In this document: positions 1 to 52,169 of the stretch, piece after piece | Layout: each line of letters begins with the position of its first letter | Numbering within the stretch: the first letter of the stretch is position 1 | Assembly: GCA_035496715.1 (NCBI GenBank) | Contig: DATJEK010000131.1 | Location: 1-52,169, forward strand | DNA length: 52,169 nt | Direction of reading: 5' to 3' | Source of the DNA: Candidatus Eiseniibacteriota bacterium | GTDB taxonomy: Bacteria > Omnitrophota > Gorgyraeia > 2-02-FULL-51-18 | Made by a program: the position numbers and the translations under genes | The notes under the pieces: generated by a model | The model's database searches: none | What the model saw: only the letters and a program-made list of their open reading frames with translations | Told to the model about the DNA's origin: nothing

Positions 1-851
1 GGGGCCTCGATCATCGATTCGAGCATCTGGGTGGCGACAATCACCGGCTTGCCCTGGCGTCGCGCCGCTTCGACGATGCGCTTTTGCAGCGGCGGGACTT
101 CTTCGGGGTTGAGTTCCACGCCGAGATCGCCCCGCGCGACCATGATCCCGTCCGACACCGCGAGGATGCCGTCGATGTTGCAGATGCCTTCGTGATTTTC
201 GATCTTGGCGATCACGCGGCAGCGCGACCGGCCGAGCCGCGAGCGGACCGCCTCGATGTCGCGCGCGTCGCGGACGAACGACTGGGCGACGTCGTCGACG
301 CCGTGCGCCAGGCCGAACGCGAGATCCTTCTCGTCCTTCTCCGTGAAGCCCTCGAAGCGGAGCCTCGCGCCGGGGATGTTGATGCCCTTGTGCTCCTTGA
401 GAAGTCCGGGGGTCAGCACCTGCGCCTTCAGGTAACCGGCGCCCTTGCCGATCACGGTGAGCGCGATGTTTCCGTCGTCGATGAACACGCGGCTTCCGAC
501 CGGGATGTCGTCCAGAAGCCCGTGATAGTCGAACGGGATCAGCCGCTCGTGGCCGGTGACGTCGCGATTCACGAGGTGGACGGTCTGCCGGCGGCGCAGA
601 TCGATGCCCCCGCTGGTGGCGAACCGCCCCACCCGGATGCGATAACCGGCGAGGTCCAGAAGGACGCGCACCCGCCGCCCCCGGCTGGCGGCCGCGCGCC
701 GCACGTCCAGGATCCGCCTGGCGTGCGCGGCGTGGGAACCGTGGGAGCAGTTGAGCCGCGCGACGTCCATGCCGGCGTCGATGAGACGCTTCAGCGTGTC
801 CTGCGTGGCCGAGGCGGGGCCCAGCGTGCAGATGATCTTCGTGCGCGGCAT
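1..851 (-). CDS. pyk: pyruvate kinase, N-terminal ~283 codons (gene runs off the left window edge)
   Basis: Absent from the ORF track because it is open at the edge. My translation from ATG 851-849 gives [57 protein letters not shown], which are canonical pyruvate kinase motifs. Confidence 0.9.
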
Positions 852-854
852 CGG

Positions 855-1517
855 CTAAGTCCCCAGCCCCGCGCCCTTGCAGTCCTGGATGAATTCCTCG
901 GGGCTCGAGCCCGTGCGGATCCGCTGGCGATCGCCGTCCTTTCGCACGACGAGGAAGGTCGGATAGCCGGTGACTTCGAACTGCTTCATGAGGGCCGCTT
1001 CCTTGTCGCCGTTCAATTTCACTTTGGGGACGCCGTTCAGGTAGTCCTTCACCTTCGCCGAGTTCAGGATCTGCCGGTCGAACACCTTGCAGTACCCGCA
1101 CCAGGGCGCGGAAAAATAGAGCGCGATCGCCCGGCCCGGCGCGGCCGAAACGGCGGCGCGGTAGCCGGCCGCCCCCGAAAACCACTCGCGGGAAACGTGC
1201 GCCGGCGGAGCGGGGTCCGCGGCCGCGGCCGCGGCGGCCGGTTCGGGACGGTCGGCGCTCTCGACGCTGAAGGGTACGGCCGGCTCGTCCTCCGCCGGAC
1301 GCCCGTCCGCCTCGGCGGCCGAGCCGGCGAGGTCGGACTTGAAGATCACGTCTTCGACGCCGTCGGCGCGGCGGATGCGGTAAAAGGTGCTTTTCTCGCT
1401 CAGGACTTCGCCTTCGACACGGGTTCCGTCCTTGAGCGCGAAGCCGGCCGCGGAAGCCGGCGCGGCAAAGAAGAGGGCCGCCAGAACGAAAGCCGCGGCG
1501 GTCGCTTCTCTACGCAT
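855..1517 (-). CDS. secreted thioredoxin-fold protein (CxxC)
   Basis: ORF 855..1586. The likely start is ATG 1517 (MRREATAAAFVLAALFFAAPASA, signal-peptide-like). It has a WCGYC active-site motif followed by GYPTFLV, and the start overlaps the sulP-family stop by 8 nt. Confidence 0.75.
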   Translation of the reverse strand: MRREATAAAFVLAALFFAAPASAAGFALKDGTRVEGEVLSEKSTFYRIRRADGVEDVIFKSDLAGSAAEADGRPAEDEPAVPFSVESADRPEPAAAAAAADPAPPAHVSREWFSGAAGYRAAVSAAPGRAIALYFSAPWCGYCKVFDRQILNSAKVKDYLNGVPKVKLNGDKEAALMKQFEVTGYPTFLVVRKDGDRQRIRTGSSPEEFIQDCKGAGLGT

Positions 1518-3147
1518 GCGCGCTCTGGGCCTTGCGGACCGCCGTCGGGAGGCTGTCGGCGACGTTTTGGGGTCCCAGCTCGTCATACAGGCCGGATTCT
1601 TTCAGCGCGGCGAGCGGCTGGCCCTCCAGCCCGCTCAAGACGAGACGGACGCCGTTTTTGCGGCTCTTCCGGTTGAATTCGCGGAGCGCGTGCAGCCCTG
1701 TCGCGTCGATGAACGGCACTTCGGAGAGATCAAGAATTCTCGCGTGCGGCTTTTTCTCGATGAGACGCATCGTCTCCTCGAACTCGTGCGCGACGCCGAA
1801 GAAAAACGGCCCGTCGATGTGGTACACCTCCACGCCGCTGGGCCACTTCTGGGGCAGGGGCTCCTCGTCACCGGCCGCGTCGTCGGGCTTGAAGAGGCGG
1901 ATCCCGGACGCCTGGGTCATGCTGTGCATGAAAAGAAAGGCGGAGAGCACCATCCCGACCTCGATCGCGAGCGTCAGGTCGCAGAAGACGGTGAGAAGAA
2001 ACGTCACCAGGAGGACCGCGACGTCGCTCCTGGGGCCGCGCAGGAGCCCCGCGAACGATCGCCATTCGCTCATGTGATAAGAGACCACCGCGAGAATGCC
2101 CGCCAGGCAGGCCAGCGGGATGAGACGCGCCCACGCGCCGAAAAAGAAGATGATGGCCATCAGCGTCAGCGCGTGCACGAGGCCCGCGACCGGCGTGCGG
2201 CCGCCGTTTTTGACGTTCGTCGCCGTGCGGGCGATCGCCCCGGTGGCGGGGATGCCGCCGAAAAGCGAGGACGCGATGTTGGCGGTCCCCTGAGCGATCA
2301 GCTCCATGTTCGACCGGTGGCGCCCCCCGGTCATGCCGTCGGCGACGACGGCCGAAAGAAGCGACTCGATGCCGCCCAGGAGCGCGATCGTGAACGCGGG
2401 CTCCAGGAGCTTCGGCAGGTCCGCGAGGCGGATCGGCGGCAGGGACGGCGCGGGAAGCGTGTGCGGCAGGTCGCCGAAACGGGTGCCGATCGTGTCCGCC
2501 GGAAGGCCGAAATAGCGCACGAGCGCCGCGGCGGCCACGATCGCCACGAGAGAACCCGGCACGCGGTGCGTCAGGCGGCCCCAGAACGCGACCACGAGGA
2601 CCGTGCCCGCCGCGATCGCGGCGGACCAGGGGTTCACCGAATCCAAATGACCGAAATACAGCGCCCACTTCCCGACGAAATCGGCGGGCACGGCCCCGAC
2701 GTCGAGCCCGAGGAAATCCTTCACCTGGGAAGAGAGGATGATGACGGCGATGCCGCTCGTGAAACCCACGATCACGGGCCGGGGGACGAATTTGATGACG
2801 CTGCCGAGTCTCGCCAGCCCGAACCCGATGAGCATCGCGCCGGCCAGGAACGTCGCGACGAGGAGGCCCTCGGTCCCGAATTTCTGGACGACGCCGTAGA
2901 CGATCACGATGAAGGCGCCCGTCGGCCCCCCGATCTGGACCCGGCTGCCGCCCAGCGCGGAGATGAGGAACCCGCCCACGATGGCGGTGATGACCCCCTT
3001 TTCGGGCGACACGCCCGAGGCGATGCCGAACGCGATGGCCAGCGGCAGCGCGACCACGCCCACGATGACGCCCGCGACCAGATCGGAGAGGAAGGCCTCG
3101 CGGGTGTACCCTTTCAGGGTGGTCAGAAGCTTGGGCTTGAGCGGCAT
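1510..3147 (-). CDS. SulP-family anion transporter with C-terminal STAS domain
   Basis: 545 aa. The N-terminus LKGYTREAFLSDLVAGVIVGVVALPLAIAFGIASG and a multi-TM body are typical of SulP. The C-terminal ~120 aa (ILDLSEVPFIDATGLHAL) is STAS-like. Confidence 0.85.
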   Translation of the reverse strand: MPLKPKLLTTLKGYTREAFLSDLVAGVIVGVVALPLAIAFGIASGVSPEKGVITAIVGGFLISALGGSRVQIGGPTGAFIVIVYGVVQKFGTEGLLVATFLAGAMLIGFGLARLGSVIKFVPRPVIVGFTSGIAVIILSSQVKDFLGLDVGAVPADFVGKWALYFGHLDSVNPWSAAIAAGTVLVVAFWGRLTHRVPGSLVAIVAAAALVRYFGLPADTIGTRFGDLPHTLPAPSLPPIRLADLPKLLEPAFTIALLGGIESLLSAVVADGMTGGRHRSNMELIAQGTANIASSLFGGIPATGAIARTATNVKNGGRTPVAGLVHALTLMAIIFFFGAWARLIPLACLAGILAVVSYHMSEWRSFAGLLRGPRSDVAVLLVTFLLTVFCDLTLAIEVGMVLSAFLFMHSMTQASGIRLFKPDDAAGDEEPLPQKWPSGVEVYHIDGPFFFGVAHEFEETMRLIEKKPHARILDLSEVPFIDATGLHALREFNRKSRKNGVRLVLSGLEGQPLAALKESGLYDELGPQNVADSLPTAVRKAQSAHA

Positions 3148-3148
3148 G

Positions 3149-3424
3149 TCAGCGCGCCTCGGGGTTGTCGGCGCCGAGCTGGATCGCCTCGCGGTGCTGG
3201 CGGGCGGCCCAGCCGTCTCCGGCCCGGGGGGACGGAATCGAGGCCGGCTCGAGGACGCCGCCGAGGCGGAGCGCCTCCTTGTACTCGGCGATGGCTTCCT
3301 GCAGGCGTCCCTCTCGGCGGTAGCCGTCCCCGCGGGCGGCGTGGGCCGACGCCTCGTCCTCGGAAAAAGCGGAAGGAGCGCAAAAGATTGTCAAACAAGC
3401 CGCCAGGAACAGCGCGTTTCGCAT
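3149..3424 (-). CDS. small secreted protein, single TPR-like helix pair
   Basis: 91 aa with N-terminal signal-like MRNALFLAACLTIFCAPSAFS. YRREGRLQEAIAEYKEALRL resembles a TPR unit. It ends 2 nt before the transporter start. Confidence 0.4.
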   Translation of the reverse strand: MRNALFLAACLTIFCAPSAFSEDEASAHAARGDGYRREGRLQEAIAEYKEALRLGGVLEPASIPSPRAGDGWAARQHREAIQLGADNPEAR

Positions 3425-3457
3425 GGATGGATTATACCACCCGGCCGCCGGGCGCCT

Positions 3458-4399
3458 CTAGAGCGCCGTGAGGAAGGAGATGATGCGGCCGGCGTCGTCT
3501 TTTTCGCCGCGGTAGGAGTGATAATGCCGGTTCTGGGCCAGCGTGCAGATCTTCGACTCGAGGATCTGGGCGGCGGGCACGCCGGCTTCGATGAGCTGGC
3601 GCCGGTTTTCGCCCGCCAGATCGAAGTAGAGCTTCCCTTCGCTGCGCACGAGGGCCGAGGCGGGAAAATAGCCGGCGAACTCCTCGCCCACTTCGTAAGC
3701 CTGGGGGCCGATGCAGGGCCCGAACGCCGCGTGAATCGAGCCCGGAGGAAGTCCGGAACGCTCGGCCAGAAGACGCGCGCCTTTACCGGCGATGCCCTCG
3801 CGCGTGCCGCGCCATCCGGCGTGCAGGAGGCCCACCCATTGGGCGGTGGAGCGCTTGACGTCCTTTTGGACGGCGCAGAGAAAGACCGGCAGGCAGTCGG
3901 CGGACAGCACCAGAAGGGTCAGGCGCCGGATGTTCGTGATGACGCCGTCGGACTTGAGCTGGTGATAAAAACCGGCGCGATCGTAGAGCTTCGGGTCCTC
4001 GAGCACGGCCACGTTCGAGCCGTGCACCTGGTTGAGGAACACGAAACGGCCGGCCGAGGCCTTTTCACGCCCCAGGACGACCTGGCTCTTCCAGAGGAAA
4101 CGCTTGAACGCTTCCTGGTTCGAAAGGTCCAGGAGGTCGTCCGTTTTTTTGAGGAGCAGCGGGAATCGCTTGGTCGTGAAGCCCGCATGGGCGGAGAACG
4201 GCTGCCATTCGGTCCAGTGAAACGTCTCGTCGCGCAGGAACGTCCGCCCCGCCCACCGCCGAAGGCGCACCGCGTGGCGCGGGGCCACGATCGTCAGGCC
4301 GATGAAAATGATCGGGATCCCCGGCCCGGGCAGGACGAGGAGCGCCGTGCCGACGACGATGCAGACGACGCCGACCGGATACAGCAGGATCTTCTTCAA
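3458..4399 (-). CDS. pgeF: PgeF/YfiH (DUF152) family purine-nucleoside phosphorylase/laccase-domain protein with N-terminal TM extension
   Basis: The C-terminal 250 aa (QVHGSNV..SADCLPV..LLHAGWRGT..GPCIGPQAYEVG..HYHSYRG) carries the YfiH His/Cys/His signature. The start is uncertain: TTG 4399 gives MKKILLYPVGVV and a TTGA overlap with the upstream stop, while the alternative ATG 4465 would overlap that gene by 70 nt. Confidence 0.75.
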   Translation of the reverse strand: MKKILLYPVGVVCIVVGTALLVLPGPGIPIIFIGLTIVAPRHAVRLRRWAGRTFLRDETFHWTEWQPFSAHAGFTTKRFPLLLKKTDDLLDLSNQEAFKRFLWKSQVVLGREKASAGRFVFLNQVHGSNVAVLEDPKLYDRAGFYHQLKSDGVITNIRRLTLLVLSADCLPVFLCAVQKDVKRSTAQWVGLLHAGWRGTREGIAGKGARLLAERSGLPPGSIHAAFGPCIGPQAYEVGEEFAGYFPASALVRSEGKLYFDLAGENRRQLIEAGVPAAQILESKICTLAQNRHYHSYRGEKDDAGRIISFLTAL

Positions 4400-5022
4400 G
4401 AGACCGGGATCGGCAGGTCGAGCAAGGGATAGGACTTGGCGGCCGCGTCGTCGAAGTGCCACCATTCCGTGGTGAGGCCGTGAAAGCCCTCCCTTTCCAT
4501 CTCCGACTGGAGGAGCGCGCGGTTCTCGCGCTCGGCCTCGGTTCCGCCCGCGTAGTCGCGGTGCGCGCGCTCGGAGAACTCGTCGTAGGCGGATGGCATC
4601 GGCAGCTCGTTCCCCTTTCCGTCGACGAGCGTCAGGTCCACGGCCGCGCCGCGGTTGTGGTTGTAGCCCTTGGCCGGGTTCGCGACGTAGCCTTCGACCG
4701 GGAATCGCGCCCACATTTTTTTCTGCACCGAAAGCGGGCGGTATCCGTCGAAGATCTTGAGGCCCAGTCCGCGCGCTTCGAGACGGTCCTGGACGCGCGC
4801 GAGCTTGGCCGCCACTTCGCGCCGGACCAGGCAGCGCGCCGCCGGATAGAGGCGCTCCTTCATGAAATTGTTCTCCGTCGCGTACCGCACGTCGATGCGG
4901 ATGCGCGGGTGGACCGACTGGATGTCGACCAACGGGTTTTCCTCGGCTGAAGCGACCGGCCCCTGCAGGGCGAGTACGAGTGCCGCGGCCAGCGCCGCGG
5001 CACCGCGGACGGTTTTTTTCAA
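4396..5022 (-). CDS. ddpX: D-alanyl-D-alanine dipeptidase (peptidase M15D, VanX/DdpX-like), secreted
   Basis: 208 aa with a TTG start and signal-like AAALAAALVLALQGPVASA. It has the motifs YRPLSVQ, NHNRGAAVDLTL and EWWHF. Confidence 0.8.
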   Translation of the reverse strand: MKKTVRGAAALAAALVLALQGPVASAEENPLVDIQSVHPRIRIDVRYATENNFMKERLYPAARCLVRREVAAKLARVQDRLEARGLGLKIFDGYRPLSVQKKMWARFPVEGYVANPAKGYNHNRGAAVDLTLVDGKGNELPMPSAYDEFSERAHRDYAGGTEAERENRALLQSEMEREGFHGLTTEWWHFDDAAAKSYPLLDLPIPVS

Positions 5023-5035
5023 GATCCCGGAGAGT

Positions 5036-5371
5036 TTATTTCTGGGCGGAGGCCTGGCGTTCCTTGTAGCGGCGGTCCTGCTCCGCGAAGAAGGGCACGG
5101 GGTTCAAATTGCGCAGGAACGAGCCGGCGCGGCTGCCGGTGTTGCCCAGCCCCGAGCGCTCACCCTCGTTCTTCCAGAATTTCGACATCTTGCTCTCCTC
5201 TCCGGCCGGCTTCTTCGTGCGCTCGGCCTCGGGGCCGCGCGCGCGGCGCTCCTCGATGAGCTGGGCGCGGTGCGCCTGACGCGCGGCGTCGGGACCGACG
5301 GCGGTCTGCGCGGCGAAAGCGGGAACGGCCAGGAAACTGACGAGAATCGCGAACGTGACGGATTTGTTCAT
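5036..5371 (-). CDS. hypothetical small secreted protein
   Basis: 111 aa with signal-like MNKSVTFAILVSFLAVPAFA and a charged, low-complexity remainder. I recognise no family motif. Confidence 0.4.
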   Translation of the reverse strand: MNKSVTFAILVSFLAVPAFAAQTAVGPDAARQAHRAQLIEERRARGPEAERTKKPAGEESKMSKFWKNEGERSGLGNTGSRAGSFLRNLNPVPFFAEQDRRYKERQASAQK

Positions 5372-5415
5372 GTGGGATCTCCGATTAGTGGATCGTTATG
5401 GATGAATTCGAGCGG

Positions 5416-5727
5416 TTATTTGAAAAAATCCCGGGCCTGCTGCCTTCCGGTGATTTCCCGGTAATCCTCGTAGTCGATGAACGTCAGGTCGGGCCGGCGT
5501 TCCTTGATGCGCTTGACCGTCGAGCCGCGCGCTCCGTCGAGCTTCCCGGTCAGCCGCGACGCGATGAAGCGGAACGGCGTGCGGCACTGGGGGCATTCCT
5601 TGGCCTGCGTGTAGTCGATGCCGAGCTCGCGGCAGTTCTGGCAGTCGGCCGTGATGTCCCCCACGATGAGCAGGTGCTTCGTCAGCTCGTCGGGGACGCA
5701 CGCCTGCCAGACGCGGATGTACGGCAC
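5416..5727 (-). CDS. hypothetical protein with CxxC..CxxC zinc-ribbon-like pair
   Basis: 103 aa with CQNC and CPQC 15 residues apart. It is tightly packed between its neighbours. Confidence 0.4.
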   Translation of the reverse strand: MPYIRVWQACVPDELTKHLLIVGDITADCQNCRELGIDYTQAKECPQCRTPFRFIASRLTGKLDGARGSTVKRIKERRPDLTFIDYEDYREITGRQQARDFFK

Positions 5728-5730
5728 GGC

Positions 5731-6339
5731 CTAGAACAGGCTCGTCGGAAAGGCGTTGGTCTCCTTCTTCTCCTTGAGCTCGCGCATCGCGTTCCCCCAC
5801 TGGACGGGCACTTCGTGCGTCTGGTAGTCGCGGTTGGAGATGAAAGAGATCTTGCCGTTTTTCAAGCCGTATTCGTAAACTTCCTTCGTCAGACGGACGT
5901 CGTCGATGCAGTATTTCTTCAACTCGTCCATGCGCCCTTCCCTGAAAAGCTTGATCGCGTCCCAGCCCGAACCCGACTTCGAGGAGTTGAGCGTCGCCTG
6001 GACGACGCTCTGCAGGCTGATCCGGTGCCCGCGCGCCTTCTCGAACTCGACGAGGAGGTCGAGCACCGGCAGGTTCTTCACCGGCGTGATGAGATAGGGC
6101 GCGATCACTTCCATGTCGAAGTCGCGGATGTTGAAACCGATGATGAGATCCGCCGCCTTCAGGATCTCCTCGAGTTTCAGCATCTGGTGTTCCTCGAAAG
6201 AAAGGTACGAATCGGTCTTCGAGTCGTAGATGCAGACGACCGAGACCTTGAGGAGGTGGAGCTTCTTGCGGTCGACCTCGTTGAATCCTTTCTGGGTCTC
6301 GACGTCGAGCACCACCCAGCGGCCGGGATTTTCGGTCAT
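5731..6339 (-). CDS. DEDD-type 3'-5' exonuclease fold protein (RNase H-like)
   Basis: 202 aa. LDVET (Exo I), GFNIRDFD (Exo II) and YCIDDV (Exo III) appear in the right order. The start shares an ATGA overlap with the ilvD stop. Confidence 0.6.
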
Positions 6340-8036
6340 CCGCTTCTTCCGACGGGCTCAGCCGACGTGACCGCGCCGTGGGCGGCGGACGAGACGAGCT
6401 TCGAATATTTGGCCAGGACGCCCGTCGACTTCGGCAGCCGCGGCCGGAACGACTTGAGGCGGCGGCGCAGCTCGGCCGCCGGGATCTCGAGCGTCATCGT
6501 GAGCTTCTTGGCGTCGATGAAAATGGGGTCCCCGTTTTTCACGACGCCGATCGGGCCGCCGCTGGCCGCTTCGGGCGCCACGTGGCCCACGACGAAGCCG
6601 TGCGAACCGCCGGAGAAACGGCCGTCGGTGATGAGCGCGACCGAGTCCGCCAGCCCCGCGCCGACGAGGGCGCCCGTCACCGAGAGCATCTCGCGCATGC
6701 CGGGTCCGCCCTTGGGCCCCTCGTAGCGGATGATGAGGACGTCGCCCGCCTTGATCTTTTTGGCGAGGATCGCGTCGAGCGCGGCCACTTCGCCCTCGAA
6801 AACGCGCGCCGGGCCGCGATGGGTGAACACCTTGAGCCCGCCGATCTTGGCCACCGCCCCCTCCGGCGCGAGGTTGCCGCGGAGGACCACCATGGGGCCC
6901 GTCGGATACATCGGGTCCGAAAGCGGCCGGACGAGGTCGGCGTCGGAGAAAGCCTTCACGTCGCGCAGGTTCTCCGCGACCGTGCGGCCCGTGACCGTCA
7001 GGAGACCGCCGTGGAGCAGCTTGGCGTCGAGCAGGAGCTTCATGACCGCCGGGATGCCGCCGCCGCGGTTCAGGTCGGACATCACGTAGCGGCCGCTCGG
7101 CTTCAGGTTCGCCAGATGGGGCACGCGCTTCGAAATGCGGTTGAATTCCTCGAGCTCGAGCGGAACGCGCGCCTCGCGCGCGATCGCCATGAGGTGGAGG
7201 ACGGCGTTGGTGGACCCGCCGAGCGCCATGACGAGCGCGATCGCGTTCTCGAACGCCTTTTTGACGAGAATTTTGCGCGGCGTGATCCGCTTCCTGACGA
7301 GCTCGATGAGCGCCCGGCCGGCGAGGCGCGTGTCGTCGCGCTTTTCTGCGCTCTCCGCGTCGCGCGACGAGCTGAACGGCAGGCTCATGCCCAGCGCCTC
7401 GATGGCCGAGGCCATCGTGTTGGCGGTGTACATGCCGCCGCAGGAACCGGCGCCGGGGCAGGCGTGGCACTCGATCGCCCGGAACTGTTCGCGGGTGATC
7501 TTGCCGGTGCCGAACGCGCCGACCGCTTCGAAAATGCTCACGATGTCGACATCCTTGCCGTCGACCCGGCCGGGCTTGATGGTGCCGCCGTAGACGAAAA
7601 TGGAGGGGACGTCGATCCGCGCCATCGCCATGAGGGCGCCCGGCATGTTCTTGTCGCAGCCGCCGATCGCGAGGATCCCGTCGAATCGCTGGGCGTTGGT
7701 GACGACCTCGATCGAATCGGCGATGACTTCGCGCGAGACGAGCGAATATTTCATGCCTTCGGTGCCCATCGAGATGCCGTCGGACACCGTGATCGTGCCG
7801 AACGTGAGCGGGACGCCGCCGGCGAGGCGGATGCCCTCCTGCGCCGCGGCGGCGAGCCGGTCGATGTGCATGTTGCAGGGGGTGAGGTCGCTCCAGGCGC
7901 TCGCGACGCCGAGAATGGGCTTCTGGAAGTCCTCGTCCTTGAACCCGACGGCGCGGAGCATCGCCCGGCCGGGGGCGCGTTTGTCGCCGGCGGTGATCTC
8001 GGAGCTTCTCTGGTTCAGGCGGTGAGCGGGGGGCAT
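6336..8036 (-). CDS. ilvD: dihydroxy-acid dehydratase
   Basis: [52 protein letters not shown] are all present. The likely start is ATG 8036, with GGAG 6-7 nt upstream. The ORF track extends to 8087. Confidence 0.92.
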
Positions 8037-8145
8037 CGCTTCTCCATTAAGGAAAGTGATTATAACACGGTCAACCCCGATGCCCAAAAAGAAACCCCGG
8101 CAGCTTGTGGCCGCCGGGGTTCCTCCCCCACTCGTCCGAAATCGG

Positions 8146-11100
8146 TTATGCCGCGACGCCCACCGCCCTGAGCATGTGCTCCGCCGTCGAGATCAGCAGG
8201 TTCACCGGGATGCGCCGGATCACCGGCAGGAGGAACCGGTAGCTGACGAGCTCCTTCTGACCGGCGAGGCCGCTGAAGATGCGCACGAGGACCTCGGGTC
8301 CCTGCGGCGGATTTTCGGCGCGCGTTTTGTAGTATTGGAAAAGACCTTCGGGGAATTTGCCGGTCTCGACTTCCGCGTAACGGATGGTGTTCCGGGACGC
8401 GTCGAAGTAGCCCGAGAAGAAGCTTCCGGCCGCGGAAGCCGTGTCGAAAAGCTCGCTCCAGCCGTACAGCGCCTCGTCGTCGAACCCGCCGACCGGCAGG
8501 TGGATGGTCCTCGCGTCGCCCCGCGCGGCCGCCCGTCCGTCCGAAGGATCGAACATCTTCACGACGACCCCCTGGAAATCGGCCCCGGCGGCTCCCTCGC
8601 GGATGAACGCGCCGTCGCGGATCGCCGAAACCGCCTGGAGGGCCGTCGCGCGCACGATCGAGCGGCGGGCTTCCGTCAGCTTGTCGAGGCCGACGAGGAA
8701 GAACGTCGTCCCTTTGCGGTAGCGCGGATTTTCGTGCTTCTTGGCGATCTGCGCGAACAGAAGCTGCGTCTGCGCCTTGAACTCGGCGGTATCGGCGATG
8801 GCGTTCATCGCGTCCACCGGCACTTCGAGCCCCAGCGGCGCGGCCGGCTCCTTGATCTCGGCGAGCGAGACCTGCGCGCGCATGGCGGCGGCCGCCAGAA
8901 GCGCCAGCGCCCCCTGCGTCGTCAGGCGGTCGCGGTCCGCTTCCTTGAACCGATCGTGGAGCCTCTGCAGCTCGCCGCGCGCGTCCGCGATGGAAAGCAG
9001 GGCGCGGTCATCGCCGCGGGCGAAGAGCTCGACCTGTCCCGCCGGTCCCTGCCGGATCGAGAAGACGGCCGAGACTTCGCGGCTCAGGCGCAGCGCGAGC
9101 TCGCTCCGCGAGGTCTTCAGCTCCTGCGCGCGGAAGACCTCCAGCACGAAAGCCGTGAGCGCCAGCGTGTCGGGTTCCGAAAACTTTCCGAGCGCGTCCT
9201 CCGCCAGGCGGGCGCCCGCCGGCCCGGGTTTCTTTTCCCCTTCCTTCTTTTTCTCTTCCCTCGTTTTCTCCGCCGACGCGAGGCCCGCGATCAGGAAAGC
9301 GCCCGCGAAGAGATCCTCGCGCGCGTCGACGTCGATCGACGTGAAATCGAGGCCGTTGAAAAGATCGGTCGCCGCCAAAAGCCGGTCCGTCGCGAAAACG
9401 TCGGCCGCGGGGACGAGCCTCAGCGCGCGGAGGATCCGGCGGATCTGTTCGGAAAGCTTCTCCTGGGCCTGCCGCGGGCCGGTGACGGGACGGCCGTCCA
9501 CGCGGACCACGTTGCCGGACGCGTCGAGCTCGACCGAGGCGATCAGGCGGCCGTTCAGGCGCGCTTCGATCTGCGTGTTGCCCTCGACGGTCCTTCCGGA
9601 GGAAAATTCGACGCCGGGGCTGGCGAGGAGCCGCGCGATGAGCCCCGAGAGCTCGGGGGAAGCCTGGCGCCAGAGCGCCGCGAAAGCGGCTTCGGGACGG
9701 ATCTCGCCCGACCCTCCGGAAAACGCATCGGGCGCGCGCAAGGGGCGCGGCGTCCCGGCGAGCTCGGCGAAAATCCGCGCTCGCGCGTCGGGGGCGGCGG
9801 GAACCTGGATCGGCGGGAAATCGATCACCCGCCCGGACGCGAAAAACGAGCCGCTCAGCGCGCCCTGGAGCGGCGCGGGGCCCATTGCGGCGGGCGTCTT
9901 CGCCGGCTCTTTGGCCGGGGGCGTCTGCGGTTTCTCGGCCGACGGCGTCTGAGGTTTCTCCGTGGGAGCCGGTTTGTCGTGCGGCGCGGGAGGCAGCGGC
10001 CTCGTCGCCTCGGCGCGCCGGATCATGTCGCCGACGCTCGAGAGAAACGATTCCAGGATCGCCCGGCGGCCGGGATCCGTCTCGTTCGGGAGCGCCGCCT
10101 CGCCGACCGGAGGAAGACGGCGCATGATCTCGAAATACTCGGCGCGCGTGGTGCGCGGATCGTAGGTGTAGGTCCCCCCGAGGCTCTGCCCGCGGACCGT
10201 ATTGAGATCGAGATCCAGCGTGTAGATGTCGATGCCGGTCGAGGTCCGGCCGTAACCGGAAATCAGCGTGATCACGTTGCCCTGGCGGTCGAGCTTGAAA
10301 CCCGGGAAGACCGCGCTGTAGGACGACGGCAGAGGGGTTTCCCGTTCGAACGCGAACGTGCGCGTCGTTTCCGGCCCGAGCTGGTAACCGGCCGTCACGG
10401 TGCGGTAGGTCAGCGTCAGCGAGCGCGCGTCCAGACGCACGATCCGGACGATCTGGATGTCGGAGCCGACGGCCGCGGCGACGTCCACTTTCACCCGGCC
10501 GGTGGCGGCCTCGAGGACGACCGCGTTGTCGCGTTCGGCGGCCGCGAGCGGGCTGTTGAACGCGCTCGTCACGAGGACGTGCTTCCTGCCCGGCGCGAAC
10601 TGCGCGGCCTGCGCGCGGTCGAGCGCCGCCGACAGCGCCGGAGGGATGTCCTGATAACGGTTCAGCGCCGTGCGGGTGACCGCGCCGGTCGCCGTGTCGC
10701 GGAGCGCGATGTTTTCCGTGATGAAGGGATAGGTCGCGGTGCCCGGCTCCTTGACTTTCTCGAGGATGACCTGGGTCGAGCCGGAAACCGCCAGCACCTT
10801 GCCGGCCGCCCCGACGAACGTGAACGTGTCGGTGCGCGGCGCGGTCCCGTTGGGATTGAGGATCGTCGCCGCCTGGTACGAGAGGACGACGGAATCGTTG
10901 CGGAGCTCCGTCACCTGCCGGCTCTTGATTCCGAAGAGATCGAAGTCGGCGACCTTCGCGCCGTTTTGAGCGTTCAGCACGAGGAAGTGCGCGCTCTGCG
11001 GAGCCGGCGCGTTTTCGTTCCGGTCGAACGCCGCGGTCAGGAATCTGCCGTCCGGCGTGAAGCGAATGCCGCCGGGCTGAACGAACGCGGGGAAATAGAC

Positions 11101-14100
11101 GAACTCGTACAGGTTGACCTCGCGGATGACCTGGCCGGTCCGGTGGTCGCGCAGAACGAGAATGTCGTTCAGCACCGACACGCCGCCGCCCGAAGACCCG
11201 AAACGGCGCTCCCTGAGATAGGCGTCGACCGTCCCGTTCGAAGCCTGGAAGGTCTCGCCGGGAAAGGCCGGTGTGGACGTGATCTCGTACGCGTGCACGG
11301 ATCGGCTCGCGACGTAAGGAAGCGCCTCCCCGCTGCCGGGGTTGGGCTGGACGAACGATTCGCGTCTGAGTTCGATCGAGAGATCGCCCACCTTCTGCGT
11401 CGTGATCGCCTCGACGGGGTTCTGCGCGGCGATCTCGTCGAAAGACTTGAGGCGGTTTTCCTGACCCGCGCCGACGGTCTGGTAGCGGCGCTCGGTCACG
11501 GTCTTGTCGGCGTCGTAGCGCGCCGTGAAGACGATGCGGCTCACCGCCCCTTCGGCCAGCTTGCGGCCGGTTTCGCGGTGATAGAAGGTCTCGCGGGCCG
11601 TGGCCTGCGTGACCAGCGGCCTTCCCTGGGCGTCGCGCCGGACCACCGTCGATTCGGTCACGGTGACCGCGTTCGAGGGCAGGAGTTCGCCCGGGATCGA
11701 GATCGTGCCGTCGCCGTTCAGGTCGCTCGGGTAGCCGACCGGAACCGTGCGCGTCTCGGTGGAACCGGTCAAGCGTCCCTGCGCATCGTACCGGTACGCC
11801 GTGACCGTGGTGACCGGGACCTCGGAACCCAAGAATCCGGTGCCCGTCACGCTGACGCTCTTTCGGAGGAGGCGGCCCTGGGCGTCGTATTCGTCGACGG
11901 TGACGGTGCGCTGCGTCGAGCGCACGGTCGAGCCCGCATACGCATTTTCGGAAACGATGCTCTGGACCTGGGTCACGGTGCGGCCGGAGCGCGTGACCGC
12001 GGTGACGTTCTCGTTCGGGGACGGCAGGCCCGTCTCGCGGATCTCCGTGAGGTTGCCCTGCGCGTCCTTTCGGGCGCTCGAGGTCCGGTACTGGGTCGTC
12101 AGGTCCGCGAGGACGGCATAGAGCTGACCCTGTTCGCGGTCGCCCGTCTGCGTGCGCAGCGCCTGCCGGATGTCGCCGGAAAGCACGCCGATCGCCGTGT
12201 CGTAGGCGGCCGTCCCGGGCTGATACGTCACACGCCGGGTTTCGCTGCCGCTTTCCTCCTGCGTGAAGAGGATCGTCCGGTTCGACGGCAGATAGACGTA
12301 GGTCTGCTTGAAGGGCACCGCGCCGCCCGAGCTCGACCGCCCCTTCGTGCGGATCACGATGATGCTGTCCGCGTCGAAAAGACCCCGCGTGATGCGGACG
12401 TTGAAGTCGCCGACGCGGACCGAGATGTCGGTGATCGCGGCGCGGTACGACTCGAGCTCGGCGATCACCGTCTGGATCTGGGCGGCGCGGGCTGCGTCGG
12501 GGACGGCGAGGAAATACGCGCGTCCCTGGCGGGCCTGAGCCAGAGCCTCGTCGAGCCTCGCGTCGTAGGCCGCCGTGCCGGGATTCAGGACCTCTTCATG
12601 GTCGGGGAAAAACTGGCCGTAGCGGTAGGTCAGGGCCTTCGTGGTCCGGTTGAACTCGTACTCGCGCTTCGCGCCCGAATCGCGCAGATAGAGGCGCGCG
12701 TCGCCCCGCTCGATCGCGAGCAGCCCCGACGTGTAGGAAGGGATCGGCGGAGCCGCGTTCAGCTCGTAGTTGATCAGGAAATTGCCCGAATCGCTGCGGA
12801 ACGATTCGACCTCGGCGATCAGCGAGTCGAGCTCGCGCACGCGCGCGGCGCCGGCGGCGCCCTGGGCGAGGAAATACTCGCGCTCGCGCCCGGCGATGAA
12901 TTCGATCTTGTCGATTTCGTTGTTGTACGCGGGCTCCCGCGTGTCGAACACGTGCGTCCCGCCGTAACCGGCCTGGAGGGTGATGACGTGCGTCGCGCGG
13001 TTGACGGTGAAAACCTCTCCGGACGACGGGCGGGCGCGGGAAACGACGAGATCGGCGCCCGTGCGGGCGGCCCGGTACGAAAACTCGTCCGCGAGGAAAA
13101 ATCCGGTGTCGAAATTGCCGACGACGGGATTCGAGACCTCGACCGCGTTGACGGTGACGTCGACCGGCACGTCGGTGCCCTTCTCGAACAGGGTTTCCGA
13201 GAGCGTGGCCTCCTGGCCGCCGATTTTTCGGCTGACCGTGACGCGGTCGGGAGGAGTGAGGAGGACCCGCGCGGGCGCCGGCAGCTGCGACTCCTGGCCC
13301 GAGGCAACGAGGCTCATCCACGTTTTCTCGGTCGTCTTGTCGTCCGCGTAGCCGAATTGCCGCACGGTCTGGAGCGTCGTGAAGTTTTCGATCACGCTTC
13401 CGGCGGGCGTTTCGGCGAAATAGCGCTGCGTCTCGACGATCTCGAGCGGACGGCCCTGCGCGTCCGAGCGGAGCACCCTTCCCTCCGTCTGCCGCACGAA
13501 AACCGCGGGGATCCCTTCGTTTCCTTCGATCACTCCGTTGTGGTTCAAATCGCGCGAGAGGACGCCTTCGATCGCGGAGCGCGAGGAGGTGCCGGTCAAT
13601 GCCCCTTGGGCGTTGTAGCGATAGGTCTTGGTTTCGTTCACCGTCGTCCCGAGATATCCCGTGCCTTCGGTGCGGATCGTCTCCGAGACGAGGCGGCCGT
13701 TCTGAAAGACCCGCCGCGCCGTGATCGTCTGAGTCGAGACGCCCGCGTAGGGCGAGGTCGTCTTGGTAAACTGCGTCCGGGTGACCACGCCCGGTTCGTA
13801 ACGGTAGGTCACTTTGAATTCGTTCCCGGTGTCCGGGAACGCGCGCGAGAGTTCGGACAGGCGGCCCTGGGAATCCAGCGTCGCGCGGTCGGTGTTCCGG
13901 GTCTCCGAGAGCGCGCGCGTGTAGACATATCCCACCGTGTAAGAGCCCGTCTGACGCCCGTGATCGAACGTCTTGACCGACACGATTTCGGGGCGCTGGG
14001 GCACGCCGTAGGCGTCGTTCTGCGACGCGTAGCGCGTCTCTTTGGAAAGCGAAGGCTGCGTCTCGCTCGGGGCCTGATGGAGCTCGGTCTTTTTCGAGAG

Positions 14101-17100
14101 ATCGTAGGCGAAGGCGCCCGTGGCGTATTCCAGGCGCTCCACGTCGACTTCCTTGAGCGTGCCGATCGGGGTCGGAAAGAGCGACGTGACGGCGCTCTGG
14201 GTGATCTGACCCTGGCCGTTCAGCGTATAAACGGCGTCGCGCGTGAAAGCGAGCGCGCCGTAATTATAGGACTGCGCGATCCTCGCCGTCTCGTCCACGT
14301 GATAACCCGCGGCCCGGCCCGAGGCGTCGAAAACGTAGGTTTTGACCGCGCGCGATTCGAGGACGCCCTGGCGGCTCTTCACCTCGGTCGTCTCGACGGC
14401 GACGGGAGGCGTCAGCGAGGGGCCGCGGCCCGAGCCGTACACCGGGCGATACGTGAAGCTCTGCGTCTTGATCGTGTCCGAGCTCGGGAAGCGGCCCGCG
14501 CCGAAGGTCTTGTCCTCGGTGACGACCCGGTCGATCTGCTGGCCGTACGGGGACGTGTAAAACGTGGTCTTGAACGAGGAGCTCTGCAGCTCTCCCCCGA
14601 CCGTCCGGGTCACCGACTCCGTCGGGTTGCCGGCCGCGTCGAAGCCGAACGTCGTGAGGACGGACACGGACGCGCCGTTTTCGCGGAAAGTCTCTTCGCG
14701 TGAAACCACGACCGGGGACTGGAAGAAATGCCCGTCGAGCGTGTTGGACTTGCGGATGACGACACGGTCTTCGGTATGGGTCTGCGTCTGAGGCGCGCTG
14801 AGCGCGGCCTGCAGGGTCGAATCGGAGCGAAGCGCGGCCGGTGCCGGCGAGGACGGCTCGACGTCGATCGGAGCCTGTTCCAGGTAACTCACGTGCACGA
14901 TGTCCGAAACCGGCGCCTGGACCGTGGCGGCGACGATGCGCTTCTCGAGCGTGTCGAAGCCGAGCGGCGTGAAATTATTCTTGGAGGACAGCCTGGCGCC
15001 CTGGGCACCGTCCGTTCCGCCCGGAGGAGGCTCCTGGGCGAGCGTCCGACGGGCGTCGAGAAGCGTCCGGGGCTCGCCTTGACGCAGGACCAGGCCGATC
15101 ACCAGGGACTCGAGGAGCGCCGCCGCCAGCGCGACGGCCGCGAAATAATCGCGGTCCGAACGCATCCACTCCGCCCGGCCCAGGACCTCGCCGTCCCGGG
15201 TTTCCGTCAGAGAGAGGCGCTCGTCGCGGACGTAGCGGACCGCCAGCTCCCGGTCGAAGCGCGTGATCAAAAGGTCGAGCGCGCCGGCGCGCAACGTCAG
15301 CCGTGCGACGAAGCTGTCGCCGCCGTAGAGCTCGACGCGGCGCTGTCCGTCCGAGGTCTCGAACGGGGCGGTTTCGGTGTCCTTGGGCCTGGCGAAACGG
15401 TCCGGGGTCCGAACCGGTCTTTCTTCCCGCGGAAGCGGGGTTCCCGTGCCGGCTTCGGCCGAAGGGGCGGCGGCGGGAGCGTTCACGATCGCCGGCGCCC
15501 CGTCCGGCACGCGGCCGAACGGAAATTCGGCCGCGGGATCGAAACGGCGGATCACGCGCTGCCAGTCGGCGAGAGGATCCTCCGCGCGCGGCGCGACGAT
15601 TTCGGGCTTTTGGGGCGCGGGCTCGTTCTGCCCGGTCACCGGCAGCGGAGACGACAGGAGAACGGCGGCGGTCAGCGCCTTGAGGGCGTTCCACCTGCGG
15701 GCCTGGAAAGAGGCCAGGCGGGCACCCTCGGCCGGCGGGACCGGCGGAACGCCGCCCTGACCCCCCTGGATCAGATCCCCGAGCTCGTTGGCGGGCCGGC
15801 GGTGATCCGTCTGGAGACGGGCCACCACCTCTTGAAGGATCGGCCGTTCCCGAAGCGGCAGGATGCCCTTTTTATCGGCCGCGCCGGCCGTGTCGCCCGC
15901 GGGCGGTTTCTGCCCGAGGAGGATTCTCTCGTAACGGGCACGGTTGGTTTCGTGCAGCACCTGCGGAGTGATGAGGACGTAGGAGATCCCGCTCTCCTTG
16001 AAAATCGACGTCAGGTTCGGGGAATGGTAGCCGCCGGCGACGAAGACGGCCTTCGTCTGGCGCTCGGCGTCCATCTTCGCCGAGATGTTCCGCGCGAACG
16101 CGCGGTCCCTGCGGTAGGTGAGCTCGTAAAAGCGCTCGGCCTGTTTCACGAACGCGTCGAACTCCGGGTCGAGGAACACGGCCTTCTCGTAGCGGCTCTT
16201 CAGGTCCATGATCTTGCGGTTCACGAAACCGGTGAGCGGCACGACGCCGAACTCGGCTGAATCGGCGCGCCAGGCGGCGAAATCCTCGGGCGTCATCGTC
16301 AGCTCCAGCAGGCTGCGCAGGCGCCGGACCGACCGGTCCGCGCGGCAAAGGTCGGCCTCGTCCGCGGTCACGGCGAGCGCGGCGTAAAGGCGCTCCTCCA
16401 GAGCCGACATCTCGCGCACGACGCTCTTCGGGTCGAGCTCCTCCCCCGCGCGGAGGTAGCGCAAAAATTTACCGAGCTCGGGATAGCCCTCGAGGCCGCC
16501 GGCTTTCTCTTCGAGGAGGGCGTAGAACGCTTTTTCCTCCTGACGGTCGCGGCTCGAAATGCGGAACGGCGACCGGGAACCCGCGGACGCCAGGAGAGAC
16601 TTGAGCTGGGCCTCGCCGAGACCGGCCAGGAGCTTCTCCTGCTCGAGGTTTGCGGCCTTGAAATCGATGCCGTCTTCGAGCGACTTGAGATTTTTCAATT
16701 GGCGCAGGTGCGGGTAGGCGGCCAGGCTGACGCCGTTTTCCGAGGCGGCGCCGGAGAGGATGCCGGCGTATTCGACGGACGAGAGCTCTTCGCGGGAGAA
16801 CGCGGCGCGGCGGGCGTCGAGCGTCAGGAGGGCGCGGTTCAGCACGCGCGGCTTGAGCGCCTCGACGGCGGCGGAGATCTCCTCGAGATAGGCCTCGAAA
16901 CGGGCGCGCCCCGAGGCGATCCCCCGGTACACGGCCAGCGATTCCCAGTACAGGTCCTTGTCCTCGACGCCCCAGAGACGGAAATCGTGGTCCGAAGTCA
17001 GGTCCAGGTATTCGCTGCCGCTGACCTGCCCCTGCTTGAGGTAGGACAACGCCACCTTCTCGCGCCGCGCGGGCGTGCCCAGGACGCGGGCGAACGTCAG

Positions 17101-17430
17101 CGAGTCGTCGCCGGTGCCGGCTTCGAGGAAGACGAATTTGATTTTTTCCTTCTTGAAAATGATGTCGAGCGCGGCGGCCGTGTTCAGCTGGCAGGAATCG
17201 TTGGTGTGTGCGTCGCGCACGAGATAGACGGTCTTGTCGTTGCGGGTCGGGCGATAGGAATCTTCGATGAGAGCGACCGAATGCGGAAAGCGGAAGGCCG
17301 TGGGAACGGAAGCGGAAAGCGCCAGGTCCGCGGGCGGCTGGATCGTGCCGGCCATCGCGGCCTCGTTCAGGAAAAATGCGTTCACCAGTAGGGCTGCGAC
17401 GACGCGCACGGCTTTGCGGGTTTTTCTCAT
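8146..17430 (-). CDS. giant protein 1 (~3,094 aa from ATG 17430; ORF opens at TTG 17478): signal peptide, conserved N-domain, TM hairpin, YD-repeat-like region, conserved C-domain
   Basis: A single frame carries [27 protein letters not shown], paralogy with giant protein 2 at both termini, multiple YxYDxxGRL-like repeats and 3 GARL[A/S] motifs. AAGGA lies 10 nt upstream of ATG 17430. Confidence 0.85.
8149..9216 (-). other. giant 1 module 4 (aa 2755-3110): conserved C-terminal domain
   Basis: It begins right at GARLA 2755 and is collinear with giant 2 aa 10365-10712. Confidence 0.7.
9920..9967 (-). repeat. short tandem duplication (24-nt period) encoding TEKPQTP/AEKPQTP in a P/K/T-rich linker
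   Basis: On the plus strand, ggcgtctgcggtttctc (from 9920) recurs as ggcgtctgaggtttctc (from 9944), 16 of 17 identical. It sits inside the linker [30 protein letters not shown]. Confidence 0.6.
12079..13020 (-). repeat. about 2.5 tandem protein repeats of ~120-130 aa in giant 1 (aa ~1487-1800)
   Basis: The units share F.(V/F)NR.T..(I/L)T, P(G)(T)AAY(D/N), YFLA and (L/V)IAE(V/L)ES(F/Y)R, for example [35 protein letters not shown] against [36 protein letters not shown]. Confidence 0.55.
15001..15726 (-). other. giant 1 module 2 (aa 585-826): two-TM hairpin module
   Basis: [19 protein letters not shown] (aa ~595-613) and [21 protein letters not shown] (aa ~778-798). It has the same layout as giant 2 module 19 and is bounded by GARLA 585 and GARLS 827. 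Confidence 0.6.
15727..17430 (-). other. giant 1 module 1 (aa ~17-584): signal peptide plus conserved N-domain
   Basis: [34 protein letters not shown] and [12 protein letters not shown] are collinear with giant 2 module 1. The module ends at GARLA aa 585, against 581 in giant 2. Confidence 0.65.
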
Positions 17431-17478
17431 GGCCTGGTGATCCTTTGTCAAAAGCGGTTTTTCGTCAGCTTTTGGCAA

Positions 17479-17686
17479 CCCGGCCCGTCTCGAAAGACCC
17501 CGTCGGCTTTGCGCACACCTTGCGGCGTTTGCCCTTTACAAAAGCAAAACTTTCAATAACCAATTTTAAAAGAGCTTAAGTGATTGAAGTTTACGTGACA
17601 AGCGAACTTCTTTCAAGATCTTTATTAAGTTTTTTGGTTGAAATTATTGTTAAATCTTGGAAAGAAATGATTTCTTTTAAAAAGAA
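17479..17686 (-). promoter_or_regulatory. AT-rich intergenic island between the two giant genes; candidate sigma70-like promoter at 17588-17616
   Basis: There is a sharp drop in GC relative to the flanking sequence. The minus strand reads TTGAAA-N17-TAAACT (-35 at 17611-17616, -10 at 17588-17593), about 160 nt upstream of ATG 17430. Confidence 0.3.
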
Positions 17687-20600
17687 CTACGCAGACATGC
17701 CAACGGCGCGAAGCGCCAGGCGGGCACCCTGGAGCAGGACGCTGACGGGGATTTTTTTGGCCACGGGCAGAAGGAAGCGGAAACGGCTGTACTCGTCGCG
17801 GCGCGCCGCGCCGCTGAAAAGACGCACGAGCGTCGCCGCGTCGGGCAGGCGGTTCTCGGCATTTTCATTGTAGTACGCATAGATCTTGGGATCGACGCCT
17901 TCGAAGCGGATCTTACCGGTCCCCTCGTCGATGCGGTAGAAAGCCGCGGCCGCGCTGCCGAGACGGAACGCCTTGTTCCAGGCCAGCAGCGAATCCCCTT
18001 CCGAAGTCAGACCGCCGACGGGCACGTACACCGTGCGGCCGTTGTCGGCGCCCTCGGGGCGGCCGGCTTCGGCGTCGAAGAGATCCACGAGCGTGCCTTC
18101 GAAGTCCGCCGGGACCGAGGCCGTGAACGCTTTCTCCGAAAGCACCGACGCCTTGAGCTTCTCGAGGAGCTCGGACTGCCAGCCGGTCAATGAAGCGCCT
18201 CCGGTCAGCGCGAAACGCACGGACACGCCTTCCTTGCGGAAGAAATTATGGTGCGCGGCGGCCTGCGCGGCCATGAGGCGGAACTGCGCCTCGAACTTCT
18301 GCGGATCGCCGACGCGCGCGAAATAGTCGAGCGGCACGCGGAAGAGAACGGGAGCGCCCGCCTCCTTCTCGACGGCCGGCAGCGCGATCGAGGCGTTGAG
18401 GTCGCTCGTCTGCAGGAGGCCGTGCACGAACTGAGCGGTGACGGTTTCCGCATCGCCCTCGGAGCGGGCCCGGTCACGCAGGCGGGCATACGCGCCCTGC
18501 GGGTCGGGAATCGATAGGAGCGTTTCCTCGGCGCCGCCGGGGGCGACGTATTTGAGGCGCAGCTCGGCGCCGCCGGTCCCGCGGCCTTCTTCCAGGCGAA
18601 GCACGCGCGCGAAGCGCTCCTCGAGCTCCATCGCGAACGGCAGGCCGCGCTTTTCTTTCTGGGCCGCCCACAGCTCGAGCGCGAAGACGCCCAGCGCCTC
18701 GGTCTGGGCGGGCTCGAGCGCCAGCCGCGCGCCCTCGCCGTCCTTGCGGGACGCCTGTCGCTCGCGGCGCTGCCGCTGGATGCGCGCCTTGACCGGGGAT
18801 TCGACGTACTCCCGGTAGTCGGCGGAACGCTCGATCAGCCCGCGGGCCATGTTGACGGCGCTCAGATCCGTCCGGTCGATCTTCGGGTTCCTGAAAAGAC
18901 GCGCCAGGCGCGGGCCGTCGGTGAGGCGGCTCAGGAATTTGCCGATCGGGATCTTGTTGGGCGACATGCTCGCGTAGACCGGCACCGAATACTTGCGCCG
19001 GAGATAGTCGGTGAAGAGAATGAACTTTTCGCTGCCGGCGATCTCGCCGCAGAACCCGACGTCTTTCGCGGGCCGGTCGCGGTGCGCGGCGTTGTGGCGC
19101 GCGACCGAACCGACGATCGCGTCGATCGCGCGGAGGACCTGGGGATGGAGCTTCGCGAAGAGGTCGCCCAGCTCCGGGAGGTCCCGGCTGATGGCCACCT
19201 TCGCCCCGCCCTTCTGGGCGACGGCCTGCGTGAACACGTCGGAGATGACCTCGGCCGTCAGGTCGTTGGTCCCCACGCTCACGAAACCGGAGAGCGGGTG
19301 CTCGAGCAGTGCGTCCAGGTTCCGGTACGCGTCCACGGTCTCGACCATGATGCCGAAGAGCACGCTCTTGCGGACGGCGAGGAGCTTGTCTCCGCCCGTG
19401 ACCCCGACCGCGGCGTCGATCGCCTCCGGCAGGATCTCTTTTTCGAGATAATCCAGATCTTCCGTTCGGCGGACCATCGGGACCATGATCCGCAGTTCCG
19501 GCCGGCGGTCCGCCGGCAGGGCCGCCTGGGCCGAGTACAGTGCCGCGACCTGCCGGATCAGCAGCTCGCGCCCCAGCGGCGTCCGGTAGAAGTCGAAACC
19601 GGTGACGGGGCTCGTGTCGCCGCTGCGTTCCTGGAGCTTTCTGGCGGCGCCGAGGATGTTCTGGTTCTTGTCTTCCTGCAGGTCCATCAGGCGGAACGTC
19701 ACTTTCTTCCCGGCCAGATAGTCCCTCGAAAGGATCGCGCGGTACTGGTCCATGAGCTCGGCCAGGAATTCGTCCAGACGGCGCTCGCGTTCCGCGGGCT
19801 CGTCCCCGTTCAGCGCGTGGCGGATCAGGGTGTCGATCAGGATTTCCATCTGCGGACCCCAGATCTCCGTCCGCACGAGGCCGATGCCGTCGGCGAAGTT
19901 CTCCTCGAGACCCTCGGCGTGGTCGGCGGTGATGTTCGCGCGCAGCGGGAACGGCGTCGTCCGCGAAGCGAACCGCCGGGCCATCTCGTTCGTCTTCTCC
20001 TGGCGGTATTTCCGGATCTCGAGCTCCTCGACCCGCTCGGCGGAAGGCTCGATGAAGGCCTGGCTCTCGCCCTTGCTCTTCTTCGTGCTCAGGATCACCG
20101 TGTCGCCGACTTTCAGCGTGTCCAGGAGGCGTTTCTGGGCGGGGTCCGTCAGAAGGACCACCGCGGGCGGATTGATGAAGCTCTGCGAGACGATGACCCA
20201 GTGGCTCGAGAGCGTGGCGCTCGTCGTGATGATGCCCTTGATGCGCGTGCCGTAACGGGTCCAGATCCGGTTGATGCTGGTGACGTCCATGTTGTCACGC
20301 ACGACGAGCACCACCGGCTCGTGGTCCGCCCCGAAGCGCAGTTGATGCGTCTCGGCCTCGCGTTCGGCCGAGGACACCTGCGCCGCGATCACCTGGCGGA
20401 AGAGATCGACGACGTCGTTCAGCGTCCCCCGCAGATGCCCGACGGCCTTGCGGCGCAGCGTATAGTAGCGCTTGATCAGCATGTCCTCGTAGATCAGGCT
20501 GGCGAGATTGCGGTTTTCGCGGAGCATGCGGGCGCGCAGTTCGAGGCGCTTCTGCGGCGTCCCGACGTACTGGACGCGGAAACCCTCGAGCAGGCTGATG

Positions 20601-23600
20601 AAATTCTCCGTCACGATCGCGGACGTGGAATATTTTTTGGAGCCCGTCTGGAGGTCCGCGAGGATCCGCAGGTTGTGGCCGAGCTGGCTGCGCAGCTCAC
20701 CGGAGGCGGGATCCTGCTCCCCGACGGCGGCGATCTGCTGGTTCAACACTTCGTTGTAGGCTTCGAGGGCCCCCTGCACCGCCGACGCGCTCTGGTCCAT
20801 GTGCCGGGAGGTCCTCAGGATCTGCTCGAACTCGCGGACGAGCCGCTCGATGATGACGTCGAAGCGGTCCAGCTCGGCGGCCGCCAGCTGCTCGGCCTCG
20901 CGCACTTCGTCCGGCTTCCGGTCGGACGGATTCGCGTAGTCGTACAGCCGGGCGAGGACGAGCGATTCGGCCCTCAGGAAATCCAGGATCTTGTACAGCA
21001 TCGCCTTGTCGAGCGTGCCAACGCCCATCGAGGTGCGCTCGATCTCGTCCATGATCCGGCGCATGAGAAGCGAAGCCGGGTTGGTCTTCAGGTCGGACTC
21101 GCTGATGACCGCCGCCTCGCGGTTGACGAAGGCGAGCGCGAGCTCCTGCTCCCGGTCGCCCAGCGCCGTCCGGATCGACTCGCGGAGATTGTCCATGAGG
21201 AGGCCGAACGCGGCGATTTCGCGCTCTCTCTGCTCCGGCCGCACGGGATAAAGGATCTCCTCGGCGCTGCGCGGGCTGAAAAACGCCACCTGTCCGCTGA
21301 CGGTCTTTTCCGGAGTCGTGCCGTCGCCCTGGACGAGACGCTCTTCGGCGAGGCGGGCCCCCGCGGTCGCGCGGAGTTCCGCCTTGGCGCCGTTGCTCAG
21401 CAAGTCGACCCGGTCGATGAAACGGCTCGTGGCTTCGTGGAGGCGCACGAGCGTCGGGTTGCCTCCCTGGAACCGCGCGTACTCCCGGCCGGAAGAAGCG
21501 AAAACCCAGGCGGCGCGGTTCAGATAGCCGCGGGCGAGATCGAATTCCTCCGCGGAGCGCTCGAGCCGCGAGCGGTCTCCGGAGCGCTTCCAATCCGCAT
21601 AAGCCGAACGGGCGAGCCTCCAGTGAAAAAGTCCCAGACCGCGCTCGGCGAAACCGGCGTCGGCGAGCGTCCGCCCTTTCCTGCGCGCCGGCGCCTCTTC
21701 GAGGGCCTTCGCGTACGCGGCGAGGGCCCTTTCGTAGGCGACGGGAGTCTGGCTGTCCCGGTCGGCGCTGCGGAGATTGCCCTGGCGCAGCAGCGCGTGA
21801 CCCGACAGGATCGCGGCGGCCGACAGGCGGGAACGCAGACGCTCGACGACGGAGGGCCGGACGCGGACGGCCAGACGGAGGGCCTCTTCGTACCGCCTCA
21901 CCGCCCTTTCGGCGAGGATGCGCTGCGATTCGGTCGCGCTCAGCGTCGCTTTCTCTCCGGAAAGCCGGCGGGCGCGCGCGGACAAGCGCTCGGCGCGCTC
22001 GACGGTGGCAAACAGGAGCGCCAGCTCCTTCGACAACCGCGCCCCGCGCCGGTCGGCGGCGCGCATGAACAGGATCCTTTTTTTCTCCTTGATGGCGGCC
22101 GAATATTCCTCGATCCTCTGCTGGAGTTTCGTCCGGATTCCGCGCGCGACGCCGGGCATCCGTCCGATCTCGTCCAGCAGGCCCACTTCGAAGCCCAGGT
22201 ACTCGGGCAGGCTGTTCGAGCGCTCCTCGGCCGCGAACCGGTCGACCCTCGCGCGATATTCCTGGTACAGGCCTTCGGCCGTGAGCCCGGCGGCCGCCGC
22301 CGGGACGCTTTCCTGTTTCTTCTTCAGGAGCAGCCGGACCTCGTTCGCCAAGCCCAGCCGCCGCGCCTCGTCGAGGAGCTCGCCCGACTGGGTCCGGATC
22401 GCCTCCGCGTCCTTCAGGTCCGCGACCCGCGCCAAAAGCGCCCGGCGGCCGGACCAGACGGCTTCGAGCTCCCGGCGGCGTTCGTCGACGACCGTTTGGA
22501 TCCTGGGCTTCACCCCGTGTTCCTCGGCGCTCCGCAAAAGGAGACCGGCGCGAAGATCGAACGTGGTCGCGTCGTCGGCCTTGATCTGCCGGGCCGCGCG
22601 CTCGAGTTTCGTGCCCTCGTCGGTCCGCTGCTCGTACTCGCGGGTCACCTGGCGGCGGCGCTCGTCGACGGCGCGCGCGAGACCGCGGCGGACGTCTTCC
22701 GAAGGAACCGAAGCGAGGAAACCCTCGAGAGCCTTTTCGAACGCCTGAGGAGACTCCGAGTCGAGCCGCTGGATCTCGGGCGAGCGCCTGCGGATCTCGG
22801 CCTCCACGAACCTGCCGCGGCGCTCGGCGACGTAGGGCGCGAGCGCCTCGCGGACGGCGTCCGAGCGGCCGGAGAGCGCGTCGGCCAGGCCCGAATCGAA
22901 GCTTTCGAGAGTCGCCGCGTTCAGCGCGTCGATCCGGAGCTCCAGAAGCGACGCCTCCCGCTCGATCGCCTTCGCGTCGACGACCGGGACTTCCTGCGCC
23001 GGCGGGATCGCGGTGGTGGGCGTCACGGCGGACACGGCGGGAACCGGTTTCACCGTCGTCACGACGGGTTCCGCGGCGGCCGGCTGGGTCACGACCGGTT
23101 GAACGGCGACGGCATCCGCGGCGGAGGGTTTCGTGACGGCCGGCTGAATGACGGCGGGTTTTGTGACGGCGACGGATTCAGCGGCGGAAGGCCGGGCGGC
23201 GGTCACCGGTTTCGCGGCGGACGAAGGCGCGGCGCGTTTCACGGGCGCGGCGGCGGGCGCGAGATAGGCGGCTTCCAGAGCGGCATGCTCCTGCCTCTCC
23301 GCGGTCGTGATCGGCTTCTCGCTGAGATACGACGCGAGCGTGAAACCGTTTCTCTTTTTCCAATTGCTCCACGCCGGAGCCTTGATCGCCAGACGGCGCA
23401 CGAGATAGCTGTCATTCAACGCCGCCCCTTCGGGCGCGGCGGCCAGGATGCGCCGCACGCCGGCGAGGCGGTTGTCGGGGCTGTGGCTGGACACCTGGCG
23501 ATACAGCGGCAGGACCCGCTCCTCATCTTTGTGCTGGTTGAGCCACGACCAGAGCGTGTTGCCGGCCACCGCCTCGATGCCGCGGGCGGTCATGAGCTCG

Positions 23601-26600
23601 GCCAGTTCGTTCACGGTGAATTCGCGGTATGGATTGCCTTCCAGGATCGCGGCCAGACCCGCGTTCACCGAGGTCACGCGAGCGGCGAAGAGGTCGGCCG
23701 ACGTTTTCCTGAACGAGACCCCCTCGGCCTCGAGCGTCGCTCGGCCCAGAAGGTCCCCGAGGTCGTAGATCTGCGTGGAGCTGAGCGTGGAATTGGCGAC
23801 GAGGTTGGCGACCGTCGCCTCGGTCGATTTTTCCTTCAGATCCGCGATCGCACGGCGCAACTCGGCCCAGTTGGCCTTGCTGCGCGGCCCCAGCTCCGCC
23901 AGCCTCGCGCCGTAAACCGCGTCGAGCGACTGCCAGAGGACGGCCGTCCTGTTGCCGAGGAGGGCGGACAAAAACGGTCCGCTCGTGTCGATCGAGAGGA
24001 CGACGGCCGCGTGCGGCAGCCGGTTCACGGTTTCCCCGGTTTCCGCGTCGACGATCTTCACGGTCCAGCTTTCGTCGCTGACGGCGAAATAACGCCCGCC
24101 CTCGAGAAAGCGCACGGTATGCGTCACGCCGGCCCGGACGGGTTCGCGATACGCGAGACGGCCCTGCGGATCCACGGGAAGGCCGTCTTCCAGGTCGAAC
24201 AGCGTCACCCCGGCGGGCGAGGCGGCCGCGAGCCGTCGTCCGTCGGGCGAGAGCGCCACGCTGTCGTGGTTCGGGACCGTCACCGAGCCGGCGAGCCGGC
24301 GCAGGAGGGCGTCGTAAATGTGGATCTTTCCGTCGATCGTCGCGAAATAAACGGTCGTCCCCCCGGGCAGGACGTGCGCGCTGCGGATCGCGGATCCCAG
24401 ATCCAATTCTTCGCGGACGAACGGCAGGTGCGCGCGAATCTCCCAGGGGACGACCCTGCCGTCGGCTCCGGCCGTGAAAACCCTCCCCGCCCGCGGAACG
24501 ACCGCGGCGTCGGTGACGGCCCTCAGGTGACGAAAATATTCCGCGGGACCCGGGCGCTGAGACGGCGTTTCCGCGCCTTCAATTTTCCAGAAGAGGACTT
24601 CCCCTTGGGCGTGCATCGAAATCAGCGTCGAGTCGTCCAGGAACGCGAGTTTCGAAATGCCGGATTGGCCCGGGATCGACGCGATCAGCGCCCCGCTGGC
24701 GGCGTTCCAGATCAGGATCCCGGAGTAATCCCGCGAATTCGCGGTCGCGACCAGGCGCCCGGACGGCGAGAAGACGGCGGCCGATATGGCGCTTCCCTGG
24801 TCGAGCCTGCTCTGCAATTCTCCCGTCTGGGCGTCCCAGATGAGCGCCGTGTTGTCCGCGGAGCCGGTCAGGAACCACCGGCCGTCCGGCGACACCGCCG
24901 TCGTCACGAGACTGTCCTGATGACCCGCCGCGATCACCTTCTGTCCGAAAAACGACCGGAGCTCCCGCGCGGTGCGCGCCTCGTCCAGGCGCCTCATCTG
25001 GGAGACGACCCAGGCGACGTCGCGGGCGTTGACCTGCTCGTCCAAAGCCACGAGCAGCGCGTGGAAGAGGCGGAAGAGGGATTCCCGGTCATGGACGGAT
25101 GACGCGGCCTCCACCCGGGCCTCGATGTCCCGTTTGACGGCGTCTTTTTCCTCCCAGCCGTTGGGGCGGGCGCGATGGATGTCGTAGAGCAGGCCCAGGC
25201 CCAGCGATTCGTAAATCTGCTGGCGCTCGATCTCGAGCGCGGGCTCGTGCGCGGCGACGGCCGGAGCCGGAGACTGGCGGCGGTCCTTCATCGATTCGAC
25301 CACGAGCTTAAGGAACGCGGCCTTGCCCCGCGCGTCTCCCGGATAGAGGGCGTCCGCGGAACGGCGCAGCGCGTACAATTCGTCCTCTCCGTAGGCCGGC
25401 GCCTGGCCCGGCGACGCGGGCCGCCGGTATTCGGGAAAAGCCAGGAGTCCCGCCGCCAGCGGATTGAAGAGCGGGGATCGCTCCGCCTGGTGGACGACGT
25501 TCATCGCGACGCCCGCGATCATCTGGAACTTCTGGAACGAGCGCGGATCGGTGACCCTCGCCGAGAAGATGTTGAACGCGACGGTCCCCTTGGGAGAAAG
25601 ATACCAGGGTGTCCCGTTCTTGCGCATGACCGTGTCCCCGGCCAGCGCCGTGTCGTACATCGTGCTGCGCGAGAGGTTGCCGATCGGCGCCAGGCGCGAC
25701 CAGTAGTCTTCCATGAACTTGAAGATGAAAACCAGGCGCTTGTCGAAGCCCGTGCTCGGCTTCGTGTGGCCGACGTGGATGTGGATGGACGAGCGCAGCT
25801 GCGTGTCGCCGCGCTGACGCGTGCGCTGCCATTCCTCCAGGGCGTGCTGGATGCGCAGGAGGCCCTCGTTCAGCTGGTGGAAGCTCTTCTCGTCGTTGCT
25901 CAGGATGTCCGTGTTGAATTCGATCGACTTGTCCTCGAGGTTGAACGCGGAGCTGTCGATCTTCATGAGCCAGCCCCAGCGCCCCGGCTGCTCGGTGAAC
26001 AGGCCGTCGGGGAACCGGAGATCGTCGAGAAGGGTCGAGCGCAGGAACGTGTAAAACCGCCCGGTCTCGAAATTGTCGTACGCGCCGCTCGGGTCGGTGA
26101 CCGCGATCTCGATCTCGAACCCGAACGTCATGTCCGCGGGAAGCCCCTTCACCCCCGAGAGCGAGTAGAAAAAGTTCGTGTCGATCTTCGAGAGGAGTTC
26201 GAGGTAGGCCGCGTAGGCGCCGCTCGAGAGGGCCGCGAGGCTCGCGGCCGGGCCGTCGACGAGACGTTCCAGGAATTCACGCGGCTGGGCCGACAGGTCG
26301 AGCGAGGCGGCCGCCCGCAGGTAGAGCTCGAGGGTGTGCGGGTTGAGCGCGGACAGCTGCCGGGAGACCGCGACGATGAGCTCGCCGGCCGGCTTGATCC
26401 TCGGCGCGTCGCCGTAGTCGTGGATCGCCTTCACGAGCGCGTTCGTCCGGACCGGCACGTCGAGTGCCCCGGGGATGCGGCGCAGGATGTCGTAGATCTT
26501 GGCGCGGAGCTCCGGCGACAGCGGGCGTTGGAGCGCCAGCGACTTCTGCAGGAGGAAAACCAGCGGCGCGGCGTCGAGCGGTTCGGGCAGGAGCCCGTAA

Positions 26601-29600
26601 AAGAGCTCGAGGTCCGTAAAAATCCTCATCGCGCCGGATTCGTCCCGCTCCATCGAGCGGAAAAAGTCCTGCCAGGCCTCGACGTCCGATTCGCCCAGCC
26701 GGTTCACGCGGCGGACCTTCGCGCCGAGCTCCGCCTCCAGCTGCTGCAGCCCCTCGGAAGTCGGGACCACGAGGCTGTCCTCGGGAGCCCACAGCGAACG
26801 GCCGTCCGGCGAAGGATCGGTGGGCTGGATGCCGAGATCGCGGCGCGCGAGCAGGAACCGCTCCGCCTGGCGGACCACCGGTGAAGTCTCCGAAGCGGCC
26901 GGGTCCGCCTGAATGCGCTTCAACTCGTCGTACAACGTCCGCGCGCGCGAACGCAGCGCGGACGATTGCGCGTCGCGTCCCAGGCGAAGATCGACCATCG
27001 CCAGCTGGGCCAGCAGGCCCTGCACCGCTCCGGCGGGGCGGGTCAGGCGGAAAGAGCCCGGCAGGAGGATTTCGGTGCCGTCTTTCTTTTCCTCCTCGGC
27101 GAGCCTGGCGCCCAGGGCGCCGGGATCGATCCGGTCCAGGATCGGATACTCGAGGCCCGCTCGGACGATGAATTCCTCGACGGGCTCGTAGTCGACGTTG
27201 CTCAGGTGGGTGCCGAAGTAATCGATCTGATCGGGCGAAACGCGCACCTTGTAGATCGACCCGGCGTGTCCGGAGTAGGTGGCCGATTCCCGCGGATCCG
27301 CGGACAGGTAGAGCGGATCCGCCGGCCGCATCGCCTCTCCCGGGAAGAAGCCCTGCCGCCGAGACCCGTGATAGAGGACGAACGATTCGGTGTAGGGATA
27401 ACGGCGCATCAGGTGCCACAGCGAGGCGCGTTCCGCCTTTTCGGCGTGCGACCGCAGGACGGCGGCCAGTTCGCGCCGGTCGCCCCGCCGGAACGCGATG
27501 AGCTCGCGCGCGAAACCCAGAAGCCCTTCCGCGCCCACGGTTTCCGCGAGGCTCGAGAGGGTGAACGCGACTTTCTCCTCCTCCGTCAGGCCGTTTCCTT
27601 CGGTCCAATACCCTTCCACGTTGAAGACCGAATACACACCGGCGGTTTCGGCCGCGGAATAACGCGCCAGAACGGCGGAATAGCCTCCCGCCCGCTCGAA
27701 TCCTTCCAGGATGCCGTCGACCCGCCGGCGGCCCTCTTCGGATTCCGTCACGGCCAGGAGCTTCAGGACGGCTTTCACGGCGGTCGGATCGAGGACGAAC
27801 CGGGTCAGCGCGGTTCCTTCGGGAAGCGTGAGCTTGTCGTCGAATTTGTCGATGAGCTCGTCGGTCAATTCGGCCGCGATCGCCGACCGGAGCTTCCTGA
27901 CGAAGAGGACGATCCTGCGGGGAGTCGCGGTATGCCGCGGGTCGAACTCCTCGTCGAGCGATTTCATCTTCCTCTCCCACTCCAGACGCGCGGGCGCATC
28001 CGACGCGGGAATCAAGCGGCGCTCGACGGCCAGCCGCGCGCCCCGCTCCCCCTCGTCTCCCTCGCCGCGTCCCTGGTGGAGGTCCTTCAGGATGTCTTCC
28101 CTGGAACGCGTGCGCGGCAATTCCTTGCTGCCGCGGATCGACGGGACTTCCGTCCGGCGCACCATGAGCACCAGAAGCGGGATGAGCCCCACCGCGCCGG
28201 TCACGAGCCGTCGGAAAAAGTCGCGCATCATGGAGTCGAACTCGCGCTTCTCGCGCAGCTCCTGGCGGCCTCCGAACACCATCGCCGCGGCGTCCTGGGC
28301 GCCGCGTTCGACCGCCTCCGGCGAATCGGTCCGGAACCGCACGGGCGCGAAGGGCGGAGCGGCCATGTGCTTGTCTTTTTCCACGACCTCGAGCACGGCT
28401 TCGTTCGGGCGGTCGCCGCGGGAGATCCGGATGGCCTCGATCTGGTCGCGGCGCGCGCGGTCGGCCGTCATTCTCGAGAGCGCGTCTCCGAGCTCCCGCT
28501 GAATCGGCTCGGTCTGGGCGATCCCTCGGCCGGTCTCGTCGCGCACCTCGACCGCGAGCTCGGAAAGCGCGACGCGCCGCTCCGGCATGATCCAGCGGGA
28601 CGTGAGCCCGGGCCAGTACAGGAGTGAGGCGAGGAGCAGGCCGTACGCCACCGTGCCGAGCGGCCGGTAATTGGCGAGGAGAAAATCCCGGACGGACCGC
28701 AGAAGGCGCATGATTTTTTTGCCCAGGCGCGCTCCCCGCACATCCCGCACGTCCGGAGGGGCGATGAGATACCGGTCCCATTCCCGGATGAGCCCATCCC
28801 AAACCCGGTAGCGGTTCGTCAGTTCGTCCAGCATCCGCTCGCCTTCCTCGGTCACCGCGCCGCGCCGCGCCATCGCGTCGATCGTCGCGAGCAGGCGCCT
28901 GACGTGCCGGATGTTCCGGCCGGCCGCCGCGTGCGCGACCGCCGCCGGGATCAGGTCGTCGCGGAGATAATAGGTCGCGGTCAGGTCGTCGCGGAACGAC
29001 GCTTCGGCGAGAAACGCGCTGGCTTCCACGAAATAGCGGTAGAGCTGTTCGGGAACGCTCACGACGTCCAGCTGCAGGCTCCGGGGAACCTTGACGGGCT
29101 CCTCGTCTCCGAGGAGCGCCCGTTCCGGATGCTCCTGATGGAACTCGTGATGGTCGTTTTCGTGAATCACCGTGGAGGCCAGTTCGGCGTCGGACTGCGT
29201 GATCGGCGAGGCCAGGCGCGTCATGAACGGGTAATCCCGGTGGGCGCTTCCGGCCGCCCCGTGTTCCAGCTCGGACAGCACGATCAGATGGGTGTTCCGC
29301 AGGAGGCTCTGGTAACGCGAGCGCTCGTCGGTCCCCAGAAGCCGGACGATGTCGAACGCGCGGCCGAGGGCCGTCAGGGCTTCACGATCCACCCGCGGCT
29401 CGAAATTGCCGCCGACTACCGGGATCCGCGTGCCGGGCACGAGCCGGGCCTTCTTGAAAATCTCGACGCCCTGGTCGATCTTGCGGGAGATCCGTTCGAG
29501 CTCCGCGTTGATCGTGGCCGCCGGGAGATTCAGTTGTTTGAGCTGCATCACGCGCATCAGCGACGCCGCCAGCCACGGCCAGCGGTTCTCGACGAACTCG

Positions 29601-32600
29601 AGCTGGCGGGGCGTGAGTTTCGCCCGCTTCTCCTCGATCTGGCGCGCGAGACCGGCGCCGTACTCGTCGGCCGGAGAGACGTAGTAGAGCGCGGCCTCGA
29701 TGGAGGCGAGTCTTGCGCCACGGACTTCCTTGTATTGGGCGAGAGCGTTGGACAACTGAACGAACACGATCCTCTCCGCGGCGCCCTTCTCTTCCGGCTG
29801 CCACACGATTTCGACGGCCGGCGCCGCGAAGGGGCGCTGCAAATAGCGCGCGATCACGCCGAGGCGGCCCTGATAGGAAACGGTCGAGCCCGGATCGGCC
29901 AGCCGTTCGATCGCCTCCGCGACGACCGCGAAATCGCGCCGCTCCGTCTGGTCTTCGGGATCCGGCCTCAAGGACAGGTCGCTGAACCGGATCGTGACCG
30001 TGGAGAAATCCTTTTCGGGGGCGTCGTAGGCTTCGATCCGGCCCACGCGGCCGTCCAGAAGCACCCACGAGCCGGTCGGAATCCTCTTGGACGCGGCCTG
30101 GAGCTCCGGCGGCGCCTGAAGCTTGCGTTGGGCCTCGTAGATCACCAGGCCCGCCTTGACGAGCCGGTCGACCACGTCGTCGAGCTTGTCCGTCTGCCAG
30201 CCCTGCTTCAGCGCCAGCTCTTTGACGACGTCGAAGCGGTCCAGGAACGCGTTCATCTCCTCCAGGAGAGCCTCGAGGTCGGCTCTCGGCTTGGCGACTT
30301 CGGCGGCCGCGCGCCTGGCGAAGGCCTCGACGTCGGCGGCCCCCGCCTGGGCGGTCTGCTCGATCAGAAAATTGAAATACCCGAGGCCGACGATCTCTTT
30401 CTCCAACGCCTGTTTTTCGTCCTCCTTGAGCGGCCGGCGCTTGTTCGGTGACCACCAGCGGAACGTGCCGGCGGCGGCGTCGAACCACCCGCGCTTGCCC
30501 AGCTCGACCGGGTTGAGATTTTCATCGAGCTCGACGACTTCGATCCCCCGGTGTTTCTCGCCGTCGAAATCGAATTCGCCGAAGCGCACGAGCATGAGCT
30601 TGTCGTCGAAACGGTATCCCTGGAAATAGACGGGCTTGTCGTTGGGATCCACGAGGATGCGGGTCGGATGCCCTTCGCGGTCCCGGCGGCGGGCGCCCGT
30701 CTGGGTCCGGAAAACGACGGGTTTGGGCGTTTCGAGGGTTTCCGAAGCGCGGTACGACGAAAAACGCCGCGTGATCTCTTCCCAGGGACGCTCGAGCAGC
30801 CGGCTCCGCGGATTGTAGTACTTGGTCGTGATCAGCTTCCTGCCGTGCGGGTCGAAGGGCCCGCGCTCGGCGTCGCCCGGACGGGCCTCGTAGACGTCGA
30901 GACGGTTGGGTTCCACCGGCGAATTCACGATCAGCACTTCCTTGGGCATCTCCCTCTCGGCGCTCTTGAAAAGATCGCCCACGCGCAGGTTCAGGCCTTT
31001 GTAGATCAGCGCGGCCCCCTTGTCGTCCAGCTTGAGCTTCGCGAAATACACGCGGTTCGTGTCGCGCCGGCCGAGGAGCACGCGCTGGAACCAGATCAGC
31101 GTGCCGGGCACGTCGAAATAGAGCGTCTTCATCTCGAAGCGGCGGGTCCGGTCGTCCCTCTTCCATTCCCACCGGGCGAACGCGTTGCGCGTGCTCGTCT
31201 CGTCCGGGTCGAGATAGCCGTACACGAAGACCTTCCCCCTCTTCACGCGCACGTCCGCGTAGATCACCGCGAGATCGGGGTCCGTCGCGATTCCCTTGTA
31301 GCGGGCCTCGATCGAACGCGGCAGGTTGATCGTGCGGTCATCGTAACCGAACGCGAAATAGTTGTGGGCCGAATTGTTCTCCTGGCGCTCGATCGGGACG
31401 TTCGTCGTCAGGTCGGGCGCGTCGTCGCCGCGCAGGACCTTCAGCTTGAAGTGCTCGCGGCCGTTCACGAACCGCCCGCCTTCCCGGTCATACCAGCCCT
31501 CGTAGACGAGAAGATCGCCCGCCGCGCGGAAGACGGAAAGCCACAGGAATTTCTTTTCGTCCCGGCGCACGCGCACGCGAAGCGCGGTGTCCGGGAAGTC
31601 CGGGATCGTGACCGCCACCCGCCGGCCGTCGACACGGAAGAGCTCGATGCGGGCGCGCGCGTTGGAGGTCAATTCCAGGCCCGCGCTGTCGGGGCCGAGC
31701 GTCTTCATCGCCTCGTCGACGGCGGCCGGGTCGCCGGCGGCGAACGCGCGTCCGAGGAGCTTGCGGGGATCTTCGGGCTTGGCGGTCTCGGCCAGCCGGG
31801 CGCCCGCGCCCAGGCGTTTGTCGACCCGCTGGCGAAGGGCTTCCAGCGGCGCGCGGTTGGTCTCCAGGAAAGCCGCGATCGACGAGGAGAGCGAGTCGAT
31901 CGCCTCGGCGCCGGTCGGCTCGGGATACCCGGGGAAGGAGCCCAGCATGAATTCGAGGTCGCGGTAGATCCGGTCCGCGATCTGCAGCGGCCGGAACTCC
32001 GCGAGGTTCTTCCTGTCGGTGCGGTCGACCAGATTGCGGCCGATGATCATCTGCTGCTTGAACTCGGCCTGGCTCTCCTCGACGTGCGCCTTCAGCGTCC
32101 CGATCTGCGCGGCGAACTCCTCGGCCATCTCGCGCTCCTCGTCGGCGATCCAGGGACCGGCGTCTCCGCGGAAAAGTCGGAAAACGACGACCAGCTGGAG
32201 GTAGTCGTCGAGAAGCGCGTCGAGGTCGAGATCGGCGTCGAGATTTTTGCGCATGCGGATGATGAGATCCCGCGCGAGCGCCTGCCAGACCCCCATCTGC
32301 GTCAGCGCCGTCTGGATCTCCTCCTCGGTGACGGGGCGGCGGTTGTTGCCGGTCAGCTCGTTCAGCCGGCGGAAAAAATTGTCCTTCAGGAAACGGCGGG
32401 ACGTCACCGAGGGATCGGTGAGCGCGCGGTTCACCGCCTGCGTCAGCTCCGCGGGCAGGGCGAGAGCCCGGCCGTTGATCTCGGCGTTCCATTTTTCTTT
32501 CTCGATGGCCGCCAGCGCCTCGACGAGCCCCGTCAGGTCGGAGGGCACGACGCGCGACTGCACGAACAGCCGCTCGAGATCGGGCAGCGTGCGCTTGCCG

Positions 32601-35600
32601 GCCGCCGCCTCGCGGGAATAGTTTTCCGCGAAGATCGAGCGGATCTCGGATTCCTGATACGTCCCCGCGGCGCGCTGCCGGAACACGAACTCCGCGGCCA
32701 GCGGCGCCGGCAGGCCTTCCAGCATCTCTCTCGCGAAAAAGATGCGGCCGCTGCGGGGTTCGTCCGCGCTCAGGAGGTAATCGTCCCGGTCGTCCCGTGT
32801 CACGAACCGGACGGACTTCACAACGCCGGGGAAGCGCGCCCACTCGGCGGCCTTCAGTTTCTCGAGCGCGGGCGCGAAGCTCTTCGAGGGGAACTTCACG
32901 GCGGCCTCGACCGCCTTGGCCTCGAGGATCGCCAGCACCTGGGTCCGGACGTCGGCGTCCTGCGTGTAAACGGAATAAATGTTGTGCTTCACCAGGTCCG
33001 CGAACTCCTCCGCGGAGGACAGACGCGCTCCCTCGGTGCTGCCCCGGCGGCCCTTGACGGAGCCGCGCACCGCCGCGTCGTCTATCGGGAGGTCTTTGAG
33101 CTTGTCGAGGAACCAGTGCCCCCCGTTCGTGTCGGCGTAGAGCGGCTCGGCCGGCGCGTCGAGGCGCTCGCCGTCGGAGCGGGCGTAACCGATCGTGGTC
33201 TCCAGCTGCGTGCGGCGGTATTTGTCGAGCCGGATCCCGAAGTCGGCCTGCAGGACGTCGAAACCCGCGTCCGGTTCGCGGAACGCCGACGCGAAGCCCG
33301 CGAGGAACACGTTGCCGACGGCCGCCGAATTCACGCCCAGATCGTCGACGCTGTCCGCCTGCGTTTCCCGCAAGAGCGGCGCGAGGATCAGGTCGTGGGG
33401 GATCGAGGCGAATTCGGTCTCGAACGAATACGCGCCGGCCGGGCGGATCGCGCGCTCGACGTCGCGCTTCTCGCCTTCGGCGAGCCGGGCGGTGAATTCC
33501 GAGACCTTGTCGGCGCGGCCGTGCACGAATTCATAATCGATGTCGATGACGTCGGGACGCGAACGCACGCCGGTCGAGGCCGGGCGCACGATGACGTTCG
33601 CGGGTTTCAGGTCCCCGAACAGGCAGCAGCGCGTTCCCGCGTACAGGCGGCCGGTCATCTCGCCCAGACCGTAGGCCACGTATTCGAGGAACGAGACGTC
33701 TTCGGGGGTCAGCGCGCCCGTCCGCTGGTAACGGGCGCCCATTTCCCGGAGGTTTCTCAGGAGGTCGTCGCCCGAAATGATCTCGCCGAACTGCACCAGC
33801 CGGCGCTCGCCGCGCACCGGCACCTCGATGAGGCGGTCGATGTGCGACGCCGGCATCGGGATCCCGGCCTCGCCCAGGAGACGCTCGAGCGCGCGGCTCA
33901 GATGATATTCTTGTTCGCTTCCCGAGGCAGGGCCGCGCTTCGAAAGCGGCTGCTGATCGACCTTCGCGAAGAACCGGTCCTCCTTTTCGTCGGTGCGGAT
34001 CATCACCGTGTAGGCGAAGCGGTTGGCGCCCTGGCCGAGCTGGCCGAGCTCCACCGGCACCGTGCGCCGGCGGATCACCGTCGTGTTTTCGAGCGTCGCC
34101 CGGCCGGGAAGTGCGGCCAGGCGGTCCTGGATGTAAAAGCGTCCCGTTTCCGTGCGCGTGAAGAGCGCCTCGAGCACCGCGATGTTGGCGATGTCCCCGA
34201 ACGGCTCGTCGTAGATCATGACCTGGCGCTCGAGCGTGCGCCGGATCGTGCGCTCGTCCTCCTCGCCGATGGCCTGCGCCGGTTCCCGGCGGGCGCGCTC
34301 GCGCAGGTGCGCGATCACTTCGTCGATCTCCGTCTTTCGGAACCGGCGAAGCTCCTCTTCCCGGAAGAGCTCGGTCGGAAGAGTCTCTTCGGAGAGGCGC
34401 GCCCCCAAGGCAGGCGTTCCGGGGTAGCGGGCGTCGGCCGCGGGTTCGGCGAAATTCACCCGCAGGAGACGTTTGAGATACGTTTTCAGTTCGTTGACCT
34501 CGCGCGGGGAAGGCGCCAGCGGTCCCACCGGCGCGGCGAACCGGTCGATCTGCTCGTCGATCTTCTCCTGCATCCGGGCGGCGCGTCCCTCCCTGAGGCT
34601 CTCGAAGAACTGGAAAAGATATTCCTGCAGCCCCGGCCTGACGTCGGGAGAGAAGTCCAGCGCGGCCTGCGCGACCGTGATCCCCCAGGCGAAATCGTCC
34701 ATGCGGGGCGAACGGTGCTCCGTGTCGAGGTTCCAGCCGTCGACGTCCGCCGGGTAATATCCCGGCGTCCCCGTCCTGAAATTCAGCCCGCGCTCGAGCG
34801 CCGTCTGGAGCTTGTCTCCCGTATCCAGCGTGGACCCGAGATCGACGATCATCGCGGAGAAGGGCCGGTCGAGCCGGAAGAAGGATTCGGACACCCAGAT
34901 GTTCGCGGGCTTCAGATCGCGGTGGATCAGCCCCGCGCGCCGCATCGCCTGCCTCGATTCGTCGACGTCGCGCAAAAGCTCGGCCTTCCTCGAAAAGGGA
35001 ATCCGGTCCCAGCGGGTGTCGTCCCGGATGATGTCGGCGAGCGAGCGGCCCGGAGGATAGACCTCCTGGACGACGGCGAGCTCGCCGGCGTCACCGGAGA
35101 GCGCCGCGCGAATGCGCGCTTCATAGGTCCGCCGGGAGTCGAGCAGGCCGGGCACCAGCCCCGAGGCCTCTTCCACGATCAGCGTCGCGGCGTATGCCCG
35201 GAGCGCCGTGATCAGTTCGCGCGGCTGCCTGAGCGGCGCCGGAAAGTCCGAACGGGCGCCGTCACGATTGACCTTTTCCGCCGGATCCGTGAACGCGGAG
35301 AGAAGCTGCAAGGCGGAGAGTTTTCGTTGAGCGAGAGTCCCCTCCGTCCGCAAAGACGGCCGCTTGAGCGGAAGGCGGAACGCCGCGTCCCAGCCGTCGA
35401 TTTGGACCCGATAGACCGCGGACTGCCCTCCGCGGCCCAGAAGGCTCGAGCGCAGTTCCTGGCGGACGCCGCCGACGAGACGGTAGAAAACCGGTTTCTT
35501 GCCGTACGCGCCTTCGACGCGCACGCCGTCCAGGACCGAGAGCCGGGCGCCCTGGGGGCGTTGGACGGCGTCGTAGTGGAAGTGGGCGCCCGCGTACTGG

Positions 35601-38600
35601 GTCAACGTATCCGCCAGACGCCGGGTATCAACCATCGGCGCGTCCGTCCAGCGGATGATGATCTCGTTTCCGAAAAGACGCTCGCGCAGGTAGACGCCCC
35701 CGTCGTGTTCCTGGGCCATGATCCGTTTGGTGAGGAGGCCGGCCTTCTGCCAGGCGCGCAGCTCACGGACGATATCCGCGGCCGGGACGCCGGCGGACGT
35801 TTTCACGTAAATCTTTTTCTCGCCGACGGCGATGAATTCTCCGGTCTCGTCGGAACCGGCCTGCACGCCGGCGAGCCGGGCGCCGGCCCACTCCCGGACG
35901 AACCGCGCGAGACTTTCATATCCTTTTCGCGTCTCGTCCGGCGTCCGGCTCACCCAGAAGAAGGGATGCAGGATGATCCGGTTGGAGAAGGGCTCGGTGC
36001 GGGTCGCCGGCGAGGTCTTGAAAAGCGGCTCCAGCAGCTCCCGGTGGGCGTGGGGATCAAGGAGCGTCTCCACCGCGTCGACGGGCGTCCCGGCGGTCCT
36101 GGGGAAGCCCTCCAGGAACCGGTGGAAGAAACTCCATCCCAGCCCCATCACGGAAAATCCTCTCGCCGCGTCCTCCGCGGCGGATTGCTCGATCCAGCCC
36201 AGGATCGCTTCGCCGTGCTCGGCGACGAGCTCTCTCAGCCCGGCCGGGACCTTCGCGGGATCCAGAGTGCGCACGCCGTACAGGAACCCGACGACTCCCC
36301 TTTTCAGGCGGTCGCGCGACACGCGGTCCAAGCCGCCGCGGCGCAGACGCTCGAGCGCGTATCGCAGGACTCCCGTCGTGGCTTCCACGTCCACCGCGTC
36401 GACGTGATAAACGAAGTGATGGCCCGTCACCGCCAGATCCGCCGCGGCGACGCCGTCGAGATCGGCGTCGGGCAGCGCGAGCATGTTTCTCGAAAGCGTC
36501 AGAAACGCGTCGCGGATCACGGAATACATGGCCTCGGGACCGCCTTCCATCGGGTAATACGGAGAGAGCGAGGAAAGAAGGAGCGCCGGGAGGGAAAGAT
36601 AGGCCCCGCGCCTGTCCGCGGGAGATTCGCGCAGGCGCTCGTTGTAGGCGGCGATCGATCGTTTGAGGGCGGCCGTGGCTTCGCTCCTTTGGACCGCGTC
36701 CCAGACAGGAAGCGTCTCGAGCAGGTAGACTGCCGCCGCCTGCAGGGCCCCTTCGGGGGATTTTTGACCGCCCGGGACCGAAGACAGGTCCGTCGAGAGG
36801 ATCATCTGGGAGCCCGCGGCGAGACCCGACCAGAAGCGGCCCGTAAGATCGGCATAATCGTCCGCGGCGGCGTCCAGGCCCTTGTCGCCGACGAGGCGCT
36901 CGAAATCGGAAAGACGCTCGACGAAAAATTGCGCGCGCTCGGAGGCGGAGAGGCGCGCGCCGGGCGCCGGGACCGGGACGCCGTTGACGACCTCGGGTTC
37001 GAAGTCCGAAGAGGGTTCCAGGCCGAGCAATCTCTCGGTGATCGCCGAAAGCGCCGACAGCGTGTTTTTTTCCACTCCCGCTCCCGCGTCGGCCGTCGAG
37101 GCCGCGATGTGCGGCACGAGGATCACGCGCCCTTTCAGCGCCTCCGCGCGAAGCGGCGCGACCTCGGGGAGCTCCGTCCCCTTGGAAGCCAGGTCCACGT
37201 CCGCCACGACCGTGACTCCGCGCGCCGCCAGCGCCGCCACGTCGGAAGGCGCGATCGCCTGGAGCCTGGACGTGTTGAGGACGGCCGAGAGGCCGGTGTT
37301 TTGAGAAAGCGGTCCCGACGGAAGCGCGCCCGCCTCGCCGGGAAGATGGATCGAAAGAACGCTTGAAGCGCGAAGGAGGTCGTCGCGCTTCATCGGGGTC
37401 ACGCCGAGGCGTCGAGCCTCGTCGAGGCGCGCCGGGGCGCCCGACTCCAGGGACGGCGACCAGGCGGCCACTTCGAAATTCACGCCCGAAACGGCCTTCA
37501 GCGCCCGCAGCTTGGCGGCGAACGCCTGCGCCACCGGGCCGAAGCCGACCAGACCGACGATCTTCCCTTCGAGCGGCGACAGGACCGCGCGCGCGTTGTC
37601 CGGCGACACGTTGCCGAAAACGCGGGCGGCTTCGGCCGGATCCATCGCGCCGCGGCCGGCTTTCACCGACTTGGCGAGAGCCGCGGGCCACTCGGCGAGC
37701 GGGACGTCGAACACGGCCTTCCACGCCGGATCCGCGGAAACGTCGACCGCGCCCGGAGCGCGCGAGGAAGAGCCGAGCGCGTATAAAAGGAAGCGCAGGG
37801 ACAGGTTCGCCACCGAATTGGCGTTGCCGTGCGTGCGGACGACCGAAATGCCGGCCTCGCGTGCGGCGGCCGTGTCGATGTTGTCCACGCCGGCTCCCGC
37901 GCGCACGATGACGCGCACGCCCGACGCGGCGGCGAACTTGAGAAATTCCGGCTTCCCGAACGCCTTGGTGTCCGAACGCACGACGACGACGGCCGGCCGT
38001 TCGGCGGCCAGAAGGGACCCGAGCGCGGCCTCGTCCTTTCCGATGCCGACCGTCGCGACCAGGGACGCCCGGCCGTCGAACGACCCGGCCAGCGCGCCGA
38101 TCTCGGCGACGGTCCCGTCGGAGGCGGGCTTGTCGGCCAGGAGGATCTTCACGTCCTGGGCGAGCCTCGCTCCGCCCGGCAGGAAAAACGCCCGGATCTC
38201 CTCGAGAAGCCGGGGATCGTCGTCGCGGAGATTCCGCACCGCGGCTTCGATGGACGGGCCCTGGGACTCGACGATCCGCAGATAGGCGTCCAGGAATTGT
38301 TCCGAGGCTCGGTCGAGAGGTTCCGTCCAGTACGGCTTCTCGCCCGCCGCGGCTCCGTCTTTTCCGAAGCTGGTCAGATAGATCGCCGTCAGGTCCGCGA
38401 TCCGCAGGGCCTCGAGCGTATGGATGTCCCACCCGTGTTCCCCGTCGAACCCGGACAGGCGGTCCACGGCGAGCGAAAACCGCTCCCAGGAGTCACGCCG
38501 GAAACGGGAGGGCAGCAGCTCTCGGCGGTAGCCCGCCGCCGCGAGGGCGGCCTCCACGACCTGCGGGCGATATTCGGCCGGCAGCGCGGCCTCGAAGGCC

Positions 38601-41600
38601 TCGCGCAGCGCCAGGGCCGACCGCGCAATTTCCCGCCCTTCCTCGGTAGCGGCCAGGCGCGCGCCGAACACGGACCTCGCTTCGTGCTCGCTGAATGCCG
38701 TCCTGCCGTCGACGCTCAAGAGCACCAGGTCCTCGCTGTCTTTCGGGCGGACCGTGATCACGTGGCGCCTCTCGGAGGAGTAGCCGCGCGTGCCTTCGGG
38801 CATTTCCCAAATCTCGGTGAGGTACGGATAGACCTGACGCTCTTCCTGATCCTCGAGGCTCACTTTCAGGGAGGCCAGCCTTACCGGAGGAGGATTCAGG
38901 ATCGAATGGTTCTTGATCGCGCGAAGCGTCGCGGCGTCGGCCGGATCGGACCCGGATTTTTCGACGTAACACCGCTGCGCCGCGATCTCGAGAGCCCCGC
39001 TCCCGTCGGCCACGCGGAACCGGAGATGGCCGGGAGCGGCGTTGATCGGCAGATCGATGAGCGGATAAGGGGTCCCGTCCACCACGGCCACGAGCTGGTC
39101 GGTCGCACCCCCGTCGTGCGGCGCGATCTCGCTGCCCACGATGAGCCTCTTCGAAAACCGCAGCCACGTCGTCGAACGGTCCGCGAGATCGGCGCGCGCG
39201 ATGTAAAATCCTTTCAGGTCCCGCCCGACGACGACGCGGGCATTGGACGGGCCGTCGCCGATCGTGAAGATCAATCGCTGCCAGGGGCCCAGCGCCAGGG
39301 TCGTCTTCCCCTCGAAAGCCGTCGCGGCCAGGCGCGCGCCGCGGTAGGAAACCTCCTCTTCCAGGAAGGCCTTGAACTTCTTGGTGCTGATGCGGTTGGA
39401 CTCGTTCACGGGATACACGAGCTTCGCGTAGGCGGCGGCGTTCTTCTCGGTCAGGACGAAGGGCTCGAATCCCGCCTTCAGGAGGACGTAATTCATGATG
39501 AGGTTGGAGGTGCGCTTGTTGCCGTCGTGGAAGCCCTGCAGGTTCACGAGGCCCGTGAAGACGCGCGCGGCGACCGTGATCGCGTAGTCCGGGTCCGCCT
39601 CGATGCGCTGCGCGACCTCGTCCGAGAAGAGATAGGCGAAGACGGCCTGCATCTCGTCGAACTTGTCGGCGTCGTAGAAACCGGCGCCACTGATCAGGCC
39701 TTTTTTGCTCAGCGCCATGTGGAAATCCCTGAACTCCGTGGCCAGCCAGCGCGGCGCCATCGGCCCGTTCATGACGAGCTTGTTGAACCGCCGGATGGCC
39801 GTCCCGTACTGCCGGATCGCCTGTTCGTTGAACGTCTCCGGGTCGAAATGCTGGTCCGGGTCCTCGATCTTGTCGTTGATCTCGCGGAGTCTGCGGCCCA
39901 TCGTGCGCAGGCGGCGCAGCACCAGCCGCTCGTCCAGGCCCTTCTCGATCTCCCGGTCGTACCAGTGGCTGCCCGTTTCGGCGGCGGGCGAAGCGGCCGC
40001 GATCAGCGCGTCCTCGAGGACCGAGTCGAAATCGGCGAACCGGTTGCCGGTGGAGGGGATGAGGCTCTGGATCCCCTCGAGGACGCGGAGCGCCGCCAGC
40101 TTTTGCCCGTGCTCGGCGAATTCTTTGGCGCCTTCGAGCCTCTCCCGGGCGCGCGTGATGAAAATCTGCTCGGCGGCGCTCATCGGATAGGCGGAGTGGC
40201 GCGCCCTCTCGAGGACGATGTCGAGCCTCGAGAGCGTGTTGGCGAAACTGGCCAGACGCGCGCCGGACGTCGGCTGAGCGCCGTGCGGAGGAAGCGCGGC
40301 GAGCGCCGCCCGCTCGTCCGCGTCGGGGTTCAGCGCGATCGCGTAGGCGCTGAACGGCTCCAGGAATCCGCGCCGGACGAAGCGGTCTCGCAGGTAGACC
40401 GGATAGCCCATCGCCGCGCTGTCGAGAAACGGCGGATACCAGGTGTCTCCGCGCACCGCGTGCACGCCGTCGGCGGCCAGGCCGTCCAGGAGCGCCTTGC
40501 GGACCGGCACCGCGAGCTTTCCGCCGCGGTACGCGGGATGGAGCAGGAAATCCGCGATGATCACGTCGTTTTCCTTGAAACCGACTCGCTCGTATCCGGG
40601 CGTCAGCGGCCTCTCCCCTTCGCTCAGGGCGAACTCATGGCGCTTCACCTCGGTGAACGGCACCGCCAGGACGAAACCGACCGGGACCGAGGGGTTTTTG
40701 TCGTCGGAGAAAACGTAGGCGCGGCCTTTCGGGACGCGGGGGTTGATCTTTTCCAGCAGAAGCGCGTCCTGCGCCTCCCGCTCGACACCGCGGATCTGGC
40801 TCTGGACGTAGCGGGCCTCCCGGGCGGTGACGCGCTCGGGCACGAGCAGGGTGTCGCGCAGCTCGTTGTCGGGCTGGGGCGTGCCGTAACGAGACATCTT
40901 GAACGAGCGGTCGATGAAGAGCGGCTCGAACGCCTTCGTGTCGAAAATCCGCAGGAATTCTTTCATGTCGACTTTTTTGGCGCGGATGCCGCCGCCCAGA
41001 TCGATCTGCTCATAGGCCAGCCGCGCCCCGGAAAATCCGGAGCGGGCCGCTTCGTCCGCGGTCAGGACGGCCGACGCGGGGAGCCCCGCCTTTTCCAGCG
41101 CGCGCCGCACCGTCTCGCCGGCCGCCCCGGAGAGGTCCGACATCGGCGGAGGACCGTCGTTGATGCGGCTCATCGACGCGCGCTCGATCGGCACCTGCAC
41201 GCGGTCGAGCTCCTCTTTCTGGCGCTCCACTTCGACGCGGAACCGCTCGCGCGCCGCCGCCGAAGAAAAGTCGACGGTGTCGAACGCCAGCAGTCCCTCG
41301 AAACCGCGGGTCAGCTCGGGGCGTCCGCTGAGCGCCGCGTACTCGGAAAGCGTCTGCCGGGCGTTGAAAACCACCTGGTCGGCGAAAAACATCGGCTCGT
41401 CCACGCTCGCGTCGGGCACGAGGGCCGGCCTCTGCGAGGGGTAGTTCAGCCCGAAGCTCCGCTGGTTCTCCTCGAGGTCGGCGCCCGACAGGCCGATGAC
41501 GAGCTGGCCCGGAAGGCCGGTCACTTCGGCGCGGTCCCAGACGCCTCGATAAAAAAACATCCTGAAATCGGGCGGAAGAGACCCCTCCTCGAGGAGCTCC

Positions 41601-44600
41601 TTCACCGCCACTTTCACGGTCATCTCGGTGATCGAATGGGCGCCGTGGTCCATGAACCCTTCGCCGTTGACGACGACCATCTTCGGCTTTTCGTCCCGGA
41701 GGATGTTCTTCATCCGCTCCAGGTCGGCGCGCTTGGCCGTGCCCTGACGCTCCTGGGCGTACCAGCTCGAGCTGATCGGGTAATGGATGTCGGCGTGCGC
41801 GACGCCGCGCGCCATGAGCTCGGTCTGCTCCTCGGGAAAGCGCAGGAAGACCTTGATGTCCTGCATGAGCTTCAGGTCCGTCGACCCCCAGCGCGGCTTG
41901 GCGTCCGAATAGGCGCCGAGCGCCTCACGGACGGCGCGCACGGCGGCCTGGTTCGCGAGCCGTCCTTTCAGGCCCGACTGGAAATTCATGCGCAGAAGGA
42001 GGAGCTTCGCCCGCAGCTCTTGTTCGCGCGCGGGCATCAAAGACCAGGTGTCGAAATTCTCGGGGTTCCCGGTGAGCGTCTTCCCCTTCAGGACTTCGAT
42101 GAGCTCGCGAAGGTATTTTTCGTCGGCCGCGCGGAACGAGGCCTCGCTCGCGGCTTCGGCGGCGACCGCCGCCGTGTCGGTGTCCGAAAATTCGGCCGCG
42201 CGCGAGAGCGCCGCGAGCGCGTAGGCGTCGGCCACGGCGGTATATCCCGGAGCCGTATAAAAGGAAGCCAGCCGCTGTCCGGCCTTGCCGGCCGGGGCCG
42301 CCCACTGGCTCACCTGGAACTGGGCCGCCAGCGAAAGGTCGTCGAGATGCGGGCCGATGTGGACGATCGTGTCGCCGGGCGCCAGACCCAGCCGGGCGGT
42401 GACTTCTTCCGGCCGCACCAGGCTCGCTTCGACGGCCGACGCGGTGCGCCCGCGCAGCGACTCCCAGGACTCGGAAGCCGTGAGCGCCGCCAGGTGCGTC
42501 CTGCGGATGGCGAGGATCCGCGCGTCTTCCTTGCCGGCGGATTCCAGAAAATCGGAGACCTCGAGCGCGCGGACGGGCTTCCCCGTCTCCTTCGACAGCG
42601 CGATGAAAAGCCGCGCGCGCATCGCCTCGGTCCATTCCACGTCGTGGAAATCCCACGGGTGCGTCTGGTAGCGCAGCGTGCCCGAAGAGCTGGGCTCGGT
42701 GATGAGGACGCTGCCTTCCCCGCCGGCGCGCAGCGCGGTGACCGGATAATCCGGCGACGCGTCGCCCTCGACGAAGCGGCGGACCGACTCGCGTTTTTCC
42801 TTGCCGTTGATGATCGTGATCACCGTCGGCGACCCGAGAAGGAGCTCGCGGGGCCCCAGCGTCACTCCGCCGATGCGGATTTTCCCGTCGGCCGTCTTGA
42901 AGTGCTGCATGCCGCCGCGGTCCTTGATGTTGCCGGCGGCCGCGTGATAGCTGAGCAGCTGCAGCGTCACGCCCTGGTCGAAGGCGGTGCCCTTTTCGTT
43001 GAACGCGATGTGGCCCTCGCCGGTGTACGAAGGCCCCGCGCTGAAGAGGACCACGTCCGCGCCGCCGCGGTCGGTGACGAGCCGCGACATCGACCGCGCG
43101 TAGGCGTCCAGGGCCTCCAGATACGCGCGCTGCGGATGACCCGCCTCCAGCGTCCCTTTCAGGAAATCGTCCAGCCGGATCCCCTCGCGGTCGATGGATT
43201 CGTTCACGGCGCGGAACGCCGCCGCGTCGAGGCGGTTGGCGTCCGGGCGGTCGATGTCGCCGCTCGAGACGTCGCCGTAGAAAAGCCGGCGCTTGTCGCC
43301 GCGGATGCCGATCTTGTCGAACGCGTGATTCAGCTCGTTGGCGTACGAATAATAGTCGTCCCGCGACTGCGGGAAGATGCTGTCCAGATGCGACGCGAAC
43401 ACGCGTCCCATGTCGGGTTTTTCCGAAAGGTCCACCCCGGCGGACGCCAGGAACGTCCGTGTCGGCTCGTCCCAGTTGCCCCAGGCGTTGAGATAGGAGG
43501 CGAGCGTCGTCAGGCCCAGCCACTGGGTGTTGCCGGTGGCGAAGAGGATGAACACGTCCCGGTCCTTCTGTCCCGCCTCGTCGTATTGCCGGCGTTTTTT
43601 CTGGATGGCGCCCAGGAGCGCCGCGGCCTGGAGCGCGCCCGTGTGCGCGATGTCCTCTCCGATCCGGAGCTTCGTCTTCCCGGCGCGGCCGAACACCTCT
43701 TCGTAGAGCGCGATCCCCTCGGGCCGGCCGTCGGACAGAGCCAGGCGGGCGCCGGGCGGGTTCGCCGTCGAACGCGCGACGATGGTTTTCCACGCGCGGG
43801 CGCCGACGCTCGACTCGGCGAGGCTGCGCTCGAGGCGGGCGACGGTCATCGCCCGGAATTCGTCCTCATGGACGGCCACGAAGAGGCCCGCCATCTGCGC
43901 GGAAGCGAAACTCTGGTGCCAGCCGAATCCGTCGAAGCCGAAACGCCGCAGGAGCGCGTTCACGGGCTGGAGGATGAGGTTGAGCGGCCAGATGTAGCCC
44001 GTCGGCCGTTCGACCGCGCGCGGGAACACGTAGATTTTGAGCGCGTCGCCGTCCCGCTTGACCGCCGCCAGGTCGAAATCGATGCTCATGGATTTGAGAA
44101 CCGCGTTGATCCGGCGAAGCCAGGCCTTCAACGCCTCCGGCCGCCCCTCCAGCACGAAACCCCTGGCCTTCCATCCGCTCAGCTCCCGGACCGAGACCTC
44201 GTCGCTCGTGAAAAGCGGCAGCGACGCCGCCCGCTCGACCGGAAGCGTCCCGTCGGGGAAGATCTTCCTCATCTCGCTCCAGGGATACAGCTGGTTGTGG
44301 TCATGACCCAGAACGGACGCGCCGCCCTTCACGCCTTCGTTGCGGAAGGTGACGTACGCCGAAGCCGAATCCGCAAGATCCACGAACGTGTCGGCCCCGC
44401 CGTCGGTGAGGACCTGCGGCCGGTGAGCGGTCGCGATGTCGAGCTCGGTGCCCCGGACGGTCGGAAAATCGTTGGTCCGGACCGTACGGTCGGCCCAGGA
44501 AACGCGCGTGCGCGCGTCGTCGAACGTGTCGAGGCAGAGCGGGCAGCGGTCCTTCGGATAAAGCCTCGTGTCGGCGGCCTTGCGCGCGGGATTCAGGATG

Positions 44601-47600
44601 GCGGCGAAAGAGTTTTCGAAGCGGCGCGTCCGCGACGCCTCTCCGACCCAGGTCACGTCCGGAACGAGGCCGGCGGCGATGTCCGACTCGGCGACGGCGC
44701 GCAGAACGTCGTTCGACGGCGCCGCAGCCAGCCGCGCCCCGAAAAGAGTCCCCTGCTCCGGCTTGGAGTTCAATTTCACGATCTCTTCGCGGAGCGCGCG
44801 GAAGTCCGCGGTCAGCGCCGTCAGCTTGGTCCTCACCCCGCGCGAACGGTAGGAGCTCATTCCCGACCAACGCATCACGACGGCGATCGCCCGACCGACC
44901 TGGTTGACCGCCTCCACGGTGGCGGCGTCGCCGCGGCGGACCTGGTTTTGGAGCGCCGAAGCGGCGTTACGGATGAGGTAGGATCCGAGCCTGCGGTGCG
45001 CGTTCAGTTTAAGGAGGCGTCCGGCCAGTACTTCCGCCCGCCCGGCGAGCTTCTTTTCTTCGGCGGAGAGTCTGGCGCCCTCCGGGGCGCGGCCGTTCGG
45101 CGCGGACCCAGGTTTCGTGTCGAGGAGAACGCTTGCCGTGGTGAAGGGTCCTTCGGGCCTCGTCTCGGTCCGGAGACTGAAGGTTCCGACCTTGGGACGG
45201 CTCTCGGAGCCGCTTCCCTCGACCAGAAAACGAACCTGTTTGACGCCCACGCCGCGGCCGCCGAAAAACTGGCCGTAATTCTCGTCGCCTTTCGTGCTCA
45301 GCCCCCAGATGGAAAGGAGCGTGTCGGCGGAAAACGCGTCGATCTCCCCGTCCGTGACGCGGGAGTGCCCCTGCGGGATGTAGGCGCCGACCACGAGCTT
45401 GCGGTCCACGTTGCGACGGAAAATGCCGCGGGCCGACACGGCTTCGAGGATCGCGGGCGCTGTCATCGAGTCCGCCCCCGGCACCGCTTCCCGAAGGCCC
45501 TGGATCGCCAGGAGGCGCTCCGGCTCGAACGCCGCGAGCTCCTCCGGCGGGACGGGCAGATAAAATTCCTCCTGGGTCAAAAGCGCCCCGTCCCTGTCGC
45601 GGCGGTAGACGCCCTTCTCCTTGGCTTTCCTCTTCAAGTCCTCGACCGGCACGGAACCGGGATTCGTGACGGAGTAAAGGAGCTTCCCGTCGGGCTGCTG
45701 CCGCAGGAGCACTTCCACGAGCTCCCGCCGGCCCGCCGGCTGCGTCTGCTGGGCGTCGATGGCGTTTTTGATGAATTCACGGACCACCGACTCGAGCTCG
45801 AACTCGGCCAGGCCCGTCAGAAGAAGCGGCTGGGTCATCTCGACCCGGAACTGCACGCGGCGGTCGCGGACGATGTCCCGCACGACCTCGCTCTGGAAAT
45901 AATCGCGGATCACTTTGCCCGCGTCGATCGACCGGCCGTCGGGCTCGCGCGGCGTGCGGTCCGGATACAGCTTCATGTAGTCGCGCGCCAGGATGCGGAT
46001 CGACTGCTTGAGCTCGTCCATGATCGCGTTGGGTTCCTTGCCGGCGGGGTCGATCGGTTCGCCGAACACGACCGTGTAACGGTACGGCGTGGCCCAGCCG
46101 CGACGCCCGAGGAGGCGGCGGAAGTACATCGTGACGAAGTTCCACAGCGTGAACTGGTGCGGGATGTTCGTGTCGATGAAGAACGGCACGATCGGCTTGC
46201 CGCTCTCGGCCGAGATCTCGGCGACGCTCTGCTTGAAATGACCGAGGTTTCGTTCGAGCCCTTTGAACGGATCGCCGCGGTGGATGTGCGGGCGTCCCGC
46301 CGGGAAGACCGCGTACACCGAACCCGGCCTGCTCAGCCGGCGGCGGATCTGCTCTTTCGGCGAGGCCGAAAAGGGCCGGACTCGGAGCGTCCAGGCGGCG
46401 AGGCGCTGGAGCTTGTTGAGCCGGTCCTCGTGCTCGATCACCAGCCGGTAGCTGGCGTCGGGCTGGCGGATCGAGCGCACCAGGCCCGTCAACCGCGCGA
46501 AGAAGAGCCGCCAGCGGCCCATGCGGCCGATCTGCCTGGCGATCACCTCGTCCCGGTAGCCGCTCTTCAGCGCGAACACCCCGGAGAGGCGCGCCATGAA
46601 GCGCTGGAGGAAATTGGAATGATCGAGCTGGGCGATAAAATGCGGCATGCGTCCGTCTCGGAGGATCGCTTCGGACGTGAGGATCAGGCCGTCGGTGCCG
46701 TGCGCGTTCAGATGGTTGCCGGCCAGGAGAAAAGACTGTCTCTCGGCCTGCGGCAGATTTTCCAGGCCCTCGACCTCCACCTTCACCTGGCGGCCGATCA
46801 CCTGTTCATAGACCGCCCCCCAGAGGGCGGGACCGAAAAAGTTCCTGTAGAAAAGCTTCGTCCGCCGCCGGGCGGCCTCCTCGCTGACGGGGGCCTGCTT
46901 CGCGAGACGGGCGCCCTGCAGTTCCGTCTGCCGGTGCGCGAGCCAGTCTTCGACCGCGCGCTGCGCCTGATCGACCGAAACGTGCAGCAGGCGTCCGCCG
47001 ATCTGCAGGATCTCCGTCTCCCCGGTCTGGGTCGGGTTCACGGCGATCGCGAACCGGCCCTGAGCCGAAACCGAAGACGGCACCGCGTAGACTTCCCAGA
47101 TCTGAGCCAGATACGGCGTCCCGCTTCCGTATTCGTCGACGAGGTTGAGATTGATCGTCCGCGCGGCGCGGCGCGCGTTGCCGTGCCGGATCTGGCGCAG
47201 GATCGCGTCGTCGGCCGGCTCGCCGGTGATTTTCTCGATCGTCGCCCGCCGGCCGGAAACGAGGAGCCGCCCGTCCGGCTGAACCGAAAGATCCAAGTGC
47301 CGCGCGCGCACGTCGATCGGAAGATCCATGAGCGGATACTCCCTCGAACCGTCGAGGATCGCGCTCAGCACGTAGCCCGACTCGAGGTCCACGCCGCCGA
47401 GAGTCAGCGAACGCTCGAAGCGCAGCCGTCCCGAGGGGGTGCCGATCAAATCGGCCTTCGCCACCGAGAAGCCTTTCGCGTCGCGCCACACGGCGACGCG
47501 GGCGTTCGAACCCGACGTCCCGAGCGTGAGGACCAGCGTCTCTCCGGGGGCGAGCGAGACGGCCGCCTGCCCGTCCAGCGCGATCTGCCCCGAAGGGAGC

Positions 47601-49825: not shown

Positions 49826-49975
49826 GAAATAGAGAGGTGTCTATTTTTTTTAAACTCAACCGGTTGGCGGTATGTGCTTTGTCGATCGGCAATTACGTAC
49901 GTTTTGGAGAAGTATGCCTGATCCCATTCTCAAATACAAATCGGAATCGAGGCGGCCCCGAGAGGGAGAATAAGC
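49826..49975 (-). promoter_or_regulatory. AT-rich intergenic island upstream of giant gene 2 (promoter/5' leader region)
   Basis: 150 nt of AT-rich sequence lie between the panE stop (49976) and the longest-ORF start. The AT-richness continues into the first ~50 nt of the ORF, so the true start may lie further downstream. Confidence 0.3.
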
Positions 49976-50935
49976 TTATTTAAGCGTATTTAAGCCCGGC
50001 TGAGCGGATTTGCGGAGGATTTCTTCATAGATTCGTCGATTGGCGGGCACGGGAATCCCCGCCGATTCGGCCAGGCGGACGATGGCGCCGTTCAGCGCGT
50101 CGATATCGGTTCGCTTTCCGCGGCGCAGGTCCTGGAGCATGGACGGCAGATGCGCGGCGGTGCTGGGAATGAGCCTGCCCTCCAGGAGCTCGAGGTAAGC
50201 CTCGGCCGAGGGCGGCTCCAGATCGAGCCCCTTCTTCGCCGCGACGGCATAGCATTCCCGGACGGTCTCGCGCATCCAGGCGCGGGTGGCGTCGTTTTTC
50301 AGGATCTCGCCGTAGGGCATCTCGCCCAGCGTGCAGATGCCGTTCAGCGCGCAGTTGTAGACGACTTTGGCCCAGATCCGCTTCTCGATGTCCTCGACGG
50401 CGACCGATGGGATCTTCGCGGTCGAGAAGGTCTGGGCCGCGCGCACGGCGCTGAGCTTCGGACGGGCCCCGGGAAGCGCGCCGACGGCGACGGGCTCCGC
50501 GATCACCGTGACGCGCGCCGTGCCCGGCGTCGTCTCGACGCCGAAGATCACCCGCCCGGCGAGAAACCGGTCCGCACTCACTTTCTCGAGGATCGTTTCG
50601 ATGTTTCCCAGGCCGTTCTGCAGAGACACGAGCACCGTGTCTTCCTTCATGAGCGGCAGGAGTTCCTCGACCGCACGCCGGGTGTCGTAGGACTTCACGG
50701 TGAGGAGGATGAGATCGAAGGACGCCTTCGAGCGCGCCAGTTCCGCGGCGTTGGTTTCGAGGTCGAACGCCTTGATCCGGTAGTCCCCCCAGATGCCGGT
50801 GATCGTGAGACCGTTCTTGCGGATCGCGTCGAGGTGCCACGCCCTTCCCAGCAGTGTCACCTCGTGGCCGGTGCGTGCCAGAAAGCCGCCGAACACGCTG
50901 CCGACGCCGCCCGCGCCGAAGACGAGGATCTTCAC
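49976..50935 (-). CDS. panE: 2-dehydropantoate 2-reductase (ApbA/PanE family)
   Basis: KILVFGAGGVGSVFGG is a Rossmann motif, and LLTVKSYD, SLQNGLGN and SMLQDLRRGKRTDIDALNG are typical of PanE. The likely start is GTG 50935, forming a GTGA overlap with the queC stop. Confidence 0.8.
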   Translation of the reverse strand: MKILVFGAGGVGSVFGGFLARTGHEVTLLGRAWHLDAIRKNGLTITGIWGDYRIKAFDLETNAAELARSKASFDLILLTVKSYDTRRAVEELLPLMKEDTVLVSLQNGLGNIETILEKVSADRFLAGRVIFGVETTPGTARVTVIAEPVAVGALPGARPKLSAVRAAQTFSTAKIPSVAVEDIEKRIWAKVVYNCALNGICTLGEMPYGEILKNDATRAWMRETVRECYAVAAKKGLDLEPPSAEAYLELLEGRLIPSTAAHLPSMLQDLRRGKRTDIDALNGAIVRLAESAGIPVPANRRIYEEILRKSAQPGLNTLK

Positions 50936-51603
50936 GGGGTCCGCCCGGCGGCAAGAAACGCCTTCCGGCGTTCCGCGCACTTGTTGCAGGCGCCGCAGGG
51001 GCGCAGGCCCCGGGGCCGGATGCAGGAAAAGGTGAGCTCGAGCGGCATCGCCCGTCCCCCCACCCGCGCGCCCCGGCGGATGACGTCCGACTTCTTCAGC
51101 GCGGCGAACGGCGCCCGCAGGCGGATCCGGCGCCCGAGGCCCTCCGAGAGAGCGGCGGACATTTTACGAAGGAAGTCCGGCGAGCTGTCCGCGAAGGGAT
51201 TGCCCTTGAGCACGCCGATCTCGACGGCGGAAGCGCCCACGACCGCCGCATGGCAGGCGGCGGCCGAGAAGAGCGCGACGTTGCGTCCGGGCAGGTAAAC
51301 GGCGCGGTCGGCTGAGCGCGCCCCCGGCACCTCGCCGGACGTGCTCCAATGCCGGCCGTAGATGCCGGCCAGATCCAGGCGGAGGATCTTGAGGGGGGCG
51401 AGACGGCGCCCCGGGGCGGCGGCTGAGAGCGCTTTCAAGTATCGCCGGAGCCAGTGAAGCTCGGCGGTTTCCCAGCGCAGCCCCCCGCGGACGTACACCG
51501 GATGGACGCGCCGGGACCTCCCGAGCGCGCCGGCCAGGAGCGCCGCGCTCTCCACGCCGCCGGAGACCAGCACGCACACGGATTCGCGCGAAACGCCGCT
51601 CAA
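50932..51603 (-). CDS. queC: 7-cyano-7-deazaguanine synthase
   Basis: It has the PP-loop VLVSGGVESAAL and the C-terminal Cys cluster SCIRP..CGACNKCAERR. The likely start is TTG 51603, forming a TTGA overlap with the phoU stop. The upstream part of ORF 50932..51837 overlaps phoU and is rejected. Confidence 0.8.
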   Translation of the reverse strand: MSGVSRESVCVLVSGGVESAALLAGALGRSRRVHPVYVRGGLRWETAELHWLRRYLKALSAAAPGRRLAPLKILRLDLAGIYGRHWSTSGEVPGARSADRAVYLPGRNVALFSAAACHAAVVGASAVEIGVLKGNPFADSSPDFLRKMSAALSEGLGRRIRLRAPFAALKKSDVIRRGARVGGRAMPLELTFSCIRPRGLRPCGACNKCAERRKAFLAAGRTP

Positions 51604-52169
51604 TGCGCGGACGGCCCCGTCTCTTCGTCGAGGTGATGTTTGACGTTCTTGCCCTGCACGATGAAGATCACGTCCTCGCTGATGTTCGTGGCGTGGTCGG
51701 CGATGCGCTCGAGGTTGCGGCTGATGAGGATGAGGTCGACGGCGCGCTGGATGCTCTTGGGGTCCTGCATCATATAGGTTAGGAGCTCCCGGAAGACCTG
51801 TTCGTTGATGCGGTCGACGGCGTCGTCGTCGAGACACACCTCTTTGGCGAGCGCCGCGTCCTGGTTCACGAAGGCCTCGAGGCTGTTCCGGATCATCTTC
51901 TGCGCGAGGCCCGCCATGTGCGGGATGTCGATGAGCGGTTTGAGCGGAGGCTCTTTCAGGAGGTAGAGCGCGGTTTCCGAGATGTTGCAGGCCTGGTCGG
52001 CGACGCGCTCGAGGTCGTTGTTGATCTTGAGGATCGCCGTGAGGAGGCGCAGGTCGCGCGCGATCGGCTGGCGCAGGGCCAGGAGTCTCAGGACCGAGTC
52101 CTCGATCTCGACTTCGGCGCGGTTCACCGTCTCTTCGAGACGGAAGACGTCCTCGGCCCGGGCCGGCTC
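51600..52169 (-). CDS. phoU: phosphate signalling regulator PhoU (5' end beyond the right window edge)
   Basis: It has two PhoU repeats (QPIARDLR..NNDLERVADQA and ISRNLERIADHATNI). The frame stays open upstream of the track start through 52169 (EPARAEDVFRLEET). Confidence 0.85.
   Translation of the reverse strand, partial: EPARAEDVFRLEETVNRAEVEIEDSVLRLLALRQPIARDLRLLTAILKINNDLERVADQACNISETALYLLKEPPLKPLIDIPHMAGLAQKMIRNSLEAFVNQDAALAKEVCLDDDAVDRINEQVFRELLTYMMQDPKSIQRAVDLILISRNLERIADHATNISEDVIFIVQGKNVKHHLDEETGPSAH

Follow-up and report, generated by a model that had tools for sequence, protein, structure and literature searches.

Giant genes that take up a large share of small genomes are a hallmark of the Omnitrophota. 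Two of them lie side by side in a 52,169-nucleotide stretch of Omnitrophota DNA (the window), and they raise the question of what kind of protein can keep the same two ends around entirely different middles. The initial annotation read the ends as a conserved scaffold for export, anchoring or processing that carries swappable, motif-delimited cargo, and compared this logic to polymorphic toxin systems. We refer to the shorter gene as giant 1 and to the longer one as giant 2 (Table 1).

Both giants are coding on the minus strand by codon-position GC (GC3 0.87), and the pattern is even across 32 kb in a single frame. Long plus-strand ORFs within the giants were rejected as genes and are antisense shadows by the same measure. 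The source is high in GC and apparently metagenomic, a setting where long spurious ORFs are common, so that the giant ORFs could in principle be artefacts of mis-assembly, of gene fusion or of non-coding sequence. We consider this extremely improbable given the evenness of the codon-position signal, the conservation of both ends across dozens of independent assemblies, the peptide-level selection on the motif described below and the domain matches, which all lie in frame. The true start of giant 1 is likely the ATG at 17430, giving a protein of 3,094 aa that corresponds to database protein P0014. The giant 2 stop is separated from the giant 1 ORF by 208 bp, and ilvD follows directly, overlapping the end of the giant 1 ORF.

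Table 1. Features of the two giant genes and their upstream neighbours (window coordinates; giant 1 residues in the 3,110-aa numbering).
Feature	Coordinates	Strand	Details
Giant 2 ORF	17687..49825	-	10,712 aa; stop inside coordinates; GC3 0.87 in frame
Giant 2 N-terminal signal (putative)	49688..49825	-	basic n-region RHRRTDRK, hydrophobic LRLLSAALIVTFLA, then A-F-A followed by D
Giant 2 N-domain	48248..49648	-	aa ~60-526; putative catalytic D88, H90, E118, E171, R457, H485
Giant 2 first GARLA	48071..48085	-	aa 581-585; low-confidence linker past N-domain
Giant 2 cargo	18734..48070	-	aa 586-10364; GARL[A/S/G] divides it into 23 segments (111-1,067 aa each)
Acyltransferase (PlsC-type)	46562..46783	-	aa 1015-1088, module 971-1582; E 7.8e-6
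NagB-like (glucosamine-6-phosphate deaminase family)	42686..43117	-	aa 2237-2380, module 2025-2932; E 3.4e-10
Fic (AMP-transferase type)	39395..39643	-	aa ~3395-3477, module 3188-3495; Pfam 22.4 bits, below gathering cutoff 24
D-2-hydroxyacid dehydrogenase (PHGDH-like)	37049..37948	-	aa 3960-4259, module 3885-4288
Protein kinase-like	34658..35080	-	aa 4916-5056, module 4759-5140; E 3e-5, under gathering score
WD40 beta-propeller	23990..24955	-	aa ~8291-8612, module 7572-8638; E 5.7e-36
PEP-utilising enzyme (Enzyme I-like)	19007..19948	-	aa 9960-10273, module 9489-10364; E 1e-28
Giant 2 C-domain	17690..18733	-	aa 10365-10712; opens with GARLA
Giant 2 tail GARLA	17714..17728	-	aa 10700-10704; 8 residues from C-terminus, in last predicted helix
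Giant 1 ORF	8146..17478	-	3,110 aa, from TTG
Giant 1 N-domain	15901..17301	-	aa ~60-526; putative catalytic D89, H91, E119, E172, R457, H485
Giant 1 first GARLA	15712..15726	-	aa 585-589
Giant 1 cargo	9217..15711	-	aa 590-2754
Giant 1 hydrophobic segment	15085..15141	-	aa 780-798; sole strong internal TM candidate
Giant 1 GARLS	14986..15000	-	aa 827-831
Giant 1 C-domain	8149..9216	-	aa 2755-3110; opens with GARLA
PanE/ApbA ketopantoate reductase	49976..50980	-	upstream neighbour; adjoins family gene in seven other genomes
PhoU-like (by eye)	51603..52169	-	upstream neighbour, cut by window end

We compared the two giants by BLASTP and obtained exactly two HSPs; the rest of the proteins is unrelated. 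The first aligns aa 18-526 of both (~510 aa, 43.8% identity, E 8.9e-116) and the second aligns aa 2745-3110 of giant 1 with aa 10361-10712 of giant 2 (~350 aa, 33.9% identity, E 2.7e-38). The collinear N-termini, judged ~40% identical by eye, and the collinear last ~340 aa of the initial annotation are thus borne out as significant similarities. Its placement of the pentapeptide GARLA was also accurate: one copy closes the N-terminal part at nearly the same position (aa 585 in giant 1, aa 581 in giant 2), and the C-domain opens right at another (aa 2755 and 10365). No cargo match links the two middles, and we likewise counted 23 cargo segments between the ends of giant 2. Two labels given to giant 1 were not confirmed. 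The supposed YD-repeat-like region contains just three Y.Y[DN]..G and five D.QGR motifs and has no RHS/YD match in Pfam (E<=0.01) and no match to PDB sequences (E<=1), and in place of the supposed TM hairpin a single strong hydrophobic segment stands out (aa 780-798). Giant 2 has at most two internal hydrophobic segments, both weak, in 10,712 aa. Read by eye, its N-terminus appears to be a signal peptide of Sec type or a signal anchor. Every family protein seems, on the same kind of reading, to begin with a Sec-type signal sequence (A-x-A, the A being almost invariant in the family alignment), followed by the ~470-aa N-domain that is conserved family-wide.

The N-domain defines a family restricted to the Omnitrophota. 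We confirmed 127 relatives by tblastn in species-representative genomes, nearly all labelled Omnitrophota or MAG 'Planctomycetia', and found none in 2.9 million viral contigs. Genomes have up to four copies, and two stand in tandem at 13 loci. The domain was found in 93 ORFs from 79 Omnitrophota loci, with lengths from 517 aa to >3,900 aa (the upper end being the edge of the stretch examined); family lengths overall run from ~520 to >10,000 aa. Some members are an 'empty chassis' of N-domain and C-domain only (P0011, 893 aa; L035, 906 aa), and their C-domain also terminates ORFs up to 2,611 aa long. Across the family the middle ranges from nothing to ~10,000 aa. The ends therefore occur in a family with varied cargo, not as common domains that lack cargo variation, and the two giants are members of an Omnitrophota-specific modular 'chassis plus cargo' family.

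The family genes sit among housekeeping genes. The order PhoU-like, PanE, giant gene is maintained in seven genomes, and identity across this conserved locus falls from ~80% for the PhoU-like gene (assigned by eye; seven related loci carry it in this place) to 44-62% for PanE and ~40-45% for the N-domain, the cargo being unrelated. Neighbours in the window comprise PanE, PhoU-like, IlvD, RNase H-like, M15 dipeptidase, YfiH, SulP, thioredoxin and pyruvate kinase genes, with no secretion-system or outer-membrane component genes among them. By eye, PhoU, PstB, QueC, PanE and two-component genes recur next to family genes.

The C-domain was detected in 36 proteins among 1.84e9 representatives, every time at the extreme C-terminus, and all 14 complete proteins with it also have the N-domain. 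The confident model of the C-domain (pLDDT 84, pTM 0.85) has no fold match in the PDB, and W252 is the sole invariant position, with no invariant residue of catalytic type. The scheme of conserved ends around a variable, motif-delimited middle stands as the logic of the family, but two of its parts do not extend to all members: the 350-aa C-domain is replaced by a different C-terminal domain in other proteins, and the motif is restricted to one clade, that of the giants in the window. The second clade has neither the pentapeptide nor any other enriched motif.

All Pfam and PDB domain matches in giant 2 are each confined to one motif-bounded segment. Besides protein-binding WD40 repeats they include enzyme types that depend on ATP, NAD or PEP (Fic, kinase, dehydrogenase, Enzyme I-like, acyltransferase), and self-BLAST detected no internal repeats. 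The giant 1 cargo has no match in Pfam (E<=0.01) or PDB sequences (E<=1); its blocks recur, reordered, in database protein P0015. Cargo is common to only 81 of 5,886 protein pairs in the family, and only 2.8% of the giant 2 cargo has relatives in other members. Three shared modules start or end at the motif, or at equal distance from it, in both partners. HEAT repeats are present in the cargo of relatives. The cargo of another relative, P0016, carries a PGK recognised by eye from its sequence; this module and the Enzyme I-like module are atypical of toxins.

We assessed whether the pentapeptide is more than a chance recurrence. The strict form [GA]AR[LM][AS] occurs 24 times in giant 2 versus 0.44 times in shuffles, and the census comprises 18 GARLA, 6 GARLS and 1 GARLG. 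Cargo carries 235 instances in 96,429 residues, whereas non-family ORFs of these loci have 5 in 78,332 and the conserved neighbours have none in 23,140. Across 249 distinct instances the flanks are near-uninformative, save for small residues at -1 and -2, and contain few hydrophobic residues. The motif is written with all synonymous codons and selection must therefore act on the peptide, not on the DNA. In 27 of 39 proteins the first motif lies 73-157 aa past the GGxH of the N-domain, and a motif precedes the C-domain in both giants and in most family sequences read; the sites bordering the two end domains sit in low-pLDDT linkers. A short consensus between units, variable flanks and peptide-level selection, as expected at the sites of a processed polyprotein, are found here. 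With their protein-sized unrelated modules split by a G-A-R-L-A tag, the giants resemble polyproteins, here bacterial ones, in which the tag marks the points of cutting or docking.

The analogy to polymorphic toxins did not survive this comparison. Like the giants, polymorphic toxins (Rhs, CDI; PMC3482391) combine a conserved part with highly variable payloads and occur as several paralogues per genome. A strict system of this type would join a conserved delivery part to a cassette-exchanged toxin and an immunity protein; the hypervariability of cargo among orthologous loci, the reordered blocks shared by giant 1 and P0015 and the few shared motif-bounded modules would suit it. The payload here, however, is internal and multi-module and lies between two conserved ends, and a variable toxin tip at the C-terminus is lacking. 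Neither giant gene is followed by a small ORF of immunity type or by an orphan cassette, and the neighbours are housekeeping genes. Domains of Rhs/YD, CDI or PT-HINT type and those of known toxin tips were not detected (Pfam E<=0.01; for giant 1 also PDB sequences E<=1). The motif has no DNA-level conservation that could serve as a recombination site, and the GC content of the cargo is even throughout (0.66-0.69). We regard a strict polymorphic toxin system as very unlikely, and the family logic is best read as nearer to MARTX toxins and viral polyproteins.

A polyprotein needs a protease, and the N-domain is a candidate. In its AF2 model (pLDDT 78.5) an alpha/beta core is split by a ~300-aa helical insert, and H90, E118, E171 and H485 are each placed just past a core beta-strand (82-88, 114-117, 166-170 and 476-482, with an invariant residue after each). 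Across 89 sequences H90, E118, G169, E171, R457, G482, G483 and H485 are invariant and D88 is almost invariant. D88-x-H90 is followed after 28 residues by E118, and R457 after 28 residues by H485. In VvRRSP, E3900-x-H3902 is followed after 28 residues by E3930 and R4001 after 29 by H4030, and in Bcr135 H85 is followed after 28 residues by E113 (PMC6254334). The order and spacing are those of the 2His/2Glu+Arg set of the TIKI proteins, with Asp in place of Glu as the first acid. In the model, residues following parallel beta-strands would be a further likeness to TIKI, TraB-PrgY, ChaN and erythromycin esterases, from which the long helical insert and the Asp set the N-domain apart.

Database support for this assignment is sub-threshold, and no family profile reaches its threshold. 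PF04187 (ChaN/'Tiki superfamily') matches 8 of the 89 members at 16-19 bits, where its cutoff is 27.7 (best E 0.0015), and of the 213 profile positions only ~158-205 are aligned. DUF5682 matches four of them (E 3.9e-6; 25.9 bits versus a cutoff of 26), DUF5694 also matches below threshold, and all three profiles fall on one segment, R..GGxH. We found no matches to PF01963 or PF05139 in the 89 members, no TIKI proteins among PDB sequences by N-domain profile searches, and no hhalign match to the E. coli TraB-family protein YbaP. Foldseek returned no significant match to the model; the erythromycin esterase EreC ranks 2 and 4 (E 0.18-0.23, TM ~0.16-0.21, not significant). The invariant residues (D-x-H, E, E, R, GGxH) and their spacing agree with the catalytic residues known from the TIKI/ChaN/erythromycin-esterase superfamily. 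This superfamily includes the sequence-specific endopeptidases Tiki and RRSP, the latter a MARTX effector with a TIKI fold (PMC6254334), and because it also holds esterases and a haem-binding protein, the N-domain need not be a peptidase. The putative catalytic residues are all retained in the second, pentapeptide-free clade, so motif processing cannot be the ancestral or sole role of the domain. The sequences themselves probably carry a Sec-type signal and an N-domain of hydrolytic type, and the scaffold may have the export, anchoring or processing role first suggested for it.

Our main reading, to which we assign a probability of roughly 0.45, is that the giants are Sec-exported polyproteins processed at the motif by their own TIKI-like N-domain, with the cargo as an effector train and a non-catalytic C-domain. 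The N-domain would belong to the TIKI/ChaN/erythromycin-esterase superfamily and be active as a hydrolase, and the pentapeptide would be a processing site cut after export, most simply by that domain, in cis or in trans. The likeliest bond to be cut would be Leu-Ala. Cutting would set free the N-domain, the C-domain and ~23 individual cargo proteins, and the C-domain may serve in targeting, assembly or translocation. A predatory or parasitic life is presumed for the Omnitrophota; given this lifestyle and cargo types, both enzymes and protein-binding repeats, that would make sense only in a cytoplasm, the cargo would most likely be a train of effectors for delivery into a host or prey cell. A stronger form of the proposal, which we hold to be doubtful, is a true chromosomal and exported polyprotein, in size up to >10,000 codons, that receives about two dozen G-A-R-L-A cuts from its own TIKI-type peptidase, its products, unrelated enzymes and binding proteins, being jointly delivered into host or prey. 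The outcome would be a protein-level 'operon' and an effector train on a chassis that gains cargo over evolution.

The cut could instead be made by a separate enzyme encoded elsewhere in the genome. Candidates would be C-terminal-processing (PDZ) proteases of the periplasm, enzymes similar to signal peptidase and peptidases of the C39 type; the N-domain would then be left to a function such as ester hydrolysis, ChaN-like cofactor binding or anchoring. The motif is clade-specific, yet the N-domain invariants are identical in both clades. Tandem paralogues of a single genome are very unequal in how densely they carry the motif (per 1,000 aa, 2.2 in giant 2 and 1.0 in giant 1; 4.4 and 0.8 in the L007 pair). 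Family proteins also terminate in small or hydrophobic residues (-AA, -SA), with the motif again 8-10 residues before the end, and such ends may resemble substrates of C-terminal processing proteases. We nonetheless judge a separate protease unlikely: no protease gene was found in the window and none recurs beside family genes, and the first motif lies at a fixed short distance past the N-domain in most members, as cis-cleavage predicts.

Equally improbable in our estimate is an uncleaved multi-enzyme scaffold of the 'beads on a string' kind, tethered to the membrane or exposed at the surface, in which the pentapeptide would be a short linear docking or hinge motif. Its partner during export or assembly could be, for example, a chaperone or one of the two end domains. 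Published Omnitrophota giants are viewed as single polypeptides of many domains that associate with the membrane, and a 'multi-enzyme' class is among them (bioRxiv 10.64898/2026.06.07.730766); the motif-free clade shows that such proteins are possible without delimiters. One motif copy is predicted to lie within a confident C-domain helix, which would be odd for a cleavage site and would fit a docking motif equally well. On the other side, a strict pentapeptide with random flanks at the borders of protein-sized units and end domains is, we infer, the signature of protease sites as in viral polyproteins and MARTX toxins, and not of a linker. Moreover, no repeated binding domain was found that could read 24 copies, giant 2 being free of internal repeats.

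Self-processing by the N-domain, our preferred reading, has precedents in part. MARTX toxins are secreted and carry few effectors, which vary between strains and are released by cleavage after Leu, at short sites between the modules, by a protease domain within the toxin. The giants share with them a single giant protein with conserved ends and variable effector-type modules between. They differ in lacking RTX or glycine-rich repeats (Pfam scans, self-BLAST), a Peptidase_C80 match at E<=0.01 in either giant and type I secretion genes among the window neighbours. By eye, they have an N-terminal Sec-type signal, whereas in MARTX toxins a T1SS signal stands at the C-terminus. Their TIKI-like domain at the N-terminus is the candidate protease, the site is a strict pentapeptide, modules number up to 23, and the host phylum is the Omnitrophota as opposed to Vibrio and relatives. 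With the polyproteins of picorna-, poty- and nidoviruses the giants share one ORF for many proteins and a short consensus peptide with variable flanks; the viral protease is encoded in the same ORF, and the candidate N-domain would be its counterpart. Unlike these, the giants are chromosomal bacterial genes at a conserved housekeeping locus, with an apparent signal peptide and cargo that is not replication machinery. The N-domain would resemble TIKI-superfamily domains in being extracytoplasmic or toxin-borne, and no member is known to head a giant modular protein.

Giant 2 fits the Omnitrophota 'multi-enzyme' class (class 1, Nielsen & Lui 2026; bioRxiv 10.64898/2026.06.07.730766), in which many Pfam domains tile one polypeptide with a signal peptide or TM helix and without a dominating repeat: it has seven domain types, no repeats and an apparent N-terminal signal. 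'Archaeovorins' and other published giants are described in the passages searched (bioRxiv 10.1101/2023.11.21.568195; 10.64898/2026.06.07.730766; PMC10066038) as having numerous TM helices and peptidase domains of the C39 and S8 families, with pilZ and type II/IV secretion-like genes at their flanks. In contrast to the Archaeovorin and dockerin types so described, our giants have no dockerin/TSP3 repeats, C39/S8 peptidase or SecA-like domains (Pfam), and they lack tens of TM helices, flanking secretion-like genes and pilZ. The same passages raise cleavage into several products and call the cleavage points unknown; they make no mention of a shared TIKI-like N-domain, a shared C-domain or a recurrent pentapeptide.

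The chassis and its five-residue delimiter would provide a first parsing rule: giant ORFs could be divided into protein-sized pieces before annotation and structure prediction, and the ends would identify family members despite unique cargo. If cleavage proves true, the strategy of MARTX toxins and viral polyproteins would extend to a new phylum and a new type of protease, and a role would be assigned to a TIKI-like domain. The cargo would then be a candidate effector catalogue for uncultured predatory or parasitic nanobacteria.

BLASTP of giant 1 against giant 2 returned exactly two alignments, one at each end of the proteins. The N-terminal alignment covers aa 18-526 in both giants (43.8% identity, E 8.9e-116) and the C-terminal alignment the last ~350-365 aa (33.9% identity, E 2.7e-38), confirming the collinear termini proposed in the initial annotation. 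We refer to these conserved front and rear parts as the N-domain and C-domain of a chassis, and to everything between them as cargo. As also proposed, GARLA lies near the same position after the N-domain (aa 585 in giant 1, aa 581 in giant 2) and opens the C-domain (aa 2755 and aa 10365, respectively). Parsed at the motif, giant 2 consists of the N-domain and the C-domain, 23 segments of 111-1,067 aa between them and a tail of 13 residues, in agreement with the 23 modules first counted. Two labels given to the giant 1 cargo fared less well: the 'YD-repeat-like' assignment, and with it a YD/Rhs nature, is unsupported by Pfam, a PDB sequence search and motif counts, and the 'TM hairpin' could not be confirmed. 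Self-BLAST of giant 2 found no repeats, ruling out internal module duplication. Judged from sequence, we read this architecture as that of a modular multi-cargo giant protein or polyprotein in which the chassis is new and the delimiter explicit.

The window has a GC content of 67% and all its genes lie on the minus strand, with the real frames set by codon-position GC (GC3 about 0.87). By the same measure, the plus-strand ORFs antisense to the giants (8056-14703, 19082-25102, 30551-37366 and 37829-49789; up to 3,986 aa) are not genes but shadow ORFs of the high-GC coding strand. GC content is even along the cargo. That the giant ORFs themselves are an artefact is a much less likely explanation. 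The giants are arranged head to tail with AT-rich gaps 5' of both (17431-17686 and 49826-49978), and giant 1 is probably driven by its own promoter. Its true start is likely the ATG at 17430, with AAGGA 11 nt upstream, corresponding to the database protein P0014 (3,094 aa). The only in-frame starts of giant 2 are GTG (49825) and TTG (49807); the ATG that follows an AGGAGA near 49760 lies in another frame. Housekeeping genes surround the pair: PanE and then a gene matching a conserved neighbour read by eye as PhoU-like upstream, and IlvD, RNase H-like, M15 dipeptidase, YfiH, SulP, thioredoxin and pyruvate kinase genes downstream.

Features of the window and of related loci (L0xx, genomic loci of relatives; P0011, a database relative)
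Feature	Position	Strand	Detail
Giant 2	17687..49825	-	10,712-aa ORF
Giant 1	8146..17478	-	3,110 aa counted from first possible start
Giant 2 cargo, acyltransferase			
Giant 2 cargo, NagB-like fold			
Giant 2 cargo, Fic			just under Pfam threshold
Giant 2 cargo, D-2-hydroxyacid dehydrogenase			
Giant 2 cargo, kinase-like domain			below threshold
Giant 2 cargo, WD40 propeller			
Giant 2 cargo, PEP-utilising, Enzyme I-like unit	18734-21361	-	876-aa segment, aa 9489-10364
PanE synteny loci	matching window 49976-52169		L003, L005, L006, L008, L023, L026, L029
PhoU-like synteny loci			L003, L004, L006, L008, L011, L026, L029; read by eye
Carriers of the ~225-aa C-domain			P0011, L035, L036, L037, L038, L040, L045, L056, L063

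A word-index search with the N-domain recovered 13 proteins, mostly contig-truncated and one named Candidatus Omnitrophota, several of which have GARLA directly after the N-domain. Scanning one genome per species gave 127 confirmed relatives, from which 79 loci were retained. Nearly all relatives are labelled Omnitrophota or, in third-party MAGs, 'uncultured Planctomycetia', and a viral origin was ruled out by the lack of relatives among 2.9 million viral contigs (IMG/VR). The 79 loci contain 93 N-domain ORFs (up to four per genome), with tandem pairs like that of the window in 13 loci. Family ORFs range from 517 aa (the domain alone) to >3,900 aa, the upper figure being the end of the fetched stretch. 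One tandem pair (L007:1716-9173 and L007:9983-17479) has 11 and 2 motif copies, mirroring the window pair. A truncated member of 522 aa (P0006) has an ISL3-type transposase fragment at the C-terminal end of its N-domain protein (Pfam E 6e-5), which suggests that an insertion sequence disrupted this family gene.

The family comprises two clades. In the motif-bearing (close) clade, the N-domain is >~33% identical to that of giant 2 and the motif occurs at 0.3-4.4 copies per 1,000 aa, the shuffle expectation being 0.0-0.4 copies per protein. The second (distant) clade, with N-domains 23-30% identical to giant 2, has no motif, and k-mer enrichment gave no alternative delimiter there.

The order PhoU-like, PanE, giant is kept in seven other genomes. 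At the seven syntenic loci the PhoU-like proteins are ~80% identical, PanE 44-62% and the N-domain ~40-45%, and cargo similarity is undetectable. From this we infer that the window belongs to an Omnitrophota genome and is orthologous to these loci, and that the giants evolve far faster than their neighbours. Across species, the conserved upstream set consists of PhoU-like and QueC-like genes (both by eye) and PanE; no QueC-like gene could be assigned to the ~440-bp gap at window 51164-51602. ORF clustering in the 79 loci showed housekeeping synteny only, with no secretion component, protease or other partner conserved beside the family. The sole locus seen with export components beside a family gene is L080, where MazE-like, OEP, membrane-fusion and MacB-type ABC transporter genes lie downstream. 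Its family gene (L080:1219-9371) ends in the C-domain and overlaps the upstream ORF by 62 nt, possibly owing to a frameshift.

Giant 2 contains 18 GARLA, 6 GARLS and 1 GARLG, and the strict pattern [GA]AR[LM][AS] occurs 24 times versus 0.44 in shuffles. In the 15 nt coding for the motif, synonymous codons of all kinds were seen (GGC/GGG/GGA/GGT; CGC/CGG/CGT/AGG/AGA; CTG/CTC/TTG), in proportions close to those of the whole gene. This spread, together with unrelated flanking DNA, rules out a DNA-level repeat or recombination site, and Tandem Repeats Finder reported trivial arrays only. We take the motif to be a signal at the peptide level. Selection on this delimiter is evident from 249 distinct instances collected from the family: information amounts to 2.7-3.7 bits at each of positions 0 to +4 and ≤0.4 bits at every flank position. 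In the flanks, S/A at -1 and P/S at -2 are mildly preferred and hydrophobic residues are depleted. The cargo of motif-bearing members has 235 copies per 96,429 residues, against 5 per 78,332 residues in ORFs outside the family at these loci, 0 per 23,140 residues in conserved neighbour genes and none in the window's remaining genes. Of 39 motif-bearing proteins, 27 have their first copy 73-157 residues beyond GGxH, just past the N-domain. Literature searches returned 'GARLA' as a surname only and gave no description of a bacterial polyprotein bearing the motif.

Cargo units are protein-sized and unrelated between members. Among 109 family proteins, only 81 of 5,886 pairs have cargo in common (E<1e-10), and a relative in another member exists for 23% of cargo residues. 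In giant 2 the fraction is 2.8%, corresponding to one acyltransferase module. In three of the six informative pairs, the shared module of both partners borders the motif or keeps an equal offset. Giant 1 and the database relative P0015 (2,609 aa) have cargo blocks 34-53% identical, two of them in swapped order (window 9217-15711), which indicates rearrangement inside the cargo. Every recognised giant 2 domain is contained in a single segment, and several segments are as long as the matching free-standing enzyme (e.g., Enzyme I-like, 876 aa). Among 5.8 billion clustered proteins, the sole detectable relative of the Enzyme I-like module is a 763-aa GAF-Enzyme I protein (28% identity); the cargo is extremely diverged from ordinary enzymes. 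Apparent modules of the relatives, listed by eye and compared with Pfam for some entries, not all, include PGK, GNAT, M48-like peptidase, ABC1 kinase, radical SAM and methyltransferase, as well as HEAT, amylase-like, histidine kinase and HTH.

A word-index search yielded no homologues of the C-domain; HMMER, run exhaustively against 1.84 billion representatives, detected 36 proteins (up to 5,841 aa). The match always extends to the last residue, and all 14 complete proteins have the N-domain. Pairwise identities of the two domains in these 14 proteins are weakly correlated (r=0.35), which as a test of co-evolution of the ends is not decisive either way. A motif copy stands just before the C-domain in most family sequences read. 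The AlphaFold2 model is of high confidence (pLDDT 84, pTM 0.85) and comprises a helix at the N-terminus, a beta-meander and a Rossmann-like alpha/beta part, yet none of its Foldseek matches in the PDB is significant. Most C-domain copies have an extra [GA]AR[LM]A 8-10 residues from the end, inside the last helix of the model. Since W252 is the sole invariant residue and no polar residue is conserved, the C-domain is unlikely to be an enzyme.

The 350-aa C-domain is not universal, as its HMM matches 1 of 79 loci. In the second clade, at least 18 complete ORFs (893-2,611 aa) terminate exactly with a different C-domain of ~225 aa, which has no profile similarity to that of the window (hhalign). 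P0011 (893 aa) and L035:9809-12526 are an 'empty chassis', with the N-domain, the ~225-aa C-domain and nothing between. The remaining close-clade C-termini are mutually unrelated except for one tandem pair, that of L007, whose C-terminal ~300 aa resemble each other only (24% identity, E 5e-5). By these comparisons, the chassis principle holds in both clades, with a rear part of several types. Proteins end in -AA or -SA in the motif-bearing clade (window 17690-17728) and in -RAL, -RSL or -KAL in the other, preceded in both by a 'hydrophobic strand, KK/RR-I-P/D, helix' pattern. A family-wide tail of ~30 aa looks alike by eye, but the distant-clade tail HMM had no significant close-clade match and we treat such a tail as unproven.

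At the N-terminus, a basic region and then 14-15 hydrophobic residues lead up to a conserved A-x-A (AFA before D in giant 2, AMA before G in giant 1); we read this part as a putative Sec signal peptide or signal anchor. A ~470-aa domain follows. Its AlphaFold2 model (pLDDT 78.5) has an alpha/beta core split by a ~300-aa helical insert (residues 173-472, giant 2 numbering throughout), and linker 527-580, running to the first GARLA, is disordered. Conservation is of a catalytic type: in an 89-sequence alignment of both clades, H90, E118, G169, E171, R457, G482, G483 and H485 are invariant and Q87, D88, A89, N92, D172 and D458 nearly so. A core strand precedes each of H90, E118, E171 and H485 in the model. 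TIKI-superfamily enzymes have in common a 2His/2Glu set and a basic residue (E3900, H3902, E3930, R4001 and H4030 in VvRRSP; H85 and E113 in Bcr135; PMC6254334). The spacing matches: D88-x-H90 with 28 residues to E118 and R457 with 28 to H485, versus x-H with 28 to E and R with 29 to H in the reference. Databases lend weak but independent support: Pfam ChaN ('Tiki superfamily') matches the R..GGxH segment of 8 of 89 members (best E 0.0015), as do DUF5682 in 4 (3.9e-6) and DUF5694 in 2, at equivalent profile positions and all under curated thresholds. None of the PDB entries listed by Foldseek is significant, with EreC (erythromycin esterase) at ranks 2 and 4; profile searches of PDB sequences returned nothing relevant, and E. 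coli YbaP (TraB family) showed no similarity to the N-domain profile in hhalign. We consider it fairly probable that the N-domain belongs to the TIKI superfamily; its activity could be that of a peptidase or of an esterase.

We propose that the protein would be exported via Sec and the polyprotein processed at the pentapeptide. The processing step is suggested by the resemblance to protease sites in viral polyproteins and MARTX toxins: five consensus residues in random surroundings, situated between functional units and at both end-domain borders. Against cleavage there, one copy sits within a helix near the C-terminus in the model, which would suit a rival explanation equally well, an uncleaved scaffold with the pentapeptide as a docking motif. 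If the polyprotein is processed, the N-domain may be the protease: no other domain is both conserved and of catalytic type, a flexible tether of ~55 residues carries the first site, and the endopeptidases TIKI and RRSP are sequence-specific. The motif-free clade keeps the identical catalytic set; this speaks against processing by the N-domain and for a separate, trans-acting protease that cuts the polyprotein. The cargo would work in another cell's cytoplasm, because its enzymes need ATP, NAD or PEP and follow a signal peptide, and because a predatory or parasitic lifestyle has been proposed for the phylum (PMC10066038). The lack of secretion machinery among the window neighbours counts against the proposal.

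MARTX toxins and viral polyproteins are the closest systems in logic. The sequence-level features that define MARTX and were tested (RTX repeats, C80 protease, T1SS genes) are all absent here. The analogy with polymorphic toxin systems drawn in the initial annotation fails, and a classical locus of that kind is much less likely, because here the C-terminus is conserved and immunity genes are absent. Giant 2 fits the recently described 'multi-enzyme' class of Omnitrophota giant proteins (bioRxiv 10.64898/2026.06.07.730766), and Pfam scans found in it none of the Archaeovorin and dockerin-type giant features. The searched passages on Omnitrophota giants make no mention of shared end domains or the pentapeptide, and state that cleavage points are unknown (bioRxiv 10.1101/2023.11.21.568195; 10.64898/2026.06.07.730766). 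The question of whether giant proteins are cleaved, and where, becomes directly testable.

Follow-up and report, generated by a model that had tools for sequence, protein, structure and literature searches.

The two giant genes

The window, the whole stretch of 52,169 nucleotides that was analysed, carries two giant open reading frames, and all the features described below lie on its minus strand. Giant 1 (8146..17478) encodes 3,110 amino acids in four modules separated by three GARL junctions, and its start methionine is likely to be at position 17430. Giant 2 (17687..49825) encodes 10,712 amino acids and contains 25 GARL junctions, giving 25 modules of 111-1,067 residues followed by a C-terminal stub of nine residues. 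Their neighbours within the window include QueC, PanE, IlvD, an M15 dipeptidase, SulP and a thioredoxin. Pfam and NCBIfam matches bear out the enzymes named in an earlier, sequence-only reading of this DNA, namely Fic, a 2-hydroxyacid dehydrogenase, a protein kinase and a PEP-utilising domain, the last of which resembles Enzyme I or PPDK; acyltransferase and WD40 modules are also matched.

Both giants start with a sequence that resembles a Sec-type signal, as had been noted. All transmembrane and signal calls were made with Kyte-Doolittle windows and hand rules, and by these rules each start looks like a cleavable Sec signal, combining a basic n-region with an uncharged hydrophobic core of 12-15 residues and with an A-x-A motif ahead of the proposed cut. 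The signal-like sequence of giant 1 (17350..17430) has a top 15-residue hydrophobicity of 2.20, and residues 2-29 form an isolated helix in the structure model. In giant 2 it belongs to a region (49697..49825; ...RKWLRLLSAALIVTFLAQEVAFA) that also includes an N-terminal extension, and P0010 and P0011 have homologous N-termini. All 34 aligned family heads have the alanine at -1 (A27). An acidic residue is conserved in the N-terminal segment of the family as well (F-L-x-Q/N-D/E), an uncommon feature in an ordinary signal peptide. The suggestion that this N-terminus is instead an uncleaved anchor is unlikely, because the hydrophobic core spans only 12-15 residues.

The signal-like start of giant 1 is followed by a TIKI/erythromycin-esterase/ChaN-like head domain (15796..17313), recognized from its AlphaFold2 model (pLDDT 83.9), from fold matches to HopBA1, ChaN, 2qgm and EreC (VIA-align Z of 9.3, 8.7, 8.5 and 8.4, respectively) and from the invariant residues of the family alignment, D73-A74-H75, E103, E156 and H469. 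The head of giant 2 (48071..49696) is 43% identical and runs to the first junction, a GARLA at 48071-48085, and the first junction of giant 1 is found in a linker with a pLDDT below 50 (model residues 544-580). H75 and E103 are spaced 28 residues apart, as are H85/E113 of Bcr135 and H3902/E3930 of the endopeptidase RRSP (PMC6254334). At the other end, both giants finish with a conserved tail module (8149..9204 in giant 1, ending ...LRAVGVAA; 17690..18721 in giant 2, ending ...GARLALRAVGMSA), and the two tails are 35% identical. The model of the giant 1 tail has a pLDDT of 77, and with a top fold match of only Z 7.2 this module is without a clear relative.

The junction motif

Composition predicts 1.24 copies of the tetrapeptide GARL in the two giants, but 28 are observed, whereas the other 23 permutations of its letters occur 0-4 times each. 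The residue that follows is alanine at 20 sites, serine at seven and glycine at one. Codons at the 28 sites match background synonymous use (for leucine, CTG 17, CTC 10 and TTG 1), and the constraint therefore operates at the protein level rather than on internal translation initiation, whether through ribosome binding or a start codon. In a set of 28 family sequences, made up of 26 homologues and the two window giants, GARLA is the top 5-mer, with 106 occurrences against 0.56 expected, and the variants GARMA, AARLA, GARLS and GSRLA are also found. At least three GAR-type junctions are present in 99 of the 120 close-head proteins of at least 1,500 residues, none of which uses the RSE type, whereas among 23 distant-head proteins the GAR type is absent and the RSE[L/V/M]R type is found in eight. 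Heads encoded in the window's genome that are only 26-33% identical to that of giant 1 are all associated with the GARLA dialect.

The hairpin modules

Hydrophobicity is given here as the Kyte-Doolittle mean over 19 residues, for which the usual transmembrane criterion is 1.6. Each giant had been described as containing one GARL-bounded module with two hydrophobic helices. The module coordinates prove exact: module 2 of giant 1 extends from 15726 (the G of GARL) to 15001, between a GARLA (15712..15726) and a GARLS (14986..15000), and module 19 of giant 2 extends from 28735 to 28043, preceded by a GARLG (28721..28735), the sole junction with glycine next, and followed by a GARLA (28028..28042). 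The pairing of segments also stands, but giant 1 has a weak first helix. This segment (15631..15687) has a mean of 1.27, or 2.00 over 11 residues, and falls short of the criterion; it resembles a signal h-region, since ...FQARR precedes it, although it departs from the strict Tat consensus and is not a canonical Tat signal. The second segment (15085..15141; mean 2.42) is a strong transmembrane candidate, with four arginines among the next 15 residues. In giant 2, the first segment (28604..28660; mean 1.40, 11-residue mean 2.21) is preceded by a basic stretch (GKKIMRLLRSVR...) and was scored as signal-like after a junction, and the second (28160..28216; mean 1.83) is followed by a basic tail, in which the next 15 residues include four K/R versus two acidic residues. 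The intervening loops, of 163 and 129 residues, have about the lengths reported for them, but to call them mostly charged was an overstatement, because they are 33% and 37% charged, respectively, compared with 24-28% in the whole proteins.

Apart from the N-terminal signal-like sequences, no other convincing transmembrane segment had been noticed in the giants. A hydrophobic 19-mer in module 2 of giant 2 was missed (residues 686-704, FTAAMGVLLVLDAVAFPGI; 47714..47770; mean 1.93), yet its central aspartate and strand-helix context make it probably a buried helix. Composition shuffles yield more hydrophobic windows than the real giants (for giant 2 at 1.6, three observed against a shuffle mean of 11.6), so by number alone the segments do not exceed chance. 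Their arrangement is non-random, however, in that two of them lie in a single module of 231-242 residues that is bordered by junctions and has basic flanks. By BLASTP, the hairpin modules of the two giants show no homology to each other (E=1.9).

In both hairpins, K/R residues are commoner on the outer flanks than on the loop side, and the bias is modest. Across the family, K/R is higher on the junction side in 15 of 21 informative first helices (22 examined, one tie; p=0.08) and in nine of 10 informative last helices (12 examined, two ties; p=0.02). The K/R-rich outer flanks suggest an N-in/C-in orientation with the loop outside, contrary to the proposal that everything except the hairpin loop lies on the trans side with the hairpin as the anchor.

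The wider family of giants

The two giants are members of a large family found mostly in Omnitrophota (seven of 11 named loci), and the window's genome encodes at least 14 such giants, amounting to about 12% of the assembly. The family plan comprises a signal-like start, a conserved head of the TIKI/erythromycin-esterase/ChaN fold with invariant His and Glu, variable modules and a conserved tail. Each listed member has one head, which is always N-terminal. At a cut-off of 1.6, 210 of 243 internal family modules contain no hydrophobic segment, and 21, nine, two and one contain one, two, three and five segments, respectively. P0010, P0013, P0019 and P0027 have a hydrophobic segment in the module directly behind the head, and P0003, which carries PGK, has no transmembrane candidate at 1.6.

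A paralogous giant on contig C1 of the same genome harbors full-length PEPCK, AceK, malate synthase, isocitrate lyase and class I aldolase, with each of these enzymes in a module of its own and the aldolase accompanied by HPr. No transmembrane candidate reaching 1.5 is found anywhere in this reading frame, and even its own N-terminal signal-like stretch lies below the cut-off, which also argues against a chain held on the trans side by a hairpin. Junctions coincide with natural protein N-termini: the alignment of the C1 PEPCK module with the stand-alone PEPCK of the same genome starts at module residue 5 (43% identity, residues 5-586 of 617), and Pfam matches fill the modules (AceK 11-571 of 583, PEPCK 14-586 of 617). 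For PEPCK, isocitrate lyase, malate synthase and the PEP-utilising domain, the genome also encodes stand-alone copies; the versions inside the giants are divergent paralogues of these and need not serve the metabolism of the producer.

Giants of this genome also include modules with 4-6 segments at a cut-off of 1.5, one of which is a GT2 synthase module. In the paralogue that carries the latter, two hydrophobic segments precede the glycosyltransferase catalytic domain and four start near or after its end. The catalytic domain of GT2 enzymes must be cytoplasmic, and so must the ends of this module, a further point against a trans-side chain.

Export signals behind junctions

Module 10 of the C1 giant begins GARL|ASRREFLRGAGAAAAGLLVSPLATLEAAAP, a textbook twin-arginine signal two residues past the junction. 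A strict Tat-like scan of 42 family sequences (176,580 residues) gave seven sites, of which five lie 2-9 residues past a junction (expected fraction 4.6%, p=4e-6) and one lies at 25 residues. Among the homologues, 17 of 235 junctions are followed by a Sec-like core (background 3.1%, p=0.001) and six of 235 by a lenient Tat-like site (background 0.3%, p=1e-4). Within the window's genome alone, neither enrichment is reproduced (Sec-like, seven of 168 against 4.2%, p=0.56; lenient Tat-like, one of 168, p=0.49). This genome encodes both TatC and signal peptidase I. Tat signals directly behind junctions are meaningful only if they come to stand at a free N-terminus within a cytoplasm, and their position too is at odds with a chain that lies on the trans side.

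Proposed processing and topology of the giants

The puzzle posed by cell-interior enzymes behind an export-like start is a real one. The same puzzle is stated for Omnitrophota giants by West-Roberts et al. 2023 (bioRxiv 10.1101/2023.11.21.568195), who propose that the giants are cleaved and describe the cleavage points as unknown. Each giant is best read as a precursor, probably cut at the repeated five-residue junction, rather than as one topological unit. Our tentative preference, at slightly less than even confidence, is for polyproteins that are cut in the cytoplasm of the producer, at GAR[L/M]|[A/S], and whose modules then follow their own targeting signals. The chain would be cut between the leucine or methionine and the alanine or serine while still in that cytoplasm, and each freed module would go where its own sequence directs. 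Most modules, being without a targeting signal, would remain cytoplasmic, including the kinase, Fic, dehydrogenase and PEP-utilising modules, and the minority that start with Sec-like or Tat-like signals or transmembrane helices would reach the periplasm or membrane. The N-terminal Sec-type signal would serve the first module, the TIKI-like head, only. The hairpin modules would be ordinary small two-helix membrane proteins, ordered as basic N-flank, helix, outside loop of 129-163 residues, helix and basic C-flank; with the loop outside and the flanks basic, both module ends would face the cytoplasm. If junction cutting is true, it would explain how cell-interior enzymes come to lie downstream of an export signal.

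The head is the sole universally conserved enzyme-like domain and the obvious candidate for the protease that would cut the junctions. However, its relatives ChaN, Tiki and PrgY are extracytoplasmic, and an exported-looking head sits badly with cytoplasmic cutting; because the head looks exported, a separate cytoplasmic protease is equally possible. A free cytoplasmic protease might select against the motif in other proteins, and it counts against such an enzyme that the non-giant reading frames of the window's genome do not avoid GARLA (four against a permutation median of eight, a tie at ranks 4-8 of 60) or GARLS (six against a median of three).

We regard it as rather unlikely that the giants remain uncut and tethered to the membrane, with the signal and head outside, one or an odd number of helices re-entering, later hairpins tacking the cytoplasmic body to the membrane, and the junction motif acting as a flexible linker or docking site rather than a cleavage site. 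Giant 1 fits this arrangement if only its strong second segment spans, which would place the head and loop outside and the four arginines and remaining 2,280 residues inside, and the relatives with a hydrophobic segment right behind the head fit as well. A 2026 preprint (10.64898/2026.06.07.730766) likewise interprets most giants as chains anchored in the membrane, with their domains in the cytoplasm. Yet the arrangement fails for the C1 giant and P0003, in which a signal-like start and cytoplasmic enzymes occur with no later transmembrane candidate, and giant 2 would need a membrane-spanning helix at residues 686-704, a doubtful assumption. It also leaves the internal Tat signals without a role and the strict five-residue motif at natural protein N-termini unexplained.

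Export into host or prey was the way out of the puzzle that the sequence-only reading preferred. Here the whole chain would be exported by its N-terminal signal and further machinery and cut at the junctions inside the foreign cell, in whose cytoplasm the ATP-, NAD- and PEP-dependent modules would work, as in MARTX toxins. We consider this distinctly unlikely. The MARTX protease cuts after leucine, and the giant junctions comparably present Leu/Met followed by a small residue; the Sec-type signal-like start is conserved in all aligned heads, some of the cargo weakly matches Fic/XopAC-like and LegK1-like kinase families, and the metabolic enzymes within the giants are additional, more diverged versions of stand-alone genes. 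Conserved ends around a variable middle recall the general MARTX plan (PMC6315884), and the Omnitrophota, on which the family is centred, are described as predatory or parasitic in the literature, including West-Roberts et al. 2023. Unlike MARTX toxins, however, the 29 window modules show neither RTX repeats nor a C80 protease domain in Pfam, and no secretion-system genes were found within the window. Internal polytopic modules, with 4-6 segments and including the GT2 synthase, would lodge a Sec-exported chain in the producer's membrane, the Tat signals need a cytoplasm with a Tat system, which the producer with its TatC could supply, and the charge bias of the hairpin flanks is that expected for the cis side.

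It is similarly improbable that the N-terminal stretch is a pro-sequence or membrane-association helix rather than an export signal, and that a cytoplasmic head acts as a leader protease cutting junctions in cis and in trans. The head does retain the His/Glu set of TIKI-family hydrolases, with the spacing seen in Bcr135 and RRSP, and its single, N-terminal occurrence, the tracking of head clade by junction dialect and the conserved acidic residue of the N-terminal segment are all in keeping with such a role. Nevertheless, the basic n-region, 12-15-residue core and invariant A-x-A all resemble those of a textbook cleavable signal, and shared ancestry confounds the link between dialect and head clade. 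That such divergent heads within the window's genome share GARLA hints at a genome-wide factor rather than each head.

The giant open reading frames and their genomic setting

All credible genes of the window, which has a G+C content of about 67%, lie on the minus strand. Giant 2 (17687-49825, minus strand) is an open reading frame of 10,712 aa and giant 1 (8146-17478, minus strand) one of 3,110 aa, whose Met start is likely found at 17430. The gene order is QueC, PanE, giant 2, giant 1, IlvD, an M15 D-Ala-D-Ala dipeptidase, a Cu-oxidase_4 protein, SulP and a thioredoxin-like protein; the neighbours of the giants are housekeeping genes, and type II secretion genes are absent from the window. 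Long plus-strand ORFs overlap the giants; a Pfam scan, which covered eight plus-strand ORFs, gave zero matches, and such ORFs are regarded as artefacts of composition. The two giants are 43% identical over their first ~530 residues, which include the conserved N-terminal domain referred to here as the head, and 35% identical over their last ~345 residues, the region of the conserved C-terminal module or tail, whereas the middle differs.

The giants are members of a large family. A search with the head retrieved giants of 1,800-5,300 aa, the few named ones being from Omnitrophica or Elusimicrobia, and a search of 1.84 billion proteins returned 7,146 cluster representatives with a head at E<=0.001, of which 5,221 stayed within E<=1e-10. 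Among the matches listed, the head always occupies the N-terminus. Eleven loci could be assigned to named genomes, seven of them Omnitrophota MAGs and four labelled Planctomycetia. The assembly that carries the window (2.18 Mb in 196 contigs, 78.7% complete) encodes at least 14 copies of the head and 16 giant ORFs or fragments, a count from which one false positive in another frame on contig C131 has been dropped. Those with junctions between their modules encompass ~85,000 aa (~255 kb), or ~12% of the assembly; the figure is 85,984 aa with the dropped ORF included.

A recurrent motif at the module boundaries

The modules of the giants are delimited by a five-residue junction, GAR[L/M]|[A/S], and a recurrent motif at module boundaries, which is a trait of polyproteins, is present in the giants. 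GARL is found 28 times in the two proteins against 1.24 expected, with the 23 other permutations of its letters occurring 0-4 times each, and the residue that follows is Ala (20 cases), Ser (7) or Gly (1). GARLA ranks first among all 5-mers (106 occurrences, 0.56 expected) in a set of 28 family sequences made up of both window giants and 26 homologues. The flanks outside the five junction residues harbor no conservation. Codons at the junctions match background use, so the constraint acts on the peptide. An internal translation start, with GGAG as the ribosome-binding site and the Leu or Met codon as the start, is excluded by the fact that 10 of the 28 Leu codons are CTC and that Gly is mostly encoded by GGC. 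Junctions also fall where natural N-termini fall, since the PEPCK module of the C1 giant, a paralogue on contig C1 of the same genome, aligns with the stand-alone PEPCK of that genome from module residue 5.

A second dialect of the junction, R-S-E-[L/V/M]-R, recurs outside the window in giants with distant heads (~24% identity), including the homologues P0040, P0044, P0049, P0052 and others; P0040 contains 18 copies, the first just past its head. Among 120 proteins with a close head and a length of 1,500 aa or more, 99 use the GAR type, none the RSE type and 21 neither, whereas for 23 distant-head proteins the respective numbers are 0, 8 and 15. Both types are found together in no protein of the set. 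The association between dialect and head clade is confounded by shared ancestry. Within the own genome even heads that are only 26-33% identical to that of giant 1 all use GARLA, which hints at a single, genome-wide recognising factor.

Cargo of the giants

Pfam and NCBIfam assign modules of the window as acyltransferase, glucosamine-6-phosphate-deaminase-like, Fic, 2-hydroxyacid dehydrogenase, protein kinase, WD40 and PEP-utilising, with about 20 of the 29 modules being without a family name. A further 151 modules were cut from the other own-genome giants and then scanned. The C1 giant (6,543 aa; C1:2362-21990, locus L013) contains isocitrate lyase, malate synthase, AceK, PEPCK, a HAD hydrolase and HPr plus class I aldolase, one module each, and the domain matches fill the modules. 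A stand-alone PEPCK gene is located directly upstream. The whole ORF gave no transmembrane candidate at 1.5, its own N-terminal signal-like stretch likewise lying under this cut-off. Class I aldolase is found in the own genome only within a giant, and a SecA-like module is present in the paralogue on contig C95.

Signals, membrane segments and topology

The sequence-only reading had quoted a signal-like N-terminus for each giant, and both sequences are indeed present. Judged by hand rules for Sec signals (a basic n-region, an uncharged hydrophobic core of ~7-15 residues and small residues at -3/-1), both N-termini would qualify as cleavable Sec-type signal peptides. Giant 1 has an RKTRK n-region followed by a 15-residue core and A-M-A, and giant 2 has RRTDRK followed by LLSAALIVTFLA and A-F-A. 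All 34 aligned heads have Ala at -1 of the putative signal-peptidase cut, and the own genome encodes TatC and signal peptidase I.

An internal two-helix hairpin had also been proposed for module 2 of giant 1 (15001-15726) and module 19 of giant 2 (28043-28735). In each, two hydrophobic stretches do lie between two GARL motifs, but one of each pair falls below the usual criterion of ~1.6: Kyte-Doolittle 19-residue means are 1.27 and 2.42 in giant 1, and 1.40 and 1.83 in giant 2, with 11-residue cores scoring 2.0-2.9. The loops, of 163 residues in giant 1 and 129 in giant 2, turn out to be about one-third charged rather than mostly charged. An additional hydrophobic 19-mer, formed by residues 686-704 of giant 2 (mean 1.93), had been missed. 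This segment is doubtful as a stop-transfer helix, having an Asp in its core and a strand-helix context, which suggests a buried helix. Composition shuffles produce more hydrophobic windows than the real giants contain, so it is the arrangement alone, and not the count, that is notable.

No homology was detected between the two hairpin modules (BLASTP E=1.9), and only self-matches were returned from 50 homologues and the own-genome giants. A protein atlas search with both modules gave no usable match, and module 19 found nothing at E<=0.001 among the proteins of 127-405 aa in a 5.8-billion-protein set. At the 1.6 cut-off, 210 of 243 internal modules of the family have no hydrophobic segment, 21 have one, nine have two, two have three and one has five. 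The single-segment calls probably include some buried helices; modules with an odd count are common, and hairpins are therefore no family rule. Other paralogues include modules with 4-6 hydrophobic segments, one of which is a GT2 glycosyltransferase with two segments before its catalytic domain and four starting near or after the domain end.

The outer flanks of the window hairpins have a net charge of +2 and the four loop-side flanks have charges of 0, 0, +1 and -1. This bias favours an orientation with both ends of each module in the cytoplasm and the loop outside, which is the opposite of the earlier deduction that only the loop stays on the cis side with everything else in trans. Across the family, K/R is richer on the junction side of first helices in 15 of 21 informative cases (22 examined, one tie; p=0.08), although in some cases these counts include the motif's own Arg, and on the junction side of last helices in 9 of 10 (12 examined, two ties; p=0.02).

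Export signals also appear directly after junctions. Module 10 of the C1 giant, located between malate synthase and AceK, begins GARL|ASRREFLRGAGAAAAGLLVSPLATLEAAAP, and its SRREFLRGAG... stretch satisfies the Tat consensus, used here as S/T-R-R-x-F-L-K and then a core of mild hydrophobicity. Seven Tat-like sites were identified when a strict pattern (RR-x-[FL]-[LIVF] with an uncharged core) was run on 176,580 aa in 42 sequences; five are 2-9 residues past a junction, one is at 25 and one lies elsewhere, when only 4.6% of the sequence is within 20 residues past a junction (p=4e-6). Under lenient rules, 17 of 235 junctions in the homologue set are followed by a Sec-like core (2.3-fold, p=0.001) and 6 of 235 by a Tat-like site (8.4-fold, p=1e-4), whereas the same rules give no significant enrichment when applied only to the own genome (Sec-like 7/168, Tat-like 1/168). 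In module 2 of giant 1, the first helix was also considered as a Tat signal and rejected, as RR is present but the x-F-L register is absent, and the strict scan gave no match there.

The head and tail domains

An AlphaFold2 model of the head (pLDDT 83.9, pTM 0.76) consists of an isolated N-terminal helix (2-29), an alpha/beta core, a helical insert of ~300 residues (158-455) and a low-confidence linker (544-580) that holds the first junction. Foldseek returned nothing from the PDB at E<=0.001. The VIA-align Z scores are 9.3 for HopBA1 (167 residues aligned, rmsd 3.6), 8.7 for ChaN, 8.5 for 2qgm, 8.4 for EreC and 6.7 for RRSP, and members of the TIKI/Ere/ChaN group make up four of the top seven rows (163-182 residues aligned, Z 8.4-9.3), with the usual background lying close to Z 8. 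All five named structures are placed in one TIKI superfamily in the accessible part of a structural study (PMC6254334). The modelled core appears to have a parallel sheet like that of these proteins.

In a 34-sequence head alignment D73, A74, H75, E103, E156 and H469 are invariant, and the 28-residue interval from H75 to E103 is the catalytic His-Glu spacing given for Bcr135 and RRSP in the same excerpted study (PMC6254334). The 2His/2Glu catalytic set of the TIKI/Ere/ChaN group thus seems, from the alignment, to be kept in the head. Pfam PF04187 matches the head with 17.8 bits (E=0.0035), below its gathering score of 27.7. The head is probably a hydrolase, and endopeptidases are among the superfamily members described in the accessible text (PMC6254334). 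The head resembles Tiki1, RRSP, EreB/C, Bcr135, ChaN and HopBA1, as far as these are covered there, in its alpha/beta core, invariant His/Glu/His and 28-residue spacing, but differs in its large helical insert and in being fused to thousands of residues of unrelated modules.

In the own-genome giants, conservation of the tail is confined to the last ~35 residues, which form a helix ending ...xAA; this is found at the extreme C-termini of giant 2 (17690-17740, minus strand) and giant 1 (8149-8200, minus strand) and in all complete giants. The tail of giant 2 has a final GARL nine residues ahead of its C-terminus, and several relatives have a degenerate [G/A]-A-R-[M/L] 5-9 residues before theirs. 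A model from a rough 13-row alignment (pLDDT 77) is a generic alpha/beta domain, for which the best match (Z 7.2) is a macrodomain; there is no clear relative, and a protease fold was not seen.

Proposed cleavage and sorting of the modules

The reading that we prefer as the simplest, and to which we give slightly less than an even chance, is that the giants are cut at the junctions in the cytoplasm of the producer and that the modules are afterwards directed by signals of their own. The chain would be cleaved inside the cytoplasm, the signal at its start would serve the head alone, the modules would be sorted individually after cutting, and the hairpin modules would be small two-helix membrane proteins. 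Against such cutting stand the exported appearance of the head and the fact that motif avoidance was not seen in the non-giant ORFs of the own genome. An uncut, tethered chain is improbable, as cytoplasm-dependent enzymes, Tat-signal modules and polytopic modules all placed after an export signal are irreconcilable with it.

A third point against cytoplasmic cutting is that the embedded copies of PEPCK, isocitrate lyase, malate synthase and the PEP-utilising enzyme are divergent duplicates of stand-alone genes of the own genome. These divergent copies keep alive the idea that the giants are exported effectors, which we nonetheless regard as unlikely. About equally unlikely is that the head is a cytoplasmic leader protease. 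An uncontrolled complex prediction for the head and a 40-residue junction peptide scored 0.01 against a mark of 0.32, which speaks neither for nor against cutting by the head. Quite improbable is that the giants are delivery vehicles that enter a prey or host and are cut at the junctions there, with the pieces sorted by the victim's Sec, Tat and membrane-insertion machinery: this fits the extra divergent enzymes, the signal-like N-terminus and the Fic and kinase modules that resemble effectors, but needs a further translocation route as well as an exit of hydrophobic modules from the producer. Were it true, a foreign metabolic programme plus new membrane and periplasmic proteins would be installed in the victim, that of the C1 giant (isocitrate lyase, malate synthase, AceK, PEPCK and aldolase) leading from acetyl units to sugar phosphates.

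Comparison with known systems

Giant proteins of Omnitrophota have been described in two preprints (10.1101/2023.11.21.568195; 10.64898/2026.06.07.730766), and in the accessible parts of both it is an open question whether they act whole or in pieces. Those giants resemble ours in their phylum-level setting, in the great length of their ORFs, in having a signal peptide and/or transmembrane helices, in the central-metabolism domains predicted to be 'outside', and in SecA-like modules, represented here by the C95 paralogue. The family described here differs, as far as those accessible texts go, in that a TIKI-like head, a conserved tail and the five-residue junction define it, and in its sizes of 2,000-14,000 aa compared with more than 30,000 aa. 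The 'Archaeovorin'-type giants in the available portion of the 2023 preprint exceed 30,000 aa, contain many transmembrane regions as well as a SecA DEAD domain, and lie downstream of a type II secretion-like locus (West-Roberts 2023, 10.1101/2023.11.21.568195). Giants 1 and 2 were rejected as members of this type, since they are of 3,110 and 10,712 aa, have two internal segments each, within a single module (plus the doubtful 686-704 in giant 2), lack a SecA domain and have housekeeping neighbours.

The same portion of the 2023 preprint (10.1101/2023.11.21.568195) raises the same topology puzzle: predictors place glycolytic domains 'outside', which its authors doubt, and cleavage by C39 or S8 peptidase domains is proposed at points that are called unknown. 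Neither a C39 nor an S8 peptidase was detected by Pfam in the two giants of the window. In the 2026 preprint (10.64898/2026.06.07.730766), again from the text accessible, DeepTMHMM was applied to 916 uncut giants and a metabolic reading of one giant was dropped because its domains were predicted 'outside'. The words 'motif', 'cleav' and 'polyprotein' are absent from the accessible text of the 2026 preprint; in that of the 2023 preprint 'polyprotein' is absent and 'motif' appears once. A literature search, with the preprint supplements outside its range, found nothing on Omnitrophota polyproteins, and GARLA, GARLS and GARMA occur as words only in unrelated papers among the matches listed.

The present analysis adds the strict protein-level junction motif, the placement of junctions at natural enzyme N-termini and the Tat signals directly after junctions, which together provide candidate cut sites and open the question to direct test. 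Should the giants be cut, topology prediction on uncut chains would mislead, and the modules would need to be analysed one by one. A free-living bacterial lineage would then encode at least a tenth of its genome as precursor chains that mix cytoplasmic enzymes with membrane and exported proteins, a form of gene organisation that is familiar elsewhere from viruses and a few toxins.

Among toxins, the MARTX proteins are likewise single polypeptides whose arms are relatively conserved and whose modular middle varies, and their inter-module regions are cut to release the modules, as outlined in the accessible part of a published account (PMC6315884); the candidate counterpart in the giants is the junction. 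MARTX toxins contain the TIKI-fold domain RRSP as cargo, whereas the TIKI-like domain of the giants is the conserved head, and they have a C-terminal type I secretion signal in place of the N-terminal Sec-like signal of the giants. The cargo of the giants also differs in its polytopic membrane proteins, Tat-signal proteins and whole metabolic pathways. Pfam detects no RTX or glycine-rich repeats in the head and tail modules, the head being a TIKI-like globular domain. The MARTX protease cuts after Leu and before a small residue, a sequence context that the junctions share, and Tiki1 cuts Wnt3a at Leu|Ala. None of the 29 window modules matched Peptidase_C80 at E<=0.01, although the ~20 unannotated ones could hide a very divergent protease.

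Viral polyproteins with a leader protease resemble the giants in having one ORF of many modules or proteins, a short recurring junction motif, an N-terminal enzyme-like domain and membrane-protein units interspersed among soluble enzymes. In contrast, the giants belong to a cellular genome, which encodes at least 14 paralogues, and their cargo is cellular metabolism and signalling.

Further features of the cargo modules

HPr-like (PTS-HPr) domains are found in three modules of three giants (L005, L011 and L013; contigs C95, C1 and others), two as stand-alone modules of ~100-120 aa and one as an N-terminal fusion to class I aldolase. Giant 2 contains an internal duplication, in which residues 165-361 in module 2 (46904-48073) are 34.6% identical over 208 residues to residues 3508-3713 of the whole protein, in module 9 (38654-39328). 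Module 3 of giant 1 (9205-14988, 1,928 aa) has repeats of the form ...YRYDAQGRL.../...RRDAQGRPL..., a weak YD-repeat match (TIGR01643, E=1.6e-4) and a weak bacterial Ig match, and may be an Rhs/YD-like repeat region. The best NCBIfam match of the Fic module (39329-40252) is the XopAC/AvrAC effector family, with a score far below cut-off, and the kinase module (34394-35539) has a weak match to LegK1 among others, also far below cut-offs.

Follow-up and report, generated by a model that had tools for sequence, protein, structure and literature searches.

A recurrent GARL pentapeptide marks the module junctions of giant Omnitrophota proteins and may be a polyprotein processing site

The pentapeptide GARL plus a small residue recurs 25 times along a 10,712-aa protein of an Omnitrophota genome, which raises the question of whether the chain acts whole or is cut at these sites. 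For bacterial giant proteins in general, single chain versus cut pieces is an explicitly open question in the field. The giant proteins so far described from Omnitrophota are the Archaeovorins and dockerin-type proteins (West-Roberts 2023) and the "multi-enzyme metabolic clusters" of a 2026 preprint. Like the proteins studied here, they come from the same phylum and are ORFs of 10-100 kaa tiled with many unrelated enzymes; in contrast to the present case, no junction motif, no frame of a conserved N-domain and C-domain and no argument from Tat signals was reported there. In these papers, cleavage was suggested only from C39 or S8 peptidase domains, and the cleavage points were stated to be unknown. 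A text search of West-Roberts 2023 and the 2026 preprint gave no occurrence of "GARL" or "polyprotein", and a literature search for the GARL motif or a polyprotein in Omnitrophota returned nothing relevant.

The window, meaning the whole 52,169-nt stretch of DNA that was analysed, contains two giant ORFs of the same family in tandem, and both ORFs, with the features placed within them below, lie on its minus strand. The larger ORF, g2 (17687..49825, 10,712 aa, GTG start), was defined by the ORF and the Pfam domains in its minus-strand frame, and its N-terminus is kept in relatives. The smaller one, g1 (8146..17478, 3,110 aa), lies downstream; in the database it begins at a later codon, the ATG at 17428-17430, and P0014 is identical to g1 from M17 onward. 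In g2, an N-terminal hydrophobic helix is followed by an N-domain, 24 inter-motif modules and a C-domain. The first 44 residues (49694..49825), with a basic n-region, a hydrophobic helix (residues 11-43 in the AF2 model) and the sequence AFA/DP, look like a Sec signal peptide or a signal anchor. The g2 N-domain (aa ~60-530, 48236..49648, AF2 pLDDT 78) shares 43% identity with that of g1 (aa ~60-530, 15889..17301), and the g2 C-domain (aa 10369-10712, 17690..18721, AF2 pLDDT 85.5) shares 35% identity with its g1 counterpart (aa 2759-3110, 8149..9204). The neighbouring genes in the window encode IlvD, PanE, SulP, a thioredoxin, a YfiH-like protein and a VanX-like dipeptidase; an adjacent endoprotease gene was sought among them, and none was found.

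All 25 motif positions in g2 and the three in g1 that had been listed in the first-pass annotation were reproduced exactly. The residue after GARL in g2 is A (18 times), S (6 times) or G (once), and nothing else. Motif 1 (GARLA, aa 581, 48071..48085) stands at the end of the N-domain linker, where the AF2 pLDDT is below 50 at residues 573-584, and is followed in the translation by motifs 2 (GARLA, aa 971, 46901..46915), 3 (GARLS, aa 1583, 45065..45079) and 4 (GARLA, aa 1696, 44726..44740). Motif 5 (GARLA, aa 2025, 43739..43753) opens a module for which pairwise BLAST gave end-to-end alignments with P0022 and P0027, and motif 6 (GARLA, aa 2933, 41015..41029) was placed by both translation and pairwise BLAST. 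Three further GARLA copies, motifs 7 (aa 3188, 40250..40264), 8 (aa 3496, 39326..39340) and 9 (aa 3721, 38651..38665), precede motif 10 (GARLA, aa 3885, 38159..38173), which opens a 2-hydroxyacid dehydrogenase module recognised by Pfam. The translation then gives motifs 11 (GARLS, aa 4289, 36947..36961), 12 (GARLA, aa 4648, 35870..35884), 13 (GARLS, aa 4759, 35537..35551), 14 (GARLS, aa 5141, 34391..34405), 15 (GARLS, aa 5599, 33017..33031), 16 (GARLA, aa 6008, 31790..31804), 17 (GARLA, aa 6703, 29705..29719), 18 (GARLG, aa 7031, 28721..28735), 19 (GARLA, aa 7262, 28028..28042), 20 (GARLA, aa 7572, 27098..27112), 21 (GARLA, aa 8639, 23897..23911) and 22 (GARLS, aa 9261, 22031..22045). Motif 23 (GARLA, aa 9489, 21347..21361) opens a PEP-utiliser module with an end-to-end pairwise BLAST alignment to P0125. 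Motif 24 (GARLA, aa 10365, 18719..18733) directly precedes the C-domain found by its HMM, and motif 25 (GARLA, aa 10700, 17714..17728) falls 13 aa from the C-terminus. The g1 copies are GARLA after the N-domain (aa 585, 15712..15726), GARLS at aa 827 (14986..15000) and GARLA directly before the HMM-defined C-domain (aa 2755, 9202..9216).

This recurrence far exceeds chance, as had been supposed. The composition of g2 predicts 1.02 copies of GARL and 0.26 of GARL[ASG], and 2,000 shuffles of the protein gave a mean of 0.25 GARL[ASG] with a maximum of 3, versus 25 observed; in g1, 3 copies were observed versus 0.06 expected. No other 4-mer of g2 comes close to GARL in over-representation, and only 8 one-mismatch variants occur, so the motif is sharp. 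Its codons in g2 track the general codon usage of the gene, which places the conservation at the peptide level, and all synonymous codons are used at the motif in genomes from <45% to >55% GC, as well as in the 67% GC genome here. This codon diversity bears out the first-pass view that the motif is not a DNA repeat, and it rules out a recombination scar as well. No start or stop codons occur at the g2 and g1 junctions.

The motif is a property of a whole family. The proteins related to g1 and g2 are found in Omnitrophota and comprise 9,910 representatives at 50% identity, with a common layout of an N-terminal hydrophobic helix, a conserved N-domain of ~540 aa, variable modules and, where detectable, a C-domain of ~345 aa. 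In 85 ORFs from other genomes, GARL occurred 221 times versus 7.5 expected. Among 113 family proteins (371 kaa), GARLA was counted 305 times (1.6 expected) and GARMA 68 times (0.28 expected), together with AARLA (89), GARLS (66) and GSRLA (32), and the family-wide form is [GA][ASGT]R[LM][ASTGV]. The core motif reached 1.33 per kaa in family ORFs versus a single copy in 100.6 kaa of complete neighbouring non-family genes, a ~130-fold enrichment; together with the shuffles, this control rules out chance or composition as the origin of the motif. The choice of variant correlates with the genome and not with the individual protein. In the JBLINS genome, the motif has a degenerate xxRMA form.

The sites coincide with the boundaries of modules. 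In pairwise BLAST within the family, HSPs crossed motif sites 32 times versus 129 expected, modules were shuffled between paralogues, and three g2 modules aligned end to end with modules elsewhere. The inter-motif segments have a median length of 252 aa; the first site lies at about aa 588, directly after the N-domain, and another is often found directly before the C-domain. The Pfam domains of g2, P0019 and P0026 fall wholly inside segments. In relatives, PEPCK, adenylate kinase, PGK and CsrA each occupy a single segment, CsrA as a module of 94 aa. The 2-hydroxyacid dehydrogenase module of g2 matches residues ~40-356 of a 357-residue chain, close to the full stand-alone enzyme. Around the motif, sequences from P13 to P8' are Pro-rich and depleted in hydrophobic residues family-wide. 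The flanks, which had been described as not conserved, are so within g2, but family-wide there are weaker preferences for S/A/T at P5 and Pro at P6, and P2' lacks Pro, Arg and aromatic residues. The homology breakpoints and the linker-like sequence thus agree with the proposed role of the pentapeptide as a junction signal at module boundaries, and the pentapeptide is conserved in the homologues. Accumulated sequence comparisons show the motif to be a selected, family-specific, peptide-level junction signal between enzyme-sized modules; as in a polyprotein, each ORF contains several modules of complete-enzyme size with short conserved sites at their boundaries.

The claim that the motif always lies between domains is true of 24 g2 sites but not of the last. 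Motif 25 is a non-linker site inside the last helix of the predicted C-domain. This helix was confidently predicted by AF2, and a homologous xAR[LM]A is present there in many relatives; a conserved element of this kind is as compatible with binding as with cutting. The C-domain, which ends in ...LRAVGMSA in g2, was modelled as a PUR/Whirly-like beta-beta-beta-beta-alpha subdomain plus a Rossmann-like subdomain, and its model had no significant match in the PDB. Its HMM was detected in 26 of 133 large family proteins, where it was always exactly C-terminal. With only PUR-like and Rossmann-like subdomains and no protease fold, the C-domain was ruled out as a protease.

The strongest pointer to cleavage came from signal peptides. 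Strict Tat signal peptides, defined by an [ST]-R-R-x-F-L-K-type n-region followed by an uncharged h-region, were found 14 times inside family proteins (454 kaa), e.g., AMSRRDLLKGTVGVAASAV and VSDRRQFLKTAASGTIAAGVAV. Twelve of them begin within 40 aa after a motif (P~4e-11), nine of these within 10 aa, and the remaining two follow SARLA and KPRM. Typical junctions read AARL/AMSRRDLLKG and GARL/AMSRRDVLKV, where the slash denotes the supposed cut. The same arrangement recurs in g1, whose second module starts with a signal-peptide-like sequence (aa 589-620, 15619..15714) directly after motif 1. Tat signal peptides work only at the N-terminus. Since those found here are internal in the uncut chain and would acquire an N-terminal position only through a cut at the motif, 1-27 aa before them, they argue for cleavage at the motif. 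No lipoprotein signals were found after the motif, and the enrichment of general hydrophobic h-regions was marginal. The first-pass annotation had read the motif as a processing junction, and this reading gains strong indirect support from the Tat signals starting just after the motif and from the complete enzymes between motifs; one site, motif 25, lies outside the linkers.

We therefore consider the motif to be an endoproteolytic processing site, and the giant chain a bacterial polyprotein, with a probability of about 0.55-0.65. The cut would most likely fall between Leu or Met and the small residue; it may instead fall after Arg or after the P3 residue. The P1' residues A, S, G, T and V are stabilising and typical of mature bacterial N-termini under the N-end rule. 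According to this model, the giant chain would be translated whole and then diced at the motif. Among the separate proteins so formed would be metabolic enzymes and regulators of the cytoplasm, and some products would subsequently be exported through Tat by means of the signal peptide exposed by the cut. More speculatively, the cutting enzyme would be the N-domain itself, in the manner of a viral leader protease.

The N-domain offers a candidate active site for this task. Its AF2 model in g2 shows an alpha/beta core with a helical insert of ~280 aa, and beta strands precede each signature residue. Of 203 N-domains in the family, 201 keep the DxH, E, R and H set unchanged. In g2, this set consists of the putative catalytic D88-A-H90 (49556..49564), which matches E3900-x-H3902 of RRSP (PMC6254334), the putative catalytic E118 (49472..49474) 28 residues after H90, the conserved basic residue R457 (48455..48457), analogous to RRSP R4001, and the second putative catalytic His, H485, in a GGFH motif (48371..48373), analogous to RRSP H4030, which lies 28-29 residues past the Arg. 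The spacings are 28 and 28 in the N-domain, 28 and 29 in RRSP (H3902/E3930 for the first) and 28 in Bcr135 (H85/E113) (PMC6254334). The TIKI-type catalytic set comprises two His and two Glu plus a conserved basic residue (PMC6254334), and the N-domain presents this set with Asp in place of the first Glu. It thereby resembles the TIKI/TraB/PrgY/ChaN/erythromycin-esterase superfamily, but differs from it in that Asp, in the helical insert, in having no significant database match, and in its substrates, which would be the linkers of its own protein. Endopeptidases of this superfamily include Tiki1, which acts on Wnt, and RRSP, which acts on Ras/Rap1, and the Tiki1 cut in Wnt3a would fall between Leu and Ala. 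Tiki1 takes eight residues off the N-terminus of Wnt3a (PMC8191133).

Structure and profile searches gave faint signals. Foldseek with the N-domain returned Bcr135 (3b55, 2rad) and EreC (6xcs, 6xcq) among the top matches (E 0.3-2, TM<=0.23, scores lowered by the helical insert), with all matches at E>0.05. The Pfam family Cofac_haem_bdg (ChaN; Tiki superfamily) matched three of nine insert-deleted cores with E 0.0012-0.12 (g1, 0.0035), and none of these matches reached the gathering score. Neither the complete nor the insert-deleted N-domain had a match in PDB profile searches, and a viral structure library yielded nothing significant. On this basis, the N-domain is a candidate TIKI/Ere-like hydrolase, and its identification as the protease that cuts the motif sites is speculative. 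A hydrophobic N-terminal segment, resembling a Sec signal peptide or an N-in anchor, is present in 174 of 199 family members, most of them without a further membrane segment, so the N-domain would be located outside the cytoplasm. This is at odds with the cytoplasmic processing implied by the Tat signals and the metabolic enzymes.

That discrepancy is one reason to consider that the motif is cut in trans by an unlinked cellular protease, with the N-domain having another job, e.g., as a TIKI/ChaN-like hydrolase or binding protein that is exported or anchored in the membrane. The dependence of the motif variant on the genome and the weak TIKI assignment point the same way, as does a clade with an intact N-domain signature and no motifs: about 20 of the 150 best N-domain proteins bear the signature without the motif, and no substitute repeated motif was found in this clade. 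However, the window neighbours include no endoprotease gene, the active-site-like residues are invariant, and the N-domain is always directly followed by a motif and is present in every motif-bearing protein whose N-terminus lies inside the assembled contig, in the data examined, where other motif-rich ORFs run off contig edges. We regard cutting in trans as possible but rather doubtful. An uncut chain, in which the pentapeptide in flexible linkers would be a docking motif for a common partner such as the N- or C-domain, a chaperone, an unfoldase or a secretion machine, appears less probable again. The protein would then act whole, as a membrane-tethered multi-enzyme scaffold of the beads-on-a-string kind, and intact multi-enzyme fusions such as fatty acid synthases, polyketide synthases and the AROM complex are well known. 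The conserved copy in the C-domain helix also suits docking, and cleavage at the motif is itself deduced. Yet Tat signals directly after the motif could not work internally, the P4-P1' pattern with a small P1' and no Pro at P2' is typical of protease subsites, and regulators as small as CsrA sit in the chain as modules of 94 aa.

Autoprocessing of the MARTX or large-clostridial-toxin type, in which an internal C80 domain would cut after Leu and release effectors into a host cell, was suggested by the Leu at P1 and the small P1' between modules and by the presence of Fic and kinase modules, which Pfam also detected. C80 domains of MARTX and TcdA/TcdB cleave after Leu. A Pfam scan of all 30 inter-motif segments of g1 and g2 at E<=0.01 nevertheless detected no C80, C39, S8 or other recognised protease domain and no RTX, HemolysinCabind or toxin-translocation domain. 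The modules in g1, g2 and relatives are largely housekeeping-type (PGK, PEPCK, FBPase, adenylate kinase, CsrA, 2-hydroxyacid dehydrogenase, PEP-utilising enzyme), C80 sites are far less specific than the motif, and the Tat signals imply processing within the producing cell, which makes such a toxin mechanism very improbable. The proposed likeness to MARTX and TcdA consequently does not extend to membership, and the label "multi-effector" was not supported by the enzymes and regulators found. A DNA repeat, a recombination scar, a translational recoding or stalling signal, or plain chance is hardly credible. The GC-rich genome, its richness in Ala, Arg, Leu and Gly and the evident shuffling of modules between paralogues could favour such an origin, but the shuffled sequences, the free use of synonymous codons across genomes of very different GC, the junctions devoid of start and stop codons and the near absence of the motif from neighbouring genes of the same genomes speak against it. 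On balance, a polyprotein chain cut at motif-marked junctions remains the best overall explanation and somewhat the likelier one.

Such a polyprotein would resemble those of viruses (picornavirus 3C, potyvirus NIa, alphavirus nsP2) in its one very long ORF with many complete proteins, its strict 4-6-residue junction motif with unconserved flanks and a small P1', and its conserved enzyme domain at a fixed position in every member. It differs in being cellular (Omnitrophota MAGs), with numerous paralogous polyproteins in each genome, in its cargo of metabolic enzymes and regulators, and in a candidate protease with a proposed TIKI-like fold in place of a chymotrypsin- or papain-like one; its cutting is a prediction. 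With MARTX and TcdA/TcdB, the family shares a giant multi-module bacterial protein and Leu (or Met) before a small residue at the junctions. Unlike these toxins, it has no C80 domain, RTX repeats or translocation region, its ends are an unrelated N-domain and C-domain, its motif is much longer and stricter, its modules are not mainly toxins, and its processing probably takes place in the cytoplasm of the producer. Porphyromonas gingipain and HagA polyproteins are likewise bacterial precursors of several domains, which are separated by cuts at defined sites with basic residues; in contrast to the present family, they are exported cysteine proteases with adhesin domains, have only a few sites and are unrelated in fold and motif.

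If the motif is a cut site, it would give bacterial giant genes their first concrete cleavage points; according to the 2023 giant-gene preprint, the lack of such points blocked structure prediction. The motif predicts exact neo-N-termini that can be searched in existing metaproteomes; these termini would be non-tryptic because trypsin cuts one residue earlier. It also tells annotators and structure predictors where to divide thousands of giant ORFs, and the analysis nominates a specific protease domain and catalytic residues for mutagenesis, which could yield a new, highly specific protease/site pair. That a whole class of Omnitrophota giant genes (~10^4 sequence clusters) consists of true cellular polyproteins, in which central-metabolism enzymes, regulators such as CsrA and Tat-exported proteins would share one chain with a TIKI-fold leader protease cutting at [GA]AR[LM]/[AS], is a bolder proposal, and one we hold with considerable doubt. 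Confirmation would extend polyprotein expression beyond viruses and a few toxins, and a virus-like expression strategy would then be serving the bacterium's own housekeeping proteome, with dozens of enzymes per chain.

Translation of the giant gene g2 (17687–49825, minus strand; 10,712 aa) and its co-directional neighbour of the same family, g1 (8146–17478, minus strand; 3,110 aa), reproduced all the motif coordinates and counts of the first-pass annotation. Of the 25 GARL copies in g2, 18 preceded A, six S, and one G; g1 contained three copies. The composition of g2 predicted 1.0 GARL and 0.26 GARL[ASG], and 2,000 shuffles gave a mean of 0.25 and a maximum of 3 GARL[ASG] against the 25 observed, which places the motif beyond chance. 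GARL was the most over-represented tetrapeptide of g2. Since only eight one-mismatch variants of the motif were present in this protein, the motif is sharp and not the peak of a fuzzy pattern. The count in the ordinary genes of the window was zero. Codon choice at the window motifs followed the general codon usage of the gene, and across the family all Gly, Ala, Arg, and Leu codons were used at motifs, in genomes from <45% to >55% GC. Therefore, selection acts on the peptide, and the earlier proposal of conservation at the peptide rather than the DNA level held.

The two giants are arranged in tandem with 208 nt between them (17479–17686), and other loci with tandem family genes are L003, L009, L036, L040, and L059. 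The GC content of the window is 67%, dipping to 0.62–0.63 around the 5′ ends of g1 and g2 (17479–17686 and 49826–49975). Opposite the giants, very long antisense ORFs, the longest of 3,986 aa, occur on the plus strand at 19082–25102, 30551–37366, and 37829–49789, and also at 8056–14703. These are an expected by-product of the 67% GC, carry no domain evidence, and are not to be annotated as genes.

Searching 1.84 billion representatives with a profile of the conserved N-terminal domain of the family (N-domain) returned 9,910 proteins at E ≤ 0.001. The N-domain retrieved Omnitrophota proteins, and nearly all of the best 150 of the 9,910 carried the domain N-terminally on chains of 1–7 kaa. In GTDB contigs (one genome per species), 545 family loci were confirmed; a single MAG often held many of them, at times in tandem. 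One family locus, L079 (CAYQPS010000086.1), comes from a MAG that bears the label Saccharibacteria, and many others come from MAGs titled “uncultured Planctomycetia”; these labels probably reflect binning or automatic taxonomy, not a true spread outside the Omnitrophota.

The homologues shared the motif, with 221 GARL against 7.5 expected in 85 ORFs from 79 loci (179 kaa) and A, S, or G as the next residue in 203 of them; GARLA also stood directly after the N-domain in three partial homologues. An unbiased count of xxR[LM]x across 113 family proteins (371 kaa in total) gave 305 GARLA (1.6 expected) and 68 GARMA (0.28 expected), as well as AARLA (89), GARLS (66), GSRLA (32), AARLS (21), and GARLT (19), so that the general family signal can be written [GA][ASGT]R[LM][ASTGV]. 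The dominant variant tracked the genome and not the single protein, and one genome used a degenerate xxRMA form. As a proteome control, the complete neighbouring genes of the same loci were nearly motif-free, with one core motif in 100.6 kaa versus 1.33 per kaa in the family ORFs, and the remaining motif-rich ORFs near the loci were only contig-edge fragments of upstream family genes.

When g1 and g2 were split at the motifs and the resulting 30 segments were each scanned against Pfam, mutually unrelated domains were found, each well within one segment: acyltransferase, Fic, D-2-hydroxyacid dehydrogenase, protein kinase, WD40 propeller, and PEP-utilising enzyme. The dehydrogenase module of g2 had approximately the extent of an entire stand-alone enzyme. 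Among the relatives, PEPCK, adenylate kinase, FBP aldolase/phosphatase, CsrA, PGK, and a propeller likewise each lay inside a single segment. Only the termini were common to g1 and g2, namely the N-domain (~540 aa, 43% identity), which follows a basic segment, a hydrophobic helix, and AFA|DP, and a C-terminal domain (C-domain; ~345 aa, 35% identity). The central module of g1 (1,928 aa) contains RHS/YD-like repeats (11599–13623; g1 aa ~1286–1960) with DAQG[RN] occurring five times, which were not called by Pfam at E ≤ 0.01.

In an all-versus-all BLAST of the family proteins, internal HSPs crossed motif sites 32 times versus 129 expected for random sites, and 27% of HSP ends fell within 20 aa of a site versus 11% for random positions. 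Single g2 modules aligned end to end with modules of relatives: aa 2029–2936 with P0022 and P0027, aa 9493–10368 with P0125, and aa 3889–4292 with P0081. The median segment length was 252 aa (interquartile range 130–455). The first site followed right behind the N-domain (median aa 588), and a site usually stood immediately ahead of the C-domain. Family-wide, the flanks preferred S/A/T at P5, Pro at P6, and Pro-rich sequence at P7–P13; hydrophobic and aromatic residues were depleted from P13 to P8′, and Pro, Arg, and aromatics were excluded at P2′. In the g2 N-domain as modelled by AF2, residues 573–584, including site 1, had a pLDDT below 50.

The earlier statement that the motif always lies between domains applies to the other sites of g2 but fails at the 25th (aa 10700), which sits in the final helix of that chain's C-domain (pLDDT ~88 in the AF2 model). 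This copy belongs to the C-terminal 13 aa of g2 (17690–17728, minus strand) and has counterparts in P0028, P0029, P0035, P0045, P0058, and others; many relatives show xAR[LM]A at the equivalent spot, ~12 aa before a conserved ...[AS]A C-terminus. Of ~130 large family members, a set that includes truncated chains, 46 ended in ...AA, 35 in ...SA, and 16 in ...SL. The C-terminal copy could be a final cut site freeing a 9-aa tail, a pseudo-substrate, or a degron-like/ssrA-like tail.

Tat signal peptides are recognised at N-termini. The strongest, though indirect, argument for cleavage came from relatives, where canonical signals of this kind occurred directly after the motif, as in AARL|AMSRRDLLKGTVGVAASAV, GARL|AMSRRDVLKVGGAAIVAAG, and AARL|AVSDRRQFLKTAASGTIAAGVAVSG. 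Twelve of the 14 strict Tat signals in 454 kaa of family sequence started at most 40 aa downstream of a site, nine of them within 10 aa, while these 40-aa windows made up 9.5% of the sequence (P ~ 4e−11); the two exceptions followed SARLA and KPRM. The second module of g1 also opened with a signal-like sequence. Internal Tat signals would make sense only if cytoplasmic cleavage of the chain occurred at the motif. A, S, G, T, and V are stabilising residues typical of mature N-termini, and an N-terminal Leu is an N-degron. Cleavage directly behind L/M, ahead of the small residue, is thus favoured, since it would expose a stabilising residue and leave natural-looking Tat n-regions; with cleavage after Arg, the new N-terminus would be Leu. 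The motif is a genuine junction signal, shared across the family and far from random, and is very probably functional. Most likely, it marks where bacterial polyproteins are processed proteolytically, and we put the probability of this at roughly 0.55–0.65.

In the Pfam scan, none of the 30 segments of g1 and g2 matched a protease, C80, or RTX domain. The window neighbours are ordinary genes, and a protease in adjacent genes was therefore rejected. The C-domain was also dismissed as a protease, because its model (pLDDT 85.5) comprised PUR-like and Rossmann-like subdomains, with neither a significant PDB match nor a protease fold.

The N-domain is a doubtful candidate for the processing protease. 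Its residues D88, H90, E118, E171, R457, and H485 were invariant in 201 of 203 family members. TIKI endopeptidases are defined by 2His/2Glu plus a basic residue in the crystal paper on the MARTX effector RRSP, with E3900, H3902, E3930, R4001, and H4030 in RRSP and H85 and E113 in Bcr135 (PMC6254334). The N-domain shares these spacings, with 28 residues from His to Glu and 28–29 from Arg to His. Sub-threshold Pfam matches to ChaN (Tiki superfamily) and non-significant Foldseek scores for Bcr135 and EreC, which were among the top matches, point in the same direction; PDB profile searches with the N-domain gave no match. However, the N-terminus resembles a Sec signal and most members lack a second membrane segment, so the N-domain may be extracytoplasmic, in conflict with processing inside the cytoplasm, and a divergent N-domain clade (a subset of P0109–P0155, P0011, and P0012; loci L036 and L064) keeps the DxH/E/R/H signature yet has no junction motif. 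In that clade, the N-domain is followed by a conserved extension of another kind, MLQVASMLN...VWG. We therefore hold the N-domain to be the protease with clearly less confidence than we hold the motif to be a processing site.

The giants would work like viral polyproteins, and their likeness to MARTX toxins is superficial. The first-pass reading of the motif as a junction, probably for processing, was sustained; its MARTX-type multi-effector was not, as the Pfam scan detected neither C80 nor RTX. A 2023 giant-gene preprint proposed cleavage from C39/S8 domains and stated the cleavage points to be unknown, a 2026 complete-genome preprint described “multi-enzyme metabolic cluster” giants and mentioned neither cleavage nor motifs, and a 2023 Nature Microbiology paper likewise did not discuss cleavage. 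Our literature search for the motif or “polyprotein” in Omnitrophota found nothing relevant. The junction motif appears to be new, as do the frame of N-domain and C-domain and the argument from Tat signals.

In P0019, GARLA sites enclose a 94-aa module (aa 4001–4094) with a match to CsrA, an RNA-binding regulator. On visual inspection, the CsrA fold seems to be tandemly duplicated in this module, which could act as a single-chain pseudo-dimer. Many central-carbon enzymes appear to form modules in P0022, P0027, P0019, P0026, and P0041, with PGK, PEPCK, FBPase_3, and adenylate kinase confirmed by Pfam, and aldolase, transaldolase, phosphoglucomutase, and glucosamine-6-P deaminase-like modules recognised by eye. 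The presence of such enzymes as modules raises the question of whether the same genomes also encode stand-alone copies.

Follow-up and report, generated by a model that had tools for sequence, protein, structure and literature searches.

A giant Omnitrophota gene with a conserved head, a recurrent junction motif and a conserved tail may encode an exported polyprotein

We found that the 10,712-aa open reading frame at 17687..49825 on the minus strand of a 52,169-nt stretch of DNA (the whole stretch analysed, hereafter the window) is a real single gene of an uncultivated Omnitrophota bacterium and codes throughout, and that it belongs to a multi-copy Omnitrophota family, here named head-cassettes-tail proteins. 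The size of the gene alone is not new, since giant multi-enzyme ORFs are common in this phylum (Seymour 2023, PMC10066038; West-Roberts 2023, bioRxiv 10.1101/2023.11.21.568195; Nielsen & Lui 2026, bioRxiv 10.64898/2026.06.07.730766). The novelty appears to lie in the architecture, namely a conserved head, a junction motif (GARL) and a conserved tail. From the sequence we propose, with a confidence that stops just short of even, that the gene product is an exported polyprotein and that cleavage takes place at the motif, perhaps through the action of the head itself. A more specific version, in which GAR(L/M)(A/S) is a self-cleavage site and a TIKI-like head frees ~25 shuffled effectors on or into hosts under cyclic-di-nucleotide control, is a tentative extension that we consider possible but doubtful.

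The papers on Omnitrophota giants ask whether such proteins function as single chains or undergo cleavage, and missing cleavage points are said to prevent their parsing. For one family of giants, the present locus offers an answer that is concrete and can be tested.

One coding gene in an Omnitrophota family

The frame runs for 10,712 aa plus the stop codon (~1.19 MDa) without an internal stop, exactly as the first-pass annotation had it, and begins at a GTG that aligns with Met1 of the homologues. GC content at the three codon positions is 0.69/0.46/0.87 overall, and GC3 lies between 0.82 and 0.91 in each of 22 successive 500-codon blocks. The annotation had cautioned that antisense ORFs reach 3,986 aa in this DNA; the frame of that length is found at 37829..49789 on the plus strand, and its codon-position GC (0.87/0.46/0.68) is the mirror image of that of the giant, so this frame is not coding. 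A chimeric assembly had also been a worry, and the window contains no DNA repeats able to seed misassembly: its only DNA self-matches are two diverged head paralogs at 66-67% identity. Self-BLASTP of the giant protein likewise returns no internal repeat.

The head starts at residue ~1 of the giant and the tail ends at its last residue, the same positions that the two modules occupy in complete relatives (1.4-5.8 kaa). Because the frame starts with the N-terminal module of every relative and ends with their closing module, both ends belong to one gene. The earlier claim of one translation unit, rather than an operon that lost its stops, therefore stands on the continuous coding signal and on the family head and tail at the ends. 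Furthermore, the protein holds only 7 Cys (0.065%, whereas the housekeeping genes nearby have ~1%, a ~15-fold depletion), and a hydropathy scan finds at most three hydrophobic segments.

The first-pass annotation could not assign the gene to a lineage. We confirmed 187 relatives of the head by tblastn and kept 78 loci, nearly all of them from Candidatus Omnitrophota MAGs, and the named matches to aa 1-1200 of the giant are all from Omnitrophota. The remark that giant multi-domain genes are rare in bacteria does not carry over to this phylum, where they are common and already described (PMC10066038). Omnitrophota proteins of 1.4-5.8 kaa have the same head, motif and tail and different cargo, and at an orthologous locus one genome encodes 2.1 kaa of protein as against 10.7 kaa in the genome of the giant. 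The window shares a PhoU-PanE-[family gene] order with the loci L003, L004, L008 and L021, and one distant family member, P0020, carries a SecA_DEAD domain. The annotation had overlooked both conserved end modules as well as the junction motif, the adjacent paralog and its riboswitch.

The junction motif and the cargo cassettes

The annotation had counted 24 internal junctions without naming what marks them. The junctions are real, and their mark is 25 copies of GARL[A/S/G]. GARL occurs 25 times in the giant against 1.05 expected and GARLA 18 times against 0.15 expected, with no near-variant copies against 3.9 expected. The codons of the motif differ synonymously between sites and its flanks are unconserved, lying in linkers that are Pro/Ser- and Glu-rich and otherwise unconserved; no copy falls within the head or any recognised domain. 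In the family as a whole, GARLA is the commonest pentamer of the cargo regions, and across 380 distinct motif sites Pro and Ser are enriched immediately upstream and Glu immediately downstream. GARL density is 1.35 per kaa in family ORFs compared with 0.22 per kaa (34 copies) in the remaining ORFs of these loci; those 34 copies lie mostly in N-terminally truncated ORFs adjoining a family gene, and the housekeeping proteins of the window have none.

The first copy, a GARLA at aa 581 (48071..48085; all copies are on the minus strand), stands immediately C-terminal to the head. Further GARLA copies are number 2 at aa 971 (46901..46915), 4 at aa 1696 (44726..44740), 5 at aa 2025 (43739..43753), 6 at aa 2933 (41015..41029), 7 at aa 3188 (40250..40264), 8 at aa 3496 (39326..39340), 9 at aa 3721 (38651..38665), 10 at aa 3885 (38159..38173), 12 at aa 4648 (35870..35884), 16 at aa 6008 (31790..31804), 17 at aa 6703 (29705..29719), 19 at aa 7262 (28028..28042), 20 at aa 7572 (27098..27112), 21 at aa 8639 (23897..23911) and 23 at aa 9489 (21347..21361). 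GARLS is found as copies 3 at aa 1583 (45065..45079), 11 at aa 4289 (36947..36961), 13 at aa 4759 (35537..35551), 14 at aa 5141 (34391..34405), 15 at aa 5599 (33017..33031) and 22 at aa 9261 (22031..22045), and GARLG as copy 18 at aa 7031 (28721..28735). Copy 24, a GARLA at aa 10365 (18719..18733), opens the tail in a region with pLDDT < 50, and copy 25 at aa 10700 (17714..17728), at the C terminus of the tail, lies in a stretch predicted to be helical rather than a loop.

The motif divides the cargo into 24 cassettes of 111-1,067 aa each. About 7-8 domain types are supported and ~16 of the 24 cassettes are without a detectable relative, so that the "over 20" domains first reported were an overstatement; about half of the individual calls were borne out by HMM or PDB searches. 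Those with profile or PDB matches, all on the minus strand, begin with a PlsC-type acyltransferase region (aa 1015-1276, 45998..46783), the PF01553 core of which (aa 1015-1088) scores 30.8 bits against a cut-off of 23 and which has a 30% identical cassette in L016. A NagB-like glucosamine-6-phosphate deaminase fold (aa 2237-2430, 42536..43117) matches PDB 2bkv (E 3e-10) and NCBIfam PRK02122 (E 2e-26). The Fic/Doc-like domain (aa 3395-3477, 39395..39643) reaches 24.5 bits in Pfam against a cut-off of 24 and also matches FICD and XopAC; its degenerate motif QGFHDGNKR has the catalytic His of HxFx(D/E)GN(G/K)R replaced, and some cassettes may therefore be non-enzymatic. A D-2-hydroxyacid/phosphoglycerate dehydrogenase-like domain (aa 3947-4281, 36983..37987) fills the cassette 3885-4289, and a WD40 beta-propeller spans aa 8290-8612 (23990..24958). 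The PEP-utilising enzyme (19007..20272) comprises a mobile His domain (aa 9852-9912, LSSHWVIV) and a PEP-binding domain (aa 9960-10273); the region aa 9852-10273 matches at E 2.5e-29 and has both SxGTNDL (SVGTNDL) and the catalytic xCGE motif, in which the catalytic-type FCGEIAG uses Cys10259, one of the 7 Cys of the giant.

Other calls fared less evenly. Of two reported kinases, one is confirmed as a Hanks-type Ser/Thr kinase-like domain (aa 4912-5066, 34628..35092) that has HRDLKPAN, DLG and GTPGY, with a Pkinase score of 28 bits that lies under the cut-off of 31.7 (E 2e-6); the second was not confirmed. What may be the N-box of a GHKL ATPase (aa 1343-1399, 45629..45799; EFIKNAIDA at 1350) is weak (HATPase_c, E 0.024), as is the plausible amidoligase (Amidoligase_2, E 0.18). 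The supposed TM hairpin consists, in the hydropathy scan, of one strong TM-like segment (aa 7202-7230, 28136..28222) and a weaker partner (aa 7056-7074, 28604..28660). Searches did not confirm the HIT/GalT, LmbE, GNAT and PARP-like calls, and the HExxH peptidase comes down to a single bare HExxH at aa 6888 with no peptidase match.

An orphan cassette (aa 5146-5598, 33032..34390, minus strand) is 41% identical to a cassette of L021 that is flanked by GARL on both sides and occupies the first position after the L021 head. Giant-homologous cassettes in L021 and L012 have the motif at both ends, and their order differs in L021. Collectively, the cassettes of family members carry unrelated enzymes or binding domains, and their content and order vary between members.

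Export signal, head, tail and the case for processing

Residues 1-45 (49691..49825, minus strand) form a predicted cleavable Sec-type signal peptide with a basic n-region, the hydrophobic core WLRLLSAALIVTFLA and an AFA|D signal-peptidase site; an AF2 model places a helix at aa 19-42, and an AXA site is present in the adjacent paralog as well. With the basic n-region, this site predicts export of all downstream sequence.

The head, or N-module (aa ~60-525, ~470 aa; 48251..49648, minus strand), is an alpha/beta core split by a ~270-aa helical insertion, and its AF2 model (pLDDT 82.7) puts strands of that core next to the catalytic-type residues D88-x-H90, E118, E171, R457 and H485, a set that 102 of 107 heads retain. 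The H-to-E and R-to-H spacings are both 28 residues, matching the signature of Bcr135 (H85/E113) and RRSP (H3902/E3930 and R4001/H4030) (PMC6254334). The head thus has the two His, two Glu and conserved basic residue that, on a parallel beta-sheet core, mark the TIKI/EreA/ChaN superfamily, and it shares with the TIKI, TraB-PrgY, erythromycin esterase and ChaN proteins the alpha/beta core and the order D/E-x-H...E(+28)...E...R...H(+28). It differs from them in the helical insertion and resembles no known protein significantly by sequence or fold: profiles run against PDB sequences had no hits, Foldseek lists EreC at rank 2 (E 0.26, TM ~0.2), and the ChaN family (Pfam Cofac_haem_bdg), the commonest weak Pfam match, is hit by 11 of 60 heads with a best E of 0.0019, all 11 under the curated cut-off. 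By residue pattern and spacing, the head is likely a hydrolase-like member of this superfamily, although the assignment is statistically insecure.

The tail, or C-module (aa 10370-10712, ~350 aa; 17690..18718, minus strand), is alpha/beta and found no fold match in the PDB. It closes with QGARLALRAVGMSA-COOH, an amphipathic helix that holds motif copy 25, and conserved tails end in ...[S/A]A-COOH.

In the polyprotein reading, the giant would leave the cytoplasm as a ~1.2-MDa precursor, and processing at the GAR(L/M)(A/S) junctions would yield ~25 individual products. As protease, the TIKI-like head of the precursor itself would be the most parsimonious candidate, and the whole would then be a functional equivalent of a viral polyprotein or a MARTX effector array. 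Since many cassettes depend on ATP, NAD, PEP or acyl donors, the freed enzymes would act in a compartment resembling the cytoplasm, the likeliest being the cytoplasm of a host or prey cell to which an episymbiont is attached; such delivery of cassettes into another cell is speculative. Some observations weigh against the polyprotein reading: ATP-, NAD- or PEP-dependent enzymes make little periplasmic sense, the TM-like segment 7202-7230 could keep the C-terminal third in the cytoplasm, and the motif is absent from the most distant head-bearing relatives, P0015-P0023. Against delivery, there are no secretion genes in the 52-kb window or next to P0012, and no translocation device was recognised in the giant, its tail being without a known fold.

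The strongest alternative, which we regard as possible but on the whole doubtful, is an uncleaved giant chain, tethered to the surface or membrane, that serves as a coat or as an adhesion and multi-enzyme scaffold of the kind proposed for other Omnitrophota giants, and in which the motif is a structural or docking element and not a cut site. Published views of Omnitrophota giants favour membrane-anchored extracellular coats or adhesins (PMC10066038), an interaction role is conceivable for the WD40 propeller and for many orphan cassettes, and the helical setting of the C-terminal motif copy also suits this explanation. However, a pentapeptide that stays strictly invariant in linkers that are Pro/Ser/Glu-rich and otherwise unconserved usually marks a site recognised by an enzyme, the hydrolase-type residue set is intact in nearly all heads, and the giant has 1-2 TM-like segments at most, whereas published giants of at least 10 kaa average ~22. 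Conceivable docking partners for the motif in a scaffold are a partner protein, the head, the tail, a chaperone or an export factor.

Cleavage by a separate protease, bacterial or from the host or prey, is unlikely; the head could then be, say, an envelope lipid or glycan esterase or a cofactor-binding module. PDZ-containing C-terminal processing proteases recognise C-termini ending in small residues, which the ...SA or ...AA end of the tail may resemble. TIKI-fold proteins are, moreover, not only proteases and include erythromycin esterases and the haem-binding ChaN (PMC6254334), whose family is the best Pfam match of the heads. Against this, no protease gene is conserved beside family genes, and the motif tracks the closer head subfamily, a distribution that fits enzyme-substrate co-evolution.

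We consider it very unlikely that the giant is a cytoplasmic or inner-membrane-anchored metabolic cluster working in the producer, with the N-terminal hydrophobic segment as a mere anchor. Such multi-enzyme giants make up class 1 of Nielsen & Lui (bioRxiv 10.64898/2026.06.07.730766), and the kinase, dehydrogenase, PEP-utilising, NagB and acyltransferase domains use cytoplasmic cofactors, but the N terminus, with an AXA site behind its basic n-region, speaks for export, the Cys depletion is atypical of cytoplasmic enzymes of the same genome, the cassettes form no recognisable pathway and the junction motif is left unexplained. An artefact (chimeric assembly, operon with lost stop codons or chance ORF in GC-rich DNA) is hardly credible, for although long chance frames do occur here, as the antisense ORF illustrates, the coding-type GC pattern holds in 22 of 22 blocks, repeats that could seed misassembly are missing, the family head and tail stand at the extremities with one junction motif throughout, and a public protein library contains the adjacent paralog as an independent entry.

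For the polyprotein reading, the motif supplies coordinates for in silico cutting before structure prediction and allows a direct proteomic test via neo-termini, and cassette shuffling can be studied at the orthologous locus. If self-processing is true, it would provide the first rule for parsing Omnitrophota giants into functional units, and the precursors would form a new class, modular and serving effector delivery, in which evolution proceeds through the exchange of cassettes.

Known systems and the neighbouring paralog

With the published Omnitrophota giants ('Archaeovorin', multi-enzyme class) the protein shares its phylum, a length of >10 kaa, an N-terminal signal peptide, mostly unannotatable sequence, many enzyme-type Pfam families (HATPase_c, PPDK/PEP-utilising, kinases, WD40) and the lack of a dominant repeat. 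The West-Roberts giants, in contrast, have a divergent SecA_DEAD domain and numerous TM regions, both absent here: no SecA_DEAD, C39 or S8 domain was detected in the giant, and none of its chunks matches SecA at E<=1. Published giants also have T2SS/T4P or glycoside hydrolase genes nearby, whereas none lies in the flanks of this one. The full texts of the three papers make no mention of the TIKI-like head, the GAR(L/M)(A/S) motif, the tail or the riboswitch.

MARTX toxins (Vibrio RtxA) resemble the giant in being Cys-poor and very large, with conserved N- and C-terminal regions around a variable, strain-dependent array of unrelated effectors. MARTX effectors are freed by cleavage after Leu and before a small residue in inter-domain linkers, and cutting at GARL|A/S would fit this pattern. 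Among the MARTX effectors, RRSP has the TIKI fold and is an endopeptidase (PMC6254334). MARTX proteins, however, lack a signal peptide, use type I secretion with a C-terminal signal, and carry glycine-rich A/B/C repeats and an InsP6-activated C80 cysteine protease domain, whereas the giant has a signal peptide, no internal repeats and no Pfam match to C80 or RTX; on these comparisons the likeness is one of analogy, not homology. Viral polyproteins with 3C-like protease sites also join many unrelated units in one frame with a short recurrent peptide between them, and the polyvalent or polymorphic-toxin proteins of conflict systems combine a conserved trafficking module with variable cargo, but the giant differs from both in being a chromosomal bacterial gene among housekeeping genes. 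Genes flanking the family in the window encode pyruvate kinase, thioredoxin, SulP, TPR, M15 dipeptidase, IlvD, PanE and PhoU, and no immunity, phage or conjugation genes are found nearby.

The adjacent paralog (8146..17430, minus strand, ATG at 17430) encodes 3,094 aa and is identical to the library protein P0024. It carries a signal peptide and three GARL[A/S] motifs, and its head and tail are 44% and 34% identical to those of the giant, with different cargo. In the AT-rich spacer upstream of it, 40 nt before the ATG, lies a c-di-GMP-I clan riboswitch aptamer (17470..17543, minus strand) preceded by a sigma70-like promoter at 17616-17588. This match to RF01051 (c-di-GMP-I, GEMM-I), at 17471-17543, covers the full-length aptamer in the 5′ leader and is marginal in score (36.6 bits against an Rfam gathering threshold of 35). 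The sequence also matches the GGC variant model, below the threshold of that model, and the ligand may thus be c-di-GMP or another dinucleotide. Through this riboswitch, expression of the locus may be tied to cyclic-di-nucleotide signalling, linking the family to a c-di-GMP-type switching of lifestyle. A riboswitch occupies the equivalent place at three further loci, L009 (49.6 bits), L023 (42.7 bits) and L003 (36.8 bits).

A single gene within a lineage of giant proteins

The first-pass annotation had claimed a single 10,712-aa ORF at 17687-49825 (minus strand), read as one translation unit. We found this ORF (hereafter the giant; aa numbers refer to it unless stated) exactly there, with a GTG start, and the ORF listing also recovered the 3,986-aa antisense ORF that had been named alongside it. 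The codon-position GC of the giant is 0.69/0.46/0.87 overall, with a GC3 of 0.82-0.91 in 22 of 22 successive 500-codon blocks, and that of the long antisense ORFs is 0.87/0.46/0.68, the mirror of this pattern. The frame of the giant is coding over its entire length, and all genes in the window lie on the minus strand. Furthermore, nothing suggests a misassembly of the giant. Self-comparison by BLASTP found no internal protein repeats, and the only DNA repeats in the window are two 260-330-bp stretches (66-67% identity) that are due to the paralog, the adjacent 3,094-aa ORF at 8146-17430 (minus strand). With uniform GC3 and no seeding repeats, the giant is a real, single gene and the claim of one translation unit holds.

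The gene GC of the window (~67%) tops the range of the related loci kept (median 51%; highest 66%, in locus L021), and the intergenic spacers are AT-rich, strongly so and with runs of A and T at 17431-17686 and 49826-49975. In a region of ~0.9 kb (3458-4395) no ORF shows a GC3 that clearly marks it as coding, and this region may be a degraded or frameshifted gene; a 525-aa ORF at 3458-5035 (minus strand) overlaps, in a different frame, the gene for an M15 D-Ala-D-Ala dipeptidase.

The first 1,200 aa of the giant match 23 proteins, and every named one is from Candidatus Omnitrophota. Scanning one genome per GTDB species, we found 187 stretches encoding the N-terminal module that follows the signal peptide (the head), and the 78 loci kept come nearly all from Omnitrophota MAGs, some labelled 'Planctomycetia'; no orthologue with a head identity >49% was found among the GTDB species representatives. 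ORFs >20 kb have been reported from many Omnitrophota genomes of several classes (PMC10066038), Omnitrophota proteins of up to 85,804 aa are on record (bioRxiv 10.1101/2023.11.21.568195), and Nielsen & Lui (bioRxiv 10.64898/2026.06.07.730766) catalogue 916 proteins of at least 10 kaa, among them a class termed 'multi-enzyme metabolic cluster'. Such ORFs are frequent and previously documented in Omnitrophota, and the giant belongs to a known class, the giant multi-enzyme proteins of this phylum. West-Roberts et al. (bioRxiv 10.1101/2023.11.21.568195) raised cleavage as an open question, without known cleavage points, and neither they nor Nielsen & Lui mention a junction motif or a TIKI/TraB domain. 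Neither the head-motif-cassette-tail architecture nor its link to a cyclic-dinucleotide riboswitch seems to have been described before.

Conserved head and tail modules

Local BLASTP revealed that the only region common to all 23 matches is aa ~7-525 of the giant, which always aligns with the N-terminus of the matching protein. The domains downstream of this head differ from match to match and include methyltransferase, CPBP, WD40, His-phosphatase plus LOG, FN3, DOT1, RHS, SecA_DEAD and PAS-HK-RR. Two library relatives of 1.6-1.7 kaa (P0010 and P0012) also share the last ~280 aa of the giant, to the final residue, within its C-terminal module (the tail). The paralog, identical in sequence to P0024 of the public representative library, has the same head (44% identity) and tail (34% identity) around a different middle, with a weak Big_15 as its only Pfam match.

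A tail HMM run against 1.84 billion representative proteins retrieved only 48 clusters, in which the tail is always C-terminal, and the head is also present in nearly all long, complete-looking members. The largest protein in this search has 5,841 aa, which makes the giant the longest head-to-tail member seen. In all related loci the head opens the ORF; the shortest complete family ORF there has 535 aa and the longest 3,773 aa, and many others, of >3,800 aa, run off the locus. At one locus (L061), an 846-aa head-only ORF overlaps a 2,143-aa ORF that has the tail and lacks the head, and this pair is probably a frameshifted single gene.

AlphaFold2 models the head with confidence (25-sequence alignment; pLDDT 82.7) and predicts an alpha/beta core that is interrupted by a helical insertion of ~270 aa. 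The invariant residues are H90, E118, E171, R457 and H485, plus D88, a set kept in 102 of 107 heads. According to the RRSP structure, TIKI-superfamily enzymes carry a 2His/2Glu set and a conserved Arg, for example H85/E113 in Bcr135 and E3900-x-H3902, E3930, R4001 and H4030 in RRSP (PMC6254334); we consider the spacings in the head (28 from H to E, 28 from R to H) to be the same as in these examples. Consistent with this, the TIKI-superfamily profile Cofac_haem_bdg is the commonest weak Pfam match (4 heads in a set of 25 and 11 in one of 60, with 0.002 as the best E), and no unrelated Pfam family recurs in more than two heads. Foldseek placed the erythromycin esterase EreC at rank 2 with a non-significant E of 0.26, and head profiles searched against PDB sequences returned coiled-coil noise only. 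We regard the head as a putative and likely TIKI-fold hydrolase. The helical insertion (aa 173-471) weakly matches the alpha-pore-forming toxins SmhB, AhlB and YaxA, as well as Tc toxins, chemoreceptors and SMC arms, in Foldseek; none of these matches is significant (all E > 0.1), a common outcome with long helical bundles.

Modelled at pLDDT 75, the tail is alpha/beta; no fold in the PDB matches it (best E 0.046, TM <=0.24), and a homologue search with the tail alone gave no match at E<=1e-3. As modelled, it is neither a beta-barrel nor a pore former, nor is it RTX-like. Its last element is invariably an amphipathic helix, after which the chain closes with (S/A)A-COOH.

A junction peptide that delimits exchangeable cassettes

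The pentamer GARLA is found both at the start of the tail and in its last helix, which prompted us to count the motif. The giant contains 25 copies of GARL where shuffles give 1.05, and 18 of GARLA where they give 0.15; the fifth residue is A in 18 copies, S in 6 and G in 1, and near-variants are absent (0 vs 3.9 expected). These copies, none of which falls within a recognised domain, divide the giant into a head segment of 580 aa, 24 cassettes that measure 111-1,067 aa, and an end piece of 13 aa. The first copy after the head is at aa 581 in the giant and 585 in the paralog, and the copy that opens the tail is at aa 10365 and 2755, respectively; the paralog has only three GARL(A/S) motifs and a motif-free stretch of 1,928 aa (its aa 827-2755).

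Across the cargo regions of the family, GARLA is the top pentamer (175), followed by GARMA (48) and GARLS (46), and from 380 distinct sites we derived the logo (P/S/T/Q)x3-4 - G-A-R-(L/M)-(A/S) - (E)x3-4, around which hydropathy drops locally. GARL density is 1.35 per kaa in family ORFs versus 0.22 per kaa (34 copies) in the other ORFs of the loci, where most copies lie in N-terminally truncated ORFs adjoining a family gene; the housekeeping proteins of the window have none.

Homologous cassettes are bounded by the motif at both ends in other proteins as well: aa 5141-5599 resembles 590-1049 of L021 (41% identity), aa 4289-4648 resembles 1546-1905 of L021, and aa 3885-4289 resembles 2895-3314 of locus L012. 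L021 thus holds giant-like cassettes in a different order. We conclude from these shared boundaries and the changed order that the cassettes behave as exchangeable units delimited by the motif. A metagenome scan found no close relative of cassette 5141-5598, and about 16 of the 24 cassettes have no detectable relative.

About half of the domains listed in the first-pass annotation are borne out by Pfam, NCBIfam or PDB sequence searches, namely a PlsC-type acyltransferase (aa 1015-1088), a NagB fold (aa 2237-2430), a Fic/Doc-like domain (aa 3395-3477; window 39395-39643, minus strand), a D-2-hydroxyacid dehydrogenase (aa 3947-4281), a Hanks-type kinase (aa 4912-5066), a WD40 propeller (aa 8290-8612) and a PEP-utilising enzyme (aa 9852-10273). 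By motif inspection, the kinase retains HRDLKPAN, DLG and GTPGY, and the PEP-utilising domain SxGTNDL and the catalytic xCGExAG. In the Fic cassette the motif is QGFHDGNKR instead of the usual HxFx(D/E)GN(G/K)R; without the canonical catalytic His, this cassette could be a pseudo-enzyme or rely on a shifted His. The GHKL ATPase call keeps its N-box (EFIKNAIDA) but scores only E 0.024 for HATPase_c, and only one of the two proposed kinases was recovered. Profile and PDB sequence searches did not support the HIT/GalT, LmbE, GNAT and PARP-like calls, an amidoligase-like module (E 0.18 only) or a peptidase around the single HExxH at aa 6888. The search of aa 6703-8290, where the HExxH, TM, 'PARP' and 'amidoligase' calls lie, yielded no homologue at E<=1e-3 and left those calls without support; PDB sequences gave no match at E<=1 to aa 5057-8280 and 8640-9960.

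Taken together, these results show a precursor of modular build: its head is hydrolase-like, its linker peptide invariant, its cassettes exchangeable and its tail conserved. We infer that the junction peptide may be a processing site, for which the head would be the simplest candidate protease. The closest working analogies would be viral polyproteins and MARTX toxins; in the latter, a variable effector array is bracketed by conserved termini. Cleavage between a Leu and a following small residue frees the MARTX array, and an 'L|A' cut in the junction motif may parallel the Tiki cleavage site in Wnt3a. As none of the defining MARTX parts is present in the giant, this likeness is one of analogy, not membership.

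The main rival to processing is an uncleaved scaffold in which the motif would be a docking element. A signal peptidase I cut at S-G-A|R was rejected, since there is no upstream hydrophobic region and the invariant R-L-A would be unexplained. A DNA-level cause (recombination site or repeat) was rejected: codons vary between copies (G: GGC/GGG/GGA/GGT; A: GCG/GCC/GCA; R: CGC/CGG/CGT/AGA/AGG; L: CTG/CTC/TTG) and family genomes range from 40 to 66% GC. Because the sequence flanking the copies is also unconserved, selection acts on the peptide and not on the DNA. The architecture and its riboswitch link make it directly testable whether Omnitrophota giants are cut.

Probable export, riboswitch and genomic setting

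At the N-terminus of the giant, a basic n-region and a hydrophobic core are followed by an AFA|D site, and the paralog has a similar signal peptide with the site AMA|G. Cysteine makes up 0.065% of the giant (7 residues, at aa 381, 1761, 1764, 3619, 5400, 5401 and 10259) and 0.06% of the paralog versus ~1% in the neighbouring housekeeping proteins, a ~15-fold depletion in the giant and the paralog that extends to all tail-bearing relatives (48 of 48 clusters). Signal peptide and Cys depletion point to export, and one strong hydrophobic segment, at aa 7202-7230, could serve as a stop-transfer anchor. Among the Cys residues, Cys10259 is the catalytic one in the PEP-utilising domain; the CxxC at 1761/1764 could be functional too, as could the CC at 5400/5401, which adjoins a GDLKPAN kinase-like loop.

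The spacer between the stop of the giant and the ATG of the paralog contains a c-di-GMP-I aptamer downstream of a sigma70-like site (Rfam; 17471-17543, minus strand; 36.6 bits vs a gathering score of 35). The window copy (17470-17543) also matches the GGC-variant model, so its ligand is uncertain. Like elements lie between tandem family genes, upstream of the second gene, at L009:9750-9822 (49.6 bits), L023:7983-8054 (42.7 bits) and the syntenic locus L003:7276-7351 (36.8 bits). No aptamer was found upstream of the giant itself or at several other tandem pairs, and a family-wide riboswitch was therefore rejected.

Several family copies occur per genome; tandem pairs are frequent, and one probable triplet was seen. 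Large N-terminally truncated GARL-bearing ORFs lie directly upstream of head-bearing genes in L048 (ORFs 2-9748, 9980-18400 and 18404-21505), L024, L029, L053 and L065; given this adjacency, family genes seem often to stand in tandem, in twos or threes. The order PhoU-PanE (ketopantoate reductase)-head-bearing gene is found in the window (49976-52169, minus strand) and in L003, L004, L008 and L021. At this site the size of the family gene varies between 2,120 aa (L003) and 10,712 aa (window) and its cassettes differ, which implies rapid cargo turnover at a fixed chromosomal site. In L013, tRNA clusters (854-924, 6923-7153 and 15879-16271) lie on both sides of the family gene, and in L013 and L039 (tRNA at 9763-9836) tRNA genes are directly upstream of it; such neighbours may be relevant to the movement or expression of family genes.
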